Part shown: positions 1 through 64,000 of the stretch, in pieces
Position numbering within the stretch: position 1 is the stretch's first letter
How the letters are laid out: each line of letters begins with the position of its first letter
Source: Candidatus Moraniibacteriota bacterium
Lineage (GTDB): Bacteria > Patescibacteriota > Minisyncoccia > Moranbacterales > UBA1568
Length of the DNA: 64,000 nt
Reading direction: 5' to 3'
Assembly: GCA_016182385.1 (NCBI GenBank)
Contig: JACPGV010000011.1
Span: forward strand, 22,888 to 86,887
Notes under the pieces: model-generated
What the model was told of the DNA's origin: nothing
The model's input: only the letters and a program-made list of their open reading frames with translations
Database searches by the model: none
Position numbers and translations under genes: made by a program

Positions 1-233
1 ACAAGTGAAAAGGATCCTGAACGATATTGCGCTTCCTCCAAGGCAAGCTTGATACCATTACTTATTCCCTGCCCCACTGTAATACCGCGCATGGGAAAAC
101 TCGTAACGATTTTTATTGTCTCGCCAGGTGCCACTCTCTTCTGTGAAAAATTTTCTTTGTTCATCCAAAAAATGGCCACAACAAAAAAAGTAACTACGGC
201 AAAACCGCCCAGTACCCATTTATGTGATTGCAT
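1..233 (-). CDS. ABC transporter substrate-binding protein (type I periplasmic binding protein, Leu/Ile/Val-binding-like), N-terminal ~77 aa only; gene runs off the window start
   Basis: Minus-strand ATG at 233, hydrophobic signal/anchor (LGGFAVVTFFVVAIFW), then IKIVTSFPMRGITVGQGISNGIKLALEE, which resembles the N-terminus of LivJ/LivK-type binding proteins; no stop before position 1. Confidence 0.45.
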   Translation of the reverse strand, partial: MQSHKWVLGGFAVVTFFVVAIFWMNKENFSQKRVAPGETIKIVTSFPMRGITVGQGISNGIKLALEEAQYRSGSFSL

Positions 234-323
234 AAGTGTAATGCCCCCTCCCAAACATTAAAAAAGACCTTGTTTGTTTTTTTTAAAAATACAAACGTTA
301 TCTTGAATATAGCACATTTTTTG

Positions 324-500
324 TTTTTACAACCTCTCTCCATTTTTTTGAGAGTGTAGTTTCGACTTTTCTAAAGATTCTTTGGTTCTTTTGGCACCTA
401 ATTGGATAATTCGAAAAATCCCAAAAGCTCCCACGATGGACGCAAAGAGCGTTTCTTTATTCCAAAAAACTTCTTCTATGGTAATAATATATTCATTCAT
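324..500 (-). CDS. small hypothetical membrane protein (~58 aa, 1 TM)
   Basis: Short minus ORF MNEYIITIEEVFWNKETLFASIVGAFGIFRIIQLGAKR..., below the ORF-track size cutoff; no recognisable family. Confidence 0.2.
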
Positions 501-556
501 ATGTTAACGACCCTTACAAATCCCTCAGGTATATTTTCAAGAGACCTGTTTTCTTG

Positions 557-1012
557 TTATAAGTGAAAAAGTTGATGGATGATAACTCCTTCTTTTTTGA
601 ATCGACCATTTTCTTGAAACGTATTGTAACACAATGGCCGTATCTTACGTAAGACATTTTTTTCGTCTATACTCTTTACTTGAATATCAAACATATCTTC
701 CGAAACAGTCCCTCTTTTTTTGAAAACGCTTCTGGCGGCCTCTCTATTCCCGTCAAACCAAACACAGGTAAAGCCGTTATCTTTCAAATAACGCGCTATT
801 TCCAAGGAAGATTCTTCTGGTGGAAATCCCCAAGTAATCACGATATTATTTGTATTTTTTACCAGTCGTTCAAAAAAAACAAGAGAGAGATTTTCAACTT
901 CACCAAAAAGCGGTCCCTCCAAATCAATATGAAGAAACCCATAATGTTTTTCTAGACTATTGCCGATGGTCGTTTTTCCGGTTCCCGGAATACCACAAAT
1001 GAATAATTTCAT
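557..1012 (-). CDS. P-loop NTPase, nucleoside/nucleotide kinase-like (AAA domain)
   Basis: Walker A GIPGTGKTT near the N-terminus; 151 aa; size and layout of adenylate/shikimate-kinase-like small kinases. Confidence 0.55.
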   Translation of the reverse strand: MKLFICGIPGTGKTTIGNSLEKHYGFLHIDLEGPLFGEVENLSLVFFERLVKNTNNIVITWGFPPEESSLEIARYLKDNGFTCVWFDGNREAARSVFKKRGTVSEDMFDIQVKSIDEKNVLRKIRPLCYNTFQENGRFKKEGVIIHQLFHL

Positions 1013-1052
1013 ATTGAAACGTCATAACAAATCCTCGGATTTTTTACAAAAG

Positions 1053-1124
1053 CTGGGGAGGTAGGAATCGAACCTACGCATACCAGGGCCAGAACCTGGT
1101 GCCTTACCGCTTGGCTACTCCCCA
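1053..1124 (-). tRNA. tRNA-Gln (anticodon CUG)
   Basis: Reverse complement reads UGGGGAGUAGCCAAGCGGUAAGGCACCAGG-UUCUGGC-CCUGG...GUAGGUUCGAUUCCUACCUCCCCAG. It has a 7-bp acceptor stem, D-arm, anticodon loop UUCUGGC (CUG), T-arm GUAGG/CCUAC and discriminator G; CCA is not encoded. The 5' end resembles bacterial tRNA-Gln. Confidence 0.8.
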
Positions 1125-1206
1125 ATATCTCAAAATTTTACTTCGTTATCGTAGCAGAAAGTTACTCTTGAATCAAGAAAAAACGCCGCGGCGGAAATAT
1201 ACTCCG

Positions 1207-1857
1207 TTACGGCGTCAGCATGAGGTACAAGCGCTCATCCGTCTCGAGCGTGCTTTGCCTGAGCTCTTCAAACAAAAAATCATGATGCTCGCTGAGCGGC
1301 AGAACATATTTTTTCGTTTCTTCATTTTTTCGTTGTTGTTGTTCTTTATCGCAGAAGCTAAGTGTCAATTGATTATGAAGACGATCGGCAATTTTAACTG
1401 CCGCAAAATCAAATTGATCTTTAATGCCACGAAAATAAAACTCTTTTCGTTCCGCTTCATAATCGTAGTAATACAAATTACGATCAACAGTGCACGCAGC
1501 GACGATATCGGCTGTTCGTACACTGCTCAAACGACAAACGCGTTCCCTATCCCATTTTTGAGGGAATTCCTCCATAATATCATGTAACAAGGTTGCCGCA
1601 AGTAATTCAGCATCCTCAACCATGTCACAATACACCACAAGAATTGCCATCGTAGCGTATAAGTGTGACACATACGGATCGCCGCTATATCTTTTAATTT
1701 TGACAAACTCTTTTCGTACAATGGCGTCGACGGATCGCAAAAAATTGATGTCTTTTTGACTCAATATTTTTTTATTCTCGATATACTGAAATAACAACTG
1801 ATTCCCGAAACAGCGGATAACTCGGCGCAGAAGCGCCAAACGCGGGTAGTGTCCCAT
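1207..1857 (-). CDS. HD-domain (p)ppGpp pyrophosphohydrolase-like protein (SpoT/RelA hydrolase-domain-only, small alarmone hydrolase-like)
   Basis: PYVSHLYATMAIL ... AATLLHDIMEE ... ADRLHN match the H..H / HD / D signature of the Rel/SpoT HD hydrolase domain; 216 aa with no synthetase domain. Confidence 0.6.
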   Translation of the reverse strand: MGHYPRLALLRRVIRCFGNQLLFQYIENKKILSQKDINFLRSVDAIVRKEFVKIKRYSGDPYVSHLYATMAILVVYCDMVEDAELLAATLLHDIMEEFPQKWDRERVCRLSSVRTADIVAACTVDRNLYYYDYEAERKEFYFRGIKDQFDFAAVKIADRLHNQLTLSFCDKEQQQRKNEETKKYVLPLSEHHDFLFEELRQSTLETDERLYLMLTP

Positions 1858-1935
1858 GGCGCATTCCTTTCAAGATTGGTAAGTAACCGGAAAGTGAATG
1901 TTATCAAGGAAAAAAGCTCCTGTCAAAGAAATGTT

Positions 1936-2850
1936 TTATATCTTGAGATAACGACGGATGGCAATCGCGCTCGAGAGAACGCCCAAAGAAATACCCAATA
2001 AAACAAGTCCGCCAAAAAGAACCCAGAAATAATCATAATACAAATGTAAGAAATTCCCCTGCGCTATTGCTCCTTCGGTAAGAGGAGCGATAAAACGAGC
2101 GGCAATAAAGAGGAAAAGCATCGTAACCACCGAAGCAACCAACCCATACAACGCGCCTTCAAAAACAAATGGCATACGCACATAGATATTGGAAGCACCG
2201 ACAAGACGCATAATTTCAAATTCTTGACGATGAGAGTAGATAGTAATGCGAATAGTATTAAACGTAATAAGAATAGCGATAAACACAAACAATGATCCGA
2301 GGAGTATTCCGGCCTTTCGAGTTGCCTGATTGATTCTATCCAATCGATCAAAAATCTTTTTATTCTTGGCATAATTGATGCGACTCACATCATTCTGAAA
2401 TGTCGATCCCTCAATTTGTTGCACGATAAGTGGATAGTCTTCCGGTCGCACTGCTTTGATGACGAGCGAAGCGAGAAGCGGATTCTCCCCAATTTCCTCG
2501 ATGGCTTGCGCAATGACGGGATCATTATTACTTTCAGCAAGAAATTGTTCAAGAGCCTGCTCACGTGATATATATTCCACAGAAACAATCTCTTTCTTAT
2601 AACGACTCAGCTCATTGCGTACCTCCAAAATTTTCTCTTCACTGACATCAGGATTGAAAGAGACGCTGATATTTACTTTTTCTCTCATGTTTTGTAGCAC
2701 CAACTTGGTGGTAACGCCAAGTAAGAAAGAAAGACTGACAATAAATAACGACAAGGTCAAAATACTGATAGTAGCAAACGTCAGCCAACCGTTACGACGG
2801 AAATTTTCCCTCCCCTCTTTAAAAGTGCGCCAAAGCTTGAGTGTTTTCAT
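1936..2850 (-). CDS. ftsX: cell division ABC transporter permease FtsX
   Basis: 304 aa; N-terminal TM, large periplasmic loop and three C-terminal TMs; immediately downstream of ftsE. Confidence 0.85.
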   Translation of the reverse strand: MKTLKLWRTFKEGRENFRRNGWLTFATISILTLSLFIVSLSFLLGVTTKLVLQNMREKVNISVSFNPDVSEEKILEVRNELSRYKKEIVSVEYISREQALEQFLAESNNDPVIAQAIEEIGENPLLASLVIKAVRPEDYPLIVQQIEGSTFQNDVSRINYAKNKKIFDRLDRINQATRKAGILLGSLFVFIAILITFNTIRITIYSHRQEFEIMRLVGASNIYVRMPFVFEGALYGLVASVVTMLFLFIAARFIAPLTEGAIAQGNFLHLYYDYFWVLFGGLVLLGISLGVLSSAIAIRRYLKI

Positions 2851-2863
2851 AAATAAAAAATAT

Positions 2864-3562
2864 CTAATTTAAAGCGTATTTTCCTTTCGTTTGATCGTGA
2901 ACAATTTTTTGATCATTTATAACGATGACGCGCTTGCCAATTTTATCGACGATTCCTTTATTATGAGTAGCCAAAAGCACCGTTGTGCCAAAAGAATTTA
3001 TTTCCAAAAGAAGCTGAATGATTTCATTGGCTGAGACAGGGTCGAGGTTGCCGGTCGGCTCATCGGCAATGATAACTTTTGGACGATGAATGAGCGCGCG
3101 AGCCAGCGAAACACGCTGTTGTTCTCCTCCGGAAAGTTGCCTGGGAAATTTATGCATCTTGTCACCCAGACCGACGATCTCAAGAATTTCCGGTACTTCT
3201 TGGTTGATTTCTTCCGTGCTTTTACCATCCACCTCCAGGGCGTACGCTACATTTTCAAATGCTGTTCGTTGTGGTAATAATTTGAAATCTTGAAAAACCG
3301 TGCCGATATTGCGTCGAAAAAAAGGAAGGTGCTTACGATTGATTTGTCCTATGGAGCGACCATTGAAATATACCTCTCCTGTTGTCGGAATTTCTTCGGC
3401 ATAAATGAGTTTGAGAAGTGTCGACTTGCCGGCGCCGCTTGGTCCGACGATACAAACAAACTCTCCCGGCATGATAGAAAGCGTCACATTTTCCAATACG
3501 GAAATATCCACTGGAAAAATTTTTGTTACGGCATCAAAATGAATAATGGGTGTCGCTGGCAT
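2864..3562 (-). CDS. ftsE: cell division ATP-binding protein FtsE
   Basis: Walker A GPSGAGKST, ABC signature LSGGEQQRVSLARAL, Walker B IIADEPT; 232 aa; forms the ftsEX pair. Confidence 0.9.
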   Translation of the reverse strand: MPATPIIHFDAVTKIFPVDISVLENVTLSIMPGEFVCIVGPSGAGKSTLLKLIYAEEIPTTGEVYFNGRSIGQINRKHLPFFRRNIGTVFQDFKLLPQRTAFENVAYALEVDGKSTEEINQEVPEILEIVGLGDKMHKFPRQLSGGEQQRVSLARALIHRPKVIIADEPTGNLDPVSANEIIQLLLEINSFGTTVLLATHNKGIVDKIGKRVIVINDQKIVHDQTKGKYALN

Positions 3563-3568
3563 AGTATT

Positions 3569-4661
3569 TTATTTTTTTTGCAAATATTTTAACGCGCTTT
3601 CTATAAATTCATCAAGTTGACCATCAAGAACTTTGGCCGTGTTGCTTGTTTCTGTTTCTGTCCGATGATCTTTTACAAGGGTATACGGGTGAAGAACATA
3701 CGAACGAATCTGATTTCCCCATTCCGCGCTCTTTTGCTCTCCGCGCAAAATTCGTTTTGCTTCCTCTTGTTCCTCCAATTGTTTCTTTATCAATTTTGAA
3801 CGGAGTATTTTCATGGCCTCTTCACGATTTTGCAACTGCGAACGCTCATTTTGCGAGGAGACAATAATTCCGGTCGGAAGATGCGTAATGCGAACAGCGC
3901 TTTCGGTTTTATTGACGTGTTGACCGCCAGCGCCCGATGCTCGATAGGTATCAATCCGCAAATTCTCAGGCTTTATTTCTATTGCCTTGACATCATCGAC
4001 AACCGGAAGCACTTCAACAGAAGCAAACGAGGTTTGCCGCAAGCTATTGGCATTAAACGGTGAGAGACGTACCAAACGATGAATACCGGCCTCGCTTCGC
4101 AAATAACCATAAGCGTACGCACCGGAAATTTCTATCGTGGCACTCTTGATGCCTGCTTCATTCCCTCGAGACTCTTCTATGCACCGCGCTTGCCAATCAT
4201 GTTGTTCAGCATAACGGAGATACATCCGAAGAAGCATTTCCGCCCAATCCTGAGCATCCACACCACCGGCACCACTCCGTATCGTCACAAGAGCATCACG
4301 CATATCATATTCTCCCCCGAGAAGCGTGCGAAATTCCCATTCATCAATGGTGTGTTTGGCTTTTTTGTACTCATGTTCAAGTTCTGCTACATCAGCCGCG
4401 TCAAGATTGGAAAATTCGGCAAGTGTCTCGAGATCGGAAAGCGTTTTTTCAAGTTTTTCAAAAGAATTTTTTTCACTTTGAAGCACCTCAAGCTCTCGCA
4501 TTATCCTCCCGGCCACCTGCGCATCATTCCAAAAATCAGGACGCGCGCTCATGTCACGCAACTCCTTCACCCGAGTCTCTTTCGTGGAGAAGTCAAAGAT
4601 AGTCCTGCAATTGCAGGAGTTTTTGTCGAAGAACAACGATATTTTCCTGTATCGTACTCAT
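3569..4661 (-). CDS. prfB: peptide chain release factor 2, with programmed +1 ribosomal frameshift
   Basis: GGQ motif SGAGGQHVNKTESAVRITHLPTGI. Upstream frame-0 ORF ATG(4661) encodes MSTIQENIVVLRQKLLQLQDYL, then an in-frame UGA at 4593-4595 inside the classic shifty sequence CUU UGA C. The +1 frame continues DFSTKETRVKELRD... to the stop at 3569. Confidence 0.9.
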
Positions 4662-4759
4662 ACGTTTGTCAGTATAACATATATTTTTAACAGAAAAAAG
4701 CCTCCTTGAAAAAAAACTTCTTCTCCTTTACAATGGGTGGAGTCAAAGAATGCCCCCGT

Positions 4760-4835
4760 GCCGATGTAGCTCAGTTGGTAGAGCGACGCACTCGTAACGC
4801 GTAGGTCACCAGTTCAATCCTGGTCATCGGCTCCA
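4760..4835 (+). tRNA. tRNA-Thr (anticodon CGU)
   Basis: GCCGAUGUAGCUCAGUUGGUAGAGC...CUCGUAA loop (CGU)...GGUCACCAGUUCAAUCCUGGUCAUCGGCUCCA; 7-bp acceptor stem with encoded CCA; resembles bacterial tRNA-Thr. Confidence 0.8.
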
Positions 4836-4843
4836 AAGAAAAA

Positions 4844-4870
4844 CAGCCTTTTCCAAGGCTGTTTTTTTTA
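4844..4870 (+). terminator. intrinsic terminator after tRNA-Thr
   Basis: Hairpin CAGCCUU-UUCC-AAGGCUG followed by a U8 run. Confidence 0.55.
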
Positions 4871-4890
4871 TTATTTTCCTTTTTTTGAGG

Positions 4891-5937
4891 TTATTTCGCC
4901 AGTTCATCCTCAACAGCTTTTTTCAGAGTTTCAAAACCTACCGCACCTGAAAGAAACGTGCCGTTAACAAAGGTTCCCGGTGTGCCACCAATGGAAAACT
5001 GCGCGGCCTCCAATTGATCGGCATTGACCTTATCAAGATATTTTTTTGTATCAAGACAAGTTGCAAATTGATTATTCTGCAAACCAAGACGCCAAGCATA
5101 ATTTTTAAATGCCTGCACCCCACTTGTTTTTGACCATTCTTCTTGTTTCGCAAAAAGCAAAGCGGCATATTGGCGAAACTTTCCTTGATCATGAGCGCAA
5201 AAGGCGGCGAGCGCGGCATTTTCGGCCTGATTATGGAAAGAAAGCGGGAGATGTTTGTAGACAAACGTTACCTTGCCTTCATATTCTTTCAACAATCGTT
5301 CGATATCAAGATGAAAAGCGCGACAGTAGGGACATTGAAAATCCGCGAATTCTACAATTTTTACGGGAGCATCTTTAACACCAAGGATTATGTCGGTATC
5401 ATCAATACGGGGTAATTGTAAATACTTGCCTACCGGCAAACCGATTTTCCCCATATCGAAAAAATATCGCTCATCTTGTTTTTCGAACAAACTGGATGCC
5501 TGAGCGAAAAAATCAGTTTCCTCAATATTTTCAGAAAAAATAAATGCCGGTAATGACTTTATCTGAAATCGCGCAACGAGCAATCTTCCTAATTCAGAAT
5601 CGCCATCTACTGGTGAAGCCTCAAGCGTAGGTATAACACGACGAAGCCACAAAAGCGCCTCGCTCGGATCACACGCGATACAATTTTCATCAGTAATCAC
5701 CTGCACTTCTACCTTTGGTTCATCATAAGACACCCATACCTTACCGGCGGTCTCCACGATAGCGTGGTCACGTAAAGCTCCACCGGAAAAACCTTGTCCG
5801 GTGAGCAATTGACCAAAATCAACAAATAAGCCTCCTACAAACAAACCGGCAAGTAAAACCGCCAAGGCAGCCAAGTTTCTTGCCTTTTGGCGATCGGTTT
5901 CCACGGCTTCAGTTTTTTCAGAAAAAAGTGTTTCCAT
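4891..5937 (-). CDS. DsbA-family thiol:disulfide oxidoreductase (membrane-anchored thioredoxin-fold protein)
   Basis: CPYC active site (FADFQCPYCRAFH); N-terminal TM (LAALAVLLAGLFVGGLF); a second degenerate thioredoxin-like segment upstream (ENCIACD). Start trimmed to METLFSEK (ATG at 5937); the ORF track extends to 5979. Confidence 0.7.
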   Translation of the reverse strand: METLFSEKTEAVETDRQKARNLAALAVLLAGLFVGGLFVDFGQLLTGQGFSGGALRDHAIVETAGKVWVSYDEPKVEVQVITDENCIACDPSEALLWLRRVIPTLEASPVDGDSELGRLLVARFQIKSLPAFIFSENIEETDFFAQASSLFEKQDERYFFDMGKIGLPVGKYLQLPRIDDTDIILGVKDAPVKIVEFADFQCPYCRAFHLDIERLLKEYEGKVTFVYKHLPLSFHNQAENAALAAFCAHDQGKFRQYAALLFAKQEEWSKTSGVQAFKNYAWRLGLQNNQFATCLDTKKYLDKVNADQLEAAQFSIGGTPGTFVNGTFLSGAVGFETLKKAVEDELAK

Positions 5938-5956
5938 AAAAAATATCTCTAAAAAA

Positions 5957-6415
5957 TTATTGGGAACAGGCTCCGCCAACCTCTTGTCTCGACGAAACAG
6001 AGGAGCCGCCAGAACGTATCAGAAAGTCTTCTAGCGCATCCAAATCATAAGTCTTTTCATTGGACGAAAGGAGATAATCATCAAAACCGATTGTCAAATA
6101 ATTTTCCGCTGACGTTTTGAAAAACGCACCCAAAAAAAGAGCCACGATAAAAATTACCAAAAGCCCTCGCAAGGAGTAATTCAAAGAAAAAAAACTACTA
6201 AAAATATCTTGTGATTTTTGAAGAGAAAAAGCCGTACTTTTTCTGACGGATTGGTATTTTTCACCAATATTTTTCATAAAATTCGAAACAGCTGACCGTT
6301 GGAACGTCTTTGCTTTCTCAAAAATTGTTTCGATTTTCTCCTGCCACTCTTGAAAACGCGCATTATCAAACATAGCGTTTTCCTCCCCCTCCGGAAGGCT
6401 ATTAGTAATTGACAT
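5957..6415 (-). CDS. hypothetical membrane protein
   Basis: 152 aa with one predicted TM (LLVIFIVALFLGAFF); no family recognised. Confidence 0.35.
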   Translation of the reverse strand: MSITNSLPEGEENAMFDNARFQEWQEKIETIFEKAKTFQRSAVSNFMKNIGEKYQSVRKSTAFSLQKSQDIFSSFFSLNYSLRGLLVIFIVALFLGAFFKTSAENYLTIGFDDYLLSSNEKTYDLDALEDFLIRSGGSSVSSRQEVGGACSQ

Positions 6416-6456
6416 ACCAATCTATCACAACCAAGACGGCCTTGTCAAAACAAGTT

Positions 6457-6795
6457 CTACAACTTGTCAATGGTATCGAGCATATCATCCAATTCATCTA
6501 TACTTTTTACGCCGAGACCGTCCGCTTTACATGATGGATCAGCCAACTCCTTGCGCACCTGTTCGACGGCAAGGAACGGCTTGACTCCTTTCACGATATT
6601 GTCATTAATAACGATGATTGGACCTTCGGCACAATAACCAAGACATCCGTTTATTGGTAAAACAATCGCCTCGTCTTTCTCCAATCCCTCTTTCAAATTG
6701 GTATATATTTTTTCTGCTTCTTTCAAACGACACTTTCCCCCAAGGCATACTTTAATCGTCGCGCGAACATCCTTTTTTTTGTCCAATATCTCCAT
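6457..6795 (-). CDS. thioredoxin-like [2Fe-2S] ferredoxin family protein
   Basis: Cys pattern C17-x4-C22 ... C51-x3-C55 (VCLGGKC ... NGCLGYCAEGP) is typical of NuoE-like thioredoxin-fold 2Fe-2S ferredoxins; 112 aa. Confidence 0.5.
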   Translation of the reverse strand: MEILDKKKDVRATIKVCLGGKCRLKEAEKIYTNLKEGLEKDEAIVLPINGCLGYCAEGPIIVINDNIVKGVKPFLAVEQVRKELADPSCKADGLGVKSIDELDDMLDTIDKL

Positions 6796-6818
6796 AGAAT
6801 CTCAAACGAAAACATTTT

Positions 6819-7394
6819 TTAATATTCTGGCCACAACGTATCCAAAAGATCGTTCCGTCCATCACCGGTTTTGGCGGAATAACGAATGACCGGGGCACCC
6901 GGAAACTCACTCTTGAACGCATAGATGTTCTTTGTCACATCATTTCGCTTGCCTTTATCAGATTTGTTGGCAAGAATAAGAACCTTGCGACCGTATTCTT
7001 TAAGAAGAGCAAATGTTTCTCTGTCGGAATTTTTGGCGCCTACCTCAGCATCAACGACAAGAACTGCCCACGTAAGATTTATCCGCATATCAGCGGCATA
7101 CCATGAAAGATATTTGCCAAGTTTGATGCGTAAGGTTTCCGGTAGTTTTGCATAACCGTACCCCGGTAAATCAGCTATATACCAGCTATCATTAACAAGA
7201 AAATAATTTATTTCTGTTGTTCGACCGGCACGGGAGTTGGAGTGCGCCAAATCTTTCCGTTGGACGATCGAATTAATAACGCTTGATTTTCCCACATTGG
7301 AACGCCCAAAAAAAGCCACTGTTGGACGAGATGGTTCCGGCAAGCCCTCAGATCCTATTACCCCTTTTATGAATTTGGCAGAATGTATCTTCAT
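6819..7394 (-). CDS. engB: ribosome biogenesis GTP-binding protein YsxC/EngB
   Basis: G1 FFGRSNVGKSS, G3 DLPGYG, G4 NKSDK; conserved EngB layout. Start trimmed to MKIHSAKFIKG; the ORF track extends to 7448. Confidence 0.85.
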   Translation of the reverse strand: MKIHSAKFIKGVIGSEGLPEPSRPTVAFFGRSNVGKSSVINSIVQRKDLAHSNSRAGRTTEINYFLVNDSWYIADLPGYGYAKLPETLRIKLGKYLSWYAADMRINLTWAVLVVDAEVGAKNSDRETFALLKEYGRKVLILANKSDKGKRNDVTKNIYAFKSEFPGAPVIRYSAKTGDGRNDLLDTLWPEY

Positions 7395-7463
7395 AGAAAA
7401 TAATTCTACCACATATAAAAGAAAAAGTCCATTGAAAACTTTTCTCACGCCACGGGCCTTTTT

Positions 7464-7955
7464 TTATCTTGTAAGTGAGAGATCGGCGGAATTGAAAAGA
7501 ACGGCAAAATCCTCGCACCACGTCAGCGCGTAGCGATATTTGGAGATATCAACGCCTTGTGGCACGGAATAATTGATATTCCCCTCCGTTCCCTTGATCG
7601 GTCCGAGATCGACGAAATCGCTCGCTTTGAGGTCATTGGCGAGATAGACGCGCACATCGGGACCATTGATCGTCTTGTATTCCTCGTAACGGACGATCGT
7701 CTCGTCGCCATTTTGTACGAGGCGTACGAATCCGCTCGCCGGATGGGTCGGCGTATCCACTACCGGCGCTCGTCTGACTTCTTGCGCTTCTTCTTCGAGC
7801 GGGACTACTGATTCGTCGCTCTTTGTCTTTTGATCAACCACAGTATTTTCCGGCAGAGCATCGTTCACCGTCTTGTTTTTCAAAAGCGGCGACAGACCGT
7901 ACCACGCTATTCCGACGACCACAATGCCGATAATGATAAAAATCGCCTTTTTCAT
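7464..7955 (-). CDS. hypothetical secreted/membrane-anchored protein
   Basis: N-terminal TM/signal (KKAIFIIIGIVVVGIAW) then a ~130 aa soluble domain with a conserved Trp/Cys (ALTWCEDF); no confident family. Confidence 0.4.
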   Translation of the reverse strand: MKKAIFIIIGIVVVGIAWYGLSPLLKNKTVNDALPENTVVDQKTKSDESVVPLEEEAQEVRRAPVVDTPTHPASGFVRLVQNGDETIVRYEEYKTINGPDVRVYLANDLKASDFVDLGPIKGTEGNINYSVPQGVDISKYRYALTWCEDFAVLFNSADLSLTR

Positions 7956-8222
7956 ACTCTGAGTTTTAATTTCCGGCGATGACACTCACATATTGGCCGA
8001 TGTAGTACGGCCACAGAACGATCGCGAGAACGCCCTTCCAAAACGACAGTTTGAGGAAGCCGATCGTAAAAAGCCACCCCGTGCACCACGAGAACCCCGT
8101 AAAACTATGATTTTCGATTTTCACCTTGTCCATAAAACGTTTCTTAAATAATTAATTATAAAAAATTATGTGGCGATCAAGCCGAGAATATTCTTGTGCT
8201 GATATGATACATACTTTGTTGA

Positions 8223-8723
8223 TTATCGTTTCAGAATGAGGCCCTCGAGCACATCCGAGGCGGTGGCGATGAGAGCGGAAACAAAGATGAGAAAAAGGCC
8301 GATAACAACACCACCCGCGATATCCTCCCTTGCTTCACGTTGAATTGTGAAAAAATAAACTTCCGCTCCTAGAATAAAAGCGACGAGTATCATCGCAGAG
8401 TATTTTATTGTCCGCACGGCTTTCGCCGACGCTTCTGAAAACGCTTCATCGTGTCGTATATATCCCAACAATTTGAATGCCTGATAGAGTGCTACGAAGA
8501 ACGCGACGGAAGCGGTATACACGTACCAAAGAAACGGATCGTGGAAATAAATCTGATAAAGCGTGGCGCCAACATTCCTCCCCTCAAGATGGGGCTCCCA
8601 CAATACGAAGACAAGTGTCCCGATACCGAGGGCCACAACGACCGCTTGAAGAAATATCGTCGAGCATCGTTTCATACCGCCAGTATAGCAGGTTTTCGGA
8701 AAAATACTGCAATAATAAGCCAA
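8223..8723 (-). CDS. hypothetical integral membrane protein
   Basis: 166 aa with 4 predicted TMs; no family recognised. Confidence 0.4.
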   Translation of the reverse strand: MAYYCSIFPKTCYTGGMKRCSTIFLQAVVVALGIGTLVFVLWEPHLEGRNVGATLYQIYFHDPFLWYVYTASVAFFVALYQAFKLLGYIRHDEAFSEASAKAVRTIKYSAMILVAFILGAEVYFFTIQREAREDIAGGVVIGLFLIFVSALIATASDVLEGLILKR

Positions 8724-8823
8724 GAAACTAAGGCGGACGTATTGACATCAACCGTAGATCTGCTATAATAGAAACATTCAGACGAAAAGGGATCCGAACG
8801 GCTAATTACCTAAGGAGCCCTTT

Positions 8824-9330
8824 TTATTTTGCCCCAATTTTCTCACGGACAAATTCAAGATAATCAAAATACTCGGAGCCTAGCTTCTTATAGAGCGACG
8901 AAGCATATTGTCTATTCGGGAAAAGCATCTTACCAAATTTCCTTTCTTCGATGAGAAAATCCACCAGCATCTTGTAATCCCCATCGCCGGATACGAGGAA
9001 TATTTTCCCGGGAACTTCCGCCTTACACATCCGCTTCATCGTCTGAAAGATGATATCCGAATCGACATTCCCTTTCTTCTTACCGAGCATCGCGGCATTG
9101 TGCTCGCGAAACATCAGCACGAAACCAGCTGCCTGTATTTCCTCATACAATTCCTCATTCGTTTCCTGGACATAGCCGAGGAAATAGTACGCCTTTGCGA
9201 TGCCATACTTTTGCTCTAGATACACGCGGAAACGCCGCAAGTCTATCCTCCACGGATCCCGCTCACGCTTGGCCGTACCCATATAGAGGTTTTGGCCATC
9301 AATGAATGCCAAGTTCTCTTTTTTTTCCAT
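8824..9330 (-). CDS. NYN-domain (LabA-like PIN-fold) putative RNase
   Basis: FIDGQNLY ... DSDI ... LVSGDGDY acidic-residue pattern characteristic of the NYN/LabA family; 168 aa. Confidence 0.7.
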   Translation of the reverse strand: MEKKENLAFIDGQNLYMGTAKRERDPWRIDLRRFRVYLEQKYGIAKAYYFLGYVQETNEELYEEIQAAGFVLMFREHNAAMLGKKKGNVDSDIIFQTMKRMCKAEVPGKIFLVSGDGDYKMLVDFLIEERKFGKMLFPNRQYASSLYKKLGSEYFDYLEFVREKIGAK

Positions 9331-9490
9331 AAGGTTTTTATTTCAATACCCTTATTCTCCCACGAAATTGATGGTTTTGAAAATATTACCCCAGCCGACG
9401 GTCATCATTTGGTGTAACAATTCGGTTTTTCTTTAAAAAAGGTACTTGACTCCATTTTTCTGCTCAGTTGAGGATCGACCTTAATTAGAT

Positions 9491-10267
9491 TTATTTAGAT
9501 TTTATAATGATTTCTGCCGCCTTTCCTACATTTTTTAATAATTCTTTTGAAAGAATCGGTTCTTTTATTTCGGGAATGCTTGGGGCACAAAAAACATCTG
9601 TTGCTTTCGACATGAACAGCCTTTTCGTCTCTTCGTTTATTTCCTTTTCAGAATCAGACGAGATATCAATAATACTTAAAAGAATATTTTGATATGTTTG
9701 CGCTAGCGTTTTCCTATTAGCAAAATCATTCCTAAGTTTAGAAAAATAGGAATATTGCGATGCTGTAAACCAAACTGCACTTATGATAATAAAATCTATC
9801 AAATAAAACTCAAAACGATCATACCAAGCCTTCCCGGAAGCAAAAATTACTGACCAAAAAGTAGACAAGGTGAGCGCGAGCGCACTCAATAAGAGATACT
9901 TACTCCATTCTTTAACATTATCCCCATATTCTTTTTCTTGAATCGCATAAGCAGAAGCCATTTTCTTTAACTCCATGCTATTTATTTGTTCTTGCTTATT
10001 CTTTATTTCTTTTTTTGCATCTGACAATGTAATCTCTAGTTGCTCTTTCTCGTTCTTTCGTTCTTCCTTTTCAGAAGCCAACCTAGCTTCATAATCAGAT
10101 TTACTAGACGACAAATCACTCTCTAACTTTACGAGTTTTTCGCTATCTTTTTCACTCAAAGATTCTAATTCGAGAATCCTTAAATTTGAAGTCTCAAGCT
10201 GCTTTTTTAAATCCTTATTCTCTACTATAACTCCATCATACTTTTCCTTCCATTTAGTTCTTGTCAT
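9491..10267 (-). CDS. hypothetical coiled-coil protein with two central TM helices
   Basis: N-terminal ~110 aa heptad-rich and charged (LKKQLETSNLRILELESL...), two TMs (YLLLSALALTLSTFWSVIFA; YLIDFIIISAVWFTASQY), and a C-terminal soluble tail. Confidence 0.45.
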   Translation of the reverse strand: MTRTKWKEKYDGVIVENKDLKKQLETSNLRILELESLSEKDSEKLVKLESDLSSSKSDYEARLASEKEERKNEKEQLEITLSDAKKEIKNKQEQINSMELKKMASAYAIQEKEYGDNVKEWSKYLLLSALALTLSTFWSVIFASGKAWYDRFEFYLIDFIIISAVWFTASQYSYFSKLRNDFANRKTLAQTYQNILLSIIDISSDSEKEINEETKRLFMSKATDVFCAPSIPEIKEPILSKELLKNVGKAAEIIIKSK

Positions 10268-10339
10268 AAAAAAAATTTAAAATATCATTTGTAGATTTTT
10301 TAAGAGCGAGGAAATGAATCCTCGCTCTTAGTATACTCC

Positions 10340-12247
10340 TTACTTTTTCTCATCGTCAGCTGGTTTGTCTTCAACCTCAGCGTCCTTTGGGGCTTCACCT
10401 GTCGGCTTGGCTTCCCCTGCTGGCTGCTGGGTGGCCTGCGCTTCTTGCGCGGCCTTGTAGAGTTTCTCACCGATCTTTTGCGCCGCTTGCGACAACGTTT
10501 CGGTCGCTTTCTTGATCGCTTCGAGATCGTCGCCATTTTTTACTTTGTTGAGTTCGGTGATCGCTTCTTCGACCGGTTTCTTCTCTTCGGCCGTGATCTT
10601 GTCGCCCGCGTCCTTCATCGCTTTTTCGGTCGTGTAGGAAAGCGTATCGGCCATATTGCGCGCCTCGATCAATTCTTTCTTGCGCTTGTCTTCCTCGGCG
10701 TGGAGTTCGGCGTCTTTTTTCATTCGTTCGATTTCATCCTTGGAAAGCCCTGTGGATGCCTCGATGCGGATATTCTGGCTCTTGCCACTCGCTTTGTCTT
10801 TGGCGGTCACGGTGAGAATACCAGAGGCGTCGATGTCAAAAGTTACTTCCACCTGCGGGATACCACGCGGTGCCGGCGGAATGCCATCCAAAATGAATTG
10901 ACCGAGTGATTTATTGTCGGATGCCATCTCACGTTCACCTTGCAAAACATGGATTTGTACGCTCGGCTGATTGTCTGCCGCCGTGGAAAAGACCTGGCTT
11001 CGTGATACCGGTACGGTCGTGTTACGGTCGATGAGCGGCGTACGCACACCGCCCAGAGTCTCGATACCGAATGTCAAAGGAGTGACATCAAGAAGGAGCA
11101 CGTCTTTTACGGAACCTTCGAGCACGCCGCCTTGGATGGCCGCGCCGGCCGCCACTACTTCATCTGGATTGACAGTGATATTCGGTTTCTTGCCGAAGAA
11201 TTTCTCGACAGACGAAAGCACGAGCGGCATTCTCGTCATACCACCGACCAAGACTACCTCATTGATATCGGAAACGGAAAGCTTGGCATCGGCGAGAGCC
11301 TTTTTGACCGGCTCAAACGACGCTTCGACAAGATCATGAACGAGCTCTTCAAGTTTGGCGCGAGACATCTTGAGAAGAAGATGTTTTGGTCCAGTGCTAT
11401 CTGCTGTAATGAATGGTTGATTGATTTCTGTTTCCTGCGCCGTAGAAAGTTCGATCTTCGCTTTTTCCGCTGATTCTTTGATGCGCTGGAGTGCGAGCGG
11501 ATCTTTGGAAAGATCAATACCTTCCTGTTTCTTGAATTCATCGAGAATGAAATGGATGATACGTTGATCGAAATCATCGCCACCCAAATGCGTGTCACCG
11601 TTCGTTGATTTTACTTCCACGGTGTCTTCGGCTACTTCGAGAATGGAAATATCAAACGTGCCACCACCCAAATCATACACGGCGATCTTCTCATCCTTCT
11701 TTTTATTGAAACCGTAAGCAAGTGCCGCGGCCGTCGGCTCATTGATGATGCGGCGCACGTTGAAACCGGCGATCGTACCCGCTTCCATCGTCGCTTTACG
11801 TTGTGAGTCATCAAAATACGCCGGTACGGTAATCACCGCATCCGTAATTTTCTCACCGAGTTTTTCTTCGGCGTCGGCCTTCAGTTTGGCAAGTACCATC
11901 GCCGAGATTTCCTGTGGCGTGTATTCTTTGCCTCCCATCACGATTTTGACGCCCTCTCCAGCCTGAATAATTTTGTACGGTAATGTTTTTTTGTCGCGTT
12001 GCACTTCTTCGTCATTGAAATGTCGCCCAATGAGTCGCTTCACGGAAAAAAGCGTATTCTCCGGATTGGTGACAGCCTGACGTTTGGCAAGAAGTCCCAC
12101 AAGGCGCTCGCCAGTTTTACTGATGGCAATCATCGACGGTGTCGTCCGATTACCTTCCTTGTTTTCCACAATTGATGGACTGCCGCCCTCTACGATAGCC
12201 ATCGCTGAATTGGTTGTACCGAGATCGATACCAAGTATTTTAGACAT
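10340..12247 (-). CDS. dnaK: molecular chaperone DnaK (Hsp70)
   Basis: [16 protein letters not shown] and [10 protein letters not shown] signatures with full-length Hsp70 architecture and a low-complexity acidic C-terminus. Start trimmed to [14 protein letters not shown] (ATG at 12247); the track's 12328 start would overlap grpE. Confidence 0.95.
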
Positions 12248-12287
12248 ATATTGTTGCTTAATTGTTTTAGTTATGGATAAAAATATT

Positions 12288-12839
12288 TTATTTGACGACG
12301 ACTTTTGCCGGACGGATGACTCGCTCACCGAAGCGATAGCCTTTCTGAATCACTTTCGCGATCATGTGTTGATCGTTTTCTTTTTGCTTGGCGTTTTCTG
12401 CTCCTTGCTCGCTATCCAGAGCCTCATGAATCTTCGGATCAAATACTTCCCCCTCCTGCACCTCTATCATCGAAACCCCATTGTCCGTGAGAACGGTCTC
12501 GAGCTGCTTCTCGATGTACTGGATACCGACGACCCATGGACTGTCTTTTTGCTCCGGTGGAACGTGAAGTGTCGCTTGACGGAAGTTGTCGAGAACCGGA
12601 ACGATATCGAGAACAAGTTTTTCTATAAGATACCCACCGAGTTCTTTCTGCTGAGCCGCCTGCCGTTTCTTGTAATTCTCGAACTCCGCCTGACAACGCC
12701 TGAGATCATTGAGATATTCCGTAGCGAGCGCTTCAGGAATCTTTTCTTGTGAGTCAGTCGTTGATTTCGCTATGGTTTCCTCTTTGTCTTCTATCACGTT
12801 TTTTTCTTCTTCCTGGATTTTTTTCTTTTTTTCCGTCAT
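12288..12839 (-). CDS. grpE: nucleotide exchange factor GrpE
   Basis: 183 aa; long N-terminal charged helix and C-terminal beta domain; lies between hrcA and dnaK as in the canonical operon. Confidence 0.85.
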
Positions 12840-12849
12840 AAAACGATAC

Positions 12850-13614
12850 TTAGTATAAAAAATAAATTATTTTTCCCGATAACACCACCAACGAAAGTGA
12901 TGACGAACTCTTGAGTAATTTTTTCATATATTCGATAAGGGATTTGTTCTTGGCATAATCCATTCGTTTGGGGCCGATGATGGCGAGCATTCCTTTTTCG
13001 CCCTCCTTGTTCTGATACGGCGCGACAATCATCGAACAATTATCGATACCAGAAATAGGATTTTCGTTCCCGATAAAAATACGTGTTTCGTCATCTTTCA
13101 GTTTTATCATAATATCGTCGAGCTTCTCGTCGAGTGAATCAAGCGTTTCCACCAATCGACAGAGTTCATCGATTTCTTGAAATTCCGGCTTCCCGATCAA
13201 TTCACGCATTCCGAAATCATAAAATTCTTCCTTATCGACAATACCGGAAACAGCGAGATTACCTGAAAGCGCGGAAAGGAGTTTGGCAGTCGTGCGACCG
13301 AGACGTTGATGCTTCGCTTTGAGCGTAAGAAGTTCTTTTTGCAGATGACGCTGATCCTCCCGAGAAAGATCTTCATCGCCCATCATTTCCTCGACATACG
13401 TACGATACCCGCTATCAGTTGGGATGCGACCGGCGCTCGTATGTGGCTGGTACAGATAACCCTCTTCTTCAAGTTTCACCATATCATTCCGTAATGTCGC
13501 CGAAGAAACAGGAAATTCAAAGTGTTCGAGAAGAACCTGCGACCCCACCGGAAGCGCGGTCTTGGTATAGAGCTCGACAATGGCCGAGAGCACTTGTTTT
13601 TGGCGTGAATTCAT
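12850..13614 (-). CDS. hrcA: heat-inducible transcription repressor HrcA
   Basis: N-terminal wHTH (RQKQVLSAIVELYTKTALPVGSQVL); ~255 aa; directly downstream of a CIRCE element. Start trimmed to MNSRQKQ (ATG at 13614) because the track's 13698 start would run through CIRCE. Confidence 0.85.
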   Translation of the reverse strand: MNSRQKQVLSAIVELYTKTALPVGSQVLLEHFEFPVSSATLRNDMVKLEEEGYLYQPHTSAGRIPTDSGYRTYVEEMMGDEDLSREDQRHLQKELLTLKAKHQRLGRTTAKLLSALSGNLAVSGIVDKEEFYDFGMRELIGKPEFQEIDELCRLVETLDSLDEKLDDIMIKLKDDETRIFIGNENPISGIDNCSMIVAPYQNKEGEKGMLAIIGPKRMDYAKNKSLIEYMKKLLKSSSSLSLVVLSGKIIYFLY

Positions 13615-13691
13615 AAAAATCTTTTCATTGTTCTCCTCTTTACTCCCTTTTTTATAAAAAATAGAGGTACAACTCCAGTATAAAATACTAT

Positions 13692-13718
13692 TTAGCACTC
13701 TGTCAAGTGGAGTGCTAA
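13692..13718. promoter_or_regulatory. CIRCE operator (HrcA binding site) of the hrcA-grpE-dnaK operon
   Basis: Perfect inverted repeat TTAGCACTC-N9-GAGTGCTAA (TTAGCACTCtgtcaagtgGAGTGCTAA), ~75 nt upstream of the hrcA start. Confidence 0.9.
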
Positions 13719-13807
13719 TAGCTTTAAAACCTTTTTATCGAGGCCTTATCTCCGCCAAATATCGATCGAGTTCAAAAATGCTCTTTCTTATTTTTATCAT
13801 CACTCCT

Positions 13808-13855
13808 TAAAGAAAAAAACAAAAAAGTCAGGCGTGATTTCACATCTGACTTTCA
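13808..13855 (-). terminator. intrinsic terminator (minus strand) separating the yidD unit from the hrcA promoter
   Basis: On the minus strand, hairpin GUCAG-AUGUGAAAUCACGC-CUGAC followed by UUUUUUGUUUUUUU. Confidence 0.45.
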
Positions 13856-13925
13856 TTTTTGCACAACACCCCTCCACCGCCCATATCATACGAAATGATT
13901 GAGCGATATTATAAATACCAGTCAC

Positions 13926-14120
13926 TTACATGGCAAAAAGATGTTCATGTAGTTTCTGGCATTCGCCGCGTTCTTCGCAGCAAAGACACAGCGGATTGCC
14001 ACAACAGTAGCTTTCCGCTACATCCGAGAGTAACACACAGTCACCCTCTTTTCGGCAAAAAACCCCCGATTCGTCAGAAACGGGCAAAAAAACAGGCGTT
14101 CTTTCGTTTATGTACATCAT
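13926..14120 (-). CDS. small Cys-rich hypothetical protein (~64 aa)
   Basis: Strong SD AAGGAGGGU immediately upstream of ATG(14120). Product MMYINERTPVFLPVSDESGVFCRKEGDCVLLSDVAESYCCGNPLCLCCEERGECQKLHEHLFAM has 8 Cys. The ORF track's longer GTG-initiated form (to 14234) lacks an RBS. Confidence 0.3.
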   Translation of the reverse strand: MMYINERTPVFLPVSDESGVFCRKEGDCVLLSDVAESYCCGNPLCLCCEERGECQKLHEHLFAM

Positions 14121-14127
14121 ACCCTCC

Positions 14128-14328
14128 TTAACGTTGAAGAATTTTTCTATGATACCGGCAGTACCGAGCATCATGACCGCGCTTCCTCCCGTAACAAACA
14201 TGGGGGGGTATTTTACCTGTTTCGAGACAGGCACCTGCTTGAATCCTCAGTAAGCTAACCGGGAGTGGTTGAGGGAACAACTCGACCCCAAAAACACTGA
14301 GGAAGACTAAAACCCCGTCTGAATTCAT
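14128..14328 (-). CDS. small hypothetical protein (66 aa)
   Basis: SD AAAGGAGCUCAA-AUG upstream; hydrophobic N-terminus and basic Cys/His-rich C-terminus; immediately downstream of yidD and upstream of the Cys-rich ORF (possible translational coupling). Confidence 0.3.
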   Translation of the reverse strand: MNSDGVLVFLSVFGVELFPQPLPVSLLRIQAGACLETGKIPPHVCYGRKRGHDARYCRYHRKILQR

Positions 14329-14355
14329 TTGAGCTCCTTTCTTTTGTTAAAAAAC

Positions 14356-14613
14356 TCACGCGACTGGATCGTTTCCTCCGTCGCTCCATGGGTGGCAACG
14401 CAAAACACGTTTCAGGCCTTTACCGCCACCGCGTATGACGCCATACTTCTCTATAGCTTCATACGTATAAGCGCTACAGGTGGGATGAAAACGACAAAAT
14501 CTCTCCCCGAAAACTTTCCCAATAATCCCATGATCAAACGAGAGTGTTTTCTGATACAAAGAAATAAGAAAAAGAATAAGTCGTTTCACAATCGATAGTG
14601 AGATCTGTTTCAC
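14356..14613 (-). CDS. yidD: membrane protein insertion efficiency factor YidD
   Basis: 85 aa; conserved [19 protein letters not shown] motif. Confidence 0.85.
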
Positions 14614-14695
14614 AGCATACGCCTCTTCTTTCTTTTGTCAATTGATTTTGATATACTGATACCATGTTTCATGCGAGTCGAGTCAAAATAAAAAA

Positions 14696-15604
14696 ATGAA
14701 AACCATCACACATAAAAAAATCACTTGGATTGATTTTGAAAGTCCTGAGGACGATGATATCACCTATCTTCAGGAAAACTTCAATATTCACCCCCTGGCG
14801 ATAGAGGAGCTTGTCACGCCCACCTACCAACCAAAAGTCGTCCAATACGAAAATTGCCTTTTTCTTTCAATTCATATTCCTCTTTTTGATGTCGAACATC
14901 GGACAACATACCCCGGTGAACTCGATATTATTCTGACAAGCGATCACCTCATCACCAGTCATAGTCAAAATATCTATCAAATCACGAAATTTTTTGAAAG
15001 CTTGGAAAAAAGCGAAGGAAAAAGACGATTAACCCTCGAAAAAACACCGTCTCATCTTCTTCATCATCTTTTGGAAATTCTTCTCAATTCCTGTTTTCCG
15101 CGTCTCAATCATATCAGTGAAAAACTTGATTTTATTGAAAACCAAGTTTTTGCCGAAAAAGAAAAGGAGATGGTGTTTGAAATTTCCGTACTCAAACGTG
15201 ATATCCTCAATTTCCGACGCACACTCAAACCGCAACGTTCGATTCTTGAATCAATCATCCAAAAAGATCATCCGTTTATTCCAATAGAAACCAAAATCTA
15301 TTTTCAGGATTTGATCGGTACCAATATTCGCCTTTGGAATATCCTCGAAAGTCAAAAAGAAACCATCGAAGCGCTAGAAGCGACCAATAACTCGCTTCTT
15401 TCCAACAAGCTTGATCTTACGATGAAAGTGCTCACAATTTTCTCCGCGGTCTTGTTGCCGATGACCGTCTACTCCAACATGCTTGCTATGAGCGCCCAAA
15501 TCCCATTCGGCAATAATCCGCATGCCTTTTGGATTCATTTCAGTTTGATGCTTCTTCTTTCGTTGGTTACTATTGCCATTTTCAGAACAAAAAAGTGGCT
15601 CTAG
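14696..15604 (+). CDS. CorA-family divalent cation transporter (non-canonical pore motif)
   Basis: ~300 aa; cytoplasmic N-domain plus two C-terminal TMs (LTIFSAVLLPMTVYSNMLAM / WIHFSLMLLLSLVTIAIF); the position equivalent to YGMN reads YSNM. Confidence 0.65.
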   Translation: MKTITHKKITWIDFESPEDDDITYLQENFNIHPLAIEELVTPTYQPKVVQYENCLFLSIHIPLFDVEHRTTYPGELDIILTSDHLITSHSQNIYQITKFFESLEKSEGKRRLTLEKTPSHLLHHLLEILLNSCFPRLNHISEKLDFIENQVFAEKEKEMVFEISVLKRDILNFRRTLKPQRSILESIIQKDHPFIPIETKIYFQDLIGTNIRLWNILESQKETIEALEATNNSLLSNKLDLTMKVLTIFSAVLLPMTVYSNMLAMSAQIPFGNNPHAFWIHFSLMLLLSLVTIAIFRTKKWL

Positions 15605-15640
15605 GGAGATCGTTCCATTGACTTCGCGCACCATACGAGT

Positions 15641-15664
15641 GAGGGGACAATCCCCTCTTTTTTG
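15641..15664 (+). terminator. intrinsic terminator after corA-like gene
   Basis: GAGGGGA-CAA-UCCCCUC followed by UUUUUU. Confidence 0.5.
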
Positions 15665-15710
15665 TGATATTATGACTTTATCCATTCGTAATCGTTGATT
15701 TTTTCCTGTT

Positions 15711-17114
15711 ATGCGTTTGTATAATACCCTCACCAAACAAAAAGAAAACTTCGAGCCTGTCCAAAAAGGAAAAGTCGGTATGTATACGTGCGGACCGACG
15801 GTGTATGGCTATATTCATATCGGCAATATTCGCACATATGTTTTTGCCGATACTCTGCGCCGTGTTCTCGAAGACCAAGGGTATGAGGTACGTATGATCA
15901 AAAATATCACCGATGTCGGTCACCTCACGGCTGACGATATCGCCCAAGGTGATAGCGGTGAAGATAAAATCGAAAAAAAAGCGCGTGCCGAAAAAAAGAC
16001 ACCGGAGGAAATTGTCGCTTTTTATGAAACGTATTTTCACGAGACAGAGTCGGCCATGAACATTTTACCGGCGCATTATTTTCCCCGCGCCACGGCGCAC
16101 GTCGCCCAAATGATCAAACTTATCCAAGCACTCATCGATCGAGGACACGCGTATGAAAAAAATGGGAACGTTTTTCTTGATGTGACGTCTTTTCCGACGT
16201 ACGGCGCTCTCTCCGGCAATACGCTTGACCATCTCAAAGTCGGCGCTCGTCTTGAAGAACACCCTGACAAGAAAAATCCTTGGGATTTCGCGCTCTGGCT
16301 CAAAGCGCCAAAAGATCATCTTATGCATTGGCCAAGTCCGTGGAGCGAAGGATACCCGGGCTGGCATATTGAATGTTCGGCAATGAGCATGGAGTATCTT
16401 GGTGATACACTCGATATTCATACTGGCGGCGAAGACAACATCTTTCCCCATCACGAAGCTGAGATCGTTCAATCTGAAGGTGTAACCGAAAAACCGTTTG
16501 TTCGTTATTGGCTTCATGGTCGTCATCTTCTTGTTGATGGAGAAAAAATGTCAAAATCCAAAGGAAATGTTTATACTTTGGAAGATATTATCGCCAAGGG
16601 ATATTCCCCCATGGATTTTCGTCTTCTTATCATCGGCGCGCACTATCGTGGTCAAATGAATTTTACTTGGGAAACACTCGAGCAAGCAAAACGAAACAAA
16701 GAAACGCTTTTTGGCACCGCAAAACGACTAAGCGCCCGAGCAGAAACAAATGATGGTTTTTCCGGTGAAGATTTTCTTGATCGTATCCGCAAGGCAATAC
16801 AAGATGATCTCAACACCCCCGAAGCACTTGCCCTAGCGCTTGAATTTTGCAAAAAAATAAATACCCTTCTTGATAAAAACGAACCCGTAGAGAGCGAATC
16901 GTTACGAACGATATTTGAAAAAATATTTTTCCTTTTCGGACTTATCATCGAAAAAGAAACTATCCCTGAAGAAATTGAAATCTTGGCAAGGCAACGAGAA
17001 GACGCTCGTCAAAAGAAAGATTTTGCCGAATCCGATCGTTTACGTGACGTTCTTGCCGCTCAAGGTTATCGAGTCGAAGACACCACCATTGGTTACCGTC
17101 TCAAAAAATCCTGA
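15711..17114 (+). CDS. cysS: cysteine--tRNA ligase
   Basis: HIGH motif ([11 protein letters not shown]), KMSKS (KMSKSKGN) and zinc-binding Cys (CGPTVYG...HIECS); 467 aa. Confidence 0.95.
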
Positions 17115-17159
17115 CAACCTATCAAAATACCTTATAAAAAGGCTCTCAGAAAGTTTAAA

Positions 17160-17192
17160 GCCGAGTCTGGTGTTCCAGCACTCGGCTTTTCT
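17160..17192 (+). terminator. intrinsic terminator after cysS
   Basis: GCCGAGU-cugguguuccagc-ACUCGGC followed by UUUU. Confidence 0.5.
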
Positions 17193-17526
17193 TGGCGGCA
17201 AAATTATTATTGTTCTTGCCACCATCCTCCCGGCATCTCCGAATAGAGCATTTGCTCCTCGGAGACGCGAATGTTGTCCCTTTTTACGGCGCTTTTTCTG
17301 TCGCGCACTTTTTTTTCTTGAAAAAAATCCTTGACCTTCGCCAAAATTTTTTTCATTTTTTTCTCCTTTTTTTGATTTCTCAATGTATCACCAACAAATC
17401 GTTCATAACTTGTTGGTAACACCCCGTTACAATCATGTATTATACTCTCATTTTGCCGTTTTGTCAAGATTACCTCTTTAACGGAAAATGGCTATAATAA
17501 GAAGGCTTTTTATCGTATTTTACCGT

Positions 17527-18882
17527 ATGTCGAAGACAACCGAACATCTCCGCGTCCCCCCACATAATCTCGAAGCCGAAACATCTGTTCTCGGCTCTTT
17601 GATGCTCGACAAAGACGCTATTATCAAAGTAGCGGATCTCCTCAAGGTTGGTGATTTTTATAAAGACGATCACAACTTGATCTACGAGACGATGCTTGCT
17701 CTCTACGAAGAACGTGAACCAATCGACGTACTCTCTCTCGCCAACAAACTTGAAGAAAAGAGTCAGCTAGAACGTGTCGGTGGATCGAGTTATCTTGCTT
17801 CTCTTGTCAATTCTGTTCCCTCGGCGACCAATGTCACGCACTACGCCAAAGTCGTTCAAAAGAAAGTTCTCTTGCGTCGTCTTATCGCCGCCGCGAGTGA
17901 CATCGTTGAAATGGGTTATGACGAGTCCGAAGACGTGCAGAAACTTCTCGACGAAGCGGAACAAAAAGTTTTTGCTGTTTCGCAAAAATATATCAAACAA
18001 GATTTCGTACCGATCAAGTCTATTCTCGAAGCCGCTTTCGATCGTATTGATGAACTTCACAAAAGCGATCATGCCTTTCGTGGTGTACAAACGCATTTTC
18101 CCGACCTTGATAATATTCTCGCCGGTCTACAAAAATCCGACCTGCTTATTCTCGCCGCCCGCCCTTCTGTCGGTAAAACGACTTTCGCCCTCGATATCGC
18201 CCGTCAAGTGGGCGTGCACGCCAAAGTCCCTGTCGGTATTTTTTCTTTGGAGATGTCTTCGGATCAATTGGTCGATCGTATGATCGCCGCTCAAGCCGGA
18301 GTTGATCTCTGGCGCTTGCGTACTGGCAAACTTTCAAGCGAAGGTCCCAATAATGATTTTGAACGCATCTCCGATGCCATGGGAGTTCTTTCTGAAGCGC
18401 CTATTTTCATTGATGACACTGGCTCACTCAATATTATGGAAATGCGTACCATGGCGCGTCGTCTCCAAGCCGAACACAATCTCGGGCTCATTATTGTCGA
18501 TTATCTCCAGCTTATGGAAGGTCGTAGTCGTCAGGGTGACAATCGCGTACAAGAAATATCGGAAATCTCCCGCGGTTTGAAACAGCTCGCTCGCGAACTC
18601 AATATTCCGCTCATCGCCCTTTCCCAATTGTCTCGTGCTGTCGAATCACGCCCCGATCAGATACCAAAACTCTCCGACCTCCGCGAATCCGGTTCGATCG
18701 AACAAGATGCCGACGTAGTAATGTTTCTTTATCGTGAAGATCGCGTCAAACCGGATACCCCCAACAAAAATATCGCTGATATCATCGTCGCCAAACACCG
18801 TAACGGCCCCGTGGGCAAGATCCAACTTTACTTCGAGGAAAATTCAACGACGTTCAAATCGCTCGAGAAAATACACGGGTAA
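17527..18882 (+). CDS. dnaB: replicative DNA helicase DnaB
   Basis: N-terminal PPHNLEAETSVLGSL, Walker A ARPSVGKTTFAL, Walker B IIVDYLQLM, arginine finger region. Start set at MSKTTEHL; the track's 17488 start adds an implausible hydrophobic 13 aa. Confidence 0.9.
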   Translation: MSKTTEHLRVPPHNLEAETSVLGSLMLDKDAIIKVADLLKVGDFYKDDHNLIYETMLALYEEREPIDVLSLANKLEEKSQLERVGGSSYLASLVNSVPSATNVTHYAKVVQKKVLLRRLIAAASDIVEMGYDESEDVQKLLDEAEQKVFAVSQKYIKQDFVPIKSILEAAFDRIDELHKSDHAFRGVQTHFPDLDNILAGLQKSDLLILAARPSVGKTTFALDIARQVGVHAKVPVGIFSLEMSSDQLVDRMIAAQAGVDLWRLRTGKLSSEGPNNDFERISDAMGVLSEAPIFIDDTGSLNIMEMRTMARRLQAEHNLGLIIVDYLQLMEGRSRQGDNRVQEISEISRGLKQLARELNIPLIALSQLSRAVESRPDQIPKLSDLRESGSIEQDADVVMFLYREDRVKPDTPNKNIADIIVAKHRNGPVGKIQLYFEENSTTFKSLEKIHG

Positions 18883-18943
18883 AACAAAATCGGAAATCTC
18901 CTTTCCGGGTTTCCCATCAACATAAAAAACGAAAAAACTCCGT

Positions 18944-19540
18944 ATGCAATATCCCAAAGTTTTTCAATCGCTTATCGCGCATTTTTCTTCCTTGCCATCG
19001 GTCGGTCCCAAAATGGCCGAGCGTATTGTCCTGTATCTTTTCAAACAAGATCAAGAAAAATTAAATGGTTTTGCCGAAAGTCTCGAAGCGCTTCACAGTC
19101 TCAAAAGCTGTACTCGTTGTTTTCACATCGCCGAAAGTGATCTGTGTACCATGTGCTCCGATAATGGGCGAGCAGTCAAGGTTATTTGCCTTGTCGAAGA
19201 ACCGCTCGATGTCATCGCCATCGAACGAACAGGGAGTTACCGTGGTCTTTATCATGTCTTGGGTGGGTTGATCGAGAGTGGCAAAAGCGACAACAGCGGT
19301 AATCTGCGCATCAAAGAACTCCTTCGTCGCGTGGAAAATGATGACGTGGAAGAAGTCATTCTTGCTACCAATCCGACCACCGAAGGCGATCTTACAGCGC
19401 TCTACATCAAAAAGAAACTCGAACCCTACAAGATCAAAGTCACCAGACTGGCTCGCGGCATGGCAACCGGTGGCGATATTGAATACGCCGATGAATTGAC
19501 ACTTACTGCCTCATTGACAAACAGAAAAGATTTGGTATAA
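18944..19540 (+). CDS. recR: recombination protein RecR
   Basis: N-terminal HhH (LPSVGPKMAERI), C4 zinc finger (CTRCFH...CTMCSD) and Toprim domain; 198 aa. Confidence 0.9.
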   Translation: MQYPKVFQSLIAHFSSLPSVGPKMAERIVLYLFKQDQEKLNGFAESLEALHSLKSCTRCFHIAESDLCTMCSDNGRAVKVICLVEEPLDVIAIERTGSYRGLYHVLGGLIESGKSDNSGNLRIKELLRRVENDDVEEVILATNPTTEGDLTALYIKKKLEPYKIKVTRLARGMATGGDIEYADELTLTASLTNRKDLV

Positions 19541-19568
19541 TAAAAAAATCTTTTTCAAGGAGGATAAG

Positions 19569-19742
19569 ATGGAAAAGAAGACTGTAGTTATTCCCGTCGT
19601 TCCTTTTATTCCGGGAATGGAGGGAAGATTTACCCCTTACGAGGCCCTTGAAGACAAGGACCTCCTCAGAAATCTTCTTGGCGAGGAGTCCCAAAGAAAT
19701 TCTTTGGGACCGGCCGGCGAAGGGGGATGTCGGGACTAATAG
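19569..19742 (+). CDS. small hypothetical protein (57 aa) with canonical SD
   Basis: AAGGAGGAUAAG-AUG. Product MEKKTVVIPVVPFIPGMEGRFTPYEALEDKDLLRNLLGEESQRNSLGPAGEGGCRD; followed by a hairpin/U-run terminator. Below the ORF-track size cutoff. The coding region also contains a perfect 10-bp hairpin (GUCCCAAAGAAauuCUUUGGGAC), so an RNA element is not excluded. Confidence 0.3.
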
Positions 19743-19760
19743 CTCCGACTCGTTTTTCAA

Positions 19761-19795
19761 AGCCCATTGGCAATGCCATGGGCTTTTTCATTTTT
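19761..19795 (+). terminator. intrinsic terminator after recR/small ORF
   Basis: Hairpin GCCCAUUGGCAAUGCCAUGGGC followed by UUUUUCAUUUUUU. Confidence 0.45.
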
Positions 19796-19808
19796 TATCA
19801 ATATCTCT

Positions 19809-19836
19809 ACAAAAAATCCCCGATATTCTCGGGGAT
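19809..19836 (-). terminator. intrinsic terminator after rplU (minus strand; potentially bidirectional)
   Basis: Minus strand reads AUCCCCGAGAAUAUCGGGGAU followed by UUUUUUU; lies 7 nt past the rplU stop. Confidence 0.55.
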
Positions 19837-19842
19837 TATTTT

Positions 19843-20151
19843 TTATGCGGAAATCTTACTAATTTCAATCTCCGTATACGCTTGACGATGGCCGTAGCGG
19901 GTCAACTCGCGTTTTTTTGCCTTATGCTTCACGCCTTTTACCTTTGAAGATCGTCCTTGAGAAAGCACTTTCCCCTCTACGACGGCGTCAGAAACGATAG
20001 GAGTGCCAATTTTCACGGTTTTTTCATCGCCAACAAAAAGAGTTTCAAACTTTACCGTTGCGCCGACTTCCTCTTTAAGTTTTTCAATCTTAATCTTTTC
20101 TCCCTCGGAAACTTTATATTGTTTTCCGCCAGTCTTGATAATAGCCAACAT
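19843..20151 (-). CDS. rplU: 50S ribosomal protein L21
   Basis: MLAIIKTGGKQYKVSEGEKIKIEKL... 103 aa with the classic L21 N-terminus. Trimmed from the track's 20352 start, which overlaps alaS. Confidence 0.9.
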   Translation of the reverse strand: MLAIIKTGGKQYKVSEGEKIKIEKLKEEVGATVKFETLFVGDEKTVKIGTPIVSDAVVEGKVLSQGRSSKVKGVKHKAKKRELTRYGHRQAYTEIEISKISA

Positions 20152-20234
20152 ACGCCAAAATAAATCATTTGATAACTTCCCCACTGTACCGCATTTCTCT
20201 TTGACTGTCAAACAAAAATAGCAGAAATAGATTT

Positions 20235-22007
20235 TTACTCCAAAAAAGCCTTGATTCGCCGCACACCGGCAGACGAAGCTTCTTCCTTTGCAATTTTCAG
20301 CCGTCCAAAGGCACCAATTTCCGCCGTGTTTTTGACGTGCGGGCCACCACACAACTCACGTGAGAATATTGTTTTTCCCGGACCCTCTACCGTATAGACG
20401 GTTACCTTTTCCGGATATTTTTCCCAAAAACTTCCTTCGATACCGGATGCCTTCGCTGTTTTTTTTTCCATTACCTCAGTGACGACATCTGCTTGAGCAT
20501 CGATAGCCGTATTGACATACCTCTCAACACGATCAAGAATATCTCGGGAAACTTTTTCCGGATACGTAAAATCAAAACGTGTTCGTTCTTCGGTAATATT
20601 AGATCCCGCTTGATGCACCGCGCTCCCTAATTCTTTGCGTAGTCCCGCGAGCATCAAATGTGTTGCTGTATGAAAGGCAGTCACCTTCGGACTATGATCC
20701 GCAAGGCCGCCCTTAAACTTTCCCGCGCTTGCCGTTCGTGAAAGATCTTGATGTTTTTTGAATTCTTCGCGAAAGAGAGCCTCCTCAACAGTTTTGCCCC
20801 GCTCATGAGCAAGCTCTTGTGTCATTTCAAGCGGAAACCCATAGGTCGCAAACAAATCAAAGGCATCTTTTCCGGAAAGCGTCCCTTGCTCCAAACGACG
20901 CTCAAATTCTTTCAATCCTTTCGAAAGCGTCGCGCGAAACTTTTCTTCCTCTCGAGAAAGCTCGCTTTTAATTTTTTCCGCGTGTTCACGAACAGATTCA
21001 TAAATATCGATAAATTTCCCTATGAAAAGGTGTCCCACTTCGGCTATCACCGGTTTTTCATAATTCATCTTGTAAAACTCTCGGATGGCACGACGAATAA
21101 GACGGCGTAAAATATATCCCTGATCGACATTTTTTGGCACGACGCCATCAGCAATCATATGTACCGCGGCCCGCGTATGATCCGCGATAATCCGCGCCGA
21201 TCGTTCGTTGTATTTTTCTGTTCCCACCAAAACGCGAATGGTCTCCAAAACATCAGCAAACGCATCCGTCTCATAGACGCTTTTCATTCCACCAAGAGTC
21301 ACGGCCGTTCGCTCAAGTCCCATTCCTGTGTCGACGCACGGCGCTGGAAGCTTTTCGAGTGTTGTTTCATCAACACGATTATACTGCATAAAAACATTAT
21401 TCCAAATCTCCATCCATTGTTTGGGATGAGTTCCCTTGTTTCCTTGCGGAGCACCTTCACCAACCCAATAAAAAATTTCCGTATCCGGTCCGCAGGGACC
21501 AGTTGGTCCCGCTGCCCACCAATTATCTTCGGCAGGAAGATACGCGATACGTTCTTTGGGCATACCCAATGATTCCCACAGAGCCGCCGACTCATCGTCG
21601 CGAGGAGCGTTTTCATCTCCTGAAAAAACCGTCACGGAAATCATAGCCGGATCGAGACCAAGCCATCGCGCGTCAGTCAGAAATTCCCATGACCACGCAA
21701 TAGATTCTTGTTTGAAATAATCTCCAAGCGACCAATTTCCCAACATTTCAAAAAAAGTAAGGTGGGTATCATCACCGACATCATCAATATCCCCCGTACG
21801 AACACATTTCTGCACGTCAACAAGACGCTTCCCCATGGGATGCGGTTTTCCCAAGAGATACGGAACGAGCGGCTGCATACCAGCCGTATTAAAGAGTACT
21901 GACGGATCGTTTTCCGGTACCAACGGCGCCGAAGGAATAACGGCGTGATTTTTACTTTGAAAAAACTCCAAATATTTTTTTCGAATCTCACTCGTGCGCA
22001 TAAACAA
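20235..22007 (-). CDS. alaS: alanine--tRNA ligase, short form lacking the C-terminal C-Ala domain
   Basis: Class II motifs (FFEMLGNWSLGDYFK; GMGLERT), tRNA-recognition and editing domains (HxxxH...CGGPHV); ends at 590 aa, whereas canonical bacterial AlaS is ~870 aa. Confidence 0.9.
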   Translation of the reverse strand: MFMRTSEIRKKYLEFFQSKNHAVIPSAPLVPENDPSVLFNTAGMQPLVPYLLGKPHPMGKRLVDVQKCVRTGDIDDVGDDTHLTFFEMLGNWSLGDYFKQESIAWSWEFLTDARWLGLDPAMISVTVFSGDENAPRDDESAALWESLGMPKERIAYLPAEDNWWAAGPTGPCGPDTEIFYWVGEGAPQGNKGTHPKQWMEIWNNVFMQYNRVDETTLEKLPAPCVDTGMGLERTAVTLGGMKSVYETDAFADVLETIRVLVGTEKYNERSARIIADHTRAAVHMIADGVVPKNVDQGYILRRLIRRAIREFYKMNYEKPVIAEVGHLFIGKFIDIYESVREHAEKIKSELSREEEKFRATLSKGLKEFERRLEQGTLSGKDAFDLFATYGFPLEMTQELAHERGKTVEEALFREEFKKHQDLSRTASAGKFKGGLADHSPKVTAFHTATHLMLAGLRKELGSAVHQAGSNITEERTRFDFTYPEKVSRDILDRVERYVNTAIDAQADVVTEVMEKKTAKASGIEGSFWEKYPEKVTVYTVEGPGKTIFSRELCGGPHVKNTAEIGAFGRLKIAKEEASSAGVRRIKAFLE

Positions 22008-22057
22008 TATTGATCAATACGGTATCTTTTCTCCCGTACGGAATATTTTTAGAAATA

Positions 22058-22339
22058 TTATAAGCTGTTCATTTGCTTCTTCAATCGGGAGAGCTCCTCA
22101 TCAATAAGTTCTACTTCTCGCGCCATAGAACGCTCCTCCGCTTGTTTTTTTTCCACATCAGCACGCAAATGACCGATTTCCAAATTCATTTTTTTCACAT
22201 CACCTTCTACAAGAACACGTTTCCTCTCAAGACGACTTCTGTCTGATTGGAGAGAAAACATCTGCGCCTGCAAACGACGCATACTGGTTTGTCGTCCCGC
22301 AGACTGATCTTTATCTTCTTCGCTATGCATATTCGTCAT
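22058..22339 (-). CDS. hypothetical coiled-coil protein (93 aa)
   Basis: Heptad-rich, highly charged (LERKRVLVEGDVKKMNLEIGHLRADVEKKQAEE...); no TM; located between alaS and the large membrane protein downstream of ftsA. Confidence 0.35.
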   Translation of the reverse strand: MTNMHSEEDKDQSAGRQTSMRRLQAQMFSLQSDRSRLERKRVLVEGDVKKMNLEIGHLRADVEKKQAEERSMAREVELIDEELSRLKKQMNSL

Positions 22340-22393
22340 ACTCTCTTATTCTAGGAAAAATTATAATACCAAAATAACGATTTTTATACAACT

Positions 22394-24328
22394 TTACTTT
22401 TCTTCTTCACCTTTTTCAACAATAAGCACGATACGTTTTTCGGCATCGGGAATACTTTGAACAAAGAGGTCCGGTCGAAAGATTACATTTATTTTCTTTA
22501 CGGATGGAAACTGAGACAAGACATTTTCTATATCACGAATACTTGCTCCCGCGAGTGCGCCTCGCAGGGCCTGCTCATCTATTTCCGATTCCAATGTGAG
22601 AAGCGCTCGGGCTCGTAGCCGTAATGTATTTTCTGAAAAATTAGGCACAGAATCACCATACGTAACCGCAGAAGAAACCACCTTGAAGGAAACGTTTTCG
22701 ATAGTTTTCTTCTGTTCCGTTTCTATTTTCTCTTGGAGAGCTTTCTCGGAAAAAACGAATGCTTTTACGCGAAACGTATTTCTGTATTCAAACGAGGAAG
22801 CTGCTGTTCCGATTTGTAAGGGCGAAACAAGCACAGTCGGAACAATTTCAATATGTTCATCAAGAATTTTTTCTCCCGGCAAAAGCTCGCCACGTATTTC
22901 TTCCAAAAAGGCGTTCCTCGCCGATTCTTTGGCATCACGTTCGGCGGTTTCAAGATCAACTTTAGCAATAACCGCCACGTCTGTTCCACCGCTGCCACCT
23001 CCAAGCATAGCCTTGGAAGATTTTGCTGAAAAAGCCTCATACTTCGGCCCTCCCTTGAATCCAGGAATAGTGAATGTCGAAGGAGTAATATTATATTCCT
23101 CTCCGGCTTGATCGGCAATAACTTCCGCCTCAATCATTCCAGCCTCTTTTTTTCCGTTGCTAGTAACCATGCCGGGAACAGTTACTCCCTTTACCAAACG
23201 ATAAATCTTCCCATCGCCGGTCTCCAAACGAGTTGTCGCCACGAGAGATTGCGGTTCGGCACTATAATTATTGGAAAGAATCACCGTACCAGAAGCTTTT
23301 TGATTATTTCCCCCGCTTTTTCCGGTCGTCGGAACAGTCAACGCGAGCTCTTTTTCTTTTTCAAAAACACGCGCCGGTATGACCTTTTCACCAGTTGTCA
23401 TATCAGTCCTTCCTTCAAACTCCATATCGACATTCTGCATAATACGATAGGGAGTAACGTGAATTTCCGCTTTGGGAAGAAAAAGATACACCAAAACGCC
23501 TATCGTCGAAAGAAGAGAAATACCTCCCAGAATAAAGAAAATATAATGAGCTTTCTTTCCGGCAAGAGAAGGAACTTGTTCTTCCGGCATCTTTGGTTGC
23601 TCTTTTTTCTTTTCCGGTGATGCCGGCTGATAGGTATTACTATAAAAATTTCTCAAACGTTCATCGCGGCTTATCGATGTCGAGGGAACACGTGTCGGCG
23701 ACGACTCCGTCAAAGCTTGAGCAGAAGGAAGTGGTTTTTCTACGACACGCGCTTGTCTCTTCACCTGGCTTCCCATCATATCGTCTACTCGTTGAGAGTT
23801 CAAACTGGTAAGTTTTTTTGGAGTAGCATCACGCACCCGCACTGTTTTTGGCGCTGTCATAGACAACGTCTCCACTCCTTTTTCTTCCGGTGCCTTTGTC
23901 ACTACTGTCTGAGTAGTCGTCGGACCATTATAAAAATCCGCACTTCCAATTCCCTCGGAACGCAATCCAATATTACCAGAGACCGTTTCTTCTTCACCGC
24001 TATCATGAGTGGAAGTTATTTCGGGTGATATATCCTTCGACGATAATTCGAGATGAGACGTTTTTTGAGCAAAATCTTCAGAATAATTTTCTGTTTCGAT
24101 ACCCGCCTTCTCAGCCAAAAGACGTCCGGCCTCATCTTGTGTCACCAGAATGATCTTTTTCCCCAACTTTTGAGCCTCGCGTTGTAGTAAACGTAAATTG
24201 ATAATACTTTGCAAAACCAAAGCACGCTTGGGAAAAACAAAAATATTTTCCTGCGATGATGATTTTCTCATCCGGCTAATAACCGAAATAATTTCCTCAT
24301 CGGCTTCAATATAAAAAGTTTGTTCCAT
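22394..24328 (-). CDS. hypothetical bitopic membrane protein: N-terminal cytoplasmic domain, S/T/P/E-rich disordered linker, one TM, large extracytoplasmic domain
   Basis: 644 aa. Structured N-terminal ~85 aa (FYIEADEEIISVISRMRKS...ILVTQDEAGRLLAEKAGI), ~170 aa low-complexity linker, TM AHYIFFILGGISLLSTIGVLVYLFL, then a ~360 aa beta-rich domain; immediately downstream of ftsA. Confidence 0.5.
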   Translation of the reverse strand: MEQTFYIEADEEIISVISRMRKSSSQENIFVFPKRALVLQSIINLRLLQREAQKLGKKIILVTQDEAGRLLAEKAGIETENYSEDFAQKTSHLELSSKDISPEITSTHDSGEEETVSGNIGLRSEGIGSADFYNGPTTTQTVVTKAPEEKGVETLSMTAPKTVRVRDATPKKLTSLNSQRVDDMMGSQVKRQARVVEKPLPSAQALTESSPTRVPSTSISRDERLRNFYSNTYQPASPEKKKEQPKMPEEQVPSLAGKKAHYIFFILGGISLLSTIGVLVYLFLPKAEIHVTPYRIMQNVDMEFEGRTDMTTGEKVIPARVFEKEKELALTVPTTGKSGGNNQKASGTVILSNNYSAEPQSLVATTRLETGDGKIYRLVKGVTVPGMVTSNGKKEAGMIEAEVIADQAGEEYNITPSTFTIPGFKGGPKYEAFSAKSSKAMLGGGSGGTDVAVIAKVDLETAERDAKESARNAFLEEIRGELLPGEKILDEHIEIVPTVLVSPLQIGTAASSFEYRNTFRVKAFVFSEKALQEKIETEQKKTIENVSFKVVSSAVTYGDSVPNFSENTLRLRARALLTLESEIDEQALRGALAGASIRDIENVLSQFPSVKKINVIFRPDLFVQSIPDAEKRIVLIVEKGEEEK

Positions 24329-24342
24329 AAACGTTCTTTTGG

Positions 24343-25611
24343 TTATTGTTTTTCTACCGTTTCCATACTGCGACGTAATATACTAGAAAGCATTTTTTCT
24401 TCCTCAAGAGAATCAAGAAGTGCCAAATGAGCTAGTCCGATAGGTGTAATATCCTGAGGATTGCCCAATTCTCCGGTAGTATCAATCATACGCGCCACAT
24501 CTTTCGGTTGAAGAAATCCCACCTGTGGTGCTTTGGCAAATGGAAGATTCTTCGTCCACTCTTTGGAAAGGAGTGCCTGCTTGATGCCCGGAAGCGCCGA
24601 TCCTCCACCACAAAGAAAAATTCGGGATGGCAAAAGATCAGTTTCTGCGAATTCAATAAGAGAAAGTTCTACGCCACCAAGCCAAATACGACAATCATCA
24701 GCGTATAAAGTAGCGATACGAGCATTGTCTTCATCGTGCAATCGACCATGGGCATAATCGATTTTCATTTGTTCAGCCACCTCAAAACTCAATCCAAACT
24801 CTTGCGCCAGACGTTTCGTAAAAGCGCGTCCACCAAGCGCAAACATTTTTGTTCCCTCAAGACCGCCATTACGCACGACGGCAATATCCGTTGTTCCTCC
24901 ACCGATATCGATAAAAATAGCACTGAAATCAAGCATGTCATCCACTTCGATAGAACGAGCAACCGCGTATGGTTCTGCCGCGATAGACAAGAGATCGAGA
25001 TCAAGCTCGTCAGCAATTTTTTGTAACGCCCCCAAATGAATCATCGGCGCATACGCGTTAAACACGCTCATGGAAACATCTCTCCCCTGAAAATTTACGG
25101 GATTCAGAACATGATACCCATCAATGCGAACATCAACAACAGCGGCATTGATCAATTTGACATCAATATCATCTTGTCCGGTCTCCCAGGCAAGTTGTCG
25201 TTTGATTCGCTGGTAAGCCTTCTCCTGAACTTTCTGAATAATCATCCGGAGTTCCGGAATAGCGATACGTATTTCCGAATTGACGCGCTCATAGTGTACC
25301 GTCGTCGTCGTTCCTTTCACCAACTCTCCCGCGATACCGATGATACTTTTTTGAACGCGCTTTACATGAGCTCTTTCTTTCGCCAATTGGATAGCTTCTC
25401 GTGCCGATTCTATAACTCCGCCGATGTCCGTTACGGCGCCGCTTTGCATATTCCCCGATTTCTGAGCGACACGCCCGACACCTATAATCATGCCTTTTTT
25501 CTGTTCATGATCAACACGAAACACCAGTGCCTTGACCACTTCCGTTCCGATATCCAAAGCGAGCATGAGATCGGTATCACGACCGAAACGCATCTTTGAA
25601 AAAAGTCCCAT
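24343..25611 (-). CDS. ftsA: cell division protein FtsA (actin-like ATPase)
   Basis: Phosphate-1 ALDIGTEVVKALVF, phosphate-2 FIDIGGGTTDIAV, adenosine motif LCGGGSALPG; 422 aa with an amphipathic C-terminal helix. The PilM alternative is less likely given the length and C-terminus. Confidence 0.7.
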   Translation of the reverse strand: MGLFSKMRFGRDTDLMLALDIGTEVVKALVFRVDHEQKKGMIIGVGRVAQKSGNMQSGAVTDIGGVIESAREAIQLAKERAHVKRVQKSIIGIAGELVKGTTTTVHYERVNSEIRIAIPELRMIIQKVQEKAYQRIKRQLAWETGQDDIDVKLINAAVVDVRIDGYHVLNPVNFQGRDVSMSVFNAYAPMIHLGALQKIADELDLDLLSIAAEPYAVARSIEVDDMLDFSAIFIDIGGGTTDIAVVRNGGLEGTKMFALGGRAFTKRLAQEFGLSFEVAEQMKIDYAHGRLHDEDNARIATLYADDCRIWLGGVELSLIEFAETDLLPSRIFLCGGGSALPGIKQALLSKEWTKNLPFAKAPQVGFLQPKDVARMIDTTGELGNPQDITPIGLAHLALLDSLEEEKMLSSILRRSMETVEKQ

Positions 25612-25661
25612 AAAAAATATTTTTGTTTCCTCTCTTTTTTAGTATACCACCCTCTCGTTTT

Positions 25662-26690
25662 TTAATTGAGTCTTTCCGGTGTAATCCGCGCGATAATCGT
25701 TTCCATTTTTTCCGTATGAAGCAACCCCTCAATGGCCCCGTACTCTCCCACGACACTTCCGCTATTTGCCATTCCATAACGAAGCGCTTCGTCCAGTGTT
25801 TTCCCTCGAAGGATTGCCGAAAAAAATCCTGAACCAAAAGCGTCTCCACAGCCGGTACTATCCACAACGCCATCAACGGTATAAATCGGACAATACCAGC
25901 ACTCTTTGCCATCATACGCCCAACTGCCGCGTTTCCCGTCAGTCATCCCCACCACTTTCGCTCCTACCCGTATCAAGGCCTGGACAAGAAAAATTTCATC
26001 ATCCAAACTTTCTTTGGGTACGCCCTCTTGCAAACGAGAAATAAGCTCGATAGCCTCATCCTTATTGAGTAATAAAATATCTGTTTTCGTTATAGCCTCC
26101 AAAACACGCTTGGGGTTGGTCTTTATATTATGTTGCCCGGGATTAAATGCCAAAGAAAATCCTCTCATCTCCTTTAAAGAAAGCAGTTTTCCCAAATTGT
26201 TTTCCCAATCACCGTTCAAAGCACTCACAAAAATCCATTGCGTTTGAGCAAAAGCGTCATCACGAATTTTCAATTTTTCATTGGCATCACGATTATGAAA
26301 AATCGTGCGTTCACCATTTTGTGTCATGACAACAATGGCAGACAGGTCAGTTTTTGCGCTTTCGTCACAAAAAAGAAGCTCTGTCCGCACTCTTTCATTT
26401 TTCAATACTTGTTTTGCCCATCGCCCAGTCTCATCATTACCAATATTACTATAACAAGCTCCCGTATGCCCCAAACGAGCAAGACCGACGGACACATTGG
26501 CGGCGACACCACCGACGGCCTCATAACGATTCTTACAAGCGATCTTTCCTCCCAATTCGAACGCCAATTTTTCTTTTGAAGTAATATCTTCCGGCGTACG
26601 CATAACGACTCCTTCTTCCGTTGGAAAAAAAATATCCTTCGATATCGAGCCGACGCAAATTACTTCGTATGATTTCTGGAAAAAAAACAT
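25662..26690 (-). CDS. PfkB-family carbohydrate kinase (ribokinase-like)
   Basis: N-terminal ICVGSI...D motif and C-terminal PfkB signature DSTGCGDAFGSGF. Confidence 0.75.
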   Translation of the reverse strand: MFFFQKSYEVICVGSISKDIFFPTEEGVVMRTPEDITSKEKLAFELGGKIACKNRYEAVGGVAANVSVGLARLGHTGACYSNIGNDETGRWAKQVLKNERVRTELLFCDESAKTDLSAIVVMTQNGERTIFHNRDANEKLKIRDDAFAQTQWIFVSALNGDWENNLGKLLSLKEMRGFSLAFNPGQHNIKTNPKRVLEAITKTDILLLNKDEAIELISRLQEGVPKESLDDEIFLVQALIRVGAKVVGMTDGKRGSWAYDGKECWYCPIYTVDGVVDSTGCGDAFGSGFFSAILRGKTLDEALRYGMANSGSVVGEYGAIEGLLHTEKMETIIARITPERLN

Positions 26691-26699
26691 AAAAAAATA

Positions 26700-27977
26700 T
26701 CAAATAATTTCTCTTTCTATGGCAAGAAGCCTATTATATTTGGCAATGCGTTCACCACGAGAAAGCGAACCGGTCTTCATAAACTCCGCTCCCACACCAA
26801 AAGCCAGATCAGCAATAAAATCATCAATAGTCTCTCCTGAACGATGAGAAATGACTCTTCGCATGTCATTTTTTTCCGCCAAACGTACGCAACGGAGTGT
26901 TTCGGTCACGGTGCCAATCTGATTGGGTTTAATAAGTACGGCATTACAAGCACCTTCCCGTATGGCCCTCTCCAATCGCTTGACATTGGTAACCAACAAG
27001 TCATCACCAATAAAAAGAAGTGGGTTTTTCCATGCTGTCGATTCCTTGGAAAGTTTTTCGCGCATGAGTGCCCACCCTTGCCAATCTTCTTCATGGAGAC
27101 CATCCTCAATGGAAACAACACAATATTTCTGTATCCATTCACGATACACGTTGATGAGACTTTCTCGAGACAGCGACACTCCTTCCGGTTTGAGCCCATA
27201 CTGATCTTCCGACGCTTCATAAAAAGAATTTGCCGCGACATCAAGTCCGATACAAACTTCTTCACCCGCTCGATACCCCGCTTCCGTGATGGCACGAAGA
27301 ATCATCTGAAGCGCCTGAGCGTGATTTTCAAGATGCGGTGCAAATCCACCCTCATCACCCACGCCAATCGAAAATCCATCCTGTGAAAGAAGTTTCTTTA
27401 ATGAATGAAAAATTTCGCTTCCAGCACGAAGCTGTTCTTTGTATCCACCAATCCCATACGGTATAATTTTGAATTCCTGTACCGAAAGACCAGAGTCGCT
27501 ATGTTTCCCGCCATTCAAAATATTAAACATCGGCACAACGAATTTTTTATTCTTTTTTTTGCCATAGAGAGTTTCTATATGACGATAGAGCGGTCGACCG
27601 GAAGAAATCGCGGCCGCTCGACATACGGCAAGCGAGATACCCAAAAGAGCGTTGGCTCCAAGGCGTTCTTTATTTTCCGTCCCATCAAGAGCGATCATTT
27701 TTTCATCAAGTGCCTCCTGTTCAAAAGCATCCATTCCTTTAACGGCTTCGGCGAGCTCTCCATTTACATGGGCTATCGCATTCTCCACACCCAAACCCCC
27801 GAAACGATTTGGGTCACCATCACGAAGCTCTACCGCTTCAAAAGCACCTGTTGACGCTCCTGATGGTACGCCCGCAGTTGCTGCTGTACCATCTTCCAAT
27901 ACAACCGTCACTTCAATCGTCGGATTGCCACGAGAATCAAGAATCTCTCGTCCTTGTACCTCAGTAATTTTTGCCAT
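26700..27977 (-). CDS. eno: enolase (phosphopyruvate hydratase)
   Basis: MAKITEVQGREILDSRGNPTIEV N-terminus; SHRSGETED-like catalytic motif (SHRSGETIDDFIADLA); 425 aa. Confidence 0.95.
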   Translation of the reverse strand: MAKITEVQGREILDSRGNPTIEVTVVLEDGTAATAGVPSGASTGAFEAVELRDGDPNRFGGLGVENAIAHVNGELAEAVKGMDAFEQEALDEKMIALDGTENKERLGANALLGISLAVCRAAAISSGRPLYRHIETLYGKKKNKKFVVPMFNILNGGKHSDSGLSVQEFKIIPYGIGGYKEQLRAGSEIFHSLKKLLSQDGFSIGVGDEGGFAPHLENHAQALQMILRAITEAGYRAGEEVCIGLDVAANSFYEASEDQYGLKPEGVSLSRESLINVYREWIQKYCVVSIEDGLHEEDWQGWALMREKLSKESTAWKNPLLFIGDDLLVTNVKRLERAIREGACNAVLIKPNQIGTVTETLRCVRLAEKNDMRRVISHRSGETIDDFIADLAFGVGAEFMKTGSLSRGERIAKYNRLLAIEREII

Positions 27978-28030
27978 ATTCAGAAATAATTAGTATGTTT
28001 CAAAAACACTCTTCTCTCACTCCTAGTATA

Positions 28031-29083
28031 TCATTTTGATTGCAAAGCCTCTATGCCGGGCAATTGTTTACCGCTTAAATATTCAAGCATCGCTCCACCG
28101 CCAGAAGAAACAAAACTTACTTTCGCCATAACACCGGCCTCTTCCAATACGGCGAGCGACTCACCGCCCCCAATCACCACAAAAGCACCACTCTCCAAAA
28201 TGGCATGCAAAATGGCGTCCGTCCCGATATCATACGGCTTTTCTTCGAACTTTCCCATCGGTCCGTTCCACACGATAGTTTTCGCCTGCTTGATAATCTG
28301 TGTGTAATAGGCGATGGTAGTTGGTCCGATATCCAACCGTTGCGGCGAATTAAAATCCTGCGGCAGAAGCACTTTGGAAGAAAATGCTATTTTTTGATCC
28401 AGTGCCTCATTGGCAATTTTTCCACCAACTAAAATACAATCATAATTTTCCTCCAACGATCGAATAAGTGGCAACTTTGTTTCTATTTTCGCCCCTCCAA
28501 TGATCGCGACCGCCGGACGTTCCGGTCGAAAACGAGCATTATCAAGCTCTCGCATTTCTTTTTGTAAACAAAAACCACCGGCGGCAGGCAAAAGTTTCGG
28601 CACACCAACTATGGAAGCGTGCGCCCGATGACTGACGCTAAACGCCTCATTCACATACACCGTAAAAGGTTCGGCCAATTGTTTGGCAAAAAGAAGATCG
28701 TTTTCTTCCTCTCCCGAATAAAAACGAACGTTCTCCAAAAGAAGTATCTCGTTTCCAGAAAGACGCTCCAAGGATTCCCCGACGGACGATCCGACGCAAT
28801 CGGACACAAACACCACTTTTCTTTCCAAAGCATTTTCTATTGATCGCATCAGGCGCTCCGTGGAAAATTGAAGATCTTTTTTCCCCTCCGGTCTTCCAAA
28901 ATGAGTAAGCAGAGCGATCTTTACACCAGAAAAACCGGCAATATATTCGATCGTCTCTTTAACGATCGAAAAACGAAAATGCTCCTGTACCGCATCAATG
29001 TTATTAAGCTCAACATTAAAGTCGACTCGCACCAGTACCCGTTGATTCTCAAAAGATATTTCTTCCACACCCTTGATAATCAT
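28031..29083 (-). CDS. pgk: phosphoglycerate kinase
   Basis: RVLVRVDFNV N-terminal motif, HFGRPEGKK, hinge and C-terminal GGGAMLEYLSGKQLPGIEAL. Start trimmed to MIIKGVEE (ATG at 29083); the track's 29197 start overlaps mraY. Confidence 0.9.
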   Translation of the reverse strand: MIIKGVEEISFENQRVLVRVDFNVELNNIDAVQEHFRFSIVKETIEYIAGFSGVKIALLTHFGRPEGKKDLQFSTERLMRSIENALERKVVFVSDCVGSSVGESLERLSGNEILLLENVRFYSGEEENDLLFAKQLAEPFTVYVNEAFSVSHRAHASIVGVPKLLPAAGGFCLQKEMRELDNARFRPERPAVAIIGGAKIETKLPLIRSLEENYDCILVGGKIANEALDQKIAFSSKVLLPQDFNSPQRLDIGPTTIAYYTQIIKQAKTIVWNGPMGKFEEKPYDIGTDAILHAILESGAFVVIGGGESLAVLEEAGVMAKVSFVSSGGGAMLEYLSGKQLPGIEALQSK

Positions 29084-29100
29084 AGTCGTAAAATAAATAT

Positions 29101-30210
29101 TTATTTTCCCATTCCCAAAATACCGATCATGACGCCGATAAGAGCGGTAAGAGACGTAAAAATCCATGCGCGCATGACAATTTTTGGTTCGGGCCATCCC
29201 TTTGCCTCAAAATGATGATGCAGCGGCGCCGCCAAGAAAATTTTTCTTCCAAAAAAACGCTTGCTCAAGAGTTGCAAAGCGGCACTTCCTGATTCCAAAA
29301 TATACACAAAAACAATAAGAAATAATACGAGCGCGGAGTTGGTCAGCATCGCCACGACACCAAGCGTGGTTCCAAGCGATATAGCTCCCGTATCACCCAT
29401 AAAAAATCGGGCCGGATAGATGTTAAACCACAAAAATGCCAACAGCGCTCCCGAGACCGCGGCACAAAACGATGCCAAGTCCATTCTATTCTGCACGAAA
29501 GCAATGAGCGCGAAAGAGCTGAAAGCGATAAGCAATACGCCACCGTTTAATCCATCGAGACCATCCGTCTCATTGGAAGAAATTGCGGCAAATAAAATGA
29601 CAAAAATAAAAAGCGGGATATACCACCAACCGATAGAAAAATCACCCACCGCCGGAATATGCATCTGATCCCAACCAAGCTTTTCATAGAACCACCATGC
29701 GCCGGCGCCGGCAATAACGAACAACCACCAAAAACGGAAAGCAAAACGCATCCCACCGCCCTTGTTGCTTCCACAACCGCGAACACTCATATAGTCATCG
29801 AGCATACCCAAGATACCGGCCATGACCAAAACAAAAAGTGGCAACCATACCTGCGAACGCTTGAAAAAATCCAAACGAGCGATAAAATTCGTATTGGTCC
29901 ATTCAGCGATAAACGGAAACACATAGTGGGAAAGCAGGACCAGTATGAGAACCGATGCCCAGACGATGACTCCACCCATCGTGGGCGTCCCGGCTTTACA
30001 CGCGTGCAATTTATTCACAAAAGTCAATTGTTGTCCGTTCACATCGTTCTTTTTTATCTTTATACCGAATCGATATTTATAGAGAATATGCGTCCAAAGC
30101 GGTGTCAAAAGAAACGCGAGCAAAAAAGAACACAATCCGGTAGCCAATACCTTGAGAATATTCATAATAAACGGTATGTGCTGAATCTGAGCGATCTGAA
30201 TATTTTCCAT
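29101..30210 (-). CDS. mraY: phospho-N-acetylmuramoyl-pentapeptide transferase MraY
   Basis: 10 predicted TMs; the LDDYMSVRG and NETDGLDGL motifs of the MraY/WecA (GT4 polyprenyl-phosphate sugar-phosphate transferase) family; 369 aa. Confidence 0.8.
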   Translation of the reverse strand: MENIQIAQIQHIPFIMNILKVLATGLCSFLLAFLLTPLWTHILYKYRFGIKIKKNDVNGQQLTFVNKLHACKAGTPTMGGVIVWASVLILVLLSHYVFPFIAEWTNTNFIARLDFFKRSQVWLPLFVLVMAGILGMLDDYMSVRGCGSNKGGGMRFAFRFWWLFVIAGAGAWWFYEKLGWDQMHIPAVGDFSIGWWYIPLFIFVILFAAISSNETDGLDGLNGGVLLIAFSSFALIAFVQNRMDLASFCAAVSGALLAFLWFNIYPARFFMGDTGAISLGTTLGVVAMLTNSALVLFLIVFVYILESGSAALQLLSKRFFGRKIFLAAPLHHHFEAKGWPEPKIVMRAWIFTSLTALIGVMIGILGMGK

Positions 30211-30230
30211 AAAAAAACAATTTCAATAAA

Positions 30231-31259
30231 TTATTTCCACTCTACCGCTTGAAAACTCCAATCAAACATAGAACGAATACTTTGCCAACGATACGGATCA
30301 TTGAGAAGCACGGCAATAACTTTGTGACTCTCATGACTATCAGAAGAAGCTACCGCCAACAAAGAGTATCCGGCGAGCGGTGTAAATCCCGTCTTGGTAC
30401 CAAGAAGATTCGGCCACTGTCCAAGCAGTTCATTGGTATTGAATATCTCGTGTTCATAAACATTATCCGCGGAAGAAATAAACATTTTTTCCATACGCAT
30501 AATATCCCACAAGACCGGATACTGAAGCGCGTGTGCCGTAAGAGTGGCAACATCACGCGCCGAAGAATAACACTCATGCTCCCGACCGTCTGGTTCCAAT
30601 CCGGAAGGCGTACAGAAATGCGTATTCTGTAGTCCCAGCTCTTTGGTTCGTTCGTTCATAATCTTCACGAAACCCTCTTCAGTCTTTCCTATATGCTTTC
30701 CTAGAGCCAGCGCCGCGTCATTGGCGCTATTCATAAGAGCCGCTTTCAAAAGATTTTTCACGCTTATTTTTTCTCCTATTTTCAAGCGTTCACTGTTACA
30801 AAAACCAGAGCGCGGGCAACCAATACGCGTACCTTCCGTGTAGATTGTCTCTTCATCAATCGTTACCAACTCATCAAGATTGTCCACTCTTTCCACGACG
30901 ATGGTCGCGGTAAATAATTTGGTAAGAGAGGCAATCTGTCTTTGTGTGTCAGCGTTCCGTTCATAGAGCACCTTCCCGGAGTCGGCATCAAGAATAATCG
31001 CGGCATGCGCTGTCGGGATACTTAGATGCGGTGCGTACGGTTTGAGCTCCGGCTGAAATCCCGTTGAAAATGTATGCTCATTGCTTACGTAGGGAACAAT
31101 TCTTGTTTGTGATTCAGTATCATCTTCAGAAAAACGCTTTATCTTATTATCAAAAAAACCAAAAACATCCTCGCCATGCGCCAAAAAAATATCGCTATTC
31201 CAAGAAAGAGCTCCTGCCACTACCCCAAGCAATATGATCCACAAAAAAAACTTTCGCAT
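30231..31259 (-). CDS. D-alanyl-D-alanine carboxypeptidase (peptidase S11, low-molecular-weight PBP)
   Basis: Signal/TM N-terminus, SxxK active site (ASLTKLFT) and an SxN-like motif; 342 aa. Confidence 0.8.
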   Translation of the reverse strand: MRKFFLWIILLGVVAGALSWNSDIFLAHGEDVFGFFDNKIKRFSEDDTESQTRIVPYVSNEHTFSTGFQPELKPYAPHLSIPTAHAAIILDADSGKVLYERNADTQRQIASLTKLFTATIVVERVDNLDELVTIDEETIYTEGTRIGCPRSGFCNSERLKIGEKISVKNLLKAALMNSANDAALALGKHIGKTEEGFVKIMNERTKELGLQNTHFCTPSGLEPDGREHECYSSARDVATLTAHALQYPVLWDIMRMEKMFISSADNVYEHEIFNTNELLGQWPNLLGTKTGFTPLAGYSLLAVASSDSHESHKVIAVLLNDPYRWQSIRSMFDWSFQAVEWK

Positions 31260-31262
31260 ACG

Positions 31263-31877
31263 TTATGATTGTTCTTTGACCGTCAAAGATTCTTGATTTC
31301 CCTCTTCTTTTTCGATATCTTCCTCATTTTTCAATATCATTTTCAATCGTTCATCGGAGGAAAGTGTTTCATATTCCGGTAATTCTTCCACCTTACCGAT
31401 ACCGAGAGATTGTAAAAAACGAAACGTCGGAGCATAGACATATCCGCGAGCATCAGCGGGATTACCACTTCGTTCGATAAGATCACGGAGCAAAAGATTC
31501 CGCAACGTAAAACTGCAATTTACTCCGCGTACCGCTTCAATTTCAGCACGAGTGATAGGTGCTCGATAGACGATAATGCTCAGCACCTCAAGCGCCGCTT
31601 TAGAAAGAGCATCAGTGAGCGTCGCTTTGGTGAGCGCCTCGACAAAGGCGGCATTTTCCGGCTTGGTACCCAGAGCAACTGCTTTTTCCTTCCGCACTAT
31701 CATGAGCCCACTCTCCTGATCGGCAATATATTTTTGGGAGAGTATCTCAATATTTTCAAGAATCGTTTTTTCATCAACGTGCATCGTTTTCATAAGATGC
31801 GCCACAGAAAGCGGCTCGCCACTTATGAAAAGAAGCGATTCCAAAATTGAAGCAATAGTATTCTGAGAAGAAGTCAT
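31263..31877 (-). CDS. scpB: segregation and condensation protein B
   Basis: Tandem winged-helix architecture (SILESLLFISGEPLSV...); directly downstream of scpA. Confidence 0.85.
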   Translation of the reverse strand: MTSSQNTIASILESLLFISGEPLSVAHLMKTMHVDEKTILENIEILSQKYIADQESGLMIVRKEKAVALGTKPENAAFVEALTKATLTDALSKAALEVLSIIVYRAPITRAEIEAVRGVNCSFTLRNLLLRDLIERSGNPADARGYVYAPTFRFLQSLGIGKVEELPEYETLSSDERLKMILKNEEDIEKEEGNQESLTVKEQS

Positions 31878-31882
31878 AGGTT

Positions 31883-32593
31883 TTATACAACAGGAAGACG
31901 TTTGATACGAATATCACTGAAAAATTTCTCTTGTTCCACAAAAATAACTCGTTGTTTTACCATCTCCAGCACCGCCAAAAACGATACGATGATTTCCACT
32001 CGATCAGCTGCCTGATGGGTCAATTCACTAAAAGAAGATTCTGCTCGCTCGAGCAGAGAATTCTTCAAATGCAATATCTTTTCTTCCAAAGTAATGATCG
32101 TACGCATTTCTTCTTCGGGCAACGCTTCAAACACCGGTATTTCCCCAAGTACATCAACAAAGTGTTTCCGTATATCGGCTACCGTCAAGTGACTCGGTGG
32201 ATAAAATACTGAACGCAAACCAAGAAAGCTCTCCCGAATATGGCTTCGACGTCCCTGAAAAAGCAACGTTCCAATCATCGATGCCGCTTCACGAAATCGT
32301 TTGTATACCTTCAGGCGATTTTCCAAATCATCCATTGACTCTTCTTCATCATTGCTAAACTGTAGTACCGGAAGAAGCGCGCGAGATTTTATCAGAAGCA
32401 GCCGCGCCGCGACAGAAAGAAAAGAGGACAAATTGGCAAGCGAAATAACCTCTTCCTGTTCAATATAACGCAGATACTGATCAGTTACCTTGGCAAGGCT
32501 CACTTGAGTGATATCGAGCTTTTCTTTTTCAATAAGCGAAAGCAAAAGATCAAGCGGACCCTCAAATTGTTCCAAGGTAATACGATAGGCCAT
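31883..32593 (-). CDS. scpA: segregation and condensation protein A
   Basis: N-terminal FEGPLDLLLSLIEKEKLDIT kleisin motif; ~236 aa. Confidence 0.85.
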   Translation of the reverse strand: MAYRITLEQFEGPLDLLLSLIEKEKLDITQVSLAKVTDQYLRYIEQEEVISLANLSSFLSVAARLLLIKSRALLPVLQFSNDEEESMDDLENRLKVYKRFREAASMIGTLLFQGRRSHIRESFLGLRSVFYPPSHLTVADIRKHFVDVLGEIPVFEALPEEEMRTIITLEEKILHLKNSLLERAESSFSELTHQAADRVEIIVSFLAVLEMVKQRVIFVEQEKFFSDIRIKRLPVV

Positions 32594-32697
32594 AAAAACA
32601 AACAAAGAAAACGTATTTTACGCGCACAACGAAAAGAGAAATGAACCATCATTTCTCCTATACAATAACACTTTTTTTACCTTTTTCCAAGAAAAAG

Positions 32698-33894
32698 TCA
32701 GGCTTTTTTGCCGCATTCTTCTTCCCCCTGAGTATCCTCGAGCAAAATAGCGGAAACGAGAGCAAAGATAAACACCAGAACAATAACAAAGAAAAGGCTC
32801 TTGATGGGGAAAAAGATTAGTATGAAAGCCGCAATCGCCGCGCCGACCACATTCGCCAAGGGACGCGCGGTACGAAAAAAAGAAATAATATCAGCATCGT
32901 CACCATCTATTTGTTTGTAAAAATACGCGTCACGCAAAACATCAATCATAGCCGCGCCGACACGCGTCAGAAAAAGCACACCACCCCACACGAGTAATCC
33001 ATACGACGAATCAAGAAATGGAAGAAGAGCTGTCGAAAACATGATGATCATAATACCGACCATAAGCATCTCCTTTTCCCCTAACCGTTTGTCAGCAAGA
33101 GCGCCGACCGGATACTGCAACAAAACAAACGGGAGGAGCATAATGGTAAAAATAATACCGATATCCTTCCAAGAAAAACCGAGATGAAGCAGATGGAGTG
33201 GCATATAAATGATCATGATGGAATAAAAAAACTCAATCGCCAACGCCACGCAGTAAATATGAAACAAATTCTTCTCACGTAACATTTTCCGAAGAGCTTG
33301 CCATGGCCTGAGTCCTTCATGTACGGAGGCGTTATCATGACGAAAAATAAGAAGTGACGCCAAAAAAACAATAATATAACCCAGTGTCATAACAAAAAAA
33401 ACACCTTCGTATTCGAAACGATCGAGCACTCTCGTCGCCAAAAACGGCGCAATCAAAAAACCGGTGTTCACTACCGTCAAATGAAGTCCTCGAACCCGTC
33501 CCGCCATTCCATCGGAAGAAAATCCCTCGAGTAAAATATCAAGCGCCACCCACGTCACGCTATTAACAACCAAAAAGAGGATAGCCACAACAAGAGAAAA
33601 TATTGTTGGCGGCATATTCGTAAGCAGAGCCGAGAGAAGCACCGCGAGACCAAGAGAAAAATAAAACATGCGCGCCTTACCAATTTTTCGGATAAGCGGT
33701 TGCAAATAAAAAAGAGAAAGCAAAACGCCAACAAAAGCCGTAATATAAAAAATACCGACATTGTCTGTCCCGGAAATCTTGGCAAGATAAGAAGAGAGAA
33801 TATAGACACAAAAAGCATCAAAAAATCCCAGTAAAAAAGAAACAGCGCTCACAATAAGCACTTTGTTGCGATTGAAATTATCTTTGTGTATCAT
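32698..33894 (-). CDS. MFS transporter
   Basis: 398 aa with 12 predicted TMs in a 6+6 arrangement and a central loop. Confidence 0.7.
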   Translation of the reverse strand: MIHKDNFNRNKVLIVSAVSFLLGFFDAFCVYILSSYLAKISGTDNVGIFYITAFVGVLLSLFYLQPLIRKIGKARMFYFSLGLAVLLSALLTNMPPTIFSLVVAILFLVVNSVTWVALDILLEGFSSDGMAGRVRGLHLTVVNTGFLIAPFLATRVLDRFEYEGVFFVMTLGYIIVFLASLLIFRHDNASVHEGLRPWQALRKMLREKNLFHIYCVALAIEFFYSIMIIYMPLHLLHLGFSWKDIGIIFTIMLLPFVLLQYPVGALADKRLGEKEMLMVGIMIIMFSTALLPFLDSSYGLLVWGGVLFLTRVGAAMIDVLRDAYFYKQIDGDDADIISFFRTARPLANVVGAAIAAFILIFFPIKSLFFVIVLVFIFALVSAILLEDTQGEEECGKKA

Positions 33895-33995
33895 ATTTTT
33901 TGTTTGTTTTTCTAGTATAACATGAAATGTTTTTTATGTCCGAACAAAACATCTGAAAAAAAGAGGTGTCCGCTTTGCCAAATCATCTGCTACCG

Positions 33996-34406
33996 TTATT
34001 TCATACACCCGGCGACATACCCTCGTTTTTTCGCTTCATCCTCCGAGGCAAAACATATCTTATTTTCAGGCTTAATTCTTTTGACAACCGCGCAGGTGAC
34101 CACATGATACTTATTCGAATTACGACTTCCGACCAGAGGACATGATCCGGAAGAAGGCACCGTGTTATTTATTATCGCACCCTCATTACTTTTTTCATCT
34201 TTTTTGCCAGTTTCTTCCTCATGCGTCAAAGGCTTCACCTCAGGAATACTAATAACAATCGGCGCAGGCGACAAACGAACGCCATAGAGAAATCCAGCTT
34301 CAAAAGCAAGCGCACTCGATAAAATAAGTCCAAAAAACACAAGAAGGCGATTCTCGTTGTTTCGCACCCATGAGAAAAATCTTTGCAAAAAAGAGAAAAA
34401 CGGCAT
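33996..34406 (-). CDS. hypothetical membrane-anchored protein with C-terminal Cys-containing domain
   Basis: N-terminal TM (LLVFFGLILSSALAFEAGFLYGV), then a ~90 aa domain with 4 Cys (CPLVGSRNSNKYHVVTCAVVKRIKPENKICFASEDEAKKRGYVAGC). Confidence 0.4.
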   Translation of the reverse strand: MPFFSFLQRFFSWVRNNENRLLVFFGLILSSALAFEAGFLYGVRLSPAPIVISIPEVKPLTHEEETGKKDEKSNEGAIINNTVPSSGSCPLVGSRNSNKYHVVTCAVVKRIKPENKICFASEDEAKKRGYVAGCMK

Positions 34407-34489
34407 ACGGGAAGATTGACAAAACGATAGAGCGTGCTATACTCATCCAGTATACAGAAAACATCGGTAATACGTAAATTTTTCGGTTT

Positions 34490-34774
34490 ATGGCAACTAG
34501 AAAAGCAGGTGGATCAACCGCCTTAGGTCGCGATTCCATTTCCAAACGTCTCGGTGTAAAAGCCTTCGGTGGCCAATCGGTGGCTATTGGAAATATCATC
34601 GTCCGTCAACGCGGTACGAAATTTCATCCCGGAAAAAATGTCAAACGTGGAGAAGACGACACTTTGTTCGCTCTTATCGCCGGCACGGTTTCCTTCCAAA
34701 CAAAAAAAGTGAAAAGTTTCACCGGAAAACTGACCGAGCGCATTTTTGTGAATGTTATTGCGGAAAAGAAGTAG
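34490..34774 (+). CDS. rpmA: 50S ribosomal protein L27
   Basis: [31 protein letters not shown]...[13 protein letters not shown]; canonical L27. Confidence 0.9.
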
Positions 34775-34788
34775 CTCCTTTTCGCTCA

Positions 34789-34825
34789 AAAAAACACCCT
34801 CGTATGCACGAAGGTGTTTTTTATT
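34789..34825. terminator. bidirectional intrinsic terminator between convergent rpmA and pyrG
   Basis: AACACCCUCGuaugcaCGAAGGUGUU hairpin flanked by A-run and U-run. Confidence 0.45.
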
Positions 34826-34832
34826 TTTCTCC

Positions 34833-36488
34833 TTACTTTCTCCCTTGGCAAGAACGGAGAAACGCAACAAAAAGCGGATGGGGGTGAAGTAAAGATGATT
34901 GGAATTCCGGATGAAACTGCGTAGCGAGGAAAAAGGGATGTTTTTTCTTCGGTAATTCAGCGATTTCCATCAAAATACCATCGGGCGAAGTGGCAGAAAA
35001 CAAAAGCCCCGCTTTTCTAAAATGCTCCACATACTCAGGATTGACCTCGTAACGATGACGATGGCGTTCGGAAATATTTTCTTGTCCGTAGGCCTGCGAG
35101 GCAATCGTCTTCAAAGTAATTCGTGCCGGGTAACAACCCAAACGCATCGTCGCGCCATACTTTTTCTTCAACACATTTTGTTTTTGCTCAGGCATAATAT
35201 CAACAACCGGATGCTTTGTTGTTTTGTCAACTTCGGTAGTGTGCGCGTCTTTCAATAAAAGAACGTGGCGCGCGTATTCAATAACCATAAGTTGCATACC
35301 GTAACAAAGACCAAAATACGGAATCCTGTTTTCACGACAATAACGGATCACGGCAATTTTCCCTTCAATACCACGACTGCCAAATCCACCAGGAATAAGG
35401 ATGCCATCATATTGTTTCAATGAGGAAAGCTTCTTCTGATCTTCTTCAAAATCGGTACTATCGATCCAATCAATTTCCGGTTTCCGACCAATTTCACACG
35501 CGGCGTGTTTGAGAGCCTCAAGTACGCTAATATACGCGTCCGAAAGAACATAGTCTCCTGTTTTGAAATATTTTCCCACCACTCCAATACGAACACTCTT
35601 TGAAGATTGATGGATGCGCTTCACGCGTTTGTGCCATTCCTCCAACTCACCTACTTTTCGACGCGAATGAAGGCCGAGTTTTTTGAGAATAATATCACTC
35701 AACGCATCTTTTTCAAAGTTAAGCGGTACATCATAAATACTTTCCACGTCTGGCGCGTTGATGACGTCTTCTTGGCGAACACTGCAAAAAACAGCAATCT
35801 TTTCCTTGCGCTTCTCATCAAGAGGCCGATCGGCCCGCGCAACGATAATATCCGGCTGAACACCGGTTCCATTGAGTGTTCGAACGGCATGTTGAGTCGG
35901 CTTGGTTTTCATCTCTCCTACCTTAGATGGCGTCGGGATATAACTTACCATGACCGTGATAACATCTTTCGAATGGGCGATTTTTAACATACGTACCGCC
36001 TCCAAAAAGAGAATATTTTCATACTCCCCGACCGTTCCACCAATTTCTATGATCGCTACGTCGGCAGATACCTTTTTGACGGCTTTTTTGATACGACTGA
36101 TCACTTCAAGCGGAATATGCGGTACCACTTGGACACATCTTCCCTGATATTCAAGATTGCGTTCTTTTTCAATGACGGACTTATACACGAGACCGGTCGT
36201 CATGTAATTGTCACGGTCAAGCTCAATATTGAGAAACCGTTCATAATTTCCCATATCCTGGTCCGTTTCGTGTCCATCTTTCAAAACAAACACTTCGCCG
36301 TGCTCCGTCGGATTCATCGTTCCGGCATCAACATTGATATAGGGATCGATTTTGAAGGCCGTGACGGAAAGACCGCGTGCCTGCAAAATCTTGCCAATCG
36401 ATGATGTCGTGATACCCTTACCGACACCACTCATCACGCCACCAACTACAAAAATATATTTCGGATTTCTTTTTTTTGTTTTCGCCAT
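34833..36488 (-). CDS. pyrG: CTP synthase
   Basis: N-terminal synthetase domain (YIFVVGGVMSGVGKGI) and C-terminal class I glutamine amidotransferase with catalytic Cys (GLCYGMQ); 551 aa. Confidence 0.95.
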   Translation of the reverse strand: MAKTKKRNPKYIFVVGGVMSGVGKGITTSSIGKILQARGLSVTAFKIDPYINVDAGTMNPTEHGEVFVLKDGHETDQDMGNYERFLNIELDRDNYMTTGLVYKSVIEKERNLEYQGRCVQVVPHIPLEVISRIKKAVKKVSADVAIIEIGGTVGEYENILFLEAVRMLKIAHSKDVITVMVSYIPTPSKVGEMKTKPTQHAVRTLNGTGVQPDIIVARADRPLDEKRKEKIAVFCSVRQEDVINAPDVESIYDVPLNFEKDALSDIILKKLGLHSRRKVGELEEWHKRVKRIHQSSKSVRIGVVGKYFKTGDYVLSDAYISVLEALKHAACEIGRKPEIDWIDSTDFEEDQKKLSSLKQYDGILIPGGFGSRGIEGKIAVIRYCRENRIPYFGLCYGMQLMVIEYARHVLLLKDAHTTEVDKTTKHPVVDIMPEQKQNVLKKKYGATMRLGCYPARITLKTIASQAYGQENISERHRHRYEVNPEYVEHFRKAGLLFSATSPDGILMEIAELPKKKHPFFLATQFHPEFQSSLLHPHPLFVAFLRSCQGRK

Positions 36489-36569
36489 AAAAATCTCTTA
36501 GAGAAAGAGCCGCTGTTCCGAATCGAGGGAAAAAAGCGGCTCTTGTAAAATTACTCTGAAACACTGATA

Positions 36570-37010
36570 CTAAGCGGTTTCCAAAGAAACCTCAAACCGC
36601 GCCGTTATATCATGTCCGAAATTTGCCTGTACGGGAAACACGCCTATTTTCTTGAGTGGGTGTTCCAAGACAATGTTTTTAGCCTCAATATCCACATTCA
36701 TCGACTGAAGAGCGGTGGCAATTTCTTCCGCGCCAATCGAACCAAACAACTTTCCATTTTCTGATTTCACAGAAAGAGAAACCGTACGCCCATCAACAGC
36801 CGTCGCACGCATTCGTAAATCGGCGACAAGCGACTCCGCTTCTTTGACGCGCTTGGCAATACGCTTTTGCGCTTCCTTGATAACCACAGGCGTCGCCAAA
36901 TCCGCCAAACCTTTTGGCAAGAGAAAATTCAGTCCGTATCCGTTTGGTACTTCCTTGATATCCCCCGCTTTACCGAGACCTTTCACTTCTTCCAAAAGAA
37001 TCACTTTCAT
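36570..37010 (-). CDS. rplI: 50S ribosomal protein L9
   Basis: MKVILLEEVKGLGKAGDIKEVPNGYGLNFLLPKGLA; canonical L9. Confidence 0.9.
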   Translation of the reverse strand: MKVILLEEVKGLGKAGDIKEVPNGYGLNFLLPKGLADLATPVVIKEAQKRIAKRVKEAESLVADLRMRATAVDGRTVSLSVKSENGKLFGSIGAEEIATALQSMNVDIEAKNIVLEHPLKKIGVFPVQANFGHDITARFEVSLETA

Positions 37011-37210
37011 AACTCAAACATAGTAGATTACCTGTACCATCTTAACGTAGGAAAATAATTTGCGCAACCCCGATATTTTCCAATACGCTTGTCAAAAAAC
37101 AAGAAAAGTGCTTACTTGAAAATAGACTTTTTGGTCGAGAAACGACGCAGGAACGTCAGTACCGCCAAAAGTTTTTGTTCTTTTACCACAAAATGATCAA
37201 AGGGTAGAAA

Positions 37211-37669
37211 ATGCCACCAATTCGAAAAATAACACCGTACACTGCTCACGCGACAGGGAAAGAAGTTCATGAACTCATCAAAAGCCTTGCTCCACATGGT
37301 GTCCAAAACGTTGAACAGGCAAAAGATGTCCTTCGTGAAGCCTTCAGTCGCGGATATCCTCTCGAATTCGCTTTGGGCATCGGCGATCAAGTCCTCCGTT
37401 ATTGCGTTCTGGCGTTTGCAAGGAGACATCACATCAGAACCAATGTGTTCCATGACGTGAATCCCCGCGTCATTTTACTGCTCTTTCTGCAGACGGCGCT
37501 CGCTGGCAAATACAAGCAACAGCTGGATGAATTACGAAGCCTGCGAAATTTTTTCACCGAAGAAAACATCGAGCAACTCGCTCGAGAGACAGGAAGATTC
37601 TCCGAAATACAACGAGCTCATTCTCTCCGTCGTCGTCAATCGACGGAAAGGAGTCTTGCCAGAGCATAA
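37211..37669 (+). CDS. hypothetical helical protein (152 aa)
   Basis: ORF with SD-like AAGGGU upstream, ending just before a strong plus-strand intrinsic terminator; preferred over the overlapping 113-aa minus-strand ORF. Confidence 0.35.
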   Translation: MPPIRKITPYTAHATGKEVHELIKSLAPHGVQNVEQAKDVLREAFSRGYPLEFALGIGDQVLRYCVLAFARRHHIRTNVFHDVNPRVILLLFLQTALAGKYKQQLDELRSLRNFFTEENIEQLARETGRFSEIQRAHSLRRRQSTERSLARA

Positions 37670-37677
37670 TATGCACA

Positions 37678-37714
37678 GACCTCGGTCGCAGAACGATCGA
37701 GGTCTCTTTTTTTA
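37678..37714 (+). terminator. intrinsic terminator
   Basis: AGACCUCG-gucgcagaacgau-CGAGGUCU followed by CUUUUUUU. Confidence 0.5.
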
Positions 37715-38818
37715 TACAATCAGCATGCTATCACCGAAAGAATAAAAAGAAAAATTATTTTTGATAGCAAGAGCATATAACTCAACAATCCCTCTCTTGG
37801 CGTTTTTATTCTGCAAAAAAGCGTCAACCAAAAGCATAAGCGACGTCTTGGGAAGATGAAAATTCGTCAGCAAATGATCCACCATTTGAAACTGATAGGG
37901 CGGATAAATAAAAATATCTGTCTTGCCACTATACGTCACACTGTTTCCACACATTTCATCTCTCCATTTTTTAGTCTTACTATTTTCGCGATCGCGAAAA
38001 TAGTAAGACTTAGATACGAATGATTCCAACGTGCGCGTGACCGTTGTCCCTACGGCAATGATCGGTTGTTTTGTTTTTTTGGCGTGACAGAGTGCCTGTA
38101 TCGTTTCTTTAGGAATATTCACAAACTCCGTATGTAATTTTCCTGTCAAAAAATGTTCATCTTGAAGCGGGGCAAATGTTCCCAAACCAACATCAAGCGT
38201 AATATTTTTTGTCACAATATTTTTTTTCTTCAAAGAAGAAAATACTCGATCGGTAAAATGAAGTGATGCGGTCGGTGCCGCGACAGAGGCTCCCTTTTCG
38301 GCAAAAATGGTCTGATACCGCTTCCGAAGTTTCTCTTCCTCCATTGATGCCCCTAAAAGATAATGAGGGAGTGGCGTTTTGCCGTATTGTTCCAGTAGAG
38401 TCTCCAACGAAAACACGCTCTCCAACCGCAGAAAAAAAATTTTTTCATTCTGTCCGATTACCTCAAAAAAACTCCCGTCAGAAAAGAAAAGTTTTTGTCC
38501 GATGGCGATTTTCCTATCGACAAGCGCCGGAATCCGTTGCGGATCTTCTCTCTCATTGGCAAGCACGAATACTTCGATCTTCCCACCTGTTTCCTTGCGA
38601 AGCCATAAACGCGCCGGCAATACCACGGTATTATTGAGAACCATAAGCGATTGCGCCGGAAGATAGCGTGTCAGATTTTTGAAAATATCAAATGTCACCG
38701 TGTCCGTCGTTGTATCATACACAAAGAGCCGCGCGCTATCCCGCGGTTCTACTCCCTCTTTCCGAATGAGCGCTTCGGGCAAGGTGTAATCATATTTTTC
38801 CCTATCAATAATCTGCAT
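37712..38818 (-). CDS. queA: S-adenosylmethionine:tRNA ribosyltransferase-isomerase
   Basis: YDYTLPEALIRKEGVEPRDSARL N-terminus and conserved QueA core; start trimmed to MQIIDREKYDY (ATG at 38818). Confidence 0.9.
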   Translation of the reverse strand: MQIIDREKYDYTLPEALIRKEGVEPRDSARLFVYDTTTDTVTFDIFKNLTRYLPAQSLMVLNNTVVLPARLWLRKETGGKIEVFVLANEREDPQRIPALVDRKIAIGQKLFFSDGSFFEVIGQNEKIFFLRLESVFSLETLLEQYGKTPLPHYLLGASMEEEKLRKRYQTIFAEKGASVAAPTASLHFTDRVFSSLKKKNIVTKNITLDVGLGTFAPLQDEHFLTGKLHTEFVNIPKETIQALCHAKKTKQPIIAVGTTVTRTLESFVSKSYYFRDRENSKTKKWRDEMCGNSVTYSGKTDIFIYPPYQFQMVDHLLTNFHLPKTSLMLLVDAFLQNKNAKRGIVELYALAIKNNFSFYSFGDSMLIV

Positions 38819-38893
38819 AGAAACACTGTAGCAAATATACAAAAAAACAAAAACCCTTGGTCACTACGCGGTAGTTTCCAAGGGTTTGCGAAA

Positions 38894-39235
38894 TCACTTC
38901 TTCTCCTCCTCTATCCGCCGCGCGCAAGCCGCTGCAATCTCTCGGATCATGAAGTTGAGCCGAGCGATTCGAGCCTCACTTTCATGATAGAGCTCTCTCC
39001 GTTTCTTTTTGTAATCATTTTGGACGGAAGGAGTAATAAGCTTGGTTCCCGATTCCACAGATAACTCCAGAATTTCAATATAAGAATCCTGAAGACTATC
39101 CATCATCTCGGAATACCCCGCTTGCTCCGCTTCAATACTTCTTTGAAGCAGTATAATGCTTACTTCGGCTACGGTTACAAAGTTCTCCGAAGTTCGCACC
39201 GTCTCAAGCGTCCTTTCAATAATTTCCTTATCCAT
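38894..39235 (-). CDS. hypothetical small helical protein (weak Rx4H motif, possibly HEPN-like)
   Basis: 113 aa, all-helical; contains KRRELYHESE (an R-x4-H spacing). It directly flanks the AbiE toxin-antitoxin pair; no confident family assignment. Confidence 0.35.
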   Translation of the reverse strand: MDKEIIERTLETVRTSENFVTVAEVSIILLQRSIEAEQAGYSEMMDSLQDSYIEILELSVESGTKLITPSVQNDYKKKRRELYHESEARIARLNFMIREIAAACARRIEEEKK

Positions 39236-39361
39236 CTTGCGCTCCTTTCTGAAAAAACTTTTCCCTTGAACGCCGGGAAATGTAGCGTTCGTAAATTTGC
39301 ATACGAAGTTTAATTATACACCTTTTTAGGCGTTGTGTCAAGGTTTTTGCCTTAGGCAATT

Positions 39362-40159
39362 TTACTTTTCAAAACTCTGTAAATATTCTGGAAGTTTCAA
39401 AATCCATTTCGCTTGTTCCGGATAAAATAAAAACCTCTCGACATCTTTTGCTGCCTGTTCCAGATTGCTCTTTCTCGCCTGCTGTGTCAAAAATTCTACC
39501 AACATATGACGATTCGTAATATCAAGCTTCTTTTCTTTAAAAAGAGCATAGTTCGGCTCCAAATCCTTTTGACTCAAGAACCATACCAAATCATAAAAAT
39601 CGCGTCCTTTTTGATATGGACGAAAAATAATAGCAACGACTTTTTGAGCGAAAAGTGTTTCCAGAGAATTGACCAACAAAGGAAAACGCTCATTAAAACT
39701 ATCAGAGAATTTCGTTTCCGTGCGCGCTTTCTTGAACGGATTGAAATCAATTTCAAATTTGATAAGCATCTTTTCATTTTCTTGAACATTCAGACCGAAT
39801 TCCCATAAAACATCCTTGAATCTGAAATAAATAGTATGGATATTTTCAGTCGTTTTCGTACGCGCATCGACTTGAAATCCCTGCATATCCAACTTGTTTC
39901 TGATATCAGCCATCAATTCCTCGATATGAAATCCTTCTTTTTTTACCAGATCAAAATACAAATCTTCCGAAAAACGGTTGATTCCATATGCAAAACGAAG
40001 ACACGCACCACCCATGAATGAAATGCTGTCATTGAACTTGCTCAAAGAAAGTGCTTTGAGAATCTGCGTCTGCAAATATTCGAGTAAAATATTGCGATCC
40101 TGCCACGGAATATTTCTCTCTTCTGCGTATTTTTTAAAAAAGTCTTTACTCGGTAGCAT
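39362..40159 (-). CDS. AbiEii/AbiGii-family nucleotidyltransferase toxin (type IV TA toxin, DUF1814)
   Basis: GGACLRFAYGINRFSEDLYFD... matches the nucleotidyltransferase-fold core of AbiEii. Start set at MLPSKDFF (ATG at 40159), 8 nt after the AbiEi stop; the track's 40258 start overlaps AbiEi. Confidence 0.75.
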   Translation of the reverse strand: MLPSKDFFKKYAEERNIPWQDRNILLEYLQTQILKALSLSKFNDSISFMGGACLRFAYGINRFSEDLYFDLVKKEGFHIEELMADIRNKLDMQGFQVDARTKTTENIHTIYFRFKDVLWEFGLNVQENEKMLIKFEIDFNPFKKARTETKFSDSFNERFPLLVNSLETLFAQKVVAIIFRPYQKGRDFYDLVWFLSQKDLEPNYALFKEKKLDITNRHMLVEFLTQQARKSNLEQAAKDVERFLFYPEQAKWILKLPEYLQSFEK

Positions 40160-40769
40160 AATATTTGATAAAACTTTTAGTAAGAAGCGAAACCTTTTTA
40201 TTTTGAAAGGCCTCGGCAAATCCCAGTAATTTTTTCGTATCAAAAACAAAGTCCTCATTGAAACGATATCCTCGGAATTGTTCCGAATCTCCGTTTAAAA
40301 TATTGCGTTTCAAATAAAAAAAATCCACCAGTGCCTTTTCTGGCAATGCCATATTAAAGGAAATTTTCCCGTCCTTTTTCGTTTCATATCCGCCAAATGC
40401 GCTCTTTTTGATTTTCTGATAACTGAAACGTCCCAATTTCGTATCAAACTCTTTCGTTTTCCTTGTCGTCACCGAAGTCACCGTAAACACAGCCTCCGGA
40501 ATAATTCCATAAAAACTCAACGCCTTTTCCATGCTCACATAGGATGGTTGATACATTTTTGTCGCAAACCACACAGGATCCGCATTTTTTGCCTCCTCAG
40601 CGACAACATACATACCTCTTCTCAACATAATAAGATGACCCTTGTTAACCCAATTTTTCAGATTAACAAGCATGGTACTTGTGAACGCACCACCCAGAAC
40701 AAGCCTCAGTTCTTTCGTTTCAAAAAGCGGCAATTCTTCAACTTTTTTTCTAAATTCAAAATAATTCAT
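40146..40769 (-). CDS. AbiEi-family antitoxin/transcriptional regulator (type IV TA antitoxin)
   Basis: N-terminal wHTH-like region and the conserved PSYVSMEKALSFYGIIPE motif of AbiEi antitoxins; 207 aa; immediately upstream of AbiEii. Confidence 0.75.
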   Translation of the reverse strand: MNYFEFRKKVEELPLFETKELRLVLGGAFTSTMLVNLKNWVNKGHLIMLRRGMYVVAEEAKNADPVWFATKMYQPSYVSMEKALSFYGIIPEAVFTVTSVTTRKTKEFDTKLGRFSYQKIKKSAFGGYETKKDGKISFNMALPEKALVDFFYLKRNILNGDSEQFRGYRFNEDFVFDTKKLLGFAEAFQNKKVSLLTKSFIKYYATE

Positions 40770-40783
40770 TTCTTTTACTAATA

Positions 40784-40812
40784 GAATTATATCAATAAAA
40801 GAATTATATCAA
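40784..40812. promoter_or_regulatory. tandem direct repeats with embedded -10 boxes in the AbiEi promoter region (candidate autoregulatory operator)
   Basis: Two 13-nt direct repeats, AGAATTATATCAA on the plus strand and TTGATATAATTCT on the coding strand, at 40784-40796 and 40800-40812 (16-bp period), each containing TATAAT, within 45 nt upstream of the abiEi start in a >80% AT region. Confidence 0.4.
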
Positions 40813-40912
40813 AAATATTTTATATTGTCAATATACTAATTTTATTGCTTAATATAAGAATTTTTCTCTTTTTTATAAAGATATCCGACTATTCTATCTA
40901 AACCCCCGCAAA

Positions 40913-41275
40913 TCAATGTTTTTCTTTGACTGGAGGATCATTTTTCCCCTCACCTCGAATCTCAATAATCCCCCGAATCACCGCCATAACAATAAAGTAG
41001 TACGCATACACAGCAAATTCTTCTGCACGTTCTGGCCTCTTCAAAAGATGAAGGATTGGAGTAAATAGAAGAAACAAAAGCGCTGCTCCCGCCAGTAGTC
41101 TACTTGGAATAGGCCCAATAAGTGACCAGATAAAAATCAAAAAGATGATAATTTCTACCATGGTCCAATCAAAATAGACTCCCAAGACTGCTCCTAGCAC
41201 CGGAAGTACAATATCTACTTTTCTAGAGATAACAAAATGCCGTACCCGTCCTTCAAGTTTCTCTTCTGATCCCAT
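40913..41275 (-). CDS. small 4-TM membrane protein (GtrA-like size and topology)
   Basis: ~120 aa from MGSEEKLEG with four predicted TMs; the stop of the upstream YfhO-like gene lies 5 nt before it. The track's longer form (to 41431) overlaps that gene. Confidence 0.35.
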   Translation of the reverse strand: MGSEEKLEGRVRHFVISRKVDIVLPVLGAVLGVYFDWTMVEIIIFLIFIWSLIGPIPSRLLAGAALLFLLFTPILHLLKRPERAEEFAVYAYYFIVMAVIRGIIEIRGEGKNDPPVKEKH

Positions 41276-41279
41276 ACGA

Positions 41280-43460
41280 TTACCGGTTAGATTTATATTG
41301 CCACCTCTTTCTCCACTCACTGGCAAGCAAAATAGAAAGAACAAAAAGACTGACTCCGGTAATCCACATACCGACATATAAGAGACGTGCCGGCAGGTAG
41401 TACAGGGAAACGTTTCCTCCCTTTCGATCACGATCTAATCTCCAGGCATTGGCATGCTGAATGCTGTTGTCCCGAGTCAATGAGACTTTGTTTCCAGCTA
41501 GATCAACATATTCCGCTCTCCAGAGAGAATCGTAGCGCTCATTCAAGAAAATAGTGGCGTCCTGCTTCATATCCACCACCGGTACCATAATTTCTCGTGG
41601 ATTTTTTCTCTGGTATGCCAGTTCTTCTATATTTTCACGTAGCGCCTGTACAGACTGCGAAAGTCCTTCTATTTTCATCGGAACAAATGGGGCATTGATC
41701 CCTACAAATACGTATGGAAACACCCGCTTCTCTTCCAAAGTATAGAGAGTAAAAAAATCATTCTCTTTTACTTTCTGCAACGCTCCAGTTCTTTCAAGGT
41801 ATTCCTTAGCTCCTTCAAATTCTTCTTGATTCTCCTTACGAGTATCCTTATGAAAAAACACATACTCAACCCCTAGAAGACCGTAGAGATCAGTTATCCA
41901 CTGCGGGTCATGCTGACTCTCAAACTCCGTAGCAAACATCCAATGAGGAATGTAGTAGTCATACAGCTCTACGTATTTTTTACTATACAAACGATACGCG
42001 ATATCGGGACCATTGACCTTCCAAGTAGGAAAATTCACTCTCCCGACGCTCGAACCAGGAGCGTACGGCAACATTGCAATCTTACTGTCCTTTTTACTTG
42101 ACTCAATGACTGAAGCGACATCATAATATGCCTGAGGAACCTCTACGAGAGCACTATACTTAGCCTTGGTATAGTCCTTGGCTTTCTGACCAGAAAGAGC
42201 AAAGCTCAATTTTGTCTGAAGGCCGCCTACGTAAAAAGGAAGCGCCAGAATAATCGTCATGAGAAGAAATGAGAGCATAAGGAAACGAGCATACTTCTTT
42301 CCTTCAAATGATTGAAGGAAAAGTAGAAGAAGTCCTGAAAGAAGAAATGGAGTTATCGTAGCCAGCTTATCCCAGCCACGCAAAGTATTGAATCCTGGCA
42401 GAGTGAATAGAAATTCGTTCATAGACTCAAATGGGAAACGCACTCGTGCCACCAGAGCCATGAAAATAAATGTGAGCATGAAAAAGGCACCGAATATCTT
42501 TTGGTCCCTCGAACTCCTTTTCCGAAAGAATCCATACAACGCCAAGAAAAAAGGAATGAAAGCTATGAAGGCTATCACTCTCTTTGCTTGAGAAAAATCT
42601 GGGTATGGAAAATTCATTGGATAATAGCGTTCCTGCTCACTCGTAGGAAGTAATCGAATCGTATCCGAAAAAGCATTCGACGTCTCCCTTAATCGCTCTG
42701 AAAGATCAACAAATTCTGAAGTATAAACTGCTTGTACGCCACCTCGTAGCTGAGGTATCTGTGGCAACAACCAGTAGGTGTTCATGAGAGCCGCTCCAAA
42801 AACAAGCATCCCTATTTTAAGCAAAGTCTGACGATCAAAAGGGATGGAACGGAAAAGAAACAGTGCGAGCGTAAGAAAAAAGAATAAGATACCAAGAGAC
42901 AGAGCAAAAGCCGGATTTCCAAAACTCGTCGAAGCAAGAAAAGCAACCCCCACAAAACCGTAGCTAAAAATTCTCTGAGATGATTCGAGAGCTTTGATAT
43001 ACATCCCTACCAGAAGAGGAATGAATATGTACAAGACCTGATACGAACTATACCCCCAAGCAGCAGTGAAGACATAGAGTGTATAGAGATTCGTAGCGTA
43101 AAAAAGTGCGGAAAGTGACCGTGTCAGTCCAGATGACCTCGAGAACACCAATGCACAAAATGACAGAAACGAAAAAAATGAACCAAGAAGGAATATTCCG
43201 ACATACCAAGAAAGTTGAGCCGTATCACTAATACCTAGTTGGTCAATAATGTAAAAGACGCCATAAAATAATGAAGCGCTGCCGAAAGCATCGTAATGAA
43301 AACGAACAAAATTTTCGGTCATGTTAATAGCCTGAATAACATCCCCGCCAAGCAAAATATGTCTCGCAGGAAAGATATTCATGAGAGTACATAAAACAAG
43401 AAGAAATACTCCTATTGTTTCCCATCGGTACCGAAGTAGAATGTGTCGTACTCTCTCCAT
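41280..43460 (-). CDS. YfhO-like GT-C-fold membrane glycosyltransferase (paralog 1)
   Basis: 726 aa. ~13 N-terminal TMs with an acidic GGDV motif in the first extracytoplasmic loop, a ~300 aa extracytoplasmic domain and a single C-terminal TM (LLYVGMWITGVSLFVLSILL); this is the topology of YfhO/ArnT-type GT-C enzymes. Confidence 0.5.
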   Translation of the reverse strand: MERVRHILLRYRWETIGVFLLVLCTLMNIFPARHILLGGDVIQAINMTENFVRFHYDAFGSASLFYGVFYIIDQLGISDTAQLSWYVGIFLLGSFFSFLSFCALVFSRSSGLTRSLSALFYATNLYTLYVFTAAWGYSSYQVLYIFIPLLVGMYIKALESSQRIFSYGFVGVAFLASTSFGNPAFALSLGILFFFLTLALFLFRSIPFDRQTLLKIGMLVFGAALMNTYWLLPQIPQLRGGVQAVYTSEFVDLSERLRETSNAFSDTIRLLPTSEQERYYPMNFPYPDFSQAKRVIAFIAFIPFFLALYGFFRKRSSRDQKIFGAFFMLTFIFMALVARVRFPFESMNEFLFTLPGFNTLRGWDKLATITPFLLSGLLLLFLQSFEGKKYARFLMLSFLLMTIILALPFYVGGLQTKLSFALSGQKAKDYTKAKYSALVEVPQAYYDVASVIESSKKDSKIAMLPYAPGSSVGRVNFPTWKVNGPDIAYRLYSKKYVELYDYYIPHWMFATEFESQHDPQWITDLYGLLGVEYVFFHKDTRKENQEEFEGAKEYLERTGALQKVKENDFFTLYTLEEKRVFPYVFVGINAPFVPMKIEGLSQSVQALRENIEELAYQRKNPREIMVPVVDMKQDATIFLNERYDSLWRAEYVDLAGNKVSLTRDNSIQHANAWRLDRDRKGGNVSLYYLPARLLYVGMWITGVSLFVLSILLASEWRKRWQYKSNR

Positions 43461-43468
43461 AACATTAC

Positions 43469-44998
43469 TTATCGTAATTTTGAAACACTGGCATGAACAG
43501 AAAACTCATTGAACCCGAAAAACCCTGATGATTTCTCCTCACCTACGTAAGTTGCTTTGACGTAGACTGTTTTCGCTACTCTGTTCCCTGGTAACGTCAA
43601 CAAAAACCGTACCCGCCCAGATGATTCCTCTACAAATGGAATTTCCTGCCAATGTTCCTTATCCAGAGAATACTCCAATTGAATTTCTGACAAATCATCG
43701 CCGTCCTGTTGTGCATCCAAAGCAAAAAATTCGAAGGGACGCCCTGTTTCAAATCGATACATGAGATACTCCCCTGTCTTCTGACTTCCTGTGATAATCT
43801 TCCTCTCCCTGTCGAAGATGATACTTTGACTCGCCTCGTAGAGATTATCATAATCAACTGGGTCGTGTCTCAATTGGAAAGCATAGAGAAGCTTCTTCCC
43901 TAAATCCTCCAACTTCGCTCCATCAGGAAAGCTATCCGCCCCATTCAACCGTGCCCGTTGGCCAATATGCACAAAAAGATCTCCCTTTTCCTTAAATTCT
44001 TTCGGGTCAACCGTCTTCTCCAATTCGCCTAAAGAAAAGAAGTTTTCTGGGTCTTTATCCTTTGGGCCAACAAAATTAAGAGCATACCAGCCGCCCTGTT
44101 TCAAAGGAAAAGAGAAAGGGAGTAGGAAATTACCAGAAAAAATTCTCATACCATTCAAAGCGTCCAATACGAAGGGTATCCTTTGAAGAGGAGCTGATTC
44201 TTTTTCTTTCGTTACACTATTGTAACGAAAGAGTTCAAAAGCATATTCTTGTCTCCCGCCACCATCTATTTTTCCTGAAAATTCGAGCGACCGAATAAAA
44301 TCACCGTCAGCCTGAAAAAGCCATTCTTTTTTCTGAGAGCTTTTATCTATATTATTTACTGAAAAAAGCTCTCGATGACTAGTCTCCGAGATACCATAAA
44401 AAGTAGGCATGAGACTGACTGCTTCAAAGCGAGTCTGCACTTCAAGCGGCGTGATATCAAAAGATTTTATGAAAACTTCTGGATCATACCATTCCATTTC
44501 TGAAACCTCAGAATTCTTTTTCAATCGAATAATAAGGTCCTGATACCTCCCAGGCGTGGAAAAGACTACTTCACGATATTGACCCTTTTCATCTGGTTCA
44601 AAAGTCCATGAGCTGATGGGCAGTATTTCATTTAGGGAAGATCGAGCCAATACCTCGACCTGTTCTTTATCCTTCGTACTCACATGAATGCCCAGGCGAA
44701 AAAAATCATTCGTTCGAGATTCGAAAAAATTCTCATAGATTTTCTCTGGGATTTTTTTAGTAAGATCGGGTCGAAAAACAAAGGCTGATTTTTCCTTCTT
44801 TGATTCAGGCTTCTTCACTACCTGATCAGGTGCTACAGCCTGATGCCAGAGGTAGGCGGTAAGAAAAATAAAAAGAATGAAGAAATAGCGAAAGTATCTC
44901 CCCAAAAAGACTCCCATTTTCCTAATCACTCCGTGAATTTCTTTCATGTTCTTCATTTTGGATATTTTATCAGTTCTGAGATGATTTGTCATGGTCAC
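43469..44998 (-). CDS. hypothetical membrane-anchored extracytoplasmic protein (509 aa)
   Basis: Single N-terminal TM (YFFILFIFLTAYLW), then a ~450 aa soluble domain; sandwiched between, and overlapping, the two YfhO-like paralogs. Confidence 0.45.
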   Translation of the reverse strand: MTMTNHLRTDKISKMKNMKEIHGVIRKMGVFLGRYFRYFFILFIFLTAYLWHQAVAPDQVVKKPESKKEKSAFVFRPDLTKKIPEKIYENFFESRTNDFFRLGIHVSTKDKEQVEVLARSSLNEILPISSWTFEPDEKGQYREVVFSTPGRYQDLIIRLKKNSEVSEMEWYDPEVFIKSFDITPLEVQTRFEAVSLMPTFYGISETSHRELFSVNNIDKSSQKKEWLFQADGDFIRSLEFSGKIDGGGRQEYAFELFRYNSVTKEKESAPLQRIPFVLDALNGMRIFSGNFLLPFSFPLKQGGWYALNFVGPKDKDPENFFSLGELEKTVDPKEFKEKGDLFVHIGQRARLNGADSFPDGAKLEDLGKKLLYAFQLRHDPVDYDNLYEASQSIIFDRERKIITGSQKTGEYLMYRFETGRPFEFFALDAQQDGDDLSEIQLEYSLDKEHWQEIPFVEESSGRVRFLLTLPGNRVAKTVYVKATYVGEEKSSGFFGFNEFSVHASVSKLR

Positions 44999-47471
44999 TT
45001 TTTTGCCTTTTTTCCTTTTTTAGAGCTCTTTTTACCAAAAGCAGCGAGTACCAAAGGAGACCGAGACCGGAAATAATTATCCCAATATATGAGACCCTCT
45101 GAGGCCAAAATTCTATAATCACTTCGACATCCTGAGTTTCATCTTTATTCTTCAGACAACTCTCAGACTGTTCCTGGCATATAGCATCTATATCAAGAAC
45201 CCAGGCGTTGGCGTAACCATTGACCACAAGTTGTCTATTCTTAGTATCGAGAGGTTCTTGAAACCACGTTTCAGAAAAGCGAGCCTCTACGAGATTATCA
45301 TTTTGAACGGTGTTAAAGAACTTTTTTGAGACAAAATCGATAGAAAATTTCTCGATAAAATCAATCTTCCCTCGATAGTCATCCCATTTTTTGTGAACAA
45401 TACTTTTTTCTTTTCCGTCTCCCAGCTCCGTGACACTCCCCTCGTTTACGAGCCTCACAAGTTCATCGCTATCAGCCTGAAAATATTTATTCTTTTCCAA
45501 TATCTTGTATTCCTTCAGTCGAGAGAGGAGTGACCCACGATCCTGATAAGAACTCTTTTTTTCCGCCAAGTATATGTTCCAATCTTTATGATACTGTTCG
45601 CTCAAAACCAGCACGACGTTCCCCTGTGCACCGTGCAAACGTACTCGATACTGCGTCGGATTGATTTTCTTGTACTCAACACTCGCCCCGGAGAAAATTC
45701 CTCCTCTGTCTATATCAGCATTTATCTCATTATCCTGAAACGAAACTTTCCGCTCAGCATGACGAATAGGCGAGTTATCAAGAAGTATTTGCGTTAATGG
45801 TGCGTCATCAAAGGTACCAATACTTTCGGCCGTATACAACTGTGGTAAAAATTCGTTTCGATCGACATACTGAATAGAGAGAAAACCCTCTTGAAAAGCC
45901 GGTACTGTATTCTTCACATAATAAACAATTTTGTTCATCAAGGAAGCGTCTTCGAATATGAAACCAACTGCATGATTCGAGAGACTCCCGAGAACCTTGT
46001 CATACCCCAAGTTATAGTTTGTGTACAAGAAGTTGTAGATAATTGGCCCAAAGAATCCCCACTGGGTATTGAGGTACGTCAGATCACTGTTGGGATAGAA
46101 CGTCCGGACGTTCATTTTTTGGTAATCAATAAACTCGCGCACCTTGTAATACTCATTTGGGATATGAAAACCACGTTGCTGAATGTTCGTATATTGGTTG
46201 ATCCCGTTGAAATTTTTATAGTACTCCCCGTTCCAGTATGGGTATCCGACATAGATCGTCACAACAAGTATAAGAGAGCTAAAAAAGAACCGTTTTCTTG
46301 GAATTTGTTCGACAAAGAAAAACAAAAGGAGCGCATAAAATACCGAGAGGAAAAAAACTGCTCCCGCTGTCGTTCGCAAAAAGGCTAACAAAGGCACACT
46401 CGCAACAAAGTGCTCATACATCTGCCCAAAAGGCTTATTTGGTCCCGCAGCAAAAAAGAGATAGATGACAAGAAGAAGCCAAACGATGATCTCGTCTCTC
46501 TTATCTACATTGTGTTCGGAGTGAATAATAAGCAGTCGTGCAAAGATGATAAAGACAAAGAAATAGCTCAGGATCAAAATGAGAGCACTCGAATTATAGG
46601 AAAGAACATCCAGATGATTCAGAAAGATAGAATCTTGATGAAGCTTCAATATCTTATCCATGGTATCCACGCCGAAATTCATCATCTTGCCAATATCCTT
46701 GTACCCCGACTTCACTTTTACCCCATAGTCGATGGGATCATAGTTTAAGGTGAAATTTGCTAAAGGCAAAAATAAATAGGCCGAAAGAACAAAGGCGAGT
46801 GAAAATTTTATGAACACCTTTCGCAGCTCTACACCAGTAATTTTTTGAAGACTCCAATTAGCAAAGAAAATAATTGCTGAGATGAGAAAAAGATGAAAAA
46901 GGTACTTCGGGTTCGGTAGATCTAGAGAGCAAAAAGCCAGTATCACATTTAACCAAAGTGCCGTTCCGATGGTGACGTCTTTCTCCTTGACGATCCTAAA
47001 AATGAAATAGATGAACCAAGGAGTAAAAGCGTACACAAATATGTAATGGTAGGCATTGAGAAGAGCTGGGGAGAGGAGATAGAACACGATCGGCACCAAG
47101 AGTTCTAGTCGTTGCGCCTTTGGGGAAAAAAGCTGAGCCAGTTTGTAAATACCAAATCCCGCAATCAACGTTAGAAAAAATAATAAGACTGCAGAAATAA
47201 AAAGGATATTACCCGTAAAAAGCTCGGCCACCCAGTACATGATGTAAAAAACATAGTAGTTCACGGCGAAGTATTGGCCATTTTTCATCTCTATCCACTG
47301 ATAGAGATATTTTTCCAGCCCCTCACTGTTGAATGGTATGAGTACATCGCCCCCGATAGAAAGACGCCCCCAAGTATAAAAAGCTGGTAACAGTGCTAAC
47401 CCAAAAATAACCAGTTCGGGAGAGTACCGAACGAGCAACCTCAAAAATGTCTTCCAAATCTCTCGGTTCAT
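44970..47471 (-). CDS. YfhO-like GT-C-fold membrane glycosyltransferase (paralog 2)
   Basis: 833 aa; same architecture as 41280..43460. The N-termini are alignable (LLVRYSPELVIFGLALLPAFYTWGRLSIGGDV vs ILLRYRWETIGVFLLVLCTLMNIFPARHILLGGDV); C-terminal TM IGIIISGLGLLWYSLLLV. Confidence 0.5.
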   Translation of the reverse strand: MNREIWKTFLRLLVRYSPELVIFGLALLPAFYTWGRLSIGGDVLIPFNSEGLEKYLYQWIEMKNGQYFAVNYYVFYIMYWVAELFTGNILFISAVLLFFLTLIAGFGIYKLAQLFSPKAQRLELLVPIVFYLLSPALLNAYHYIFVYAFTPWFIYFIFRIVKEKDVTIGTALWLNVILAFCSLDLPNPKYLFHLFLISAIIFFANWSLQKITGVELRKVFIKFSLAFVLSAYLFLPLANFTLNYDPIDYGVKVKSGYKDIGKMMNFGVDTMDKILKLHQDSIFLNHLDVLSYNSSALILILSYFFVFIIFARLLIIHSEHNVDKRDEIIVWLLLVIYLFFAAGPNKPFGQMYEHFVASVPLLAFLRTTAGAVFFLSVFYALLLFFFVEQIPRKRFFFSSLILVVTIYVGYPYWNGEYYKNFNGINQYTNIQQRGFHIPNEYYKVREFIDYQKMNVRTFYPNSDLTYLNTQWGFFGPIIYNFLYTNYNLGYDKVLGSLSNHAVGFIFEDASLMNKIVYYVKNTVPAFQEGFLSIQYVDRNEFLPQLYTAESIGTFDDAPLTQILLDNSPIRHAERKVSFQDNEINADIDRGGIFSGASVEYKKINPTQYRVRLHGAQGNVVLVLSEQYHKDWNIYLAEKKSSYQDRGSLLSRLKEYKILEKNKYFQADSDELVRLVNEGSVTELGDGKEKSIVHKKWDDYRGKIDFIEKFSIDFVSKKFFNTVQNDNLVEARFSETWFQEPLDTKNRQLVVNGYANAWVLDIDAICQEQSESCLKNKDETQDVEVIIEFWPQRVSYIGIIISGLGLLWYSLLLVKRALKKEKRQKSDHDKSSQN

Positions 47472-48325
47472 GCTTTTTTATAGAGGGCGTAAAAAGTAGG
47501 ACTCAGGAAGTCTAGTATCTTAAGAGCGACTAAAGAGAAGGAAACAATGAGTGGAATATTCTGGAGTTTCCCCAATTGGTTCCGCACCAACGTCTCTTTG
47601 TTAAGCGTCGGATATTTAAACAACACTTCTTCAAATCCATTCTTGCGCATCAATCGCCTGAGCCGATACGGGTTCGTCAGATTAACGTGCAGGCTCCGAT
47701 CGTGCTGATTCGCCTCACGCACTGCTTTCCAAGTACGAATGCCAAATATAATATGAATGAAATCAAAAACTGGACGGATAGTATTTAGGTAGAATGTATT
47801 ATCTGTGTGCACCACAATAGAGACGTCACTCCCCCACCCTCTAATCTGGGAAAGTACCAATTCAATTTCCGGATCATACATATGCTCTACGACATCTGCT
47901 AAATACACGGCTTTGATGTTCGAAAAGTCATGTTGGTAGTCATTGTTTGTATTGATAAAACGCATTTTTCCCGTATACTGAGGAATCATTTGCAGCTTTT
48001 CCTGGCAGATATCAATAGCACTCTTAGAGTAGTCTATTCCTGTACAATCACAGCCGTATCGAGAAACAAGAAAAAAAGCCAAGTCTCCATTGCCGCATCC
48101 ATAGTCCACAATCCTATCAGTTGGCTGAAGTTTGAGAAGATTTGCCATCTCGGAAAATATCGTAAGATGCCCAGTTTTGAAATACGTCCCATCTTCAGAA
48201 AGTATTGACCGCCCATAGGCATTCTGATAATACGCTTTGCTATAGAGATTGGAATCGACTTGTTCCATAGATTTTCTTTTTATGAATTCAATGCTTCGTA
48301 TTCCTTGGTCACAACCACATCCCAA
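47468..48325 (-). CDS. class I SAM-dependent methyltransferase
   Basis: Motif I VDYGCGNGDLA, acidic motif II and motif III (AVYLADVVEHM) in a Rossmann-fold MTase; 4-nt overlap with the downstream YfhO-like gene. Confidence 0.75.
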   Translation of the reverse strand: MGCGCDQGIRSIEFIKRKSMEQVDSNLYSKAYYQNAYGRSILSEDGTYFKTGHLTIFSEMANLLKLQPTDRIVDYGCGNGDLAFFLVSRYGCDCTGIDYSKSAIDICQEKLQMIPQYTGKMRFINTNNDYQHDFSNIKAVYLADVVEHMYDPEIELVLSQIRGWGSDVSIVVHTDNTFYLNTIRPVFDFIHIIFGIRTWKAVREANQHDRSLHVNLTNPYRLRRLMRKNGFEEVLFKYPTLNKETLVRNQLGKLQNIPLIVSFSLVALKILDFLSPTFYALYKKA

Positions 48326-49425
48326 CTAAACGCGTCTAGTAGTTTTTCTCCAGCTTCGTTTTTGAGTTCGTCACTCCTGAGAAGTTCGAGGGTTTTACTT
48401 GCTATACCGGCATAATCTTGCCACGGTATAATAATCACTTCATTATGCCGATAGAGATGTCGGAATGGTGGGAGGTTATATACCAAAGCTTGTTTCCCAG
48501 AACAGACCACTTCCAAAAGCGCTACTCCAAAACTTTCATCATAGCTAAAAAACCAAAACAATTTTGAGGATTTTATTACATTAAACTTCTCGGTGCCAAC
48601 CTTATACCCCAGGAAAAAGATGTTCTGCTCCAGGTTCATTTTCTGAATGCGTTCTTGATAAGCTTTGACGGTTGGCTCGTCTCCTCCGCCCATGATACCC
48701 AACCGAAAATTTGGCTGTTCCTTCACTACCAAAGCAAGGCTCTCGAGCATATCATAGATTCCCTTTTTCTCATTGATTCTCCCCATGAATAAGGCGTCGA
48801 AAGTATATCGCTCATCAAGCACTGCCTCCCGAATTCTCTGACCCTCCACCGCACATCCGGTCAGTACAATCTGATTTCGTTTAAATCTATGTTCCAGGAG
48901 ATAAGTTTCTAGATCTGGCGTAATGACATAAATTTTATCTGCCCTTCGGAGCAAGTGTAGACTCATATGAAAAAATACCCACGCCAAGAAACGTATACCT
49001 TTATTACCAGGTCCTTGGAGTGGCACTGTATTGTCGAACACTGTAATCCACTTCGTTTCCGGATGAAAAAGCCGGTAAAAGAAAGGAAAGAGAGTAAACT
49101 CGAGAACGGAGGTTAATGTGTAGAGCACATCATAGTTACCAGTCTTCACTTTGCCATACTGTCGAAATACCAAAAGGTTTCTACGCAGCGCGTACCAAAT
49201 GTACCGAAGCTTTGTGAAGCGTTCCTCTGGAATATTTCTAAGCTCATCCATCTCCGCATTAAAGGCATAGACATCTTTTCCTTTAAGGTTAATCCGCTCG
49301 ATGAAAACGCCCGTCTGAATATATATTTCATACCCAAGTTCTTCCCATTTTTTCATCTTGATAAGCCAGATAATCTGAATCCCCTCACGATTCAGATTGA
49401 CGATATTGACAAGCATTTTTTTCAT
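48280..49425 (-). CDS. glycosyltransferase family 4 (GT-B, glycosyl transferase group 1)
   Basis: C-terminal retaining GT-B signature E-x7-E region (SYDESFGVALLEVVCSGKQALV); 381 aa. Confidence 0.75.
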   Translation of the reverse strand: MKKMLVNIVNLNREGIQIIWLIKMKKWEELGYEIYIQTGVFIERINLKGKDVYAFNAEMDELRNIPEERFTKLRYIWYALRRNLLVFRQYGKVKTGNYDVLYTLTSVLEFTLFPFFYRLFHPETKWITVFDNTVPLQGPGNKGIRFLAWVFFHMSLHLLRRADKIYVITPDLETYLLEHRFKRNQIVLTGCAVEGQRIREAVLDERYTFDALFMGRINEKKGIYDMLESLALVVKEQPNFRLGIMGGGDEPTVKAYQERIQKMNLEQNIFFLGYKVGTEKFNVIKSSKLFWFFSYDESFGVALLEVVCSGKQALVYNLPPFRHLYRHNEVIIIPWQDYAGIASKTLELLRSDELKNEAGEKLLDAFSWDVVVTKEYEALNS

Positions 49426-49439
49426 ATTCTCTCGACTAT

Positions 49440-50075
49440 TTATTTGCTATATATCGCCACAATCTGACCACCAAACAATATTCTTCTCGTTAAGAAATTC
49501 ATCTTGAAATGAAAGATGTACGGAGTAAACATTTCCTTCTTAGAAAGACCTACTCTTCTCAAGAAAAAATCCATCGTGTAGGGAGTAAACAGCATACGAT
49601 GTGTCGGATCTACTTCGCCGGTAAAGTTCTTGCTGCCCAAAAAACGGGTTAAGCTATTGGCATTAGGTGTGGTCACAATAAGCAAGCCACCCTTTTTCAG
49701 ATGTTTTTGAAGTATTTGTTCCAGTGGAACAAAATTCGTTAAATGCTCTACAACATCAAACATCGTGATGACATCGAAAGACTCTTCCAAAGGAAATATT
49801 CCTTGATTCAAATCCATTTGGAAAAATCGATCTTTGATATGGGGAAACTTTTCCTGACACTGCTTTACGGCATACTCAGAATAATCACAGCCATAGCACG
49901 TGCTGGTTCGCTCAATATTCCCTATAAACTCACCAGTGGCACAGCCAACGTCCAATACTTTCTTCTCTTTCAACGAGACTCCCAGAGTAGCTAAAAAAGA
50001 AAGATAAGCCGGGAACACTTCACCGCTTTTGGTCGTCTCTCTAGTAAAATATTCTTGGCTATACATAGTGTTCAT
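49440..50075 (-). CDS. class I SAM-dependent methyltransferase
   Basis: Motif I VLDVGCATGEF and post-I/II motifs (DVITMFDVVEHL); 211 aa. Confidence 0.75.
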   Translation of the reverse strand: MNTMYSQEYFTRETTKSGEVFPAYLSFLATLGVSLKEKKVLDVGCATGEFIGNIERTSTCYGCDYSEYAVKQCQEKFPHIKDRFFQMDLNQGIFPLEESFDVITMFDVVEHLTNFVPLEQILQKHLKKGGLLIVTTPNANSLTRFLGSKNFTGEVDPTHRMLFTPYTMDFFLRRVGLSKKEMFTPYIFHFKMNFLTRRILFGGQIVAIYSK

Positions 50076-51159
50076 CTTTCAATGATTCAAAGACTTCTAT
50101 CATCTTTTGTGCAGATGATTCCCAGGTAAACTGACTCGCAAACTCCAAGTTCGTTTCAATCAACTGTTGACGTTTCTCTGACGAAAGCGCGACCAATCGC
50201 TCCATAACTTGAGTTATTTCTGGAACGTTCTTAGCATCAAACATCCATTCTCTATGGGGATTCACTTCTGGAAGAGAGCTATTATCCGCCGACAATACCG
50301 GGCAGTGCTGCGCCATAGACTCAATAACCGGCAAACCGAAACCCTCATAGAAAGATGGGTAAATAAAGAATGCCGCATGTCGATAGAGATTCTTCAGCTG
50401 TTCTTCTGAAACAAAGCCCAGCAATTTCACCCGTTCGGATATGTGGAGCGCCTCAGCCAGTGACCGAAGCTCTTTCTGATGACCCTCACTCATCAAGCCA
50501 GCAATGACATATGTATAGTTTCTAAGTTGATCACTCCCTGCCATGGCACGAAGCACGCTAAAGATATTTTTTCGACTCGGATGGGTAGTCACAGAAAAAA
50601 AATAAGGCTCTTGTACAATTGGTTGTTCGTTTTCTGGTTCCGTCCAGAAAATATCATTAATCCCTGGATAGATAACACTTATTTTCTTTTCAGAAGTTCC
50701 AAAAAAGTGAACCACATCACGCTTCGTGCTTTCAGAAATACACACGATATGATCCGCTTTCTTCAGTGACCGCCCAATAGAATACGTATGGTAAACCTTG
50801 TAAAGAGCGGAGTAAAGTTTCGGAAAATGAAGGAATGCAAGGTCATAGACTGTCATGGTGTATTTCACGCCTCTCTTTTTCCCAACAGGCAAAAGTACTG
50901 AGGCTCCATGGACCACATCAACTTTATTTCGCCGGATGAGCGAGTGAATAAGAAAAGTGTCGAAAAGCACCGCCCCCCACAAAGTATCGGGCAATTTGAA
51001 CTGCTCTGTCTTACCAATCGTCTTATTGAGTTGTGTCTGAAAAAAAAGATAGTCATTCTTTTTGTCAAGCTCAAGAATTTTAGAGAACAACAAATAAACA
51101 TAGTAGGGCACCCCACTGTTTTTGTTCTGATAAATCCTCGAATTAATGCCTATTCTCAT
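50059..51159 (-). CDS. glycosyltransferase family 4 (GT-B)
   Basis: PSFYEGFGLPVIESMAQHCPVLSADNSSLPEV, the classic GT4 EX7E motif; 366 aa. Confidence 0.8.
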   Translation of the reverse strand: MRIGINSRIYQNKNSGVPYYVYLLFSKILELDKKNDYLFFQTQLNKTIGKTEQFKLPDTLWGAVLFDTFLIHSLIRRNKVDVVHGASVLLPVGKKRGVKYTMTVYDLAFLHFPKLYSALYKVYHTYSIGRSLKKADHIVCISESTKRDVVHFFGTSEKKISVIYPGINDIFWTEPENEQPIVQEPYFFSVTTHPSRKNIFSVLRAMAGSDQLRNYTYVIAGLMSEGHQKELRSLAEALHISERVKLLGFVSEEQLKNLYRHAAFFIYPSFYEGFGLPVIESMAQHCPVLSADNSSLPEVNPHREWMFDAKNVPEITQVMERLVALSSEKRQQLIETNLEFASQFTWESSAQKMIEVFESLKDEHYV

Positions 51160-51182
51160 CTACGTATGCCCTTTCGTTGTAA

Positions 51183-51923
51183 TTAGCCTCTTTTCTGCGC
51201 CTTCAGATAGAATCTTGTCGGTACCAGCGATCCCTTCAGGCCTTTCAATATCCGCTCTCGCATTTTCTGACTGGTCGTATAAGAAGTGCGGAAAATATGT
51301 TTGCAGATGTAAAAGTAAAGCATGTCTAGATCCCAATACAGGTTACCAATCTCTTGATTTTCCGTCACTCCAAAGCCAGCACCAGAGAGAATACTCTCGA
51401 GCTTCTTTTTAGAGTAATGCCGATGCCCGAGCATCCATGCTGGATCAATCGGATTAAGAATATGACTACGCATCGTACTCACAATGAGCACTCCATCTGG
51501 TTTAAGAAGCTTGTGAAAAAACTGCAGCGCTACCCCCTCCTTGCCTTTTGGAACATGCTCAATGACATCAAGGAAGATCACCGTATCGAATGTTCCTCCG
51601 TGCTTAGCAATAAATCCTTCATTCCCACTCATAAGTTGGCACTGTTCAAAGGAAAAATGTGGGAAATTCCTCCGAGCTACTGAGAGGGCATCATCATTTT
51701 CATCGATACCCGTCAGGTCAGTCTGGATATTCTTCTTGGTGATAGTCTTTTCAAGTGGTCCCGTCCAACAACCCGCATCAAGTACTTTCTTCCCTTCAAT
51801 ATGTGGACGATAGTAGTCAACTACAAATTCATGTTGATAATTATCGACAATATCCTGATCATTGAGCTCTACATATTCCATGCTACCATTATACGAAAGC
51901 ATCCTCTTGAGAAAATTTGCCAT
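51183..51923 (-). CDS. class I SAM-dependent methyltransferase
   Basis: Motif I VLDAGCWTGPL and VIFLDVIEHV; 246 aa. Confidence 0.75.
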   Translation of the reverse strand: MANFLKRMLSYNGSMEYVELNDQDIVDNYQHEFVVDYYRPHIEGKKVLDAGCWTGPLEKTITKKNIQTDLTGIDENDDALSVARRNFPHFSFEQCQLMSGNEGFIAKHGGTFDTVIFLDVIEHVPKGKEGVALQFFHKLLKPDGVLIVSTMRSHILNPIDPAWMLGHRHYSKKKLESILSGAGFGVTENQEIGNLYWDLDMLYFYICKHIFRTSYTTSQKMRERILKGLKGSLVPTRFYLKAQKRG

Positions 51924-51934
51924 AATATTATTAC

Positions 51935-52915
51935 TTATTTATTTTTAGAAAGTCTCTCTACGTCAGCGTCTACCATCATTTTAACTAGCTCTTCAAATCC
52001 TACCTCCGACTCCCAGCCCAACACCTTTTTAGCTTTGTCGTTCTTCCCATGAAGTGCATAGAGCTCGACTGGCCGATTGAACTGGGGATCGATTTTCACG
52101 TACCGCTCCCAATCATTGATACCGACATGTTCGAATGCTACATTCAAAAAATCACGAATTGAGTGTGTTACCCCGGTCGAAAGAATATAGTTATCTGGCT
52201 TTTCCTGTTGAAGCATAAGCCACATAGCCTTCACGTAATCACCAGCAAATCCCCAATCGCGCTTACTATCCAAATTACCAAGCCTAATCTCTTCAGCTAA
52301 ACCAAGCTTAATACGAGCCACTCCATCACTAATCTTTCGTGTCACAAAGCGTAGCCCTCGAATTGGTGATTCGTGATTAAAAAGAATACCATTGGCACAA
52401 AACATACCGTAGCTCTCACGGAAATTGACCGTCATCCAGTAGGCATAGAGTTTTGAGATAGCATAGGGACTCTTAGGATGAAAAGGAGTTTCTTCGGTTT
52501 GCAGTCCTTCCGTATGACTGTCTCCAAACATTTCACTGGTCGAAGCCTGGTAAAATTTCGTCTTTGGTGAGAAATCTTTAATTGCTGTTAGGAGATAAAG
52601 CACTCCCAATGAATTGACCTCTGTAGTGAGCTTTGCCTGTTCCCAGGATGCCCCTACAAATGACTGGGCAGCCAAATTGTATACTTCATCAGGCTGGTGT
52701 TCGGCGATGATCTTTCGAAGCGACTCCTCATCGGCCATGTCACCGTTCACAAAAGTGATCTTCTCTCGCACATTGAGGAAGTCAAGATTTTCAAAATTAA
52801 CCGCTGTAAGATCACGAGCTAACCCAAGCACTTCATAGCCCTTTGCAAGCAAAAACTTCGACAGATAGGCTCCATCTTGCCCTGCTACTCCAGTAATGAG
52901 TGCCTTTTTTTTCAT
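51935..52915 (-). CDS. gmd: GDP-mannose 4,6-dehydratase (copy 2)
   Basis: ALITGVAGQDGAYLSKFLLAKGYEVLG (GxxGxxG Rossmann), catalytic triad region SPYAISKLYA and NHESPIRG, all characteristic of Gmd. Start trimmed to MKKKALITG (ATG at 52915). Confidence 0.85.
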   Translation of the reverse strand: MKKKALITGVAGQDGAYLSKFLLAKGYEVLGLARDLTAVNFENLDFLNVREKITFVNGDMADEESLRKIIAEHQPDEVYNLAAQSFVGASWEQAKLTTEVNSLGVLYLLTAIKDFSPKTKFYQASTSEMFGDSHTEGLQTEETPFHPKSPYAISKLYAYWMTVNFRESYGMFCANGILFNHESPIRGLRFVTRKISDGVARIKLGLAEEIRLGNLDSKRDWGFAGDYVKAMWLMLQQEKPDNYILSTGVTHSIRDFLNVAFEHVGINDWERYVKIDPQFNRPVELYALHGKNDKAKKVLGWESEVGFEELVKMMVDADVERLSKNK

Positions 52916-52916
52916 A

Positions 52917-54056
52917 CTACCTTGTATACAACGCCAGTGTCTTACGAGCTGTTTCGAAAGGGGTACGTGAACGCGCTTTCGTCTCAACATTTTTCTCAAT
53001 TTCTACTATTTTTTCTGGATGCTCAGCGGCAAACTTAAATGCTTCATGGAAGCGGTCGTTATCGGTCAAAATCCCCGTCTTGCCATCCTCAATATCCTCG
53101 AGAAAATGCCCTATCTTCGAACAAATCACCGCCTTCCCATAGCTGACTGAGTGAAACAGCGGACCGCTCGATCCCATAGAAACCACCGCTGGAATCACGA
53201 CTGCATATGCCTTCTCATACAAGTCATCCTGTTCTTCTTGTTCGATAAAACCTCTGACGATCACTTTTTCTTCGAGATGATTATCCTTGATAATCTGCAT
53301 AATCTCGTCGTAGGCTTTTTCCTGGCCCTTGATGACTCCGCCGGCCAAAATAAACTTGTAGTCACTCCCTGGATTTTCTTCGATATACCGTCGGAAACCT
53401 TCCAGTGCGAAACCAAGCCCCTTCCGTCGTACCATGTACCCAAAGTAAAAAAAGTATTTCTCTTTTCGTGAGTTATTGATTTCTCTCTGGGGAATCGCGA
53501 TCGGAATCACATTCACCTTTTTTGGATCAACACCATAGTCCGTCACCAGAATCTCTTTGGTCAGATGTGTATGCACAGTAAGCGCATGAGAAAAGAGTGA
53601 GATCATTTTATAAACGTAGTGAAAAAAGAACGTCAACATAAATGGTCGAAGGAGCGGTGAATCCTGATGAAAAAGCTTCATAAAGGCATCATCTACCTGT
53701 CGTCTGAAAACCGCGGCGTGTACAGTTGTCACCACTCGGATCCCCTGCAACCGGAGAGCTACTACCAACAAAGGAAAGAAGCTGGCCGTCAAAATACCAC
53801 CATACATGTTGAGCTCATGTTGTAAATGAACAACATCCGGCTTATCCTTTTTGATCTCACTCAAAATTTCTGGAATATACCGGAGAGATTTTGACCAAAC
53901 CATTTTTATAGTCCCACAATTCTGTATTTCTACATTCTTCGGATTCTTATCAGCGTATACCAAAAGCTCGACATTCTGATGCTCGTTTAATCCCCTCGTA
54001 ATGTATTGAGAATAGTGCCCCGATGGCAACATTCCAGAAATGAAAACTATCTTCAT
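52917..54056 (-). CDS. glycosyltransferase, GT-B fold (GT4-like, divergent)
   Basis: 379 aa; N-terminal MKIVFISGMLPSGHY (GT-B N-domain) and a C-terminal nucleotide-sugar-binding domain with a degenerate EX7E region. Confidence 0.6.
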   Translation of the reverse strand: MKIVFISGMLPSGHYSQYITRGLNEHQNVELLVYADKNPKNVEIQNCGTIKMVWSKSLRYIPEILSEIKKDKPDVVHLQHELNMYGGILTASFFPLLVVALRLQGIRVVTTVHAAVFRRQVDDAFMKLFHQDSPLLRPFMLTFFFHYVYKMISLFSHALTVHTHLTKEILVTDYGVDPKKVNVIPIAIPQREINNSRKEKYFFYFGYMVRRKGLGFALEGFRRYIEENPGSDYKFILAGGVIKGQEKAYDEIMQIIKDNHLEEKVIVRGFIEQEEQDDLYEKAYAVVIPAVVSMGSSGPLFHSVSYGKAVICSKIGHFLEDIEDGKTGILTDNDRFHEAFKFAAEHPEKIVEIEKNVETKARSRTPFETARKTLALYTR

Positions 54057-54060
54057 ATAA

Positions 54061-55002
54061 TCATGCTTGCATTTTGAAATCCACCATTTTCTGAATCATT
54101 TCTTCAAAACCAACTCTTGGTTGCCACCCCGTTGTTCGTTTTAATTTCTCGGCATTTCCCACCATCGGCAAGCGCTTCCTCGTCAGAATGGCTTTATTCT
54201 CACGAACATACTGCCGCCAATCGAGACCAACGTGCTCGAAGGCTATCGACACTAAATCTTGAATGGCATGCTTCTGTCCAGTAGCGATGATAAACTCGTC
54301 CGGTTTCTCTAACTGCAATATTCGGTAGGCAGCCTCTACATAGTCAGGGGCATAGCCCCAGTCTACCTCGACTGATAAATCCCCTACCGTAAGCTCAGTT
54401 TCCGTACCCTTTTTGATATTGACCGCCCCCACTACTACTTTCATAGAGACAAACTTCTCAGCGCGATATTCTGACTCATGGTTATAAAAAATACCAACCG
54501 CAGCAAAAAGACCGTACTTCTCTCGATACAAACGACTGATCAAAAGACCATCAAGTTTAGTGATACCGTAGGGATTATTCGGCTGAAACGGTGTCGTCTC
54601 ATCCTGCGCTTCAGTATTTACCTCGCCAAAGATAAGTGAAGAAGCAGCGTAAAATATTCTTGTCTTGGGAGAATACAGCCGCGCGCCCTCGAGAAAGTTA
54701 AGGTAAGAGAAGACGTGCACCGTATAACTTTTTTCGAAGAGTTCCACTTCATCGATTTGCGCATCTTGGGAAGAATGATGGAAAGCGGCCAGATAGTAGA
54801 CCTCATCTGGTTGAACCGCCTGAAGAAAAGAGGCGACCTGCTCTCGATCTGTGATATCTACCCGCTTCTGCCAATCGTTCCCGTCACTTCGTACAACACC
54901 TCGGTCGAGTCCGATGACACTGTATCCCTTCTTAACAAGTAGCTCAAAAAGGAACCGTCCGTCCTGGCCCTGTGATCCGACAATGACCGCTATCTTACTC
55001 AT
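54061..55002 (-). CDS. Gmd/Rmd-family short-chain dehydrogenase: probable GDP-4-keto-6-deoxyhexose reductase (Rmd-like)
   Basis: 313 aa; VGSQGQDGRFLFELLVKKGYSVIGLDR Rossmann motif and YxxxK (NPYGITKLDG). Gmd-like but shorter, and it lacks the Gmd-specific insert, as in GDP-6-deoxy-4-keto-mannose reductases. Confidence 0.65.
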   Translation of the reverse strand: MSKIAVIVGSQGQDGRFLFELLVKKGYSVIGLDRGVVRSDGNDWQKRVDITDREQVASFLQAVQPDEVYYLAAFHHSSQDAQIDEVELFEKSYTVHVFSYLNFLEGARLYSPKTRIFYAASSLIFGEVNTEAQDETTPFQPNNPYGITKLDGLLISRLYREKYGLFAAVGIFYNHESEYRAEKFVSMKVVVGAVNIKKGTETELTVGDLSVEVDWGYAPDYVEAAYRILQLEKPDEFIIATGQKHAIQDLVSIAFEHVGLDWRQYVRENKAILTRKRLPMVGNAEKLKRTTGWQPRVGFEEMIQKMVDFKMQA

Positions 55003-56249
55003 ACCACTTCTATCTTAGGCAGAGGAAACATAAGATGACCACCATCTTCAAGGTATTCCGTTTCCCGCTCGATAATACCCTTCTTGAAGTGCCACGGCAG
55101 CACCATAAAGTAGTCAGGCTTCATAGCCTTGGCTTCCTTTTCAGAAATGATCGGGATAAGCGTGCCCGGTGTCAATCTGCCAAACTTATAGTCATTCACT
55201 TCCGCTATATACGGCATTTCTTTTGGAGTAATGCCACAGTATTGGAGGATGACATTTCCCTTCGTTGAAGCGCCGTAGCCAAAAATCTTTTTTCCATCAG
55301 CTGCTGCCTTCTGGAAGAACTCCATCAAGTCCTTTCGGTGTTGTTCGGTGTTTTTCCGAAAATCCTCATAAATCTTGAGATCGTCGAAACCGCGCGCCAC
55401 CTCTTCGGCCAGCACCTCCTTCACCTGATCAACCATTTCCTCATGCTGCGAATCTTTTTTGGCAAAGGTCACAGCAAAACTAGCGCCATTCGTGTCATTG
55501 AACTCGAGGTCAATCACCTTAAGATTTGCTCGCTCAGCCATCCAAACAAACTGTTTGAGTGCATAGTACTCTAGGTGTTCATGGCAAATAGTGTCGTAGG
55601 AAACATTATCAATCATGGCCGGCATATAACTCTGCTCTACCACCCAAATACCATCGTCAGTAAGGACACTTTCGATGTCTTGCATAATCTGGAGTGGTTC
55701 TGGGAGATCATAAAACATCGCAATAGATGTCACGACTCGTGCTTTCTTTTCGCCACGTTCTTTTTTCACAGCAGCAGCAGTAAAAAAACTTGGGACATGA
55801 GCGATATATGGAGGGTAGTATTCCTGGAACTTATCCGAGGTCGGGTCAACACCTAAGAGATCAAGCTTTGTATTTTTGTACGAAGAAAGAAGCGTCCCAT
55901 CATTACTCGCAATATCGATGACAAGATCCCCATCCTTCAAATCCATCCTCTGTTCGATTTTCTCCACAATCCCCTCCAAGTGCTTCACCATTGACTTATT
56001 CAACGCAGAACGGTACCCATAATTGTCTCCGTACAATTTCTCCATTTCGTAGTCATGTCGGAGCTGTACGAGTCCACAGACGTCTTCGCCTAACGAGCTG
56101 AAACACTTCACCATTTCCAACGGCCCCTCTTCAACCACCTCGCCCGGGAGAGGAAAAACCCCTGTCAGTGCCTGACTCCCCAGATCAACTACGGAAACCA
56201 GATTCGTATTTCCACAAATTCGACAGTGCTTGATTTCTTGATACAACAT
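54999..56249 (-). CDS. NDP-hexose C-methyltransferase (TylCIII/NovU family: N-terminal zinc ribbon + class I MTase + C-methyltransferase C-terminal domain)
   Basis: HCRICGNTNLVSVVDLGSQAL zinc-ribbon start, CHEHLEYY, GYGASTKGNVILQ and GGHLMFPLP align with TylCIII-type sugar 3-C/5-C-methyltransferases; 416 aa; 4-nt overlap with the reductase gene. Confidence 0.7.
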   Translation of the reverse strand: MLYQEIKHCRICGNTNLVSVVDLGSQALTGVFPLPGEVVEEGPLEMVKCFSSLGEDVCGLVQLRHDYEMEKLYGDNYGYRSALNKSMVKHLEGIVEKIEQRMDLKDGDLVIDIASNDGTLLSSYKNTKLDLLGVDPTSDKFQEYYPPYIAHVPSFFTAAAVKKERGEKKARVVTSIAMFYDLPEPLQIMQDIESVLTDDGIWVVEQSYMPAMIDNVSYDTICHEHLEYYALKQFVWMAERANLKVIDLEFNDTNGASFAVTFAKKDSQHEEMVDQVKEVLAEEVARGFDDLKIYEDFRKNTEQHRKDLMEFFQKAAADGKKIFGYGASTKGNVILQYCGITPKEMPYIAEVNDYKFGRLTPGTLIPIISEKEAKAMKPDYFMVLPWHFKKGIIERETEYLEDGGHLMFPLPKIEVV

Positions 56250-56276
56250 ATTTTTGAGCGCTCCTTAATTACAAAA

Positions 56277-57320
56277 TTAGTAATGGTAATCCGTTTCGCC
56301 CTTGAGATCATACTTCATCATCAACTTCACAAGTTCCTCAAAACCCATTTTCGGTCTCCAGCTAAGTTTCCTCTGGGCCTTGGAATTATCTCCGATCAAG
56401 AGATCTACTTCTGCCGGTCGAAAATACATTGGGTCAATTTCCACCAACACTTTGCCCGTAGTTTTGTCCTTACCCTTCTCATTAATCCCTTCACCCTCCC
56501 ATACCAAATCATAACCTGCCTCTTTGAAGGCAAGCTCACAAAACTCCCGTACTGTATGGGTCTCACCAGTTGAAATCACAAAATCTTCTGGCTTCTCCTG
56601 CTGAAGCATCAGCCACATCGCCTCTACATAGTCTTTAGCATAACCCCAATCACGCTTGGCATCGAGATTCCCCAGATAAATTCTCTCTTGTGTTCCATTT
56701 TTAATACCAGCAACACCAGTGGTAATTTTTCTCGTTACAAAAATTTTTCCTCGACGTGGCGACTCATGATTAAATAAAATACCATTACAAGCAAAAAGAT
56801 TATATGCCTCACGATAATTCACCACAATCCAATAAGCATAAAGCTTGGCGACCCCATAGGGAGAGCGTGGGTAAAATGGAGTAGTCTCCTTCTGGGGTGT
56901 TTCCTGGACCTTGCCGAACAATTCCGAAGTCGAAGCCTGATAGAACTTCGTTTTGATGCCAGTCTCTTTGATAGCATCTAGGAAACGAAGCGTGCCCAGG
57001 GCATCAACTTCAGCAGTATATTCTGGAACCTGAAAAGAAATATGCACATGTGACTGCGCGGCAAGATTATATATTTCATCAGGCTTGATCATCTCAAGCA
57101 AACGGTTCAAGTTGCTTGAATCCGTCAAATCACCGTAGTGGAGATGAATCCTCGACTTTTCCGAATGTGACCCTGAAAACATATGGTCAATCCGTTCGGT
57201 ATTGAAGATCGAAGCCGCTCGACGTAAACCGTGCACTTCATAACCTTTTTCCAAAAGAAGTTCTGCCAAATAAGACCCGTCCTGACCTGTAATTCCAGTA
57301 ATAAGTGCTTTTTTTATCAT
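56277..57320 (-). CDS. gmd: GDP-mannose 4,6-dehydratase (copy 1, canonical)
   Basis: [31 protein letters not shown] ... [12 protein letters not shown] ... NHESPRRG ... C-terminal tail; full-length 347 aa, closely alignable with canonical bacterial Gmd. Confidence 0.9.
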
Positions 57321-57826
57321 AAATTTTTTAAGATATTTTTTACTTGGCTGTATCTTAGAACGTGATCCGCATAATGTTCCCGCGTTACAAGTTCTTTTAT
57401 CTCAAACTTCTTCCAATATCGATAGAAAAATGAGTACGCTTTAAAACTCATACCTGGATTGATATAACAATCGGTTACAAGATGAAAAAAAGCCCCGATA
57501 GTTACCCCCCACATCAAAGCTCGTGACTCCCCCGAGACCTCAATACTCACTATAACGATTATCAATAGTATAACGTATTCCCACCCGTGAAACAACACGT
57601 AAATCTTGTCATTTTTAAAAAATTGATACCCTTTTAGAAAATGGGTGAGTCGGAAATTTCTTCCAAAAGCGATAAAATAATCAATAAAATGATCCACATC
57701 AATCAAAACGCCGCCAAAAAACGCCGCCAAAAAAGAAATGGGCTGATAACCAAAGAAAAACCACGTAATAACTCCGGCTAAAAGAGAAAGAAAGAAATGA
57801 AGAAACAGATGAAACATTAAACTCAT
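57317..57826 (-). CDS. hypothetical polytopic membrane protein (possible membrane-bound metal-dependent hydrolase, YdjM-like)
   Basis: 169 aa with ~5 TMs and conserved His/Asp (LHFFLS...[11 protein letters not shown]...FHGWEY...FHLVTDCY). Confidence 0.35.
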
Positions 57827-57862
57827 AACACCCTAAACAAAGCTTCTTTTTCCACAATAAAC

Positions 57863-59572
57863 CTATCGATTGACCGCGCTATCCTCAAGACGCACGGCAT
57901 CCTTTTCCTTGTCTACAGAGGTTTTTGATTTGAAAAAATGACCAGTAAGTTTGCCAAAAACATTCTTCCAAAATTTCTTTGAAGTAAAGCTCACATTTGT
58001 TTTTGTTTGATTTGGATCAAAGTCAAGCAAATGCCCTATAAGTCTCTTTCCTGCTGAATAAAAAAACTTCAAATCATCAATGCTACGAATACTTATAATT
58101 TTTCGAAAAATGAATCGTGGAGAGAAAAAGGCCGAATAAAGATCCTGGGTCAAACTCAAAAGCTGTTCCTGAGTCAAGGGAATCTTCATAACTGATCCAC
58201 GCATATCATAATCATCATAATCTTCCGTTACCAAGAGTCCTTTTTCCTTACACTCTTTCCACAGAGGGGTTCCCGGATACGGAACAACGATCGTCGCCTG
58301 CATGGTGGCAAAATATCCCTTCTTAAAACAGTATTTAGCTACGGCAATGGTCCGTTTCGAATCTTCATAATCTTCCCACGGATATCCAAGCATAATGGTA
58401 GCATGCGGCTCAAGACCAGCCTTTGAAGCCATGCGAGCGCCATTAATAGTGTCAGCTTCTTTTGTTCCTTTATCAAGCTTATCAAGTGTTTTTTGGTTTC
58501 CCGACTCCATTCCATACAAAATAAAACGAAACCCTGCCTTCGCCATGAGATTATAATATTCTTGATTCAAAGCATTAAACCGCATATTACAACCATAAAT
58601 AACCTTTTTGTTGTAACCACTCTCAATCAACAGCTCACAAAATTTCTTGAGTTTTGGACCAATAAAAAGTGTGCCGGCATCATCAAAAATTTCCCGAATA
58701 CCATATTTATCCACTACATGTTTCACCTCTGCAAACAAGCGTTCGGGAGAAAAGCTCCGATACGTACCAAGAGGATTGATCGTATGATCCCATACACAGA
58801 ACGTGCAACGATTCCACCAACAATCACGGCCACTGTACATATACGTTCCTGGTGTATATTTGTAATTTCCGTTTTCATAGGCGTACAATTCCCAACGAGT
58901 CAAATCCCGATCAATAAAAGGCAAAGCATCGAGAGCATGTCGCACCCAATCCGGACCAGAACTATAAATTTTTTCACCTGATGGCAAAGTTGTGGTTTCT
59001 TTTGGAGTGACTTTTATCTCAGTATTTCCTTCACGCCAATATACTCCCCCCTCAAGTTCTTCTCCTCGATAAATATGATTCAAGAGATTTACAATCAAAA
59101 AATCATAATCACCGCCTCGTAAAATATAGTCTATCTTGCTATTTTCAAATTGCTCAAGCGGCATGAAAGTAACATGATCTCCCACCCAAATAAGTTTGAG
59201 GTGCGGCAATTTTTCTTTCAAATCATTAATTTGCTTCCAATGTCTTTTAATAACCGGTGATTTTGATTCTACAAGTAAATACTCGGCCCCCGTGGCGCGA
59301 AGCTCATCAACCCACTGATCATATTCTTTATGCTCAGAAATACCATCCATCCAATAAACTTTATACCCTTGATCCTGAAGATACGAGGCGGCATAAGCAG
59401 GCACCATCGGATAAATGTATGTGGGGGCATTGAAATATTGAAACTGCCGGTTCTGACTCAGAAGTGCTACTCCTTTCTCTGATTTTATAGGCGGATATCC
59501 CACCGCCACCACTATTTCTTTTGGAAGAGGTATCAGATTTTTCTTTTCTTCTTTTGTCTCGCCAGTGTTCAT
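57863..59572 (-). CDS. B12-binding domain radical SAM protein (class B radical SAM, putative methyltransferase)
   Basis: N-terminal Rossmann-like cobalamin-binding region, Cys cluster SGRDCWWNRCTFCVWD, and a downstream radical-SAM TIM-barrel (GYPWE... glycine-rich SAM motifs); ~570 aa from MNTGETKEE (ATG at 59572). The track's 59692 start overlaps the ferredoxin gene. Confidence 0.7.
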   Translation of the reverse strand: MNTGETKEEKKNLIPLPKEIVVAVGYPPIKSEKGVALLSQNRQFQYFNAPTYIYPMVPAYAASYLQDQGYKVYWMDGISEHKEYDQWVDELRATGAEYLLVESKSPVIKRHWKQINDLKEKLPHLKLIWVGDHVTFMPLEQFENSKIDYILRGGDYDFLIVNLLNHIYRGEELEGGVYWREGNTEIKVTPKETTTLPSGEKIYSSGPDWVRHALDALPFIDRDLTRWELYAYENGNYKYTPGTYMYSGRDCWWNRCTFCVWDHTINPLGTYRSFSPERLFAEVKHVVDKYGIREIFDDAGTLFIGPKLKKFCELLIESGYNKKVIYGCNMRFNALNQEYYNLMAKAGFRFILYGMESGNQKTLDKLDKGTKEADTINGARMASKAGLEPHATIMLGYPWEDYEDSKRTIAVAKYCFKKGYFATMQATIVVPYPGTPLWKECKEKGLLVTEDYDDYDMRGSVMKIPLTQEQLLSLTQDLYSAFFSPRFIFRKIISIRSIDDLKFFYSAGKRLIGHLLDFDPNQTKTNVSFTSKKFWKNVFGKLTGHFFKSKTSVDKEKDAVRLEDSAVNR

Positions 59573-59585
59573 ATTGAATTTGATG

Positions 59586-59846
59586 TTATTTTTTTGGATA
59601 AATTTTTTCACCGCCCTGATATACTTCGATCGCCAACACCGAACAAGATTGAGCCGCTTCAATAATTTTTTCAAGACTATCCCAGTCGCCATCTTTTATA
59701 ATGGCAATATTTTTTTCATCAAGATCAAAAGTTGACGGACTATACACGACACACGTAGCGGCACCGACACACTTTTCTCTCAAAATACGAATTTCAATAT
59801 CGCCTTTTTTTACTATCTGGAGAGCCTCATCTTGTTGCATAAACAA
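59586..59846 (-). CDS. ferredoxin (single-cluster Fe-S, Fer4-like)
   Basis: 86 aa; CVGAATCVVYSPSTFDL ... AAQSCSVLAIEV, the C-x5-C...C-(P) pattern of mono-cluster [3Fe-4S]/[4Fe-4S] ferredoxins; 13 nt upstream of the radical SAM gene. Confidence 0.55.
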   Translation of the reverse strand: MFMQQDEALQIVKKGDIEIRILREKCVGAATCVVYSPSTFDLDEKNIAIIKDGDWDSLEKIIEAAQSCSVLAIEVYQGGEKIYPKK

Positions 59847-59931
59847 ACATCACCCGAAACATCGAGACGTCATCAAGAATTACCAAGATACAATACCACA
59901 AAAACTCAATCTTTACTAGAAAACAAGAATC

Positions 59932-60909
59932 CTAACGAAGCTTGCTTTTTAAGTTTCGCACCAACAAAAATCCAATAAGAAAATAAAAGCCGTAAACCAA
60001 ATGAGTGAAGAATATATAGTAAAGAGCATTGAAAAGAATGAAAGTATTTTTCTCAAACCGATACATATCCAGAAAAGATAGGAAAAGAGCTCCCCCGTAT
60101 AAAAACCACCCTATTTCATACCAAAAAAGAAAATGCGGGAAAAGAAAAATCGATCCAGTCCCTACTGTCACAAAAAGAAAAAAGAATGAGGGAATAAAAT
60201 ATTTGATACGCAATGACGTTTCCGGAAATTTTTTCGCGAAAAAACCTCGGTGCAGTCCATACCCATGCACTTGTTTCATATGTCGAAAAAATCCCTCTCG
60301 TCGATGATGATAAACATGAAGCGAAGGATCATACAGGATCTTTCCTTTTAATTTTTTTATAATATTCAAACACAGTTTCGTATCCTCTCCAGGCCAAAAT
60401 CCACAATCAAATCCATCAACATCAGCAAACGCCTGCTTTCGAATAGAAAGATTGACGCTCGGCCAATCGTCAACTAATCGTTTCTTTCCAACAGGCACAT
60501 AACGTTCTGGGGAACCACCGGAGAGAGAACTTAAAAAAACCGCCCCAGACACTTTCTGCCAAAAACTATCATGGGAAGGAGTAATAGCCGGTCCTCCAAC
60601 AGCGATAATAGAAGGATCGGAAAAATCATGATCCAAAATATCCAAAAAATTTTTTTCTGGATAAGCATCGTCATCGACAAAAATAAGTATTTCGCCCACC
60701 GCATCACGTATGGCGAGTGTTCGCTTCTCAGCCGGTCCGCAATGCCCGGTAGCTATTTGTCTTGTTTTTTGCCATGTTTCAGAAGTCGCCTTATCGGGAT
60801 AAATGATAATTTCATAATCATCACGAGATATCTCGAGTGTTTTTGGTACAGCCTCACGAATATAATCATTTATCTCCTTTACTGGAATAATAAAACTGTA
60901 TCGTATCAT
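59932..60909 (-). CDS. glycosyltransferase family 2 (GT-A) with C-terminal TMs
   Basis: FIIPVKEINDYIREAV, the FVDDDAYP D-x-D region and four C-terminal TMs; 325 aa. Confidence 0.75.
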   Translation of the reverse strand: MIRYSFIIPVKEINDYIREAVPKTLEISRDDYEIIIYPDKATSETWQKTRQIATGHCGPAEKRTLAIRDAVGEILIFVDDDAYPEKNFLDILDHDFSDPSIIAVGGPAITPSHDSFWQKVSGAVFLSSLSGGSPERYVPVGKKRLVDDWPSVNLSIRKQAFADVDGFDCGFWPGEDTKLCLNIIKKLKGKILYDPSLHVYHHRREGFFRHMKQVHGYGLHRGFFAKKFPETSLRIKYFIPSFFFLFVTVGTGSIFLFPHFLFWYEIGWFLYGGALFLSFLDMYRFEKNTFILFNALYYIFFTHLVYGFYFLIGFLLVRNLKSKLR

Positions 60910-60911
60910 AG

Positions 60912-61868
60912 CTACACAATGGCAAGTTTATGACGAAAATAATCAACTGTTTTTTGAAGCCCTTCATCAAGTTGCACTTTCGGCTCCCACCCATCAAGCT
61001 TTTCTTTCGCAAGAGCAATATCCGGATTTCGTTGTTTCGGATCGTCGGGCGGAAGATCTTTGTATACAATTCTGCTTTTACTTTCCGGAATAAAATGAAG
61101 GATTTTCTCAGCTAACTCTTTTATGGTGAATTCATTCGGATTGCCGATATTTACAGGACCGACAAATCCATCTTGATTCATCATTCTCATCATACCCTCA
61201 ATCAAATCATCTACATACTGAAAACTTCTTGTTTGAGATCCATCACCATAAATGGTAATATCTTCATTTTTTAAAGCCTGAACAATAAAATTTGACACTA
61301 CCCGACCATCATAAGGATGCATATTTGGTCCATACGTATTAAAAATACGAATAACACGAATATCTACTTTATTTTGACGATAGTAATCAAAAAAAAGCGT
61401 TTCCGCGCAACGTTTTCCTTCATCATAACAGGAACGGAAACCGACGGGATTAACATGTCCCCAATACGATTCTTTCTGCGGTGTGATTTCAGGATCGCCA
61501 TACACTTCCGAAGTAGAGGCTTGAAGAATACGTGCTTTGGTACGTTTTGCCAAACCAAGCATATTAATCGCTCCATGAACAGATGTTTTCGTAGTTTGCA
61601 CCGGATCAAATTGATAGTGAATAGGTGAGGCAGGACAAGCAAGGTTATAAATTTGATCCACTTCTACATACAGAGGAAAAGTAACGTCATGACGCATCAA
61701 ATCAAAACGCGGACAAGTCAAAATATCTAAAATATTATTCTTGCTTCCAGTAAAAAAATTATCAACACACAATACATCGTGTCCCTCTTTCAAAAGACGA
61801 CGACACAAATGAGAGCCTAAAAACCCCGCTCCACCTGTAACCAAAATTTTTTTTTCCGTCATATACAA
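60912..61868 (-). CDS. UDP-glucuronate decarboxylase (UDP-xylose synthase)
   Basis: [40 protein letters not shown] and the YDEGKR catalytic region, alignable end-to-end with UXS/ArnA-decarboxylase-type SDRs; 318 aa. Confidence 0.85.
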
Positions 61869-61907
61869 AACCTTTTCTTTTTAACGAAAATTAATCTTTT
61901 CTCGAAC

Positions 61908-61980
61908 AATGTACAACGGGCGATTAATGACTTCGTTGTGAATACGAGCGATTGCGTCATGACCTTATTATAGTTCATTT
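61908..61980 (-). pseudogene. remnant 3' end of a GtrB-like GT2 gene (duplicated fragment)
   Basis: Minus-strand reading gives ...GHDAIARIHNEVINRPLYIVREKINFR*, a near copy of the C-terminus (IARIHNEVINRPLYIVREEINGIEQ) of the GT2 gene at 63633. 41/45 nt are identical to 63666..63710. Confidence 0.5.
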
Positions 61981-61997
61981 TCTGATGAGATTCCAAT

Positions 61998-62264
61998 TTA
62001 TACCATATCTGAGCCTATATCTATACTTTTGACACTTTCTTTTCTCTGCCTTATACCACACTTGAAGTATTTGAGAGAGGCCGTCGACCGTTCAGAGGAT
62101 AGCCCTCTTTCTTTTTTCCTGTTTTTACTGTCTTTATCTACGAAGATATTGAATGACTGGTTCCGAAAACCTTCACAAAAACTTTTTACTCCGATCTGCT
62201 GTTTGAAAAAATCGACCAACTCTTTTTTATATTTTGAAGGAGTTTCTACCAATCCGTATTCCAT
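61998..62264 (-). CDS. hypothetical protein (88 aa), possibly a gene fragment
   Basis: ORF with a protein-like N-terminus (MEYGLVETPSKYKKELVDFFKQQIG) and a low-complexity C-terminus; lies inside the repeat-flanked insert. Confidence 0.2.
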   Translation of the reverse strand: MEYGLVETPSKYKKELVDFFKQQIGVKSFCEGFRNQSFNIFVDKDSKNRKKERGLSSERSTASLKYFKCGIRQRKESVKSIDIGSDMV

Positions 62265-62353
62265 TTTGAGATCATAATAAGTATCTCATTTAAGGAAAAG
62301 CTGCCTTCATCCGTTCTCCTCCACATACTTCTTACAATTTTTTCCTAATCATT

Positions 62354-63523
62354 TCAGTAAAAATTATCCACCGTCAATAATTTGACTTTCGCTTCGGAAT
62401 ATCTGTTCTTGAAAGCCTTGTTGATAGCTTTTCGCTTGTATTTAATCTCTACTCCGATAATTTCGCTACCTTTTTCCAGTACAACATCTATCTCGGAACC
62501 CTGCTTCGTTCTCCAATAATAAAATTTAAAGCCTCTATCAGAATAGCTGTCCTGTTTTATCAATTCACTGATTATGAAATTTTCAAACAAAGATCCTTTA
62601 TCCACTCTCGAATTCAAATCGGAAAAATCCTCAATCAAGGCATTTCTCACGCCAGTATCGTAGAAAAATATCTTTGCTGATTTCGATATTTCATCTCTTT
62701 TCCTTTTTGAATACGGATATAATCGAAACAAAATGAAGCTCTGCTCAAAAATCTCAATATACCTTTTGACAGTCCGCTGGTCAGTTTTCAAACTACTGGC
62801 CAATTCAGAATAATTTATAAGATTGCCAATCTGGAAAGCCAGAAGTTTCAATAAATTCTTAGCAAGCTTCTTATCCTCAATCAAATGTAATTCGAGAATG
62901 TCCTTGAAAATCAGACTATCCACAAAATTCAACAAGTATTTCTCATCATTCGGATATTTGATAAAATGAGGATACTGTCCATACACCAGAACACTATCCA
63001 GTATGTTCTTTATATCAAACGCATAGAATTGCTCTTTTGGGTTATCTTTTTCATCATCAATAATTTTTTCAAGAATGTTAAAATTCAAACTCTTCTCAAT
63101 ACCCTTCTGGTTCAGATATTCAGAAAAAGTAAGCGGGTAAATATTATAATCGATTTTTCTCCCCGCGAGACTCTCACCCGTCTTGTTTTTTATATGAAAA
63201 GAAGATGATCCGGTGATAATAATCCTCAGATTATTCATCTGATCATACAATATCTTTATAGCTCTTCCGGGATTGTCAAGCAGATGAATCTCATCGATGA
63301 TAATCTCTTTTGCCTTCTTATTTATAATTGTTTTATATGTCTCTATATCATATGTCTCCAATATCTTCTTGATCGGCTCATTATCCACAAGAAAATACTC
63401 CGCGTTCGGAAATATCTTTTTGACTATAGTTGTCTTTCCAGCCTGTCTCGATCCAAGCAAAATAAGTACTTGTTCGTACTTTTTAAAGTGTTCACTCATT
63501 TGGAAATCAAGATGTCTTTTCAT
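62354..63523 (-). CDS. AAA-family ATPase with C-terminal DUF4143 domain
   Basis: Walker A LLGSRQAGKTT, Walker B IIIDEIH; C-terminal region typical of the widespread archaeal/bacterial DUF4143 ATPases; 389 aa. Confidence 0.8.
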   Translation of the reverse strand: MKRHLDFQMSEHFKKYEQVLILLGSRQAGKTTIVKKIFPNAEYFLVDNEPIKKILETYDIETYKTIINKKAKEIIIDEIHLLDNPGRAIKILYDQMNNLRIIITGSSSFHIKNKTGESLAGRKIDYNIYPLTFSEYLNQKGIEKSLNFNILEKIIDDEKDNPKEQFYAFDIKNILDSVLVYGQYPHFIKYPNDEKYLLNFVDSLIFKDILELHLIEDKKLAKNLLKLLAFQIGNLINYSELASSLKTDQRTVKRYIEIFEQSFILFRLYPYSKRKRDEISKSAKIFFYDTGVRNALIEDFSDLNSRVDKGSLFENFIISELIKQDSYSDRGFKFYYWRTKQGSEIDVVLEKGSEIIGVEIKYKRKAINKAFKNRYSEAKVKLLTVDNFY

Positions 63524-63632
63524 AAAAAATATGTCTTTTCGTGTATTATATGTATAAAAAGATATATCTAATTATACATAATAAGGAATATTTGTCAAAT
63601 TCAAACAATACGACAGTCCGTCACTAACGATC

Positions 63633-64000
63633 CTATTGTTCAATACCATTTATCTCCTCCCGCACGATGTAGAGCGGGCGATTGATGACTTCGTTGTGAA
63701 TACGAGCGATATAAAGAGTAATAAAACCAAGAGAAATGAGAACGATGCCGATCAGAAACATATTACTGACACCAAGGATGGCAATGGGCGTAAACATGCC
63801 AGGTGCAAAAAACCAATCCGCAACAAGCATCATCGCAAGCAAGAGTCCGCTTATGAGCGTAATACAAATACCCAAATATCCGGCTAAACGAAGAGGGAGA
63901 AGTGAAAACGATGTAAGACTATTTATCGCCAAACGAACAAGCTTTACATAAGAATATCCAGCATTGCCGTAGAGACGCTCTGGAGCCACGAATTCTATCT
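63633..64000 (-). CDS. glycosyltransferase family 2, GtrB/CsbB/DPM1-like polyprenyl-phosphate sugar transferase; C-terminal ~120 aa only (gene continues beyond window end)
   Basis: Two C-terminal TMs (LLPLRLAGYLGICITLISGLLLAMMLV; ILGVSNMFLIGIVLISLGFITLY) followed by IARIHNEVINRPLYIV, the C-terminal layout of GtrB-type GT2 enzymes. The reading frame is open to the window edge. Confidence 0.55.
   Translation of the reverse strand, partial: IEFVAPERLYGNAGYSYVKLVRLAINSLTSFSLLPLRLAGYLGICITLISGLLLAMMLVADWFFAPGMFTPIAILGVSNMFLIGIVLISLGFITLYIARIHNEVINRPLYIVREEINGIEQ

What the first reader, a model, noticed from the sequence alone, without database searches (positions are those of the whole stretch)
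40913..64000. 21-kb co-directional glycan island: GtrB-like GT2, GtrA-like protein and two YfhO-like GT-C paralogs, with nucleotide-sugar, C-methylation and O-methylation genes
About 19 minus-strand genes run from 61868 to 40913 with short overlaps or gaps, which is operon-like. Together with the partial GtrB-like gene at the window end they read as an extracytoplasmic glycosylation system of the GtrA/GtrB/YfhO type, as in B. subtilis CsbB-YfhO LTA glycosylation. The GtrB-like GT2 at 63633+ would make a polyprenyl-P-sugar; the small 4-TM GtrA-like protein (40913-41275) would assist flipping; the two paralogous YfhO-like 13+1 TM GT-C enzymes (41280-43460 and 44970-47471) would transfer it outside the cell. 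Around them are precursor and tailoring genes: UDP-xylose synthase, two Gmd copies, an Rmd-like reductase, a TylCIII-type sugar C-methyltransferase, a B12-radical-SAM enzyme with a ferredoxin, three class-I methyltransferases, three GT4 enzymes and a GT2. This is a large investment for a reduced genome. It implies a heavily C- and O-methylated deoxyhexose/xylose surface glycan (S-layer glycan or lipoglycan) that could mediate host or episymbiont attachment.
Basis: partly seen in the sequence, partly recalled or inferred. Interest (0 to 1): 0.8.

Follow-up and report, generated by a model that had tools for sequence, protein, structure and literature searches.

The report
Surface-glycan island with AftD-like transferases
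A tiny-genome Moranbacteria (CPR) bacterium carries a real gene island of at least 27 kb for a methylated deoxy-sugar surface glycan; the island ends in a conserved, unannotated four-gene module whose two large membrane proteins are distant relatives of the mycobacterial cell-wall enzyme AftD, not YfhO, and whose small protein is not GtrA.

Summary
The gene run is real: 19 minus-strand genes from 61868 to 40913, with gaps of 91 nt or less. Most enzyme calls hold: UDP-xylose synthase, Gmd, a second Gmd-like gene, a Glu-less Gmd-like reductase, a TylC3-type C-methyltransferase, a radical-SAM enzyme with ferredoxin, three class-I methyltransferases, three GT4 and one GT2. The window-edge fragment is a GtrB/ArnC-type enzyme.

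The order GT-C A, CBM-like anchored protein, GT-C B, small membrane protein recurs in about 25 Patescibacteria loci. It is usually followed by an ArnC-type GT2 and Ugd.

An identical contig extends the island upstream with Wzm/Wzt, a Wzx-like protein and the full GtrB gene.

Best reading: the glycan is assembled in the cytoplasm and exported by the ABC transporter. The AftD-like module then elaborates it outside the cell from polyprenyl-phosphate sugar. This is a new variant of a known kind.

The parts
63633..64000 (-). 3' part of a GtrB/ArnC/PgfS-type polyprenyl-phosphate glycosyltransferase gene. The full gene encodes 316 aa and runs off the window end.
   Evidence: PDB 5ekp GtrB E 6e-14 and ArnC E 5.6e-10. 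The full-length copy on the identical contig L006 scores PgfS 240 bits and ArnC 173 bits.
61967..61996 (-). Promoter-like site (10 of 12) in the gap upstream of the first gene of the 19-gene run.
   Evidence: This is a consensus match only.
60912..61868 (-). UDP-glucuronate decarboxylase (UDP-xylose synthase).
   Evidence: Human UXS1 (4gll) E 8.5e-119 over the full length. Pfam Epimerase/GDP_Man_Dehyd.
59932..60909 (-). GT2 glycosyltransferase with C-terminal transmembrane segments.
   Evidence: Pfam Glycos_transf_2. MftF-like, 78.8 bits. Hydropathy.
59586..59846 (-). Small 4Fe-4S ferredoxin.
   Evidence: Pfam Fer4_15 and Fer4_13.
57863..59692 (-). Radical-SAM enzyme with a weak B12-binding domain. 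The likely start is 59572 (569 aa).
   Evidence: Radical_SAM 54.4 bits. B12-binding 24.7 bits, below the cut-off. HpnJ-like 142 bits, far below the equivalog cut-off. Gene call from L006.
57317..57826 (-). 169-aa membrane protein with no family match.
   Evidence: No Pfam or NCBIfam hit. Three hydrophobic segments.
56277..57320 (-). GDP-mannose 4,6-dehydratase (Gmd).
   Evidence: TIGR01472 582.9 bits, above the cut-off of 415. The TSE and YxxxK motifs are present.
54999..56249 (-). NDP-hexose 3-C-methyltransferase (TylC3/TcaB9/KijD1 type).
   Evidence: Pfam Methyltransf_13 and Methyltransf_14. PDB 4rv9 TylC3 E 1.5e-57.
54061..55002 (-). Gmd-family SDR that lacks the dehydratase Glu; a probable 4-ketoreductase (Rmd-like).
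   Evidence: gmd model 209.7 bits against a cut-off of 415. The motif reads AASSL where the Gmd copies read ASTSE, and YxxxK is kept.
52917..54056 (-). GT4 glycosyltransferase.
   Evidence: Pfam Glycos_transf_1 and Glyco_transf_4.
51935..52999 (-). Second Gmd-like dehydratase. The likely start is 52915 (326 aa).
   Evidence: TIGR01472 405.8 bits, just under the cut-off of 415. TSE motif kept.
51183..51923 (-). Class-I SAM methyltransferase.
   Evidence: Pfam Methyltransf_23/12/31.
50059..51159 (-). GT4 glycosyltransferase.
   Evidence: Pfam Glycos_transf_1, 105.6 bits.
49440..50075 (-). Class-I SAM methyltransferase.
   Evidence: Pfam Methyltransf_23/12/11.
48280..49425 (-). GT4 glycosyltransferase.
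   Evidence: Pfam Glycos_transf_1, 80.1 bits.
47468..48325 (-). Class-I SAM methyltransferase. The likely start is 48268 (266 aa).
   Evidence: Pfam Methyltransf_25/23. Orthologs are 266 aa.
44970..47471 (-). GT-C paralog A (833 aa), AftD-related; this is the variable slot of the module. Asp42 is kept in loop 1. Gly370 stands where AftD has the essential Lys361.
   Evidence: hhalign against paralog B: probability 99.96%, E 9e-39. The family has 6378 clusters. A profile of wider relatives hits AftD 6w98 at E 6.5e-14. Pfam GT-C_AftD in relatives. Residue counts.
43469..44998 (-). 509-aa protein with an N-terminal membrane anchor and extracytoplasmic beta-sandwich domains that look like CBMs (tentative).
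41280..43460 (-). GT-C paralog B (726 aa), AftD-like; this is the conserved slot of the module. Asp40, Arg361 and Lys365 are invariant.
40913..41275 (-). 120-aa membrane protein with about 4 hydrophobic segments. It is a conserved last gene of the module and is not a GtrA family member.
   Evidence: 55% identical ortholog at the same position. Found after paralog B in nearly all loci. hhalign against a true GtrA gives probability 0.18%. No GtrA Pfam hit.

Best explanation
This is the distal 21 kb of a cell-envelope glycan island of at least 27 kb in a Candidatus Moranbacteria genome.

Shown:
- Sugar-nucleotide genes are present. They are expected to supply GDP-4-keto-6-deoxy-mannose (Gmd, two copies), a 3-C-methylated branch (TylC3-type methyltransferase), a reduced 6-deoxyhexose (Glu-less Gmd-like reductase) and UDP-xylose (UXS).
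- There are three GT4, one GT2, three class-I methyltransferases, and a radical-SAM enzyme with ferredoxin.
- The last four genes form a module conserved across Patescibacteria: AftD-related GT-C paralog A, a membrane-anchored CBM-like protein, AftD-like GT-C paralog B, and a small membrane protein.
- Just beyond the window end, an identical contig adds GT4, Wzm/Wzt, a Wzx-like protein and the complete GtrB-type gene.

Inferred mechanism:
1. A methylated 6-deoxyhexose-rich glycan is built on a lipid carrier at the cytoplasmic face by the GT4 and GT2 enzymes.
2. Wzm/Wzt exports it.
3. The GtrB-type enzyme charges polyprenyl phosphate with a single sugar.
4. That lipid-linked sugar is flipped. 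The overlapping Wzx-like gene is a better candidate for this step than the 120-aa protein.
5. The two GT-C paralogs transfer the sugar onto the exported polymer outside the cell. They probably work as a complex with the CBM-like protein, which would hold the acceptor glycan, and with the small membrane subunit. The loop-1 Asp would be the catalytic residue.

Paralog A and the CBM-like protein diverge fastest. They are therefore the likely specificity-determining parts.
For: Gene content and order.

Sequence homology to AftD: the A7 profile hits 6w98_A at E 6.5e-14 over the whole GT-C domain, and the next hit is at E 0.13. Ten of 40 relatives hit Pfam GT-C_AftD, best 2.1e-14.

Residues: the loop-1 Asp is present in 88 of 90 members, and Lys365 of paralog B aligns with the essential Lys361 of AftD (bioRxiv 10.1101/2019.12.22.885152).

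Module synteny: seen in every locus with enough room.

Donor supply nearby:
- A GtrB/ArnC-type GT2 lies near the module in 15 of 18 loci with downstream room, and Ugd within 6 kb in 16 of 18.
- The Wzx-GtrB pair sits directly beside the module in L020.

Exporter: Wzm/Wzt and Wzx lie upstream on a contig 100% identical to the window.

CBM link: the 509-aa protein resembles CBMs, and some relatives of paralog A carry a CBM_4_9 domain in the same chain.

Variability: identities to the window proteins are 21-38% for paralog A and 21-46% for the CBM-like protein, against 31-58% for paralog B.
Against: - No biochemical, expression or glycan data exist. Donor, acceptor and linkage are all unknown.
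- In this genome the GtrB gene is separated from the run by an ATPase gene with its own promoter-like site.
- The ArnC-type GT2 and Ugd pair that follows the module in most relatives is absent from the window.
- Paralog A has Gly where AftD has an essential Lys, so it may be inactive or may work differently.
- The CBM assignment rests on a low-confidence model (pLDDT 58).
- Complex formation among the four proteins is inferred from synteny alone.
Confidence: 0.6

Rival explanations
1. The GT-C pair acts as a ligase or oligosaccharyltransferase. It would move the finished, exported glycan (or single sugars) onto a protein such as an S-layer protein, a pilin or a Ser/Thr-rich membrane protein. 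This would resemble PglB/AglB, or the streptococcal Pgf system (PgfS plus the two GT-Cs PgfM1 and PgfM2).
For: - The best NCBIfam match of the GtrB gene is PgfS, at 240 bits.
- The Pgf system also pairs a GtrB-type enzyme with two GT-C paralogs and glycosylates proteins (PMC11092751).
Against: - AftD is the best match by both structure and sequence, and it acts on polysaccharide.
- The PgfS score is far below that family's cut-off of 500.
- CBM-like domains, in the neighbouring protein or fused in relatives, point to a glycan acceptor.
- No candidate acceptor protein gene lies inside the module.
Confidence: 0.2
2. The four-gene module is a housekeeping machine for a conserved envelope polymer, and its donor derives from UDP-glucuronate. 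The route would run from Ugd, with or without UXS, through an ArnC-type GT2 to polyprenyl-phosphate pentose or uronic acid. On this view the module is only a neighbour of the variable deoxyhexose genes, not a functional partner.
For: - The module plus the ArnC-type GT2 (PDB ArnC, E 1e-46) and Ugd are conserved across loci, while the upstream gene sets differ.
- LPG_synthase_TM and PMT_2 genes also recur downstream.
Against: - The module always sits at the 3' end of, and co-directional with, a glycan gene cluster.
- In the window the methyltransferase gene overlaps paralog A by 4 nt.
- Paralog A co-varies with the upstream gene set: 59% identity in L034, which shares the window's upstream genes, against 21-38% elsewhere.
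Confidence: 0.15
3. This is the first reader's model taken literally: a classical GtrA/GtrB/YfhO three-component system like B. subtilis CsbB-GtcA-YfhO. The 120-aa protein would be the GtrA flippase and the two large proteins would be YfhO-family enzymes.
For: - A GtrB-type gene is present.
- The large proteins are GT-C with a C-terminal extracytoplasmic domain and a final TM helix.
- A published review reports AftD among the top HHpred hits shared by the GT-C enzymes of such systems, YfhO among them (PMC8035078). The two families therefore look alike at fold level.
Against: - No YfhO (PF09586) hit in 130 family members, even at lax thresholds.
- No GtrA (PF04138) hit for the small protein, and hhalign probability 0.18% against a true CPR GtrA.
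- A true GtrA gene exists elsewhere in a related locus (L005).
Confidence: 0.05

Closest known systems
AftD, the mycobacterial alpha-(1->3)-arabinofuranosyltransferase (PDB 6W98; Pfam PF11847 GT-C_AftD, formerly DUF3367)
   Same: - GT-C membrane domain followed by a soluble extracytoplasmic domain and a return into the membrane.
- Significant profile-to-sequence match over the whole GT-C domain (E 6.5e-14).
- An Asp directly after TM1, and, in paralog B, a Lys aligned with the essential Lys361 of AftD.
- CBM-type domains associated with the enzyme.
   Different: - About half the size (726 and 833 aa against about 1400 aa), with a single C-terminal TM helix rather than five.
- The window proteins themselves do not reach any Pfam threshold.
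- CBM-like domains lie in a separate neighbouring protein rather than in the same chain.
- The enzymes always occur as a pair of paralogs plus a small membrane protein.
- Paralog A has Gly at the Lys361 position.
- No decaprenyl-phosphate-arabinose pathway (UbiA-type PRPP transferase, DprE1/DprE2) was seen nearby. A GtrB/ArnC-type synthase is there instead.
CsbB-GtcA-YfhO and related multi-component transmembrane glycosylation systems of Firmicutes (PMC8035078, PMC5836110)
   Same: The logic is the same: a GtrB-type GT-A makes polyprenyl-phosphate sugar, a flippase moves it across the membrane, and a GT-C transfers it to an envelope polymer outside the cell.
   Different: - The GT-Cs are not YfhO family members and the small protein is not GtrA.
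- There are two GT-Cs and an extra CBM-like subunit.
- The module is embedded in an ABC-transporter-type polysaccharide locus.
Streptococcus mutans Pgf system (PgfS, PgfE, PgfM1, PgfM2; PMC11092751)
   Same: A GtrB-type synthase, which is the best NCBIfam match of the window's gene, is paired with two GT-C paralogs.
   Different: - The Pgf GT-Cs carry the YfhO domain and glycosylate Ser/Thr-rich protein regions with GalNAc.
- Here the family is AftD-related and has CBM-like partners.
- The PgfS match scores 240 bits against a cut-off of 500.
Pseudomonas aeruginosa common polysaccharide antigen (D-rhamnan) locus and related ABC-transporter-dependent O-antigen or S-layer glycan loci (from my own knowledge, not tested here)
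   Same: Gmd plus an Rmd-type reductase, several GT4 enzymes, Wzm/Wzt export and SAM methyltransferases that could modify or cap the chain.
   Different: Those loci have no GT-C module, no C-methyltransferase and no radical-SAM enzyme. The envelope context also differs.
TylC3, TcaB9 and KijD1 sugar 3-C-methyltransferases (PDB 4RV9, 3NDI, 5T64)
   Same: Full-length similarity (E 1.5e-57) and the same Methyltransf_13/14 architecture.
   Different: The known enzymes act on dTDP-linked 4-keto sugars in antibiotic pathways. Here the gene sits between Gmd and a Gmd-like reductase, which suggests a GDP-linked substrate. That is an inference.

Membership tests
GT-C fold glycosyltransferase superfamily | Multi-pass membrane domain with the GT-C fold. 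| tested here: met
GT-C fold glycosyltransferase superfamily | Conserved acidic residue in the first extracytoplasmic loop after TM1. | tested here: met
   Asp40 in paralog B and Asp42 in paralog A. The column is Asp in 88 of 90 sequences. It lies directly after helix 12-27 of the model.
GT-C fold glycosyltransferase superfamily | Uses a polyprenyl-phosphate-linked or diphosphate-linked sugar donor. | not testable with these tools
   There is only contextual support: GtrB/ArnC-type genes lie next to the module.
AftD family (Pfam PF11847 GT-C_AftD) | The protein itself matches the family model above threshold. | tested here: not met
   The window proteins have no hit at E <= 0.01. Only 1 of 46 relatives of paralog B and 4 of 44 relatives of paralog A give weak hits, best 0.009.
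AftD family (Pfam PF11847 GT-C_AftD) | Homology to AftD detectable by profile or through intermediate sequences. | tested here: met
   The profile of wider relatives of paralog A hits AftD 6w98_A at E 6.5e-14, with profile positions 16-552 aligned to residues 18-545. Ten of 40 such relatives hit PF11847, best 2.1e-14.
AftD family (Pfam PF11847 GT-C_AftD) | Equivalents of the residues essential in AftD (K39, D41, E251, K361, D474). | tested here: inconclusive
   Lys365 of paralog B aligns with K361, but paralog A has Gly370 there. Asp40 falls within two positions of D41 in the automatic alignment. E251 and D474 could not be mapped (bioRxiv 10.1101/2019.12.22.885152). No coordinates were available for a superposition.
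AftD family (Pfam PF11847 GT-C_AftD) | Large soluble domain with three CBMs in the same chain, and a C-terminal bundle of five TM helices. | tested here: not met
   The proteins are 726 and 833 aa with one C-terminal TM helix. CBM-like domains lie in the separate 509-aa protein. Some relatives do carry CBM_4_9 in the same chain.
YfhO family (Pfam PF09586) | Match to the YfhO model. | tested here: not met
   No hit in either window protein, in 90 relatives at E <= 10, or in 40 wider relatives at E <= 0.01.
GtrA family (Pfam PF04138 GtrA_DPMS_TM) | Match to the GtrA model or to a bona fide GtrA. | tested here: not met
   No hit in 5 orthologs at E <= 10. hhalign against the GtrA of locus L005 gives probability 0.18%. 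Only the size and the roughly 4 hydrophobic segments resemble GtrA.
GtrB/ArnC/DPM-synthase-type polyprenyl-phosphate glycosyltransferases | GT2 catalytic domain followed by the characteristic C-terminal two-TM region. | tested here: met
   The in-window fragment matches GtrB 5ekp residues 221-328 at E 6e-14. The full-length gene on the identical contig scores PgfS 240 bits and ArnC 173 bits over residues 4-311.
GDP-mannose 4,6-dehydratase (TIGR01472) | Score above the equivalog cut-off, with the catalytic Thr/Glu and Tyr-x3-Lys. | tested here: met
   56277-57320 scores 582.9 bits against a cut-off of 415. 51935-52915 scores 405.8 bits, just below. Both have ASTSE and YxxxK. 54061-55002 fails, with 209.7 bits and Glu replaced by Leu.
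UDP-glucuronate decarboxylase (UXS) | Full-length, high-scoring similarity to characterised UXS. | tested here: met
   Human UXS1 E 8.5e-119, 400 bits, residues 4-315. The next family, GalE-like, scores only 132 bits.
Class B (cobalamin-dependent) radical-SAM enzymes | Radical_SAM domain plus an N-terminal B12-binding domain. | tested here: inconclusive
   Radical_SAM scores 54.4 bits, above its cut-off. B12-binding scores 24.7 bits, below its cut-off of 32.1. The best NCBIfam match is HpnJ at 142 bits against a cut-off of 577.

The most novel reading that the evidence does not exclude
Patescibacteria possess a widespread and so far unannotated envelope-building machine. The paralog A family alone has at least 6378 clusters at 50% identity.

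The machine would be a heteromeric complex of two AftD-related GT-C enzymes, a CBM subunit supplied as a separate protein, and a small membrane protein. It would polymerise or branch a pentose-type or uronic-acid-type glycan outside the cell, from a polyprenyl-phosphate sugar made from UDP-glucuronate (Ugd, then UXS, then an ArnC/GtrB-type synthase).

This would be a CPR counterpart of mycobacterial arabinan assembly, reached through a GtrB-type rather than a PRPP-type donor pathway. Paralog A and the CBM protein would set strain-specific glycan structure.
Probability: 0.2. Interest if true: 0.75.

Novelty: new variant of a known kind. Interest (0 to 1): 0.5.

Why it matters
CPR/Patescibacteria make up a large share of bacterial diversity, yet their envelope chemistry is almost unknown and few are cultured.

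This work shows that a very large family of "hypothetical" membrane proteins in these organisms are AftD-related GT-C glycosyltransferases. They are organised in a conserved four-gene module at the end of variable glycan loci. That gives a concrete, testable handle on how ultrasmall episymbionts build and diversify their surface. The handles include which residues to mutate, which partner proteins to co-express and which donor pathway to assay.

It also corrects two tempting but wrong family labels, YfhO and GtrA.

The underlying principle is already well established: a lipid-linked sugar and a GT-C enzyme acting outside the membrane. The finding therefore extends a known theme rather than opening a new one.

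Tried and rejected
- **Sequence searches against PDB.** Searches with the close-family profiles A1, A2 and the merged A4 found nothing. Only the wider-family profile A7 reached AftD.
- **Foldseek against afdb50.** The library was unavailable, so no direct structural comparison with predicted YfhO models was possible.
- **Contig look-ups.** The look-up for the 100%-identical NCBI protein P0001 failed. P0097's contig returned genes but no DNA.
- **The 509-aa protein.** It has only 7 detectable homologs, so its model is poor. I used its CBM matches only as a tentative lead, supported by CBM_4_9 domains fused in relatives.
- **Cluster-member names.** The names of distant relatives were uninformative.
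- **Literature.** Searches for CPR with GT-C, AftD or S-layer glycosylation returned nothing relevant.
- **Promoter and terminator scans.** Totals are at chance level. Only the positions of the two perfect matches and one 10/12 match in intergenic gaps are used, and only as hints.
- **Rfam and tRNA scans.** Nothing was found in the island.
- **Horizontal transfer.** I rejected the idea that the island is a recent transfer. Its GC content (0.38-0.45) is like the rest of the window; only 62-64 kb is lower, at 0.353.
- **GacJ-like activator.** I rejected a GacJ-like activator role for the 120-aa protein as a family assignment, because it has no family hit. Such a function is not excluded.

Full report
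**Origin and layout**

The window comes from a Candidatus Moranbacteria (Patescibacteria/CPR) genome. The 726-aa protein is 100% identical to an NCBI MAG protein annotated only as hypothetical.

From 61868 down to 40913 there are 19 consecutive minus-strand ORFs. I took gene starts from an independently assembled contig, L006, which is 100% identical to window 52354-64000. With those starts, spacing ranges from a 29-nt overlap to a 91-nt gap.

Promoter-like sites are at chance frequency overall. However, a 10/12 match sits in the gap just upstream of the first gene (61996-61967). Perfect 12/12 matches sit upstream of the two neighbouring units, at 63598-63571 and 40831-40803. The operon-like layout is therefore real. 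Co-direction by itself is weak evidence, because nearly the whole window is transcribed from the minus strand.

**Enzyme assignments that hold**

- 60912-61868 is a UDP-xylose synthase (human UXS1, E 8.5e-119).
- 56277-57320 is a bona fide Gmd (582.9 bits against a cut-off of 415). 51935-52915 is Gmd-like, just below the cut-off at 405.8 bits.
- 54061-55002 belongs to the Gmd family but reads AASSL where both Gmd copies read ASTSE. It keeps Tyr-x3-Lys. From my knowledge of E. coli Gmd, that Glu is the dehydration base. I therefore read this protein as a ketoreductase of the Rmd kind. This is an inference.
- 54999-56249 is a TylC3/TcaB9-type sugar 3-C-methyltransferase (E 1.5e-57).
- 57863-59692 is a radical-SAM enzyme with a sub-threshold B12-binding hit, preceded by a ferredoxin gene.
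- The fragment at 63633-64000 is the C-terminal two-TM part of a GtrB/ArnC-type enzyme. On L006 the complete 316-aa protein matches PgfS (240 bits) and ArnC (173 bits) over its full length.

**Labels that fail**

The 120-aa protein has no GtrA signal:
- There is no Pfam hit in five orthologs, even at E <= 10.
- hhalign probability is 0.18% against a true GtrA from a related CPR locus.

The 726-aa and 833-aa proteins match no Pfam or NCBIfam model. None of 130 relatives hits YfhO.

**What the large proteins are**

- *Paralogy.* Each has 75-95 close homologs, all unannotated. Profile-profile comparison shows they are paralogs over 655 columns (probability 99.96%, E 9e-39).
- *Family size.* A profile search of 1.84 billion representatives shows that the paralog A family is very large: 6378 clusters at E <= 1e-3 and 1074 at E <= 1e-30.
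- *Pfam bridge to AftD.* Ten of 40 of the more distant members hit Pfam GT-C_AftD (best 2.1e-14), and five carry CBM_4_9 domains.
- *Direct profile hit on AftD.* A profile of those members hits AftD itself at E 6.5e-14 across the whole GT-C domain. The next PDB hit is at E 0.13.

The family is therefore a divergent branch of the AftD lineage by both fold and sequence.

**Catalytic residues**

An Asp directly after TM1 (Asp40 or Asp42) is present in 88 of 90 members. This is the position of the GT-C catalytic acid, and it lies within two residues of AftD Asp41 in the automatic alignment.

AftD's essential Lys361 (bioRxiv 10.1101/2019.12.22.885152) aligns with the invariant Lys365 of paralog B. 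In paralog A of this clade the same position is Gly370. I could not explain this difference.

**The conserved module**

The order is paralog A, a ~500-aa anchored protein, paralog B, then a ~110-135-aa membrane protein. This order is found in every related locus with enough flanking sequence. There are about 25 distinct Moranbacteria, Parcubacteria and Patescibacteria contigs, with paralog B at 31-58% identity to the window protein.

*Downstream genes.* Of 18 loci with at least 5 kb downstream:
- 16 have Ugd within 6 kb.
- 15 have a GtrB/ArnC-type GT2. One of these matches ArnC at E 1e-46.

The window genome is an exception, because an AbiEi/AbiEii pair follows the module. In L020 a Wzx-GtrB pair abuts the module directly.

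*Upstream genes.* The upstream sugar genes differ between loci. L034 shares the window's upstream gene set, and it is the only locus whose paralog A is close to the window's (59%, against 21-38% elsewhere).

*Variable and conserved parts.* Paralog A and the anchored protein (21-46% identity) are the variable parts. Paralog B and the small protein are the conserved parts.

**Beyond the window**

L006 shows that the island continues upstream with a GT4, Wzm/Wzt (galactan or teichoic-acid exporter type), a Wzx-like protein whose gene overlaps gtrB, and then gtrB itself. An AAA_14/DUF4143 ATPase gene lies between that unit and the 19-gene run. It has a perfect promoter-like site and sits in a stretch of lower GC content.

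**Most likely mechanism**

The steps below are inferred unless marked as shown above.

1. A 6-deoxyhexose-rich glycan carrying C-methyl and O-methyl groups is assembled in the cytoplasm by the GT4 and GT2 enzymes.
2. Wzm/Wzt exports it.
3. The GtrB-type enzyme loads a sugar on polyprenyl phosphate.
4. A flippase moves the lipid-linked sugar across the membrane. The Wzx-like protein is a better candidate than the 120-aa protein, and reviews note Wzx-type substitutes for GtrA (PMC8035078).
5. The AftD-like pair adds the sugar to the exported polymer outside the cell, helped by the CBM-like subunit.

The rivals are protein glycosylation of the PglB or Pgf type (PMC11092751) and a housekeeping polymer that is independent of the upstream genes. 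Neither is excluded.

**Verdict**

Its family names do not. The system is a new architectural variant of the known lipid-linked-donor/GT-C theme, found in a poorly understood phylum.

Noticed in passing
window 62354-63523 (with 61998-62264 and the promoter-like site at 63598-63571): An AAA_14/DUF4143 ATPase gene and an 88-aa ORF lie between the GtrB gene and the 19-gene run. They sit in the lowest-GC part of the window (0.353), behind a perfect 12/12 sigma-70-like site. This looks like an insertion that splits the glycan island.
   Followed up: partly
window 39362-40769 (promoter-like site at 40831-40803): An AbiEi-like/AbiEii toxin-antitoxin pair, with a perfect -35/-10 match and a TG extension, directly follows the module. 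Most relatives have an ArnC-type GT2, Ugd, GT4, LPG_synthase_TM and PMT_2 genes at that position. No Ugd or ArnC-type gene is present anywhere in the window.
   Followed up: partly
window 44970-47471, residue 370 of the 833-aa protein: Paralog A of this clade has Gly (LRTTAG) where paralog B has Lys365 and AftD has the essential Lys361. In other genomes the paralog A slot is filled by a Lys-containing type (FKSPLEKF). Two different versions of paralog A therefore occupy the same module position.
   Followed up: partly
window 57317-57826: A 169-aa membrane protein lies between the radical-SAM gene and Gmd. It has no family match, and in the fetched loci it has no homolog outside the identical contig. 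Its gene overlaps Gmd by 4 nt.
   Followed up: no
window 57863-59846: The longest radical-SAM ORF (609 aa) would overlap the ferredoxin gene by about 100 nt. The gene call on the identical contig starts at 59572 (569 aa), which removes the overlap. Similar start ambiguities affect 51935-52999 and 47468-48325.
   Followed up: yes
loci L008, L013, L014, L020, L021, L024, L026, L027, L029: MAG records titled 'uncultured Bdellovibrionales' or 'Pseudobdellovibrionaceae' carry the same module, with 35-54% identity to the Moranbacteria protein. These titles are probably taxonomic mislabels of Patescibacteria bins.
   Followed up: no
loci L001, L003, L005, L034 (about 5-10 kb downstream of the module): An LPG_synthase_TM (MprF flippase-like) gene and one or two PMT/PMT_2 GT-C genes recur downstream of the module. 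L005 also has a true GtrA gene there. This suggests a larger conserved envelope-glycosylation neighbourhood.
   Followed up: no
proteins P0221, P0237, P0243, P0295, P0298, P0299 (distant relatives of paralog A): Some family members are 1000-1400 aa long and carry a CBM_4_9 domain between the GT-C domain and the conserved C-terminal domain. One member of the scanned set also matches class-I methyltransferase models; it is probably P0221, which JGI annotates as a methylase.
   Followed up: partly
window 22394-24328: A 644-aa minus-strand ORF next to an FtsA/PilM-like gene has no Pfam match at E <= 1e-5.
   Followed up: no

Follow-up and report, generated by a model that had tools for sequence, protein, structure and literature searches.

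A four-gene cassette of two paralogous GT-C-type membrane proteins and two partner proteins in Moranbacteria and related CPR bacteria, with a candidate role in extracytoplasmic glycan assembly

The 64-kb stretch of Candidatus Moraniibacteriota DNA analysed here, referred to below as the window, carries four adjoining genes that, from sequence comparison, form a cassette kept in Moranbacteria and related CPR bacteria. The genes, with the evidence used to delimit each of them in brackets, are as follows.

44970..47471, minus strand: A, predicted GT-C-fold glycosyltransferase of 833 aa, the cassette's variable member (ORF, model, homologs)
43469..44998, minus strand: B, membrane-anchored extracytoplasmic all-beta protein of 509 aa counted from GTG (homologs, model)
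41280..43460, minus strand: C, GT-C paralog of A, 726 aa, the cassette's conserved GT-C (ORF, hhalign)
40913..41275, minus strand: D, conserved membrane protein of 120 aa with 3-4 TM helices (hydropathy, related loci)

The open reading frames of A, B and C, all three on the minus strand, lie where a first-pass annotation of this DNA had placed them; its description left out D, which starts 4 nt past the stop codon of C. The same annotation had B overlapping both of its neighbors, which is incorrect on the C side, where 8 nt separate the two genes, and depends on the start codon on the A side, where the overlap amounts to 29 nt from the GTG or 23 nt from the ATG at M3, and to none from M15 or M18. 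The M3 start is the one picked by the gene caller in a 92%-identical relative (locus L032), and more distant B homologs begin at M15 or M18 in the homolog alignment; judging by these sequences, the ATG at 44992, 44956 or 44947 may be the true start of B. Past D lies a toxin–antitoxin pair.

40146-40769, minus strand: AbiEi antitoxin (Pfam scan)
39362-40258, minus strand: AbiEii toxin (Pfam scan)

This AbiE pair, by which a sigma-70 consensus is matched at 12 of 12 positions (40831-40803), is a boundary of the cassette and lies outside the system; together, its genes (39362..40769) fill the slot where related genomes have a GtrB/ArnC-like GT2. On the opposite side, the start codon of A and the stop codon of the methyltransferase gene before it share nucleotides (ATGA); that gene belongs to a sugar operon co-directional with the cassette (47468..61868, minus strand, delimited by Pfam scans).

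47468-48325, 49440-50075 and 51183-51923, minus strand: SAM methyltransferases (Pfam)
48280-49425, 50059-51159 and 52917-54056, minus strand: GT4 glycosyltransferases (Pfam)
51935-52999, 54061-55002, 56277-57320 and 60912-61868, minus strand: GDP-mannose-4,6-dehydratase/epimerase-like proteins (Pfam)
54999-56249, minus strand: sugar C-methyltransferase (Pfam)
57317-57826, minus strand: 169-aa ORF with no assigned family (ORF)
57863-59692, minus strand: B12/radical-SAM protein (Pfam)
59932-60909, minus strand: GT2 (Pfam)

The two large membrane proteins had been proposed to stem from duplication and divergence, and profile comparison bears this out. By BLASTP, the similarity of A and C is marginal (E=6e-4, 21% identity over ~346 colinear residues). 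When 64 A-family sequences and 62 C-family sequences are each turned into a profile, hhalign matches the two profiles end to end over ~650 columns, with a probability of 99.9-100% and E=1.3e-35 in local mode and 6e-55 in global mode. Since this alignment takes in the soluble domain, the significant similarity exceeds mere TM composition, and at the level of sequence profiles A and C are true distant paralogs. The GGDV motif reported for both is present in the first outside loop of each (SIGGDVLIP in A, LLGGDVIQA in C), and the common topology holds as well: hydropathy and the model give A 11 TM helices, a ~380-aa beta-rich outside domain, one C-terminal TM helix and a basic tail, and the hydropathy pattern of C matches that of A. 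C has 95 homologs, each annotated as hypothetical, and its pairwise identity across 18 complete cassettes ranges from 31 to 61%.

By the predicted structure of A and by homology for C, the two proteins are members of the GT-C superfamily (GT-C_A), with a multi-pass TM core of GT-C fold, a likeness that the first-pass annotation had suggested and that both fold searches and a sequence bridge uphold. The predicted structure of A is confident (pLDDT 88.6), and a Foldseek search with it returned AftD as the best match (E=1e-8), followed by DPY19, PglB, STT3, ALG9 and ArnT; the fold of C follows from its homology to A. The bridge is P0204, the A-position protein of locus L026, which matches the TM portion of both profiles, that of A over residues 9-514 (54.9 bits) and that of C over residues 9-565 (95.9 bits), and which over residues 45-515 passes the Pfam GT-C_AftD model (40.8 bits vs a cutoff of 26). 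It is the better of two A-position proteins, out of 23, that pass this model. Neither A nor C itself matches GT-C_AftD (PF11847) at E<=0.1 in the Pfam scan; among 62 C-family members the best match is that of a single protein at E=0.24, and none of the 62 has a significant Pfam match of any kind. Single-sequence and profile searches of Pfam, NCBIfam and PDB sequences with A, B and C likewise gave nothing significant, and a weak Wzy_C match of A (E=0.071) was dismissed as noise. YfhO proteins are laid out as A and C are, with an N-terminal GT-C block, a large outside domain and a C-terminal TM helix. No match to the YfhO model (PF09586) was found for A, C, 10 distant relatives or 23 A-position proteins, nor at E<=1 among the 62 C-family members; the separation of A and C from YfhO is one by sequence models, the PDB holding no YfhO structure. 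A PMT match was similarly missing from the Pfam scans of A, C and the relatives scanned.

What the two families have in common beyond the fold is a set of conserved residues. In the sequence alignments, the first extracytoplasmic loop of both contains an acidic residue that is conserved, D42 of A (at 97% among A-family sequences) and D40 of C (invariant in the C family), each in the GGD motif and 8-10 residues past TM1. K39 and D41 of AftD, which lie in the equivalent region, are essential (bioRxiv 10.1101/2019.12.22.885152). Profile alignment adds, for A and C respectively, N187-P188/N182-P183, R366/R361 in the TM9-TM10 loop, P411..G415/P408..G412, W631/W647 and N755..W757/N671..W673. The residues kept by both paralogs are likely to be active-site residues.

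Protein B, which sits between the two GT-C proteins, has one N-terminal TM helix, and its remainder is mostly beta, arranged in beta-sandwich domains. Its model, built on an 8-sequence alignment, is poor overall (pLDDT 57), with domains 80-190 and 360-509 reaching ~70-90; Foldseek returned CBM/jelly-roll matches with TM-scores below 0.2, which at such a pLDDT are to be read as generic jelly-rolls. Eleven of 30 B orthologs weakly match F5_F8_type_C (PF00754; best E 7.4e-4), under the Pfam cut-off of 28.2 bits where a score is shown (12.8 bits), and the window's own B has no such match. The B profile further matches the CBM32 structure 2w1q (E=2.6e-4, over 32 residues), and the last domain of B thus appears weakly F5/8-type-C/CBM32-like. 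The earlier suggestions for this protein included an acceptor, an assembly factor and a secreted glycoprotein substrate, with a peptidase or other unrelated enzyme as the contrary outcome. No unrelated enzyme function emerged for this anchored all-beta protein, and its weak F5/8-type-C/CBM32 signals favor an assembly or acceptor-binding factor; a separate acceptor-binding protein in some GT-C systems has been a matter of published speculation (PMC8035078). The glycoprotein option is disfavored in its N-glycoprotein form, and an S-layer-homology protein was rejected as well: N-x-S/T sequons (and Cys) are missing from the window's B, the 30 orthologs share no conserved sequon column, and B has neither an SLH match nor a Ser/Thr-rich tract (S 7.7%, T 3.7%).

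D follows C in practically all related loci and has no Pfam match; none of the four cassette proteins falls into a curated family. Its identification as GtrA or GacJ was rejected on this ground and on an hhalign probability of 0.06% against the E. coli GtrA homolog YfdG. More broadly, A-like, B, C and D genes are same-strand and syntenic in nearly all of the 26 species-level genomes with enough flank, and most related loci continue 3′ of D with a GT2, a UDP-glucose dehydrogenase (UGDH), a GT4 and a flippase-like gene. The GT2 comes directly after D in most of the loci that extend past D, including L032, where it follows immediately. It aligns full-length with ArnC (5e-51), the PgfS model (1.9e-43) and E. 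coli GtrB/YfdH (8e-37, 29% identity, both C-terminal TM helices included), which by sequence makes it a predicted GtrB/ArnC-type polyprenyl-phosphate sugar synthase; the flippase-like protein passes TIGR00374. PMT_2 genes are also present in related loci. Within the 64-kb window we found no polyprenyl-phosphate sugar synthase, UGDH, GT4 of the downstream block or flippase-like gene, so that the argument about the sugar donor rests on the related genomes.

The upstream operon behaves differently from this downstream block in that it travels with A. The loci L001, L002/L003, L032 and P0002 have this operon 5′ of their A homologs. Whenever the identity to A is 46-92%, the homolog is behind the same GT4/methyltransferase/GDP-mannose-dehydratase operon, even in L002/L003, where its neighbors are not B, C and D. 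In loci with different upstream sugar genes, the A proteins are only 25-33% identical. Across the 18 complete cassettes, mean pairwise identity is 31% for A, 30% for B, 42% for C and 48% for D, and the distance matrices correlate at 0.54-0.62 among the last three (C-D 0.62, B-C 0.58, B-D 0.54) but at 0.17 for A-C and 0.24 for A-D. By these sequence distances, B, C and D co-diverge, and A is exchanged in company with the sugar operon 5′ of it, which is variable.

The cell-envelope glycans of CPR bacteria (Patescibacteria) are little characterised, and most such organisms cannot be grown alone. For Moranbacteria and related bacteria, the cassette supplies a concrete and conserved set of candidate genes for assembling glycans outside the membrane. 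We infer that A and C are probably active extracytoplasmic GT-Cs acting on polyprenyl-phosphate donors and that all four proteins jointly build or decorate a surface glycopolymer or lipoglycan. Under this model, the catalytic face of A and C would lie outside the membrane, and both would take sugars from polyprenyl-phosphate-linked donors. C, B and D would be the conserved core, which in most related genomes would also contain the GtrB/ArnC-type synthase, UDP-glucose 6-dehydrogenase, GT4 and flippase-like protein, and which would make or extend a common acceptor. A would be the exchangeable enzyme, adding a strain-variable unit supplied by the upstream operon, here perhaps C- and O-methylated 6-deoxyhexoses. 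It counts against the model that the clusters show no exporter of the Wzx or ABC kind and no priming phosphoglycosyltransferase by which that unit would reach A. B may bind the acceptor glycan on behalf of A, C or both through its CBM-like beta-sandwich domains on the membrane anchor, and D may be a small membrane protein that translocates the donor or serves as a subunit of the complex. The split between a conserved B-C-D core and an A that is exchanged along with its operon recalls the logic of serotype switching. A bolder version, rather improbable in our judgment, has B, C, D and the swappable A as a Patescibacteria-specific envelope machine that polymerises a novel major surface lipoglycan or wall glycopolymer, with B as the acceptor-holding or processivity subunit shared by the two GT-Cs. 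In that version, the anchor may contain glucuronic acid, given the conserved UGDH, GT4 and flippase-like genes, and the exchange of A and its operon would diversify the surface in a serotype-like way, with possible consequences for how these episymbiotic bacteria attach to hosts.

How A and C work together leaves room for other arrangements. They could form an obligate heterodimer, in the manner of EmbA-EmbB or Pmt1-Pmt2, with B and D as stoichiometric subunits, which would be compatible with the model above. The paralogs are adjacent and keep a fixed order in ~26 genomes with junctions of 4-8 nt or overlapping ones, and across the wider family the C-terminal outside domain of A-type proteins shows much stronger conservation (~350 bits) than the catalytic TM domain (25-55 bits), as would fit a conserved docking surface. 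Against this stand the independent divergence of A (r = 0.17 with C, 0.24 with D) and its separation from B, C and D in L002/L003, and we regard the arrangement as doubtful. Alternatively, A could act en bloc, as transferases, ligases or polymerases of the OST, WaaL or Wzy types do, and move a complete oligosaccharide made by the upstream operon from polyprenyl diphosphate to its acceptor in place of single sugars. Its translational coupling to and co-variation with that operon, the oligosaccharyltransferases among its best fold matches and the lack of Wzy and WaaL from the clusters in Pfam scans are all in line with such a role; the clusters of the window and the related loci, however, lack a Wzx flippase and a priming phosphoglycosyltransferase, and AftD, the closest family by both sequence and fold, uses monosaccharide polyprenyl-phosphate donors. 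We consider this reading unlikely.

Another idea is that A, C or both transfer sugars to proteins, as OST, PMT or Pgf/YfhO-type enzymes do, and modify an S-layer, pili or B itself in place of a polysaccharide or lipoglycan. A precedent is the Pgf system of S. mutans (PgfS, PgfM1, PgfE, PgfM2), whose single operon likewise encodes a GtrB-like GT2 along with two membrane proteins of GT-C type, and in which PgfM1 and PgfM2, both YfhO-domain proteins, work with the GT2 to O-glycosylate streptococcal surface proteins in Ser/Thr-rich regions (PMC5856776). The closeness of the associated GT2 to PgfS and the PMT_2 genes of related loci speak for this possibility. Against it, A, C and their scanned relatives match neither YfhO nor PMT models, the cassette encodes no Ser/Thr-rich substrate, B offers neither sequons nor a conserved sequon column, the only Pfam bridge goes to AftD, a polysaccharide-acting enzyme, and the CBM-like partner and the outside domain rich in beta structure point to a glycan as the acceptor; taken together, these points make a protein substrate quite improbable. 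That one or both paralogs are non-catalytic GT-C-fold scaffolds or transporters of the PIG-U/GAB1 kind is very hard to reconcile with the invariant EL1 Asp, the TM9-TM10-loop Arg and ~20 further conserved residues that the two families share.

Returning to the glycan-assembly model, AftD, the mycobacterial alpha-(1->3)-arabinofuranosyltransferase (PF11847, PDB 6W98), is the sole Pfam family reached from A and C through intermediate homologs and resembles them in its GT-C fold with an 11-TM core like that of A, its essential Asp ~10 residues past TM1, and its large beta-rich outside domain followed by one or more C-terminal TM helices. It is, however, a protein of ~1,400 aa with three in-chain CBMs, five C-terminal TM helices and an ACP-binding helical bundle (bioRxiv 10.1101/2019.12.22.885152), whereas A and C span 726-833 aa, end in one TM helix and lack both CBMs and bundle, the CBM-like B being encoded separately. 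Nor do decaprenyl-phospho-arabinose pathway genes lie near A and C: Pfam scans of the window's larger ORFs and the Pfam matches listed for genes of six related loci include no DprE1/E2-like or PRPP:polyprenyl-phosphate transferase genes. EmbA-EmbB and Pmt1-Pmt2 share with the cassette adjacent or partnered GT-C paralogs, and the Emb proteins, like AftD, hold the glycan acceptor via CBMs (for AftD, bioRxiv 10.1101/2019.12.22.885152); here, by contrast, A evolves independently of C and the CBM-like module is a separate polypeptide. A GT-C system with a putative carbohydrate-binding module on its own chain would be a natural example of the arrangement speculated upon earlier (PMC8035078).

The first-pass annotation had judged that the gene arrangement matches no described system. 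At the level of protein families this stands, as Pfam, NCBIfam and PDB give no match and all homologs are annotated as hypothetical; it does not stand for the gene set, since the related loci follow the known multi-component transmembrane glycosylation logic of GT2, flippase and GT-C (PMC8035078, PMC11127046). They pair a GtrB/ArnC-type GT2, a flippase-like protein and GT-C enzymes in the manner of the GtrA/GtrB/GtrC and CsbB-GtcA-YfhO systems, which glycosylate at the outer face from polyprenyl-phosphate sugars (PMC8035078, PMC11127046). The cassette differs from those systems in its two paralogous GT-Cs of a family without a Pfam or NCBIfam model, in the anchored CBM-like B between them, in a D that is not GtrA-like, and in the absence of the GT2 and flippase genes from this window. 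Among multi-component transmembrane glycosylation systems, the cassette would be a variant that is new at the family level. Our literature searches on Patescibacteria with GT-C, or CPR with arabinofuranosyltransferase, found no papers. The cassette defines at least two GT-C families without a Pfam or NCBIfam model, which could found new CAZy families. The A-type superfamily comprises ~5,550 clusters at 50% identity. In L006/L007, loci in which B has lost its middle domain, the A-like proteins are long; a fused B domain was considered for these proteins and rejected, their extra 300 aa being an N-terminal cytoplasmic GT2 domain.

The four genes of the cassette, A to D, lie in a metagenome-assembled genome of Candidatus Moranbacteria (CPR/Patescibacteria), with an AbiE pair beyond D:

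44970-47471, minus strand: A, 833 aa
43469-44998, minus strand: B, 509 aa counted from the GTG start
41280-43460, minus strand: C, 726 aa
40913-41275, minus strand: D, 120 aa, three or four TM helices
40146-40769, minus strand: AbiEi antitoxin
39362-40258, minus strand: AbiEii toxin

The ATG of A overlaps the stop codon of the methyltransferase gene upstream (ATGA), and D starts 4 nt past the C stop codon. According to the first-pass annotation, B overlaps both of its neighbors. The B-C overlap does not exist, as the two genes are separated by 8 nt, and the extent of the A/B overlap depends on the start codon chosen for B: 29 nt for the GTG, 23 nt for the ATG at M3, and zero for M15 or M18, the positions at which distant B homologs start. 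With the overlaps corrected and gene D added, the layout and paralogy originally described for A, B and C stand, and that interpretation taken as a whole was largely right. C is 100% identical to NCBI HYV45_03890. That entry (P0076) is 700 aa long, 26 residues short of our 726-aa ORF; ORF residue 27 is a Met, and starting there drops the TM1 that precedes the GGD loop (43380-43460). The 726-aa start is backed by homologs of 720-729 aa and by conserved N-terminal columns (M1, G17, N28, F30, P31).

Pairwise BLASTP between A and C is marginal (E=6e-4, 21% identity), and it is the comparison of profiles, built from 64 aligned sequences of the A family and 62 of the C family, that is decisive: hhalign returns an end-to-end match over ~650 columns at 99.9-100% probability, with E=1.3e-35 in local and E=6e-55 in global mode. 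On these sequence grounds A and C are paralogs, as had been proposed. Some 20 positions are identical between the families and at least 85% conserved in each, among them (A/C) D42/D40 in GGD, N187-P188/N182-P183, L365-R366/L360-R361, P411..G415/P408..G412, P438..Y441/P442..Y445, W631/W647 and N755..W757/N671..W673. Since the similarity extends over the soluble domain, TM composition is ruled out as its cause.

AlphaFold2 models A with confidence (pLDDT 88.6, pTM 0.88): 11 TM helices precede an outside domain of ~380 aa that is rich in beta structure, and the chain closes with a single C-terminal TM helix and a basic tail; the first outside loop carries GGD42 and two short helices. For A, the suggested GT-C-like character is borne out by Foldseek against the PDB, in which the top match is AftD (E=1e-8), followed by DPY19, PglB, STT3, ALG9 and ArnT, with PMT lower and AftA, ALG12/9, AglB, AftB and PimE also among the lower-ranked matches. 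In AftD, K39 and D41, directly past TM1, are essential (bioRxiv 10.1101/2019.12.22.885152). In A and C the Asp of the GGD motif sits at a comparable place. Active-site-type residues are kept in both paralogs.

Neither A nor C, as single sequences or profiles, matches Pfam, NCBIfam or PDB sequences, and the 62 members of the C family yield no significant Pfam match. A profile search over 1.84 billion representatives recovers ~5,550 clusters at E<=1e-3, of which 814 remain at E<=1e-30, the named relatives being Patescibacteria hypothetical proteins. These relatives score ~350 bits over the C-terminal outside domain and only 25-55 bits over the catalytic TM domain. In GT-C enzymes the TM core is usually the more conserved part, a pattern that this A-type superfamily (e.g., P0202-P0306) reverses; its outside domain, which no Pfam model matched, carries the motifs EFKKINPTKYR, IDFISKNFxGTIQNDNL, NGYANSW and EFWPQR. 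Two of the 23 A-position proteins pass GT-C_AftD, and none matches YfhO. One of them, P0204 from locus L026, scores 40.8 bits against the Pfam GT-C_AftD cutoff of 26, and over that region it also matches the A (54.9 bits) and C (95.9 bits) profiles in their TM parts; judged by these scores, P0204 is a sequence bridge from A/C to GT-C_AftD.

AftD is the closest by fold and the sole Pfam bridge. A and C themselves fail its HMM and have neither its CBMs nor its five C-terminal TM helices nor its ACP module, and no arabinose-donor genes lie near them. YfhO has a layout similar to that of A and C, which nevertheless do not match its HMM. In the Pgf system, too, a GtrB-like GT2 occurs alongside a pair of GT-C proteins, which there belong to the YfhO type and target Ser/Thr-rich proteins (PMC5856776). 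By analogy with the EmbA-EmbB and Pmt1-Pmt2 pairs, A and C may form a complex.

B has a single TM helix at its N-terminus and, after it, beta-sandwich domains. Its model is poor (overall pLDDT 57, with residues 80-190 and 360-509 at ~70-90) and in Foldseek retrieves only generic jelly-roll/CBM matches. The first search found 7 B homologs, and synteny-based addition raised the set to 30; F5/8 type C is weakly matched by 11 of the 30 (best E=7.4e-4), and the B profile aligns with a short stretch of the CBM32 structure 2w1q (E=2.6e-4). The middle domain is absent from B in L006 and L007 (328-344 aa) and hence dispensable. The idea of a sequon-bearing or S-layer-homology protein falls away, as B has no N-x-S/T sequon, conserved sequon column, Cys or SLH domain. 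B is best read as an anchored, putatively carbohydrate-binding accessory protein, its CBM assignment being weak.

Scanning species-representative genomes with the C profile yielded 26 loci in Moranbacteria, Parcubacteria and other Patescibacteria, and HMM mapping places A-like, B, C and D in this order on one strand in essentially all loci whose flanks are long enough. In most loci four more genes follow: a GT2 of 313 aa that carries two TM helices at its C-terminus and aligns full-length with ArnC (5e-51), PgfS (1.9e-43) and E. coli GtrB/YfdH (8e-37); a TuaD-like UDP-glucose 6-dehydrogenase; a GT4; and a flippase-like protein (TIGR00374). PMT_2 genes are often nearby on the opposite strand. 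All of these genes are missing from the window, where D is followed by the AbiEi/AbiEii pair, with its own promoter (40831-40803, 12/12 sigma-70 consensus, extended TG), and then queA. In L032, a 92%-identical relative, the GT2 directly follows D; synteny is therefore broken in the window genome. The AbiE pair takes the exact place of the GT2 of L032 and most related genomes, and seems to mark a breakpoint of an insertion or rearrangement immediately past D.

Among the 18 complete cassettes compared, pairwise identity averages 31% for A, 30% for B, 42% for C and 48% for D. The identity matrices correlate among B, C and D (C-D 0.62, B-C 0.58, B-D 0.54) and less so with A (A-B 0.37, A-D 0.24, A-C 0.17). 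Every A homolog of 46-92% identity lies downstream of one and the same operon type, including those that do not have B, C and D next to them. This operon encodes GDP-mannose dehydratase/epimerases, a sugar C-methyltransferase and a B12-radical-SAM protein, and in it GT4 genes alternate with methyltransferase genes; in loci with different upstream sugar genes, A is only 25-33% identical. Together, the correlations and this linkage indicate that the conserved core consists of B, C and D, and that A is swapped along with the variable sugar operon. In the window (47468-61868) GT4 genes alternate with SAM-methyltransferase genes, and the operon further encodes four GDP-mannose-dehydratase/epimerase-like proteins, one sugar C-methyltransferase and a B12/radical-SAM protein similar to HpnJ. 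This content suggests, as the product, a 6-deoxyhexose glycan rich in C- and O-methyl groups. Neither a priming transferase nor Wzx, Wzy or an ABC exporter was seen.

What the data establish is the GT-C fold, the paralogy of A and C, the active-site-type residues that both keep, the four-gene synteny, the association with a GtrB/ArnC-type GT2 in related genomes, and an evolution of A that is decoupled from the rest. As for function, we propose that C would use a polyprenyl-phosphate sugar to extend or decorate a common acceptor, which may be a wall polymer, a lipoglycan or a protein, and that A would add a strain-variable methylated deoxyhexose unit. B could hold the glycan acceptor, and D, which is not GtrA-like, might act as a translocator or complex subunit.

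In Moranbacteria loci L006 (5398-8892) and L007 (5532-8918) the A-position GT-C carries a fused N-terminal cytoplasmic GT2 (1128-1164 aa). The A-position gene call in L004 (6133-8331, 732 aa) seems to be cut short; alignment with the A profile begins at residue 25 of a longer 916-aa ORF (5581-8331). The full cassette is also present on several contigs titled "uncultured Bdellovibrionales/Pseudobdellovibrionaceae" (L007, L012, L013, L019, L020, L023, L025-L027), whose C proteins share 35-54% identity with the Moranbacteria one; these labels on third-party MAGs look doubtful. Elsewhere in the window, a 644-aa ORF without Pfam match (22394-24328, minus strand) adjoins an FtsA-like gene. In L002/L003 (18665-22439), ~6 kb downstream of a lone A homolog, another trio encodes a 139-aa protein, a 742-751-aa protein matching neither Pfam nor the A or C profile, and a DUF6311 membrane protein, and may represent an analogous yet unrelated large-membrane-protein module.

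Follow-up and report, generated by a model that had tools for sequence, protein, structure and literature searches.

The window analysed here, a stretch of 64,000 nucleotides (64 kb), comes from a CPR bacterium, Candidatus Moranbacteria, in line with what a preliminary description of this DNA had supposed. [quoted passage not shown] Given the length of these frames and their very strong family matches, chance is not an issue. The genes had been said to be joined by 4-nt overlaps. This is true of the C-methyltransferase and 313-aa genes, where the stop of the former and the start of the latter have an ATGA in common (GTGGTATGAGTAAG in the DNA), but a spacer of 27 nt, inside which an AAGGAG is found, lies between Gmd and the C-methyltransferase gene. 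A second ATGA overlap does exist, upstream, between the 169-aa membrane ORF and Gmd.

Table 1. Features of the glycan locus, with the evidence for each assignment.
Feature	Position	Strand	Evidence
Whole glycan locus, ~19 genes, unidirectional, tightly packed, ~20 kb	41280-61868	-	ORF map, spacings, Pfam
Second Gmd, short form, about 326 aa from MKKKALITG	51935-52915	-	TIGR01472 405 bits, just under 415; PF16363 1e-123
GT4 glycosyltransferase, 379 aa	52917-54056	-	PF13692, PF00534, PF13439
Gmd-derived SDR without dehydratase Glu, 313 aa	54061-55002	-	PF16363 9e-71; TIGR01472 209.7 bits vs 415
Predicted SAM-dependent NDP-4-ketohexose C-methyltransferase, TylCIII/EryBIII-like clade, 416 aa	54999-56249	-	PF08421 + PF13489 + PF08484
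Gmd, 347 aa	56277-57320	-	TIGR01472, PF16363; 61% identity to E. coli Gmd; TSE + YxxxK present
Multi-pass membrane protein, 169 aa, no family	57317-57826	-	Stop overlaps Gmd start (ATGA)
B12-binding radical SAM enzyme	57863-59692	-	PF04055 + PF02310; best NCBIfam HpnJ 142 bits, far under cut-off
Ferredoxin	59586-59846	-	Fer4_15/Fer4_13

The module is embedded in a glycan locus in which genes for a UDP-xylose-synthase-like SDR, a GT2, the ferredoxin, the radical SAM enzyme, the membrane protein, Gmd, the C-methyltransferase, the 313-aa protein, a GT4 and a second Gmd succeed one another, followed by four class I methyltransferase genes alternating with GT4 genes, and finally by three large membrane proteins. 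Its boundaries as an operon are based on gene spacing only, and a scan for promoters and terminators found no excess over shuffled sequence (40 versus 41 expected, and 22 versus 15±4, respectively). Searches with E. coli references detected neither manC, manB nor rmlA-D in the 64-kb window. The second Gmd has kept the TSE, RDW and RPxE motifs and is 46% identical to E. coli Gmd. The GT4 gene next to the module, a candidate transferase for the sugar that the module would make, begins 4 nt past the stop of the 313-aa gene, and a GT4 gene is found at the equivalent position in two other loci of our collection (L081 and L090). These two loci, together with L082, also have the ferredoxin and radical SAM pair upstream of the module, and an unannotated gene of 165-174 codons between the radical SAM gene and Gmd, where the window has the membrane ORF, for which Pfam and NCBIfam returned no match. 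The radical SAM frame probably starts at an internal ATG. The ferredoxin and radical SAM enzyme are upstream neighbours that might have a part in the pathway. A Collierbacteria locus (L012) is largely syntenic: a radical SAM gene (62% identical) lies directly upstream of its C-methyltransferase gene, and a GT4 orthologue (61% identical) directly after it.

Assignment of the first enzyme was straightforward. The preliminary description had called it a canonical Gmd, and it scores 582.9 bits against TIGR01472, for a cut-off of 415 (PF16363, 9e-155). Alignment with E. coli Gmd shows the catalytic motifs STSE and YGVAK, as well as the NADP motif GITGQDG (GxxGxxG). Its predicted product is GDP-4-keto-6-deoxy-D-mannose.

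The TylCIII-type architecture proposed for the 416-aa protein was borne out, as an N-terminal zinc domain (PF08421, 3e-12), a class I methyltransferase domain (PF13489, 4.5e-11) and the C-methyltransferase C-terminal domain (PF08484, 6e-53) are all present. No NCBIfam family matched it. In the PDB, full-length matches were obtained with MtmC (1.5e-57, over residues 6-415), KijD1 (2e-43) and TcaB9 (9e-40). With the C-3 methyltransferases TylCIII, EryBIII, MtmC, TcaB9 and KijD1 (4RV9, 5T64, 3NDI), the protein has in common the three domains, the zinc cysteines and the active-site Tyr/Glu/His. Among 81 relatives, Tyr77 (TcaB9 Tyr76), Glu224 and His225 are invariant, and the zinc cysteines C9, C12, C49 and C58 are kept in 71 to 81; the second zinc knuckle is CX8C, versus CX2C in TcaB9, KijD1 and MtmC. 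The SAM-binding motif DxxxNDG is conserved as well. SAM-dependent C-methylation of an NDP-4-ketohexose is the activity predicted for the protein, which is 100% identical to MBI2439721.1 from Candidatus Moranbacteria.

At two positions of the sugar site, all 81 relatives differ from TcaB9, as the protein also does from KijD1 and MtmC: His181 is replaced by Asp, and Tyr222 by Cys. We considered these residues as a signature of GDP specificity and rejected the idea, because actinomycete members in a dTDP context, encoded in 2,6-dideoxysugar clusters (rfbA, rfbB, 2,3-dehydratase), carry the same pair. The substitutions therefore mark a sub-clade and do not exclude these proteins from the TylCIII/TcaB9 family. 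Identity to the actinomycete C-methyltransferases of dTDP-deoxysugar clusters is 47-51%. In a neighbour-joining tree, which took in no TylCIII, NovU, TiaS2 or CBU_0691 sequences, the enzymes from Gmd/reductase contexts form one large clade, sister to the dTDP-context actinomycete enzymes.

Public records call the clade of the 313-aa protein "GDP-mannose 4,6-dehydratase", an annotation that we reject here, since the protein reaches barely half of the Gmd cut-off (Table 1) and the catalytic Glu is absent. This Glu, kept in 23 of 23 true Gmds and retained by Gmd, Rmd and RmlB alike, is a Leu in the window's protein; none of the 43 orthologues has a Glu there, 41 having either His or Leu, and roughly half of the clade carries His. 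The RDW motif has Val or Ile in place of its Arg, and the FRPAE motif is lost; both this Arg and FRPAE are invariant in Gmd and present in Rmd. The RDW Arg and the FRPAE residues contact the nucleotide diphosphate, so that the manner of nucleotide binding may differ in this clade. The GxxGxxG Rossmann motif and the Ser/Tyr/Lys triad are intact, which makes an oxidoreductase activity plausible. The protein had been described as Rmd-like, and this holds as a functional analogy only: it scores 213 bits against P. aeruginosa Gmd, Rmd 2PK3 (76 bits, E 3e-20) comes behind eleven Gmd structures, and Rmd 6X3B gave no match at E≤1e-10. Nor did alignment recover any of the motifs SSEEYG, RDF and RPSE that are seen in Rmd. 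In view of this weak score and of the missing motifs, an Rmd orthologue was also rejected. The two proteins belong to the same SDR superfamily and presumably carry out the same chemistry, namely C4 reduction of a GDP-4-keto-6-deoxyhexose, but Rmd keeps the Glu, the Arg of RDx and the RPxE motif, and the 313-aa protein none of them. It belongs to a distinct clade branched from Gmd, and is a putative NAD(P)H-dependent 4-ketoreductase of the methylated intermediate.

We then asked how well the module is conserved, using 80 related loci from many phyla, each examined over a 17-kb stretch. In 45 of 76 loci, the gene that immediately follows the C-methyltransferase gene is of the 313-aa reductase type, and 19 show the identical 4-nt overlap. 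Conversely, a C-methyltransferase gene was found beside each of three sampled reductase homologues. In a Falkowbacteria MAG (L004), both proteins are encoded by a single 733-aa ORF. Gmd is directly upstream of the C-methyltransferase in 14 of 73 loci and within 8 kb in 20 of 80, and the complete trio is present in 13 of the 80. The commonest upstream neighbours are SDRs of the GDP_Man_Dehyd type (19/66), and RmlA is encoded in only five of the 80 loci. On a plasmid of Azospirillum oryzae, manC, the C-methyltransferase gene and a reductase gene stand in a row, followed by glycosyltransferase, sulfotransferase and gmd genes; here, a true Rmd-type protein fills the slot occupied in the window by the 313-aa type. 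The syntenic Collierbacteria locus has neither Gmd nor reductase, and the C-methyltransferase is therefore not strictly dependent on adjoining copies of these genes.

Taken together, these data are best explained by a three-step branch from GDP-mannose, to which we give a probability of about 0.65. GDP-D-mannose would be oxidised and dehydrated by Gmd to GDP-4-keto-6-deoxy-D-mannose; the 4-keto group would then form an enolate, allowing the TylCIII-type methyltransferase to place the methyl group of SAM on an adjacent carbon, most likely C3; finally, C4 would be reduced with NAD(P)H by the translationally coupled Gmd-derived reductase, itself no longer dehydrating. The product would be a GDP-6-deoxy-3-C-methylhexose, that is GDP-3-C-methyl-D-rhamnose (D-evalose) or its C4 epimer, and the GT4 and the remaining genes of the 20-kb locus may build it into a heavily methylated surface glycan. 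Gene identities, catalytic residues and gene order are observed; what we infer is that the nucleotide is GDP, which carbon receives the methyl group, the activity of the reductase and the stereochemistry. The proposal draws on gene order in the 80 loci, the 733-aa fusion, the adjacency of manC, the catalytic residues, the family assignments and the tree, with 3-C-methyl-D-rhamnose in O-antigens as a chemical precedent. Against it count, besides the missing diphosphate contacts of the reductase, the absence of both manC and manB from the window, the syntenic Collierbacteria locus that has the C-methyltransferase gene alone, and the fact that the closest relatives whose nucleotide context is clear belong to actinomycete dTDP pathways. 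Moreover, MtmC, a member of the C-methyltransferase family, is itself reported to be a ketoreductase (PMC3539893), which makes the need for a separate reductase less obvious.

The same three-enzyme logic could place the methyl group on C5, as in NovU or TiaS2, and yield GDP-5-C-methyl-D-rhamnose or its C4 epimer. C3 and C5 both flank the 4-keto group, residues 181 and 222 of the sugar site set the clade apart from those C3 enzymes that have been studied structurally, and the fidaxomicin cluster, with two Gmd-family genes and FadS2/TiaS2, is described as giving GDP-5-methyl-D-rhamnose. We nevertheless consider a C5 product unlikely: Asp181 and Cys222 also occur in the actinomycete enzymes of 2,6-dideoxysugar clusters, where methylation is expected at C3, and in a genus carrying the clade, the branched D-rhamnose of the O-antigen is the 3-C-methyl sugar. 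It is more doubtful still that two separate pathways are interleaved here, Gmd and the 313-aa enzyme making an unbranched GDP-6-deoxyhexose (D-rhamnose or 6-deoxy-D-talose) and the C-methyltransferase acting on a dTDP or CDP sugar made elsewhere. This would agree with the dTDP sugars used by characterised and context-assigned relatives, with the Collierbacteria locus, and with the lack of a Gmd within 8 kb in about 60% of loci. It fits poorly with a reductase that adjoins the C-methyltransferase in most of the loci scored, usually with a stop/start overlap and once as a fusion, and that had such a neighbour each time homologues were sampled. Furthermore, RmlA and RmlB are missing from the window and RmlA is rare among the related loci, and in Azospirillum manC is directly upstream of the C-methyltransferase gene.

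The 313-aa enzyme might also be something other than a simple terminal reductase, either an oxidoreductase by which C4 is oxidised transiently and no water is lost, or an epimerase, so that the pair alone could produce a methylated non-deoxy GDP-hexose of the 3-C-methyl-D-mannose type, or an epimerised product. 3-C-methyl-D-mannose does occur in the Helicobacter pylori O-antigen. In GDP-fucose synthase, the position of the lost Glu aligns with a Cys that serves as acid/base in epimerisation, and the His found there in part of the clade could be seen in the same light; in the window's protein, however, the residue is a Leu, neither acid nor base. Most loci have the pair without a nearby Gmd, but Gmd is often encoded elsewhere in the genome, and its absence from a 17-kb stretch is uninformative. 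As a canonical Gmd immediately upstream makes a 6-deoxy-4-keto substrate available in the window, we hold such a scheme to be very improbable.

The three-step pathway has precedents, and the preliminary description went too far in calling GDP-linked C-methylation rarely described. For virenose of Coxiella burnetii, a GDP route was proposed with Gmd (CBU_0689), a TylCIII-like enzyme (CBU_0691) and an Fcl-like enzyme (CBU_0688) (PMC3539893). It parallels the window module in C-methylation of GDP-4-keto-6-deoxy-D-mannose followed by reduction, and differs in its last enzyme, an epimerase/reductase of the GDP-fucose-synthase type instead of a Gmd-derived SDR. The Coxiella scheme was drawn up purely in silico, and as late as 2026 it was termed not fully characterised. 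GDP-linked C-methylation was likewise proposed for fidaxomicin FadS2/TiaS2 (PMC12205737). By description rather than by sequence, the fidaxomicin/tiacumicin system resembles the window, as Gmd-family genes (FadS1/FadS4) and a C-methyltransferase lead from GDP-mannose to a C-methylated D-rhamnose; it differs in methylating C5 and in attaching the sugar to a macrolide. Unlike the TylCIII group of dTDP enzymes, the 416-aa protein has a gene context that points to a GDP sugar. 3-C-methyl-D-rhamnose itself is a reported O-antigen sugar, in Azorhizobium caulinodans, Phyllobacterium trifolii and Burkholderia andropogonis. We take it as the most likely product class for the window. A plasmid of Phyllobacterium zundukense carries a clade member together with gmd-manC-manB and a rhamnan synthesis gene; in these O-antigens, the tie between gene and sugar is by analogy. 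The literature searched contained no biochemically proven biosynthesis of a GDP-linked C-methyl-6-deoxyhexose, nor any for a member of the clade.

The statement that such a system is not known from CPR bacteria is correct for the chemistry only, the module itself being present in many Patescibacteria MAGs. Close relatives are carried by at least 595 species, many of them CPR bacteria. With a module so widespread and an idea already in the literature, the locus is a lead for annotation and enzymology rather than a surprise. If the pathway is as proposed, it specifies how GDP-activated C-methyl-6-deoxyhexoses, D-evalose among them, could be made, in a form that lends itself readily to testing; such sugars are known from O-antigens and orthosomycin antibiotics. 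It would also point to a methyl-rich surface glycan in Moranbacteria. A bolder and rather unlikely extension is that the Gmd-derived clade devoid of Glu and Arg constitutes an unrecognised family, with an obligate C-methyltransferase partner, physically coupled to it as the stop/start overlaps and the natural fusion would suggest, and a chemistry or stereochemistry unlike that of Rmd. Acting with the neighbouring B12 radical SAM enzyme and the four additional methyltransferases, such a family would give Moranbacteria a branched, multiply methylated sugar new to any organism, and no component of a CPR cell-surface glycan would have been defined before it. Independently of this, a large clade is flagged whose database name implies a dehydration for which the residue is missing.

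The module analyzed here belongs to a known and widespread kind, which is biochemically uncharacterised. Its three ORFs, coding for Gmd, a C-methyltransferase and a 313-aa Gmd-related protein, were all found on the minus strand where the preliminary description had placed them (Table). The 4-nt overlaps it reported hold for the C-methyltransferase and 313-aa genes, whose stop and start codons share ATGA (read in GTGGTATGAGTAAG), but not for Gmd and the C-methyltransferase, which are separated by a 27-nt spacer carrying AAGGAG; the other ATGA overlap joins Gmd to an upstream ORF for a 169-aa membrane protein. CPR origin was confirmed: the C-methyltransferase is 100% identical to MBI2439721.1, from a Candidatus Moranbacteria MAG, the 313-aa protein likewise has a 100% identical match in a Candidatus Moranbacteria MAG, which NCBI calls ‘GDP-mannose 4,6-dehydratase’, and the rest of the window codes for housekeeping proteins (DnaK, AlaS, CysS, DnaB, enolase, MraY and others, translations judged by eye).

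Table. Genes of the module, the glycan locus and its edges. The cut-off of the Gmd equivalog model TIGR01472 is 415 bits.
Feature	Position	Strand	Characteristics
Gmd	56277-57320	minus	347 aa; TIGR01472 582.9 bits
C-methyltransferase	54999-56249	minus	416 aa; PF08421 (zinc-binding) 3e-12, PF13489 (class I methyltransferase) 4.5e-11, PF08484 (C-methyltransferase C-terminal) 6e-53
313-aa protein	54061-55002	minus	Gmd Pfam family 9e-71; TIGR01472 209.7 bits, below cut-off
Small ferredoxin and B12-binding radical SAM enzyme	57863-59846	minus	just upstream of the module
Second Gmd, short form	51935-52915	minus	TSE, RDW, RPxE kept; TIGR01472 405 bits, just below cut-off
Class I SAM methyltransferases alternating with GT4s	47468-51923	minus	methyltransferases of 246, 211 and 285 aa
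Three large proteins	41280-47471	minus	833, 509 and 726 aa; end of the glycan locus
AbiEii-type nucleotidyltransferase toxin gene and 207-aa ORF	39362-40769	minus	toxin PF08843, 2.5e-23; just downstream of the glycan locus
AAA_14 + DUF4143 ATPase	62354-63523	minus	lower-GC stretch (0.35); upstream edge of the glycan locus

The reductase of the module had been described as Rmd-like, a label that does not fit. The closest solved relatives of the 313-aa protein are Gmds (P. aeruginosa 1RPN, 4e-62, 213 bits), whereas Rmd (2PK3) is matched with 76 bits only (3e-20). Our alignment combined 43 orthologues, 23 true Gmds, a PDB-verified Rmd sequence, and Gmd, Fcl and RmlB of E. coli. The clade retains both the Ser/Tyr/Lys triad and the Rossmann motif. 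The catalytic Glu, present in 23/23 true Gmds and also in Rmd and RmlB, was found in none of the 43 orthologues, its position being taken by His (23), Leu (18) or another residue (2); the window protein has Leu. At the Arg position of RDW, 37 of the 43 have Val, Ile or Leu, and the four residues seen most often there do not include Arg. The clade has lost FRPAE, and an AAxHxSS motif, with a 5-residue insertion after it, is invariant in, and peculiar to, these proteins. Taken together, the constant absence of the Glu, the loss of the RDW Arg and of FRPAE, and the private motif indicate, on sequence grounds, that this is a distinct Gmd-derived clade that cannot be a dehydratase and is not orthologous to Rmd. 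The intact triad and the operon position suggest a reductase role. NCBI and JGI records name the whole clade ‘GDP-mannose 4,6-dehydratase’, apparently a systematic misannotation, as it lacks the catalytic Glu and scores about half the Gmd equivalog cut-off.

The TylCIII-type label given to the 416-aa protein was fair, considering its three domains, its full-length alignment with each of the structurally solved C-3 methyltransferases MtmC (1.5e-57), KijD1 and TcaB9, and a residue signature of the TylCIII/EryBIII-like clade. MtmC is reportedly also a ketoreductase (PMC3539893), a caveat to the need for a separate reductase. The protein has four conserved cysteines, the second pair spaced CX8C. 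Using the published TcaB9 numbering, derived from the chain index through the H181N mutant entry 4E2W, we found that TcaB9 Tyr76, Glu224 and His225 align with Tyr77, Glu224 and His225, and that His181 and Tyr222 are replaced by Asp and Cys. All five residues were invariant in 81 of 81 relatives (≥50% identity); the distant paralogues encoded in these loci, at 25-28% identity, have His at 181 and Tyr at 222. Asp181/Cys222 as a mark of GDP specificity was ruled out, because actinomycete enzymes from dTDP contexts carry both residues, and the signature thus marks the TylCIII/EryBIII-like clade. Upon tblastn against plasmids, two groups separated, one at 47-52% identity and all others at 40% or less. 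The first takes in actinomycete enzymes from dTDP-deoxysugar contexts, such as one encoded on Streptomyces griseofuscus pSGRIFU1 along with rfbB, a glycosyltransferase and a type I PKS, and one in Pseudonocardia that adjoins an NDP-hexose 2,3-dehydratase, rfbA and rfbB. In a rough neighbour-joining tree without bootstrap, three actinomycete dTDP-context enzymes are sister to one large clade that holds all C-methyltransferases from Gmd/reductase contexts, with the window enzyme nested among Patescibacteria trios.

Biosynthesis of a GDP-C-methyl-6-deoxyhexose had been presented as rarely described and not known from CPR bacteria. The rarity is overstated: a pattern scan with one genome per species detected a close relative of the C-methyltransferase in at least 595 species. 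The best 80 loci (50-70% identity) come from Parcubacteria, Falkowbacteria, Collierbacteria, Peregrinibacteria and Saccharibacteria within Patescibacteria, from Bacteroidota, Planctomycetota, Verrucomicrobiota, Omnitrophota, Nitrospirota, Myxococcota, Bdellovibrionota, Leptospira, Rhizobium and Methylobacterium, and from one archaeon. Among the 76 loci with enough sequence, 45 have the 313-aa type directly downstream of the C-methyltransferase, 19 of them with the same 4-nt overlap as in the window. Reciprocally, when three homologues of the 313-aa protein were sampled, at 53-58% identity, each adjoined a C-methyltransferase. A true Gmd lies directly upstream in 14/73 loci and within 8 kb in 20/80, and the full trio is found in 13. 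GDP_Man_Dehyd-type SDRs are the commonest family upstream (19/66); RmlA occurs in only 5/80 loci, and ManB and ManC in none of the 80, nor within the 64-kb window. Assembly errors being possible, fusions were seen in three MAGs: a single 733-aa ORF with all domains of the C-methyltransferase and the Glu-less SDR in Falkowbacteria (L004, 1423-3624), and the reductase type joined to a GT2 domain, Dpm1-like by eye, in ~560-aa proteins of two Bdellovibrionales (L015, 9319-11010; L052, 9318-11000). Another locus (L091) carries an ArnE/F-like small transporter and a GT87. The Dpm1-like fusions and the latter pair hint that the sugar is perhaps passed to polyprenyl phosphate.

To our knowledge, TylCIII-like enzymes tested in vitro act on dTDP sugars only. 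The statement that known enzymes of this type do so fails for two proposed pathways. For Coxiella virenose, the same logic was proposed in silico, with Gmd CBU_0689, TylCIII-like CBU_0691 and Fcl-like CBU_0688 (PMC3539893), a route still called not fully characterised in 2026; in the fidaxomicin/tiacumicin cluster, the C-methyltransferase FadS2/TiaS2, encoded alongside two genes of the Gmd family, is described as giving GDP-5-methyl-D-rhamnose (PMC12205737). A link to GDP-mannose also appears on plasmids. In Azospirillum oryzae, manC, the C-methyltransferase and an SDR of genuine Rmd type (SSEVYG, RDF, RPSD) are followed by glycosyltransferases, a sulfotransferase and gmd; in Phyllobacterium zundukense, the C-methyltransferase has a rhamnan synthesis gene close by, as well as gmd, manC and manB. 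3-C-methyl-D-rhamnose (D-evalose), also found in orthosomycins, is an O-antigen sugar reported for Phyllobacterium trifolii and Azorhizobium caulinodans, and for Burkholderia andropogonis the report is of 3-C-methylrhamnose, with the absolute configuration undetermined. Together with the established conversion of GDP-mannose to D-rhamnose by Gmd and Rmd (PMC3539893), these contexts and O-antigens make a GDP-6-deoxy-3-C-methylhexose the most likely product class. Apart from the Rmd-like label and the rarity, the preliminary interpretation was largely right. Our additions are modest: we define the Gmd-derived partner clade that lacks the Glu, point out that it is apparently misannotated systematically, and draw a link to sugars of the D-evalose type.

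[quoted passage not shown] His225 and Glu224 are candidate bases by analogy with residues mutated in TcaB9, which we take to be catalytic. The coupled SDR would then reduce C4, the loss of FRPAE and of the RDW Arg being a caveat. A GT4, whose gene starts 4 nt past the reductase gene and which has a counterpart in the same place in L081 and L090, relatives from Moranbacteria, probably transfers the sugar.

The glycan locus contains three Gmd-family genes, the second Gmd copy being absent from the close relative L081, and four class I SAM methyltransferases, counting the C-methyltransferase; their alternation with GT4s suggests a heavily methylated glycan. The ferredoxin/radical SAM pair, also upstream of the module in L081, L082 and L090 (Moranbacteria), could act on the same glycan in a second step, a radical methylation or rearrangement; the best NCBIfam match of the radical SAM enzyme is HpnJ, at 142 bits, far under the HpnJ cut-off. 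None of the three large proteins has a Pfam match; two of them, of 833 and 726 aa, clearly span the membrane several times, and all three are possibly GT-C-like polymerases or transferases. A Collierbacteria locus (L012) is largely syntenic: a GT2, a radical SAM gene (62% identity) directly upstream of the C-methyltransferase (57%), the GT4 orthologue (61%) after it, then methyltransferases and glycosyltransferases orthologous to those of the window in the same order (37-51%), and finally a 735-aa protein, likewise without Pfam match. As a caveat to the proposed pathway, L012 has neither Gmd nor reductase. Outside the glycan locus, an upstream 207-aa ORF without Pfam match has its end overlapped by the AbiEii-type gene, and the two probably form a type IV toxin-antitoxin system.
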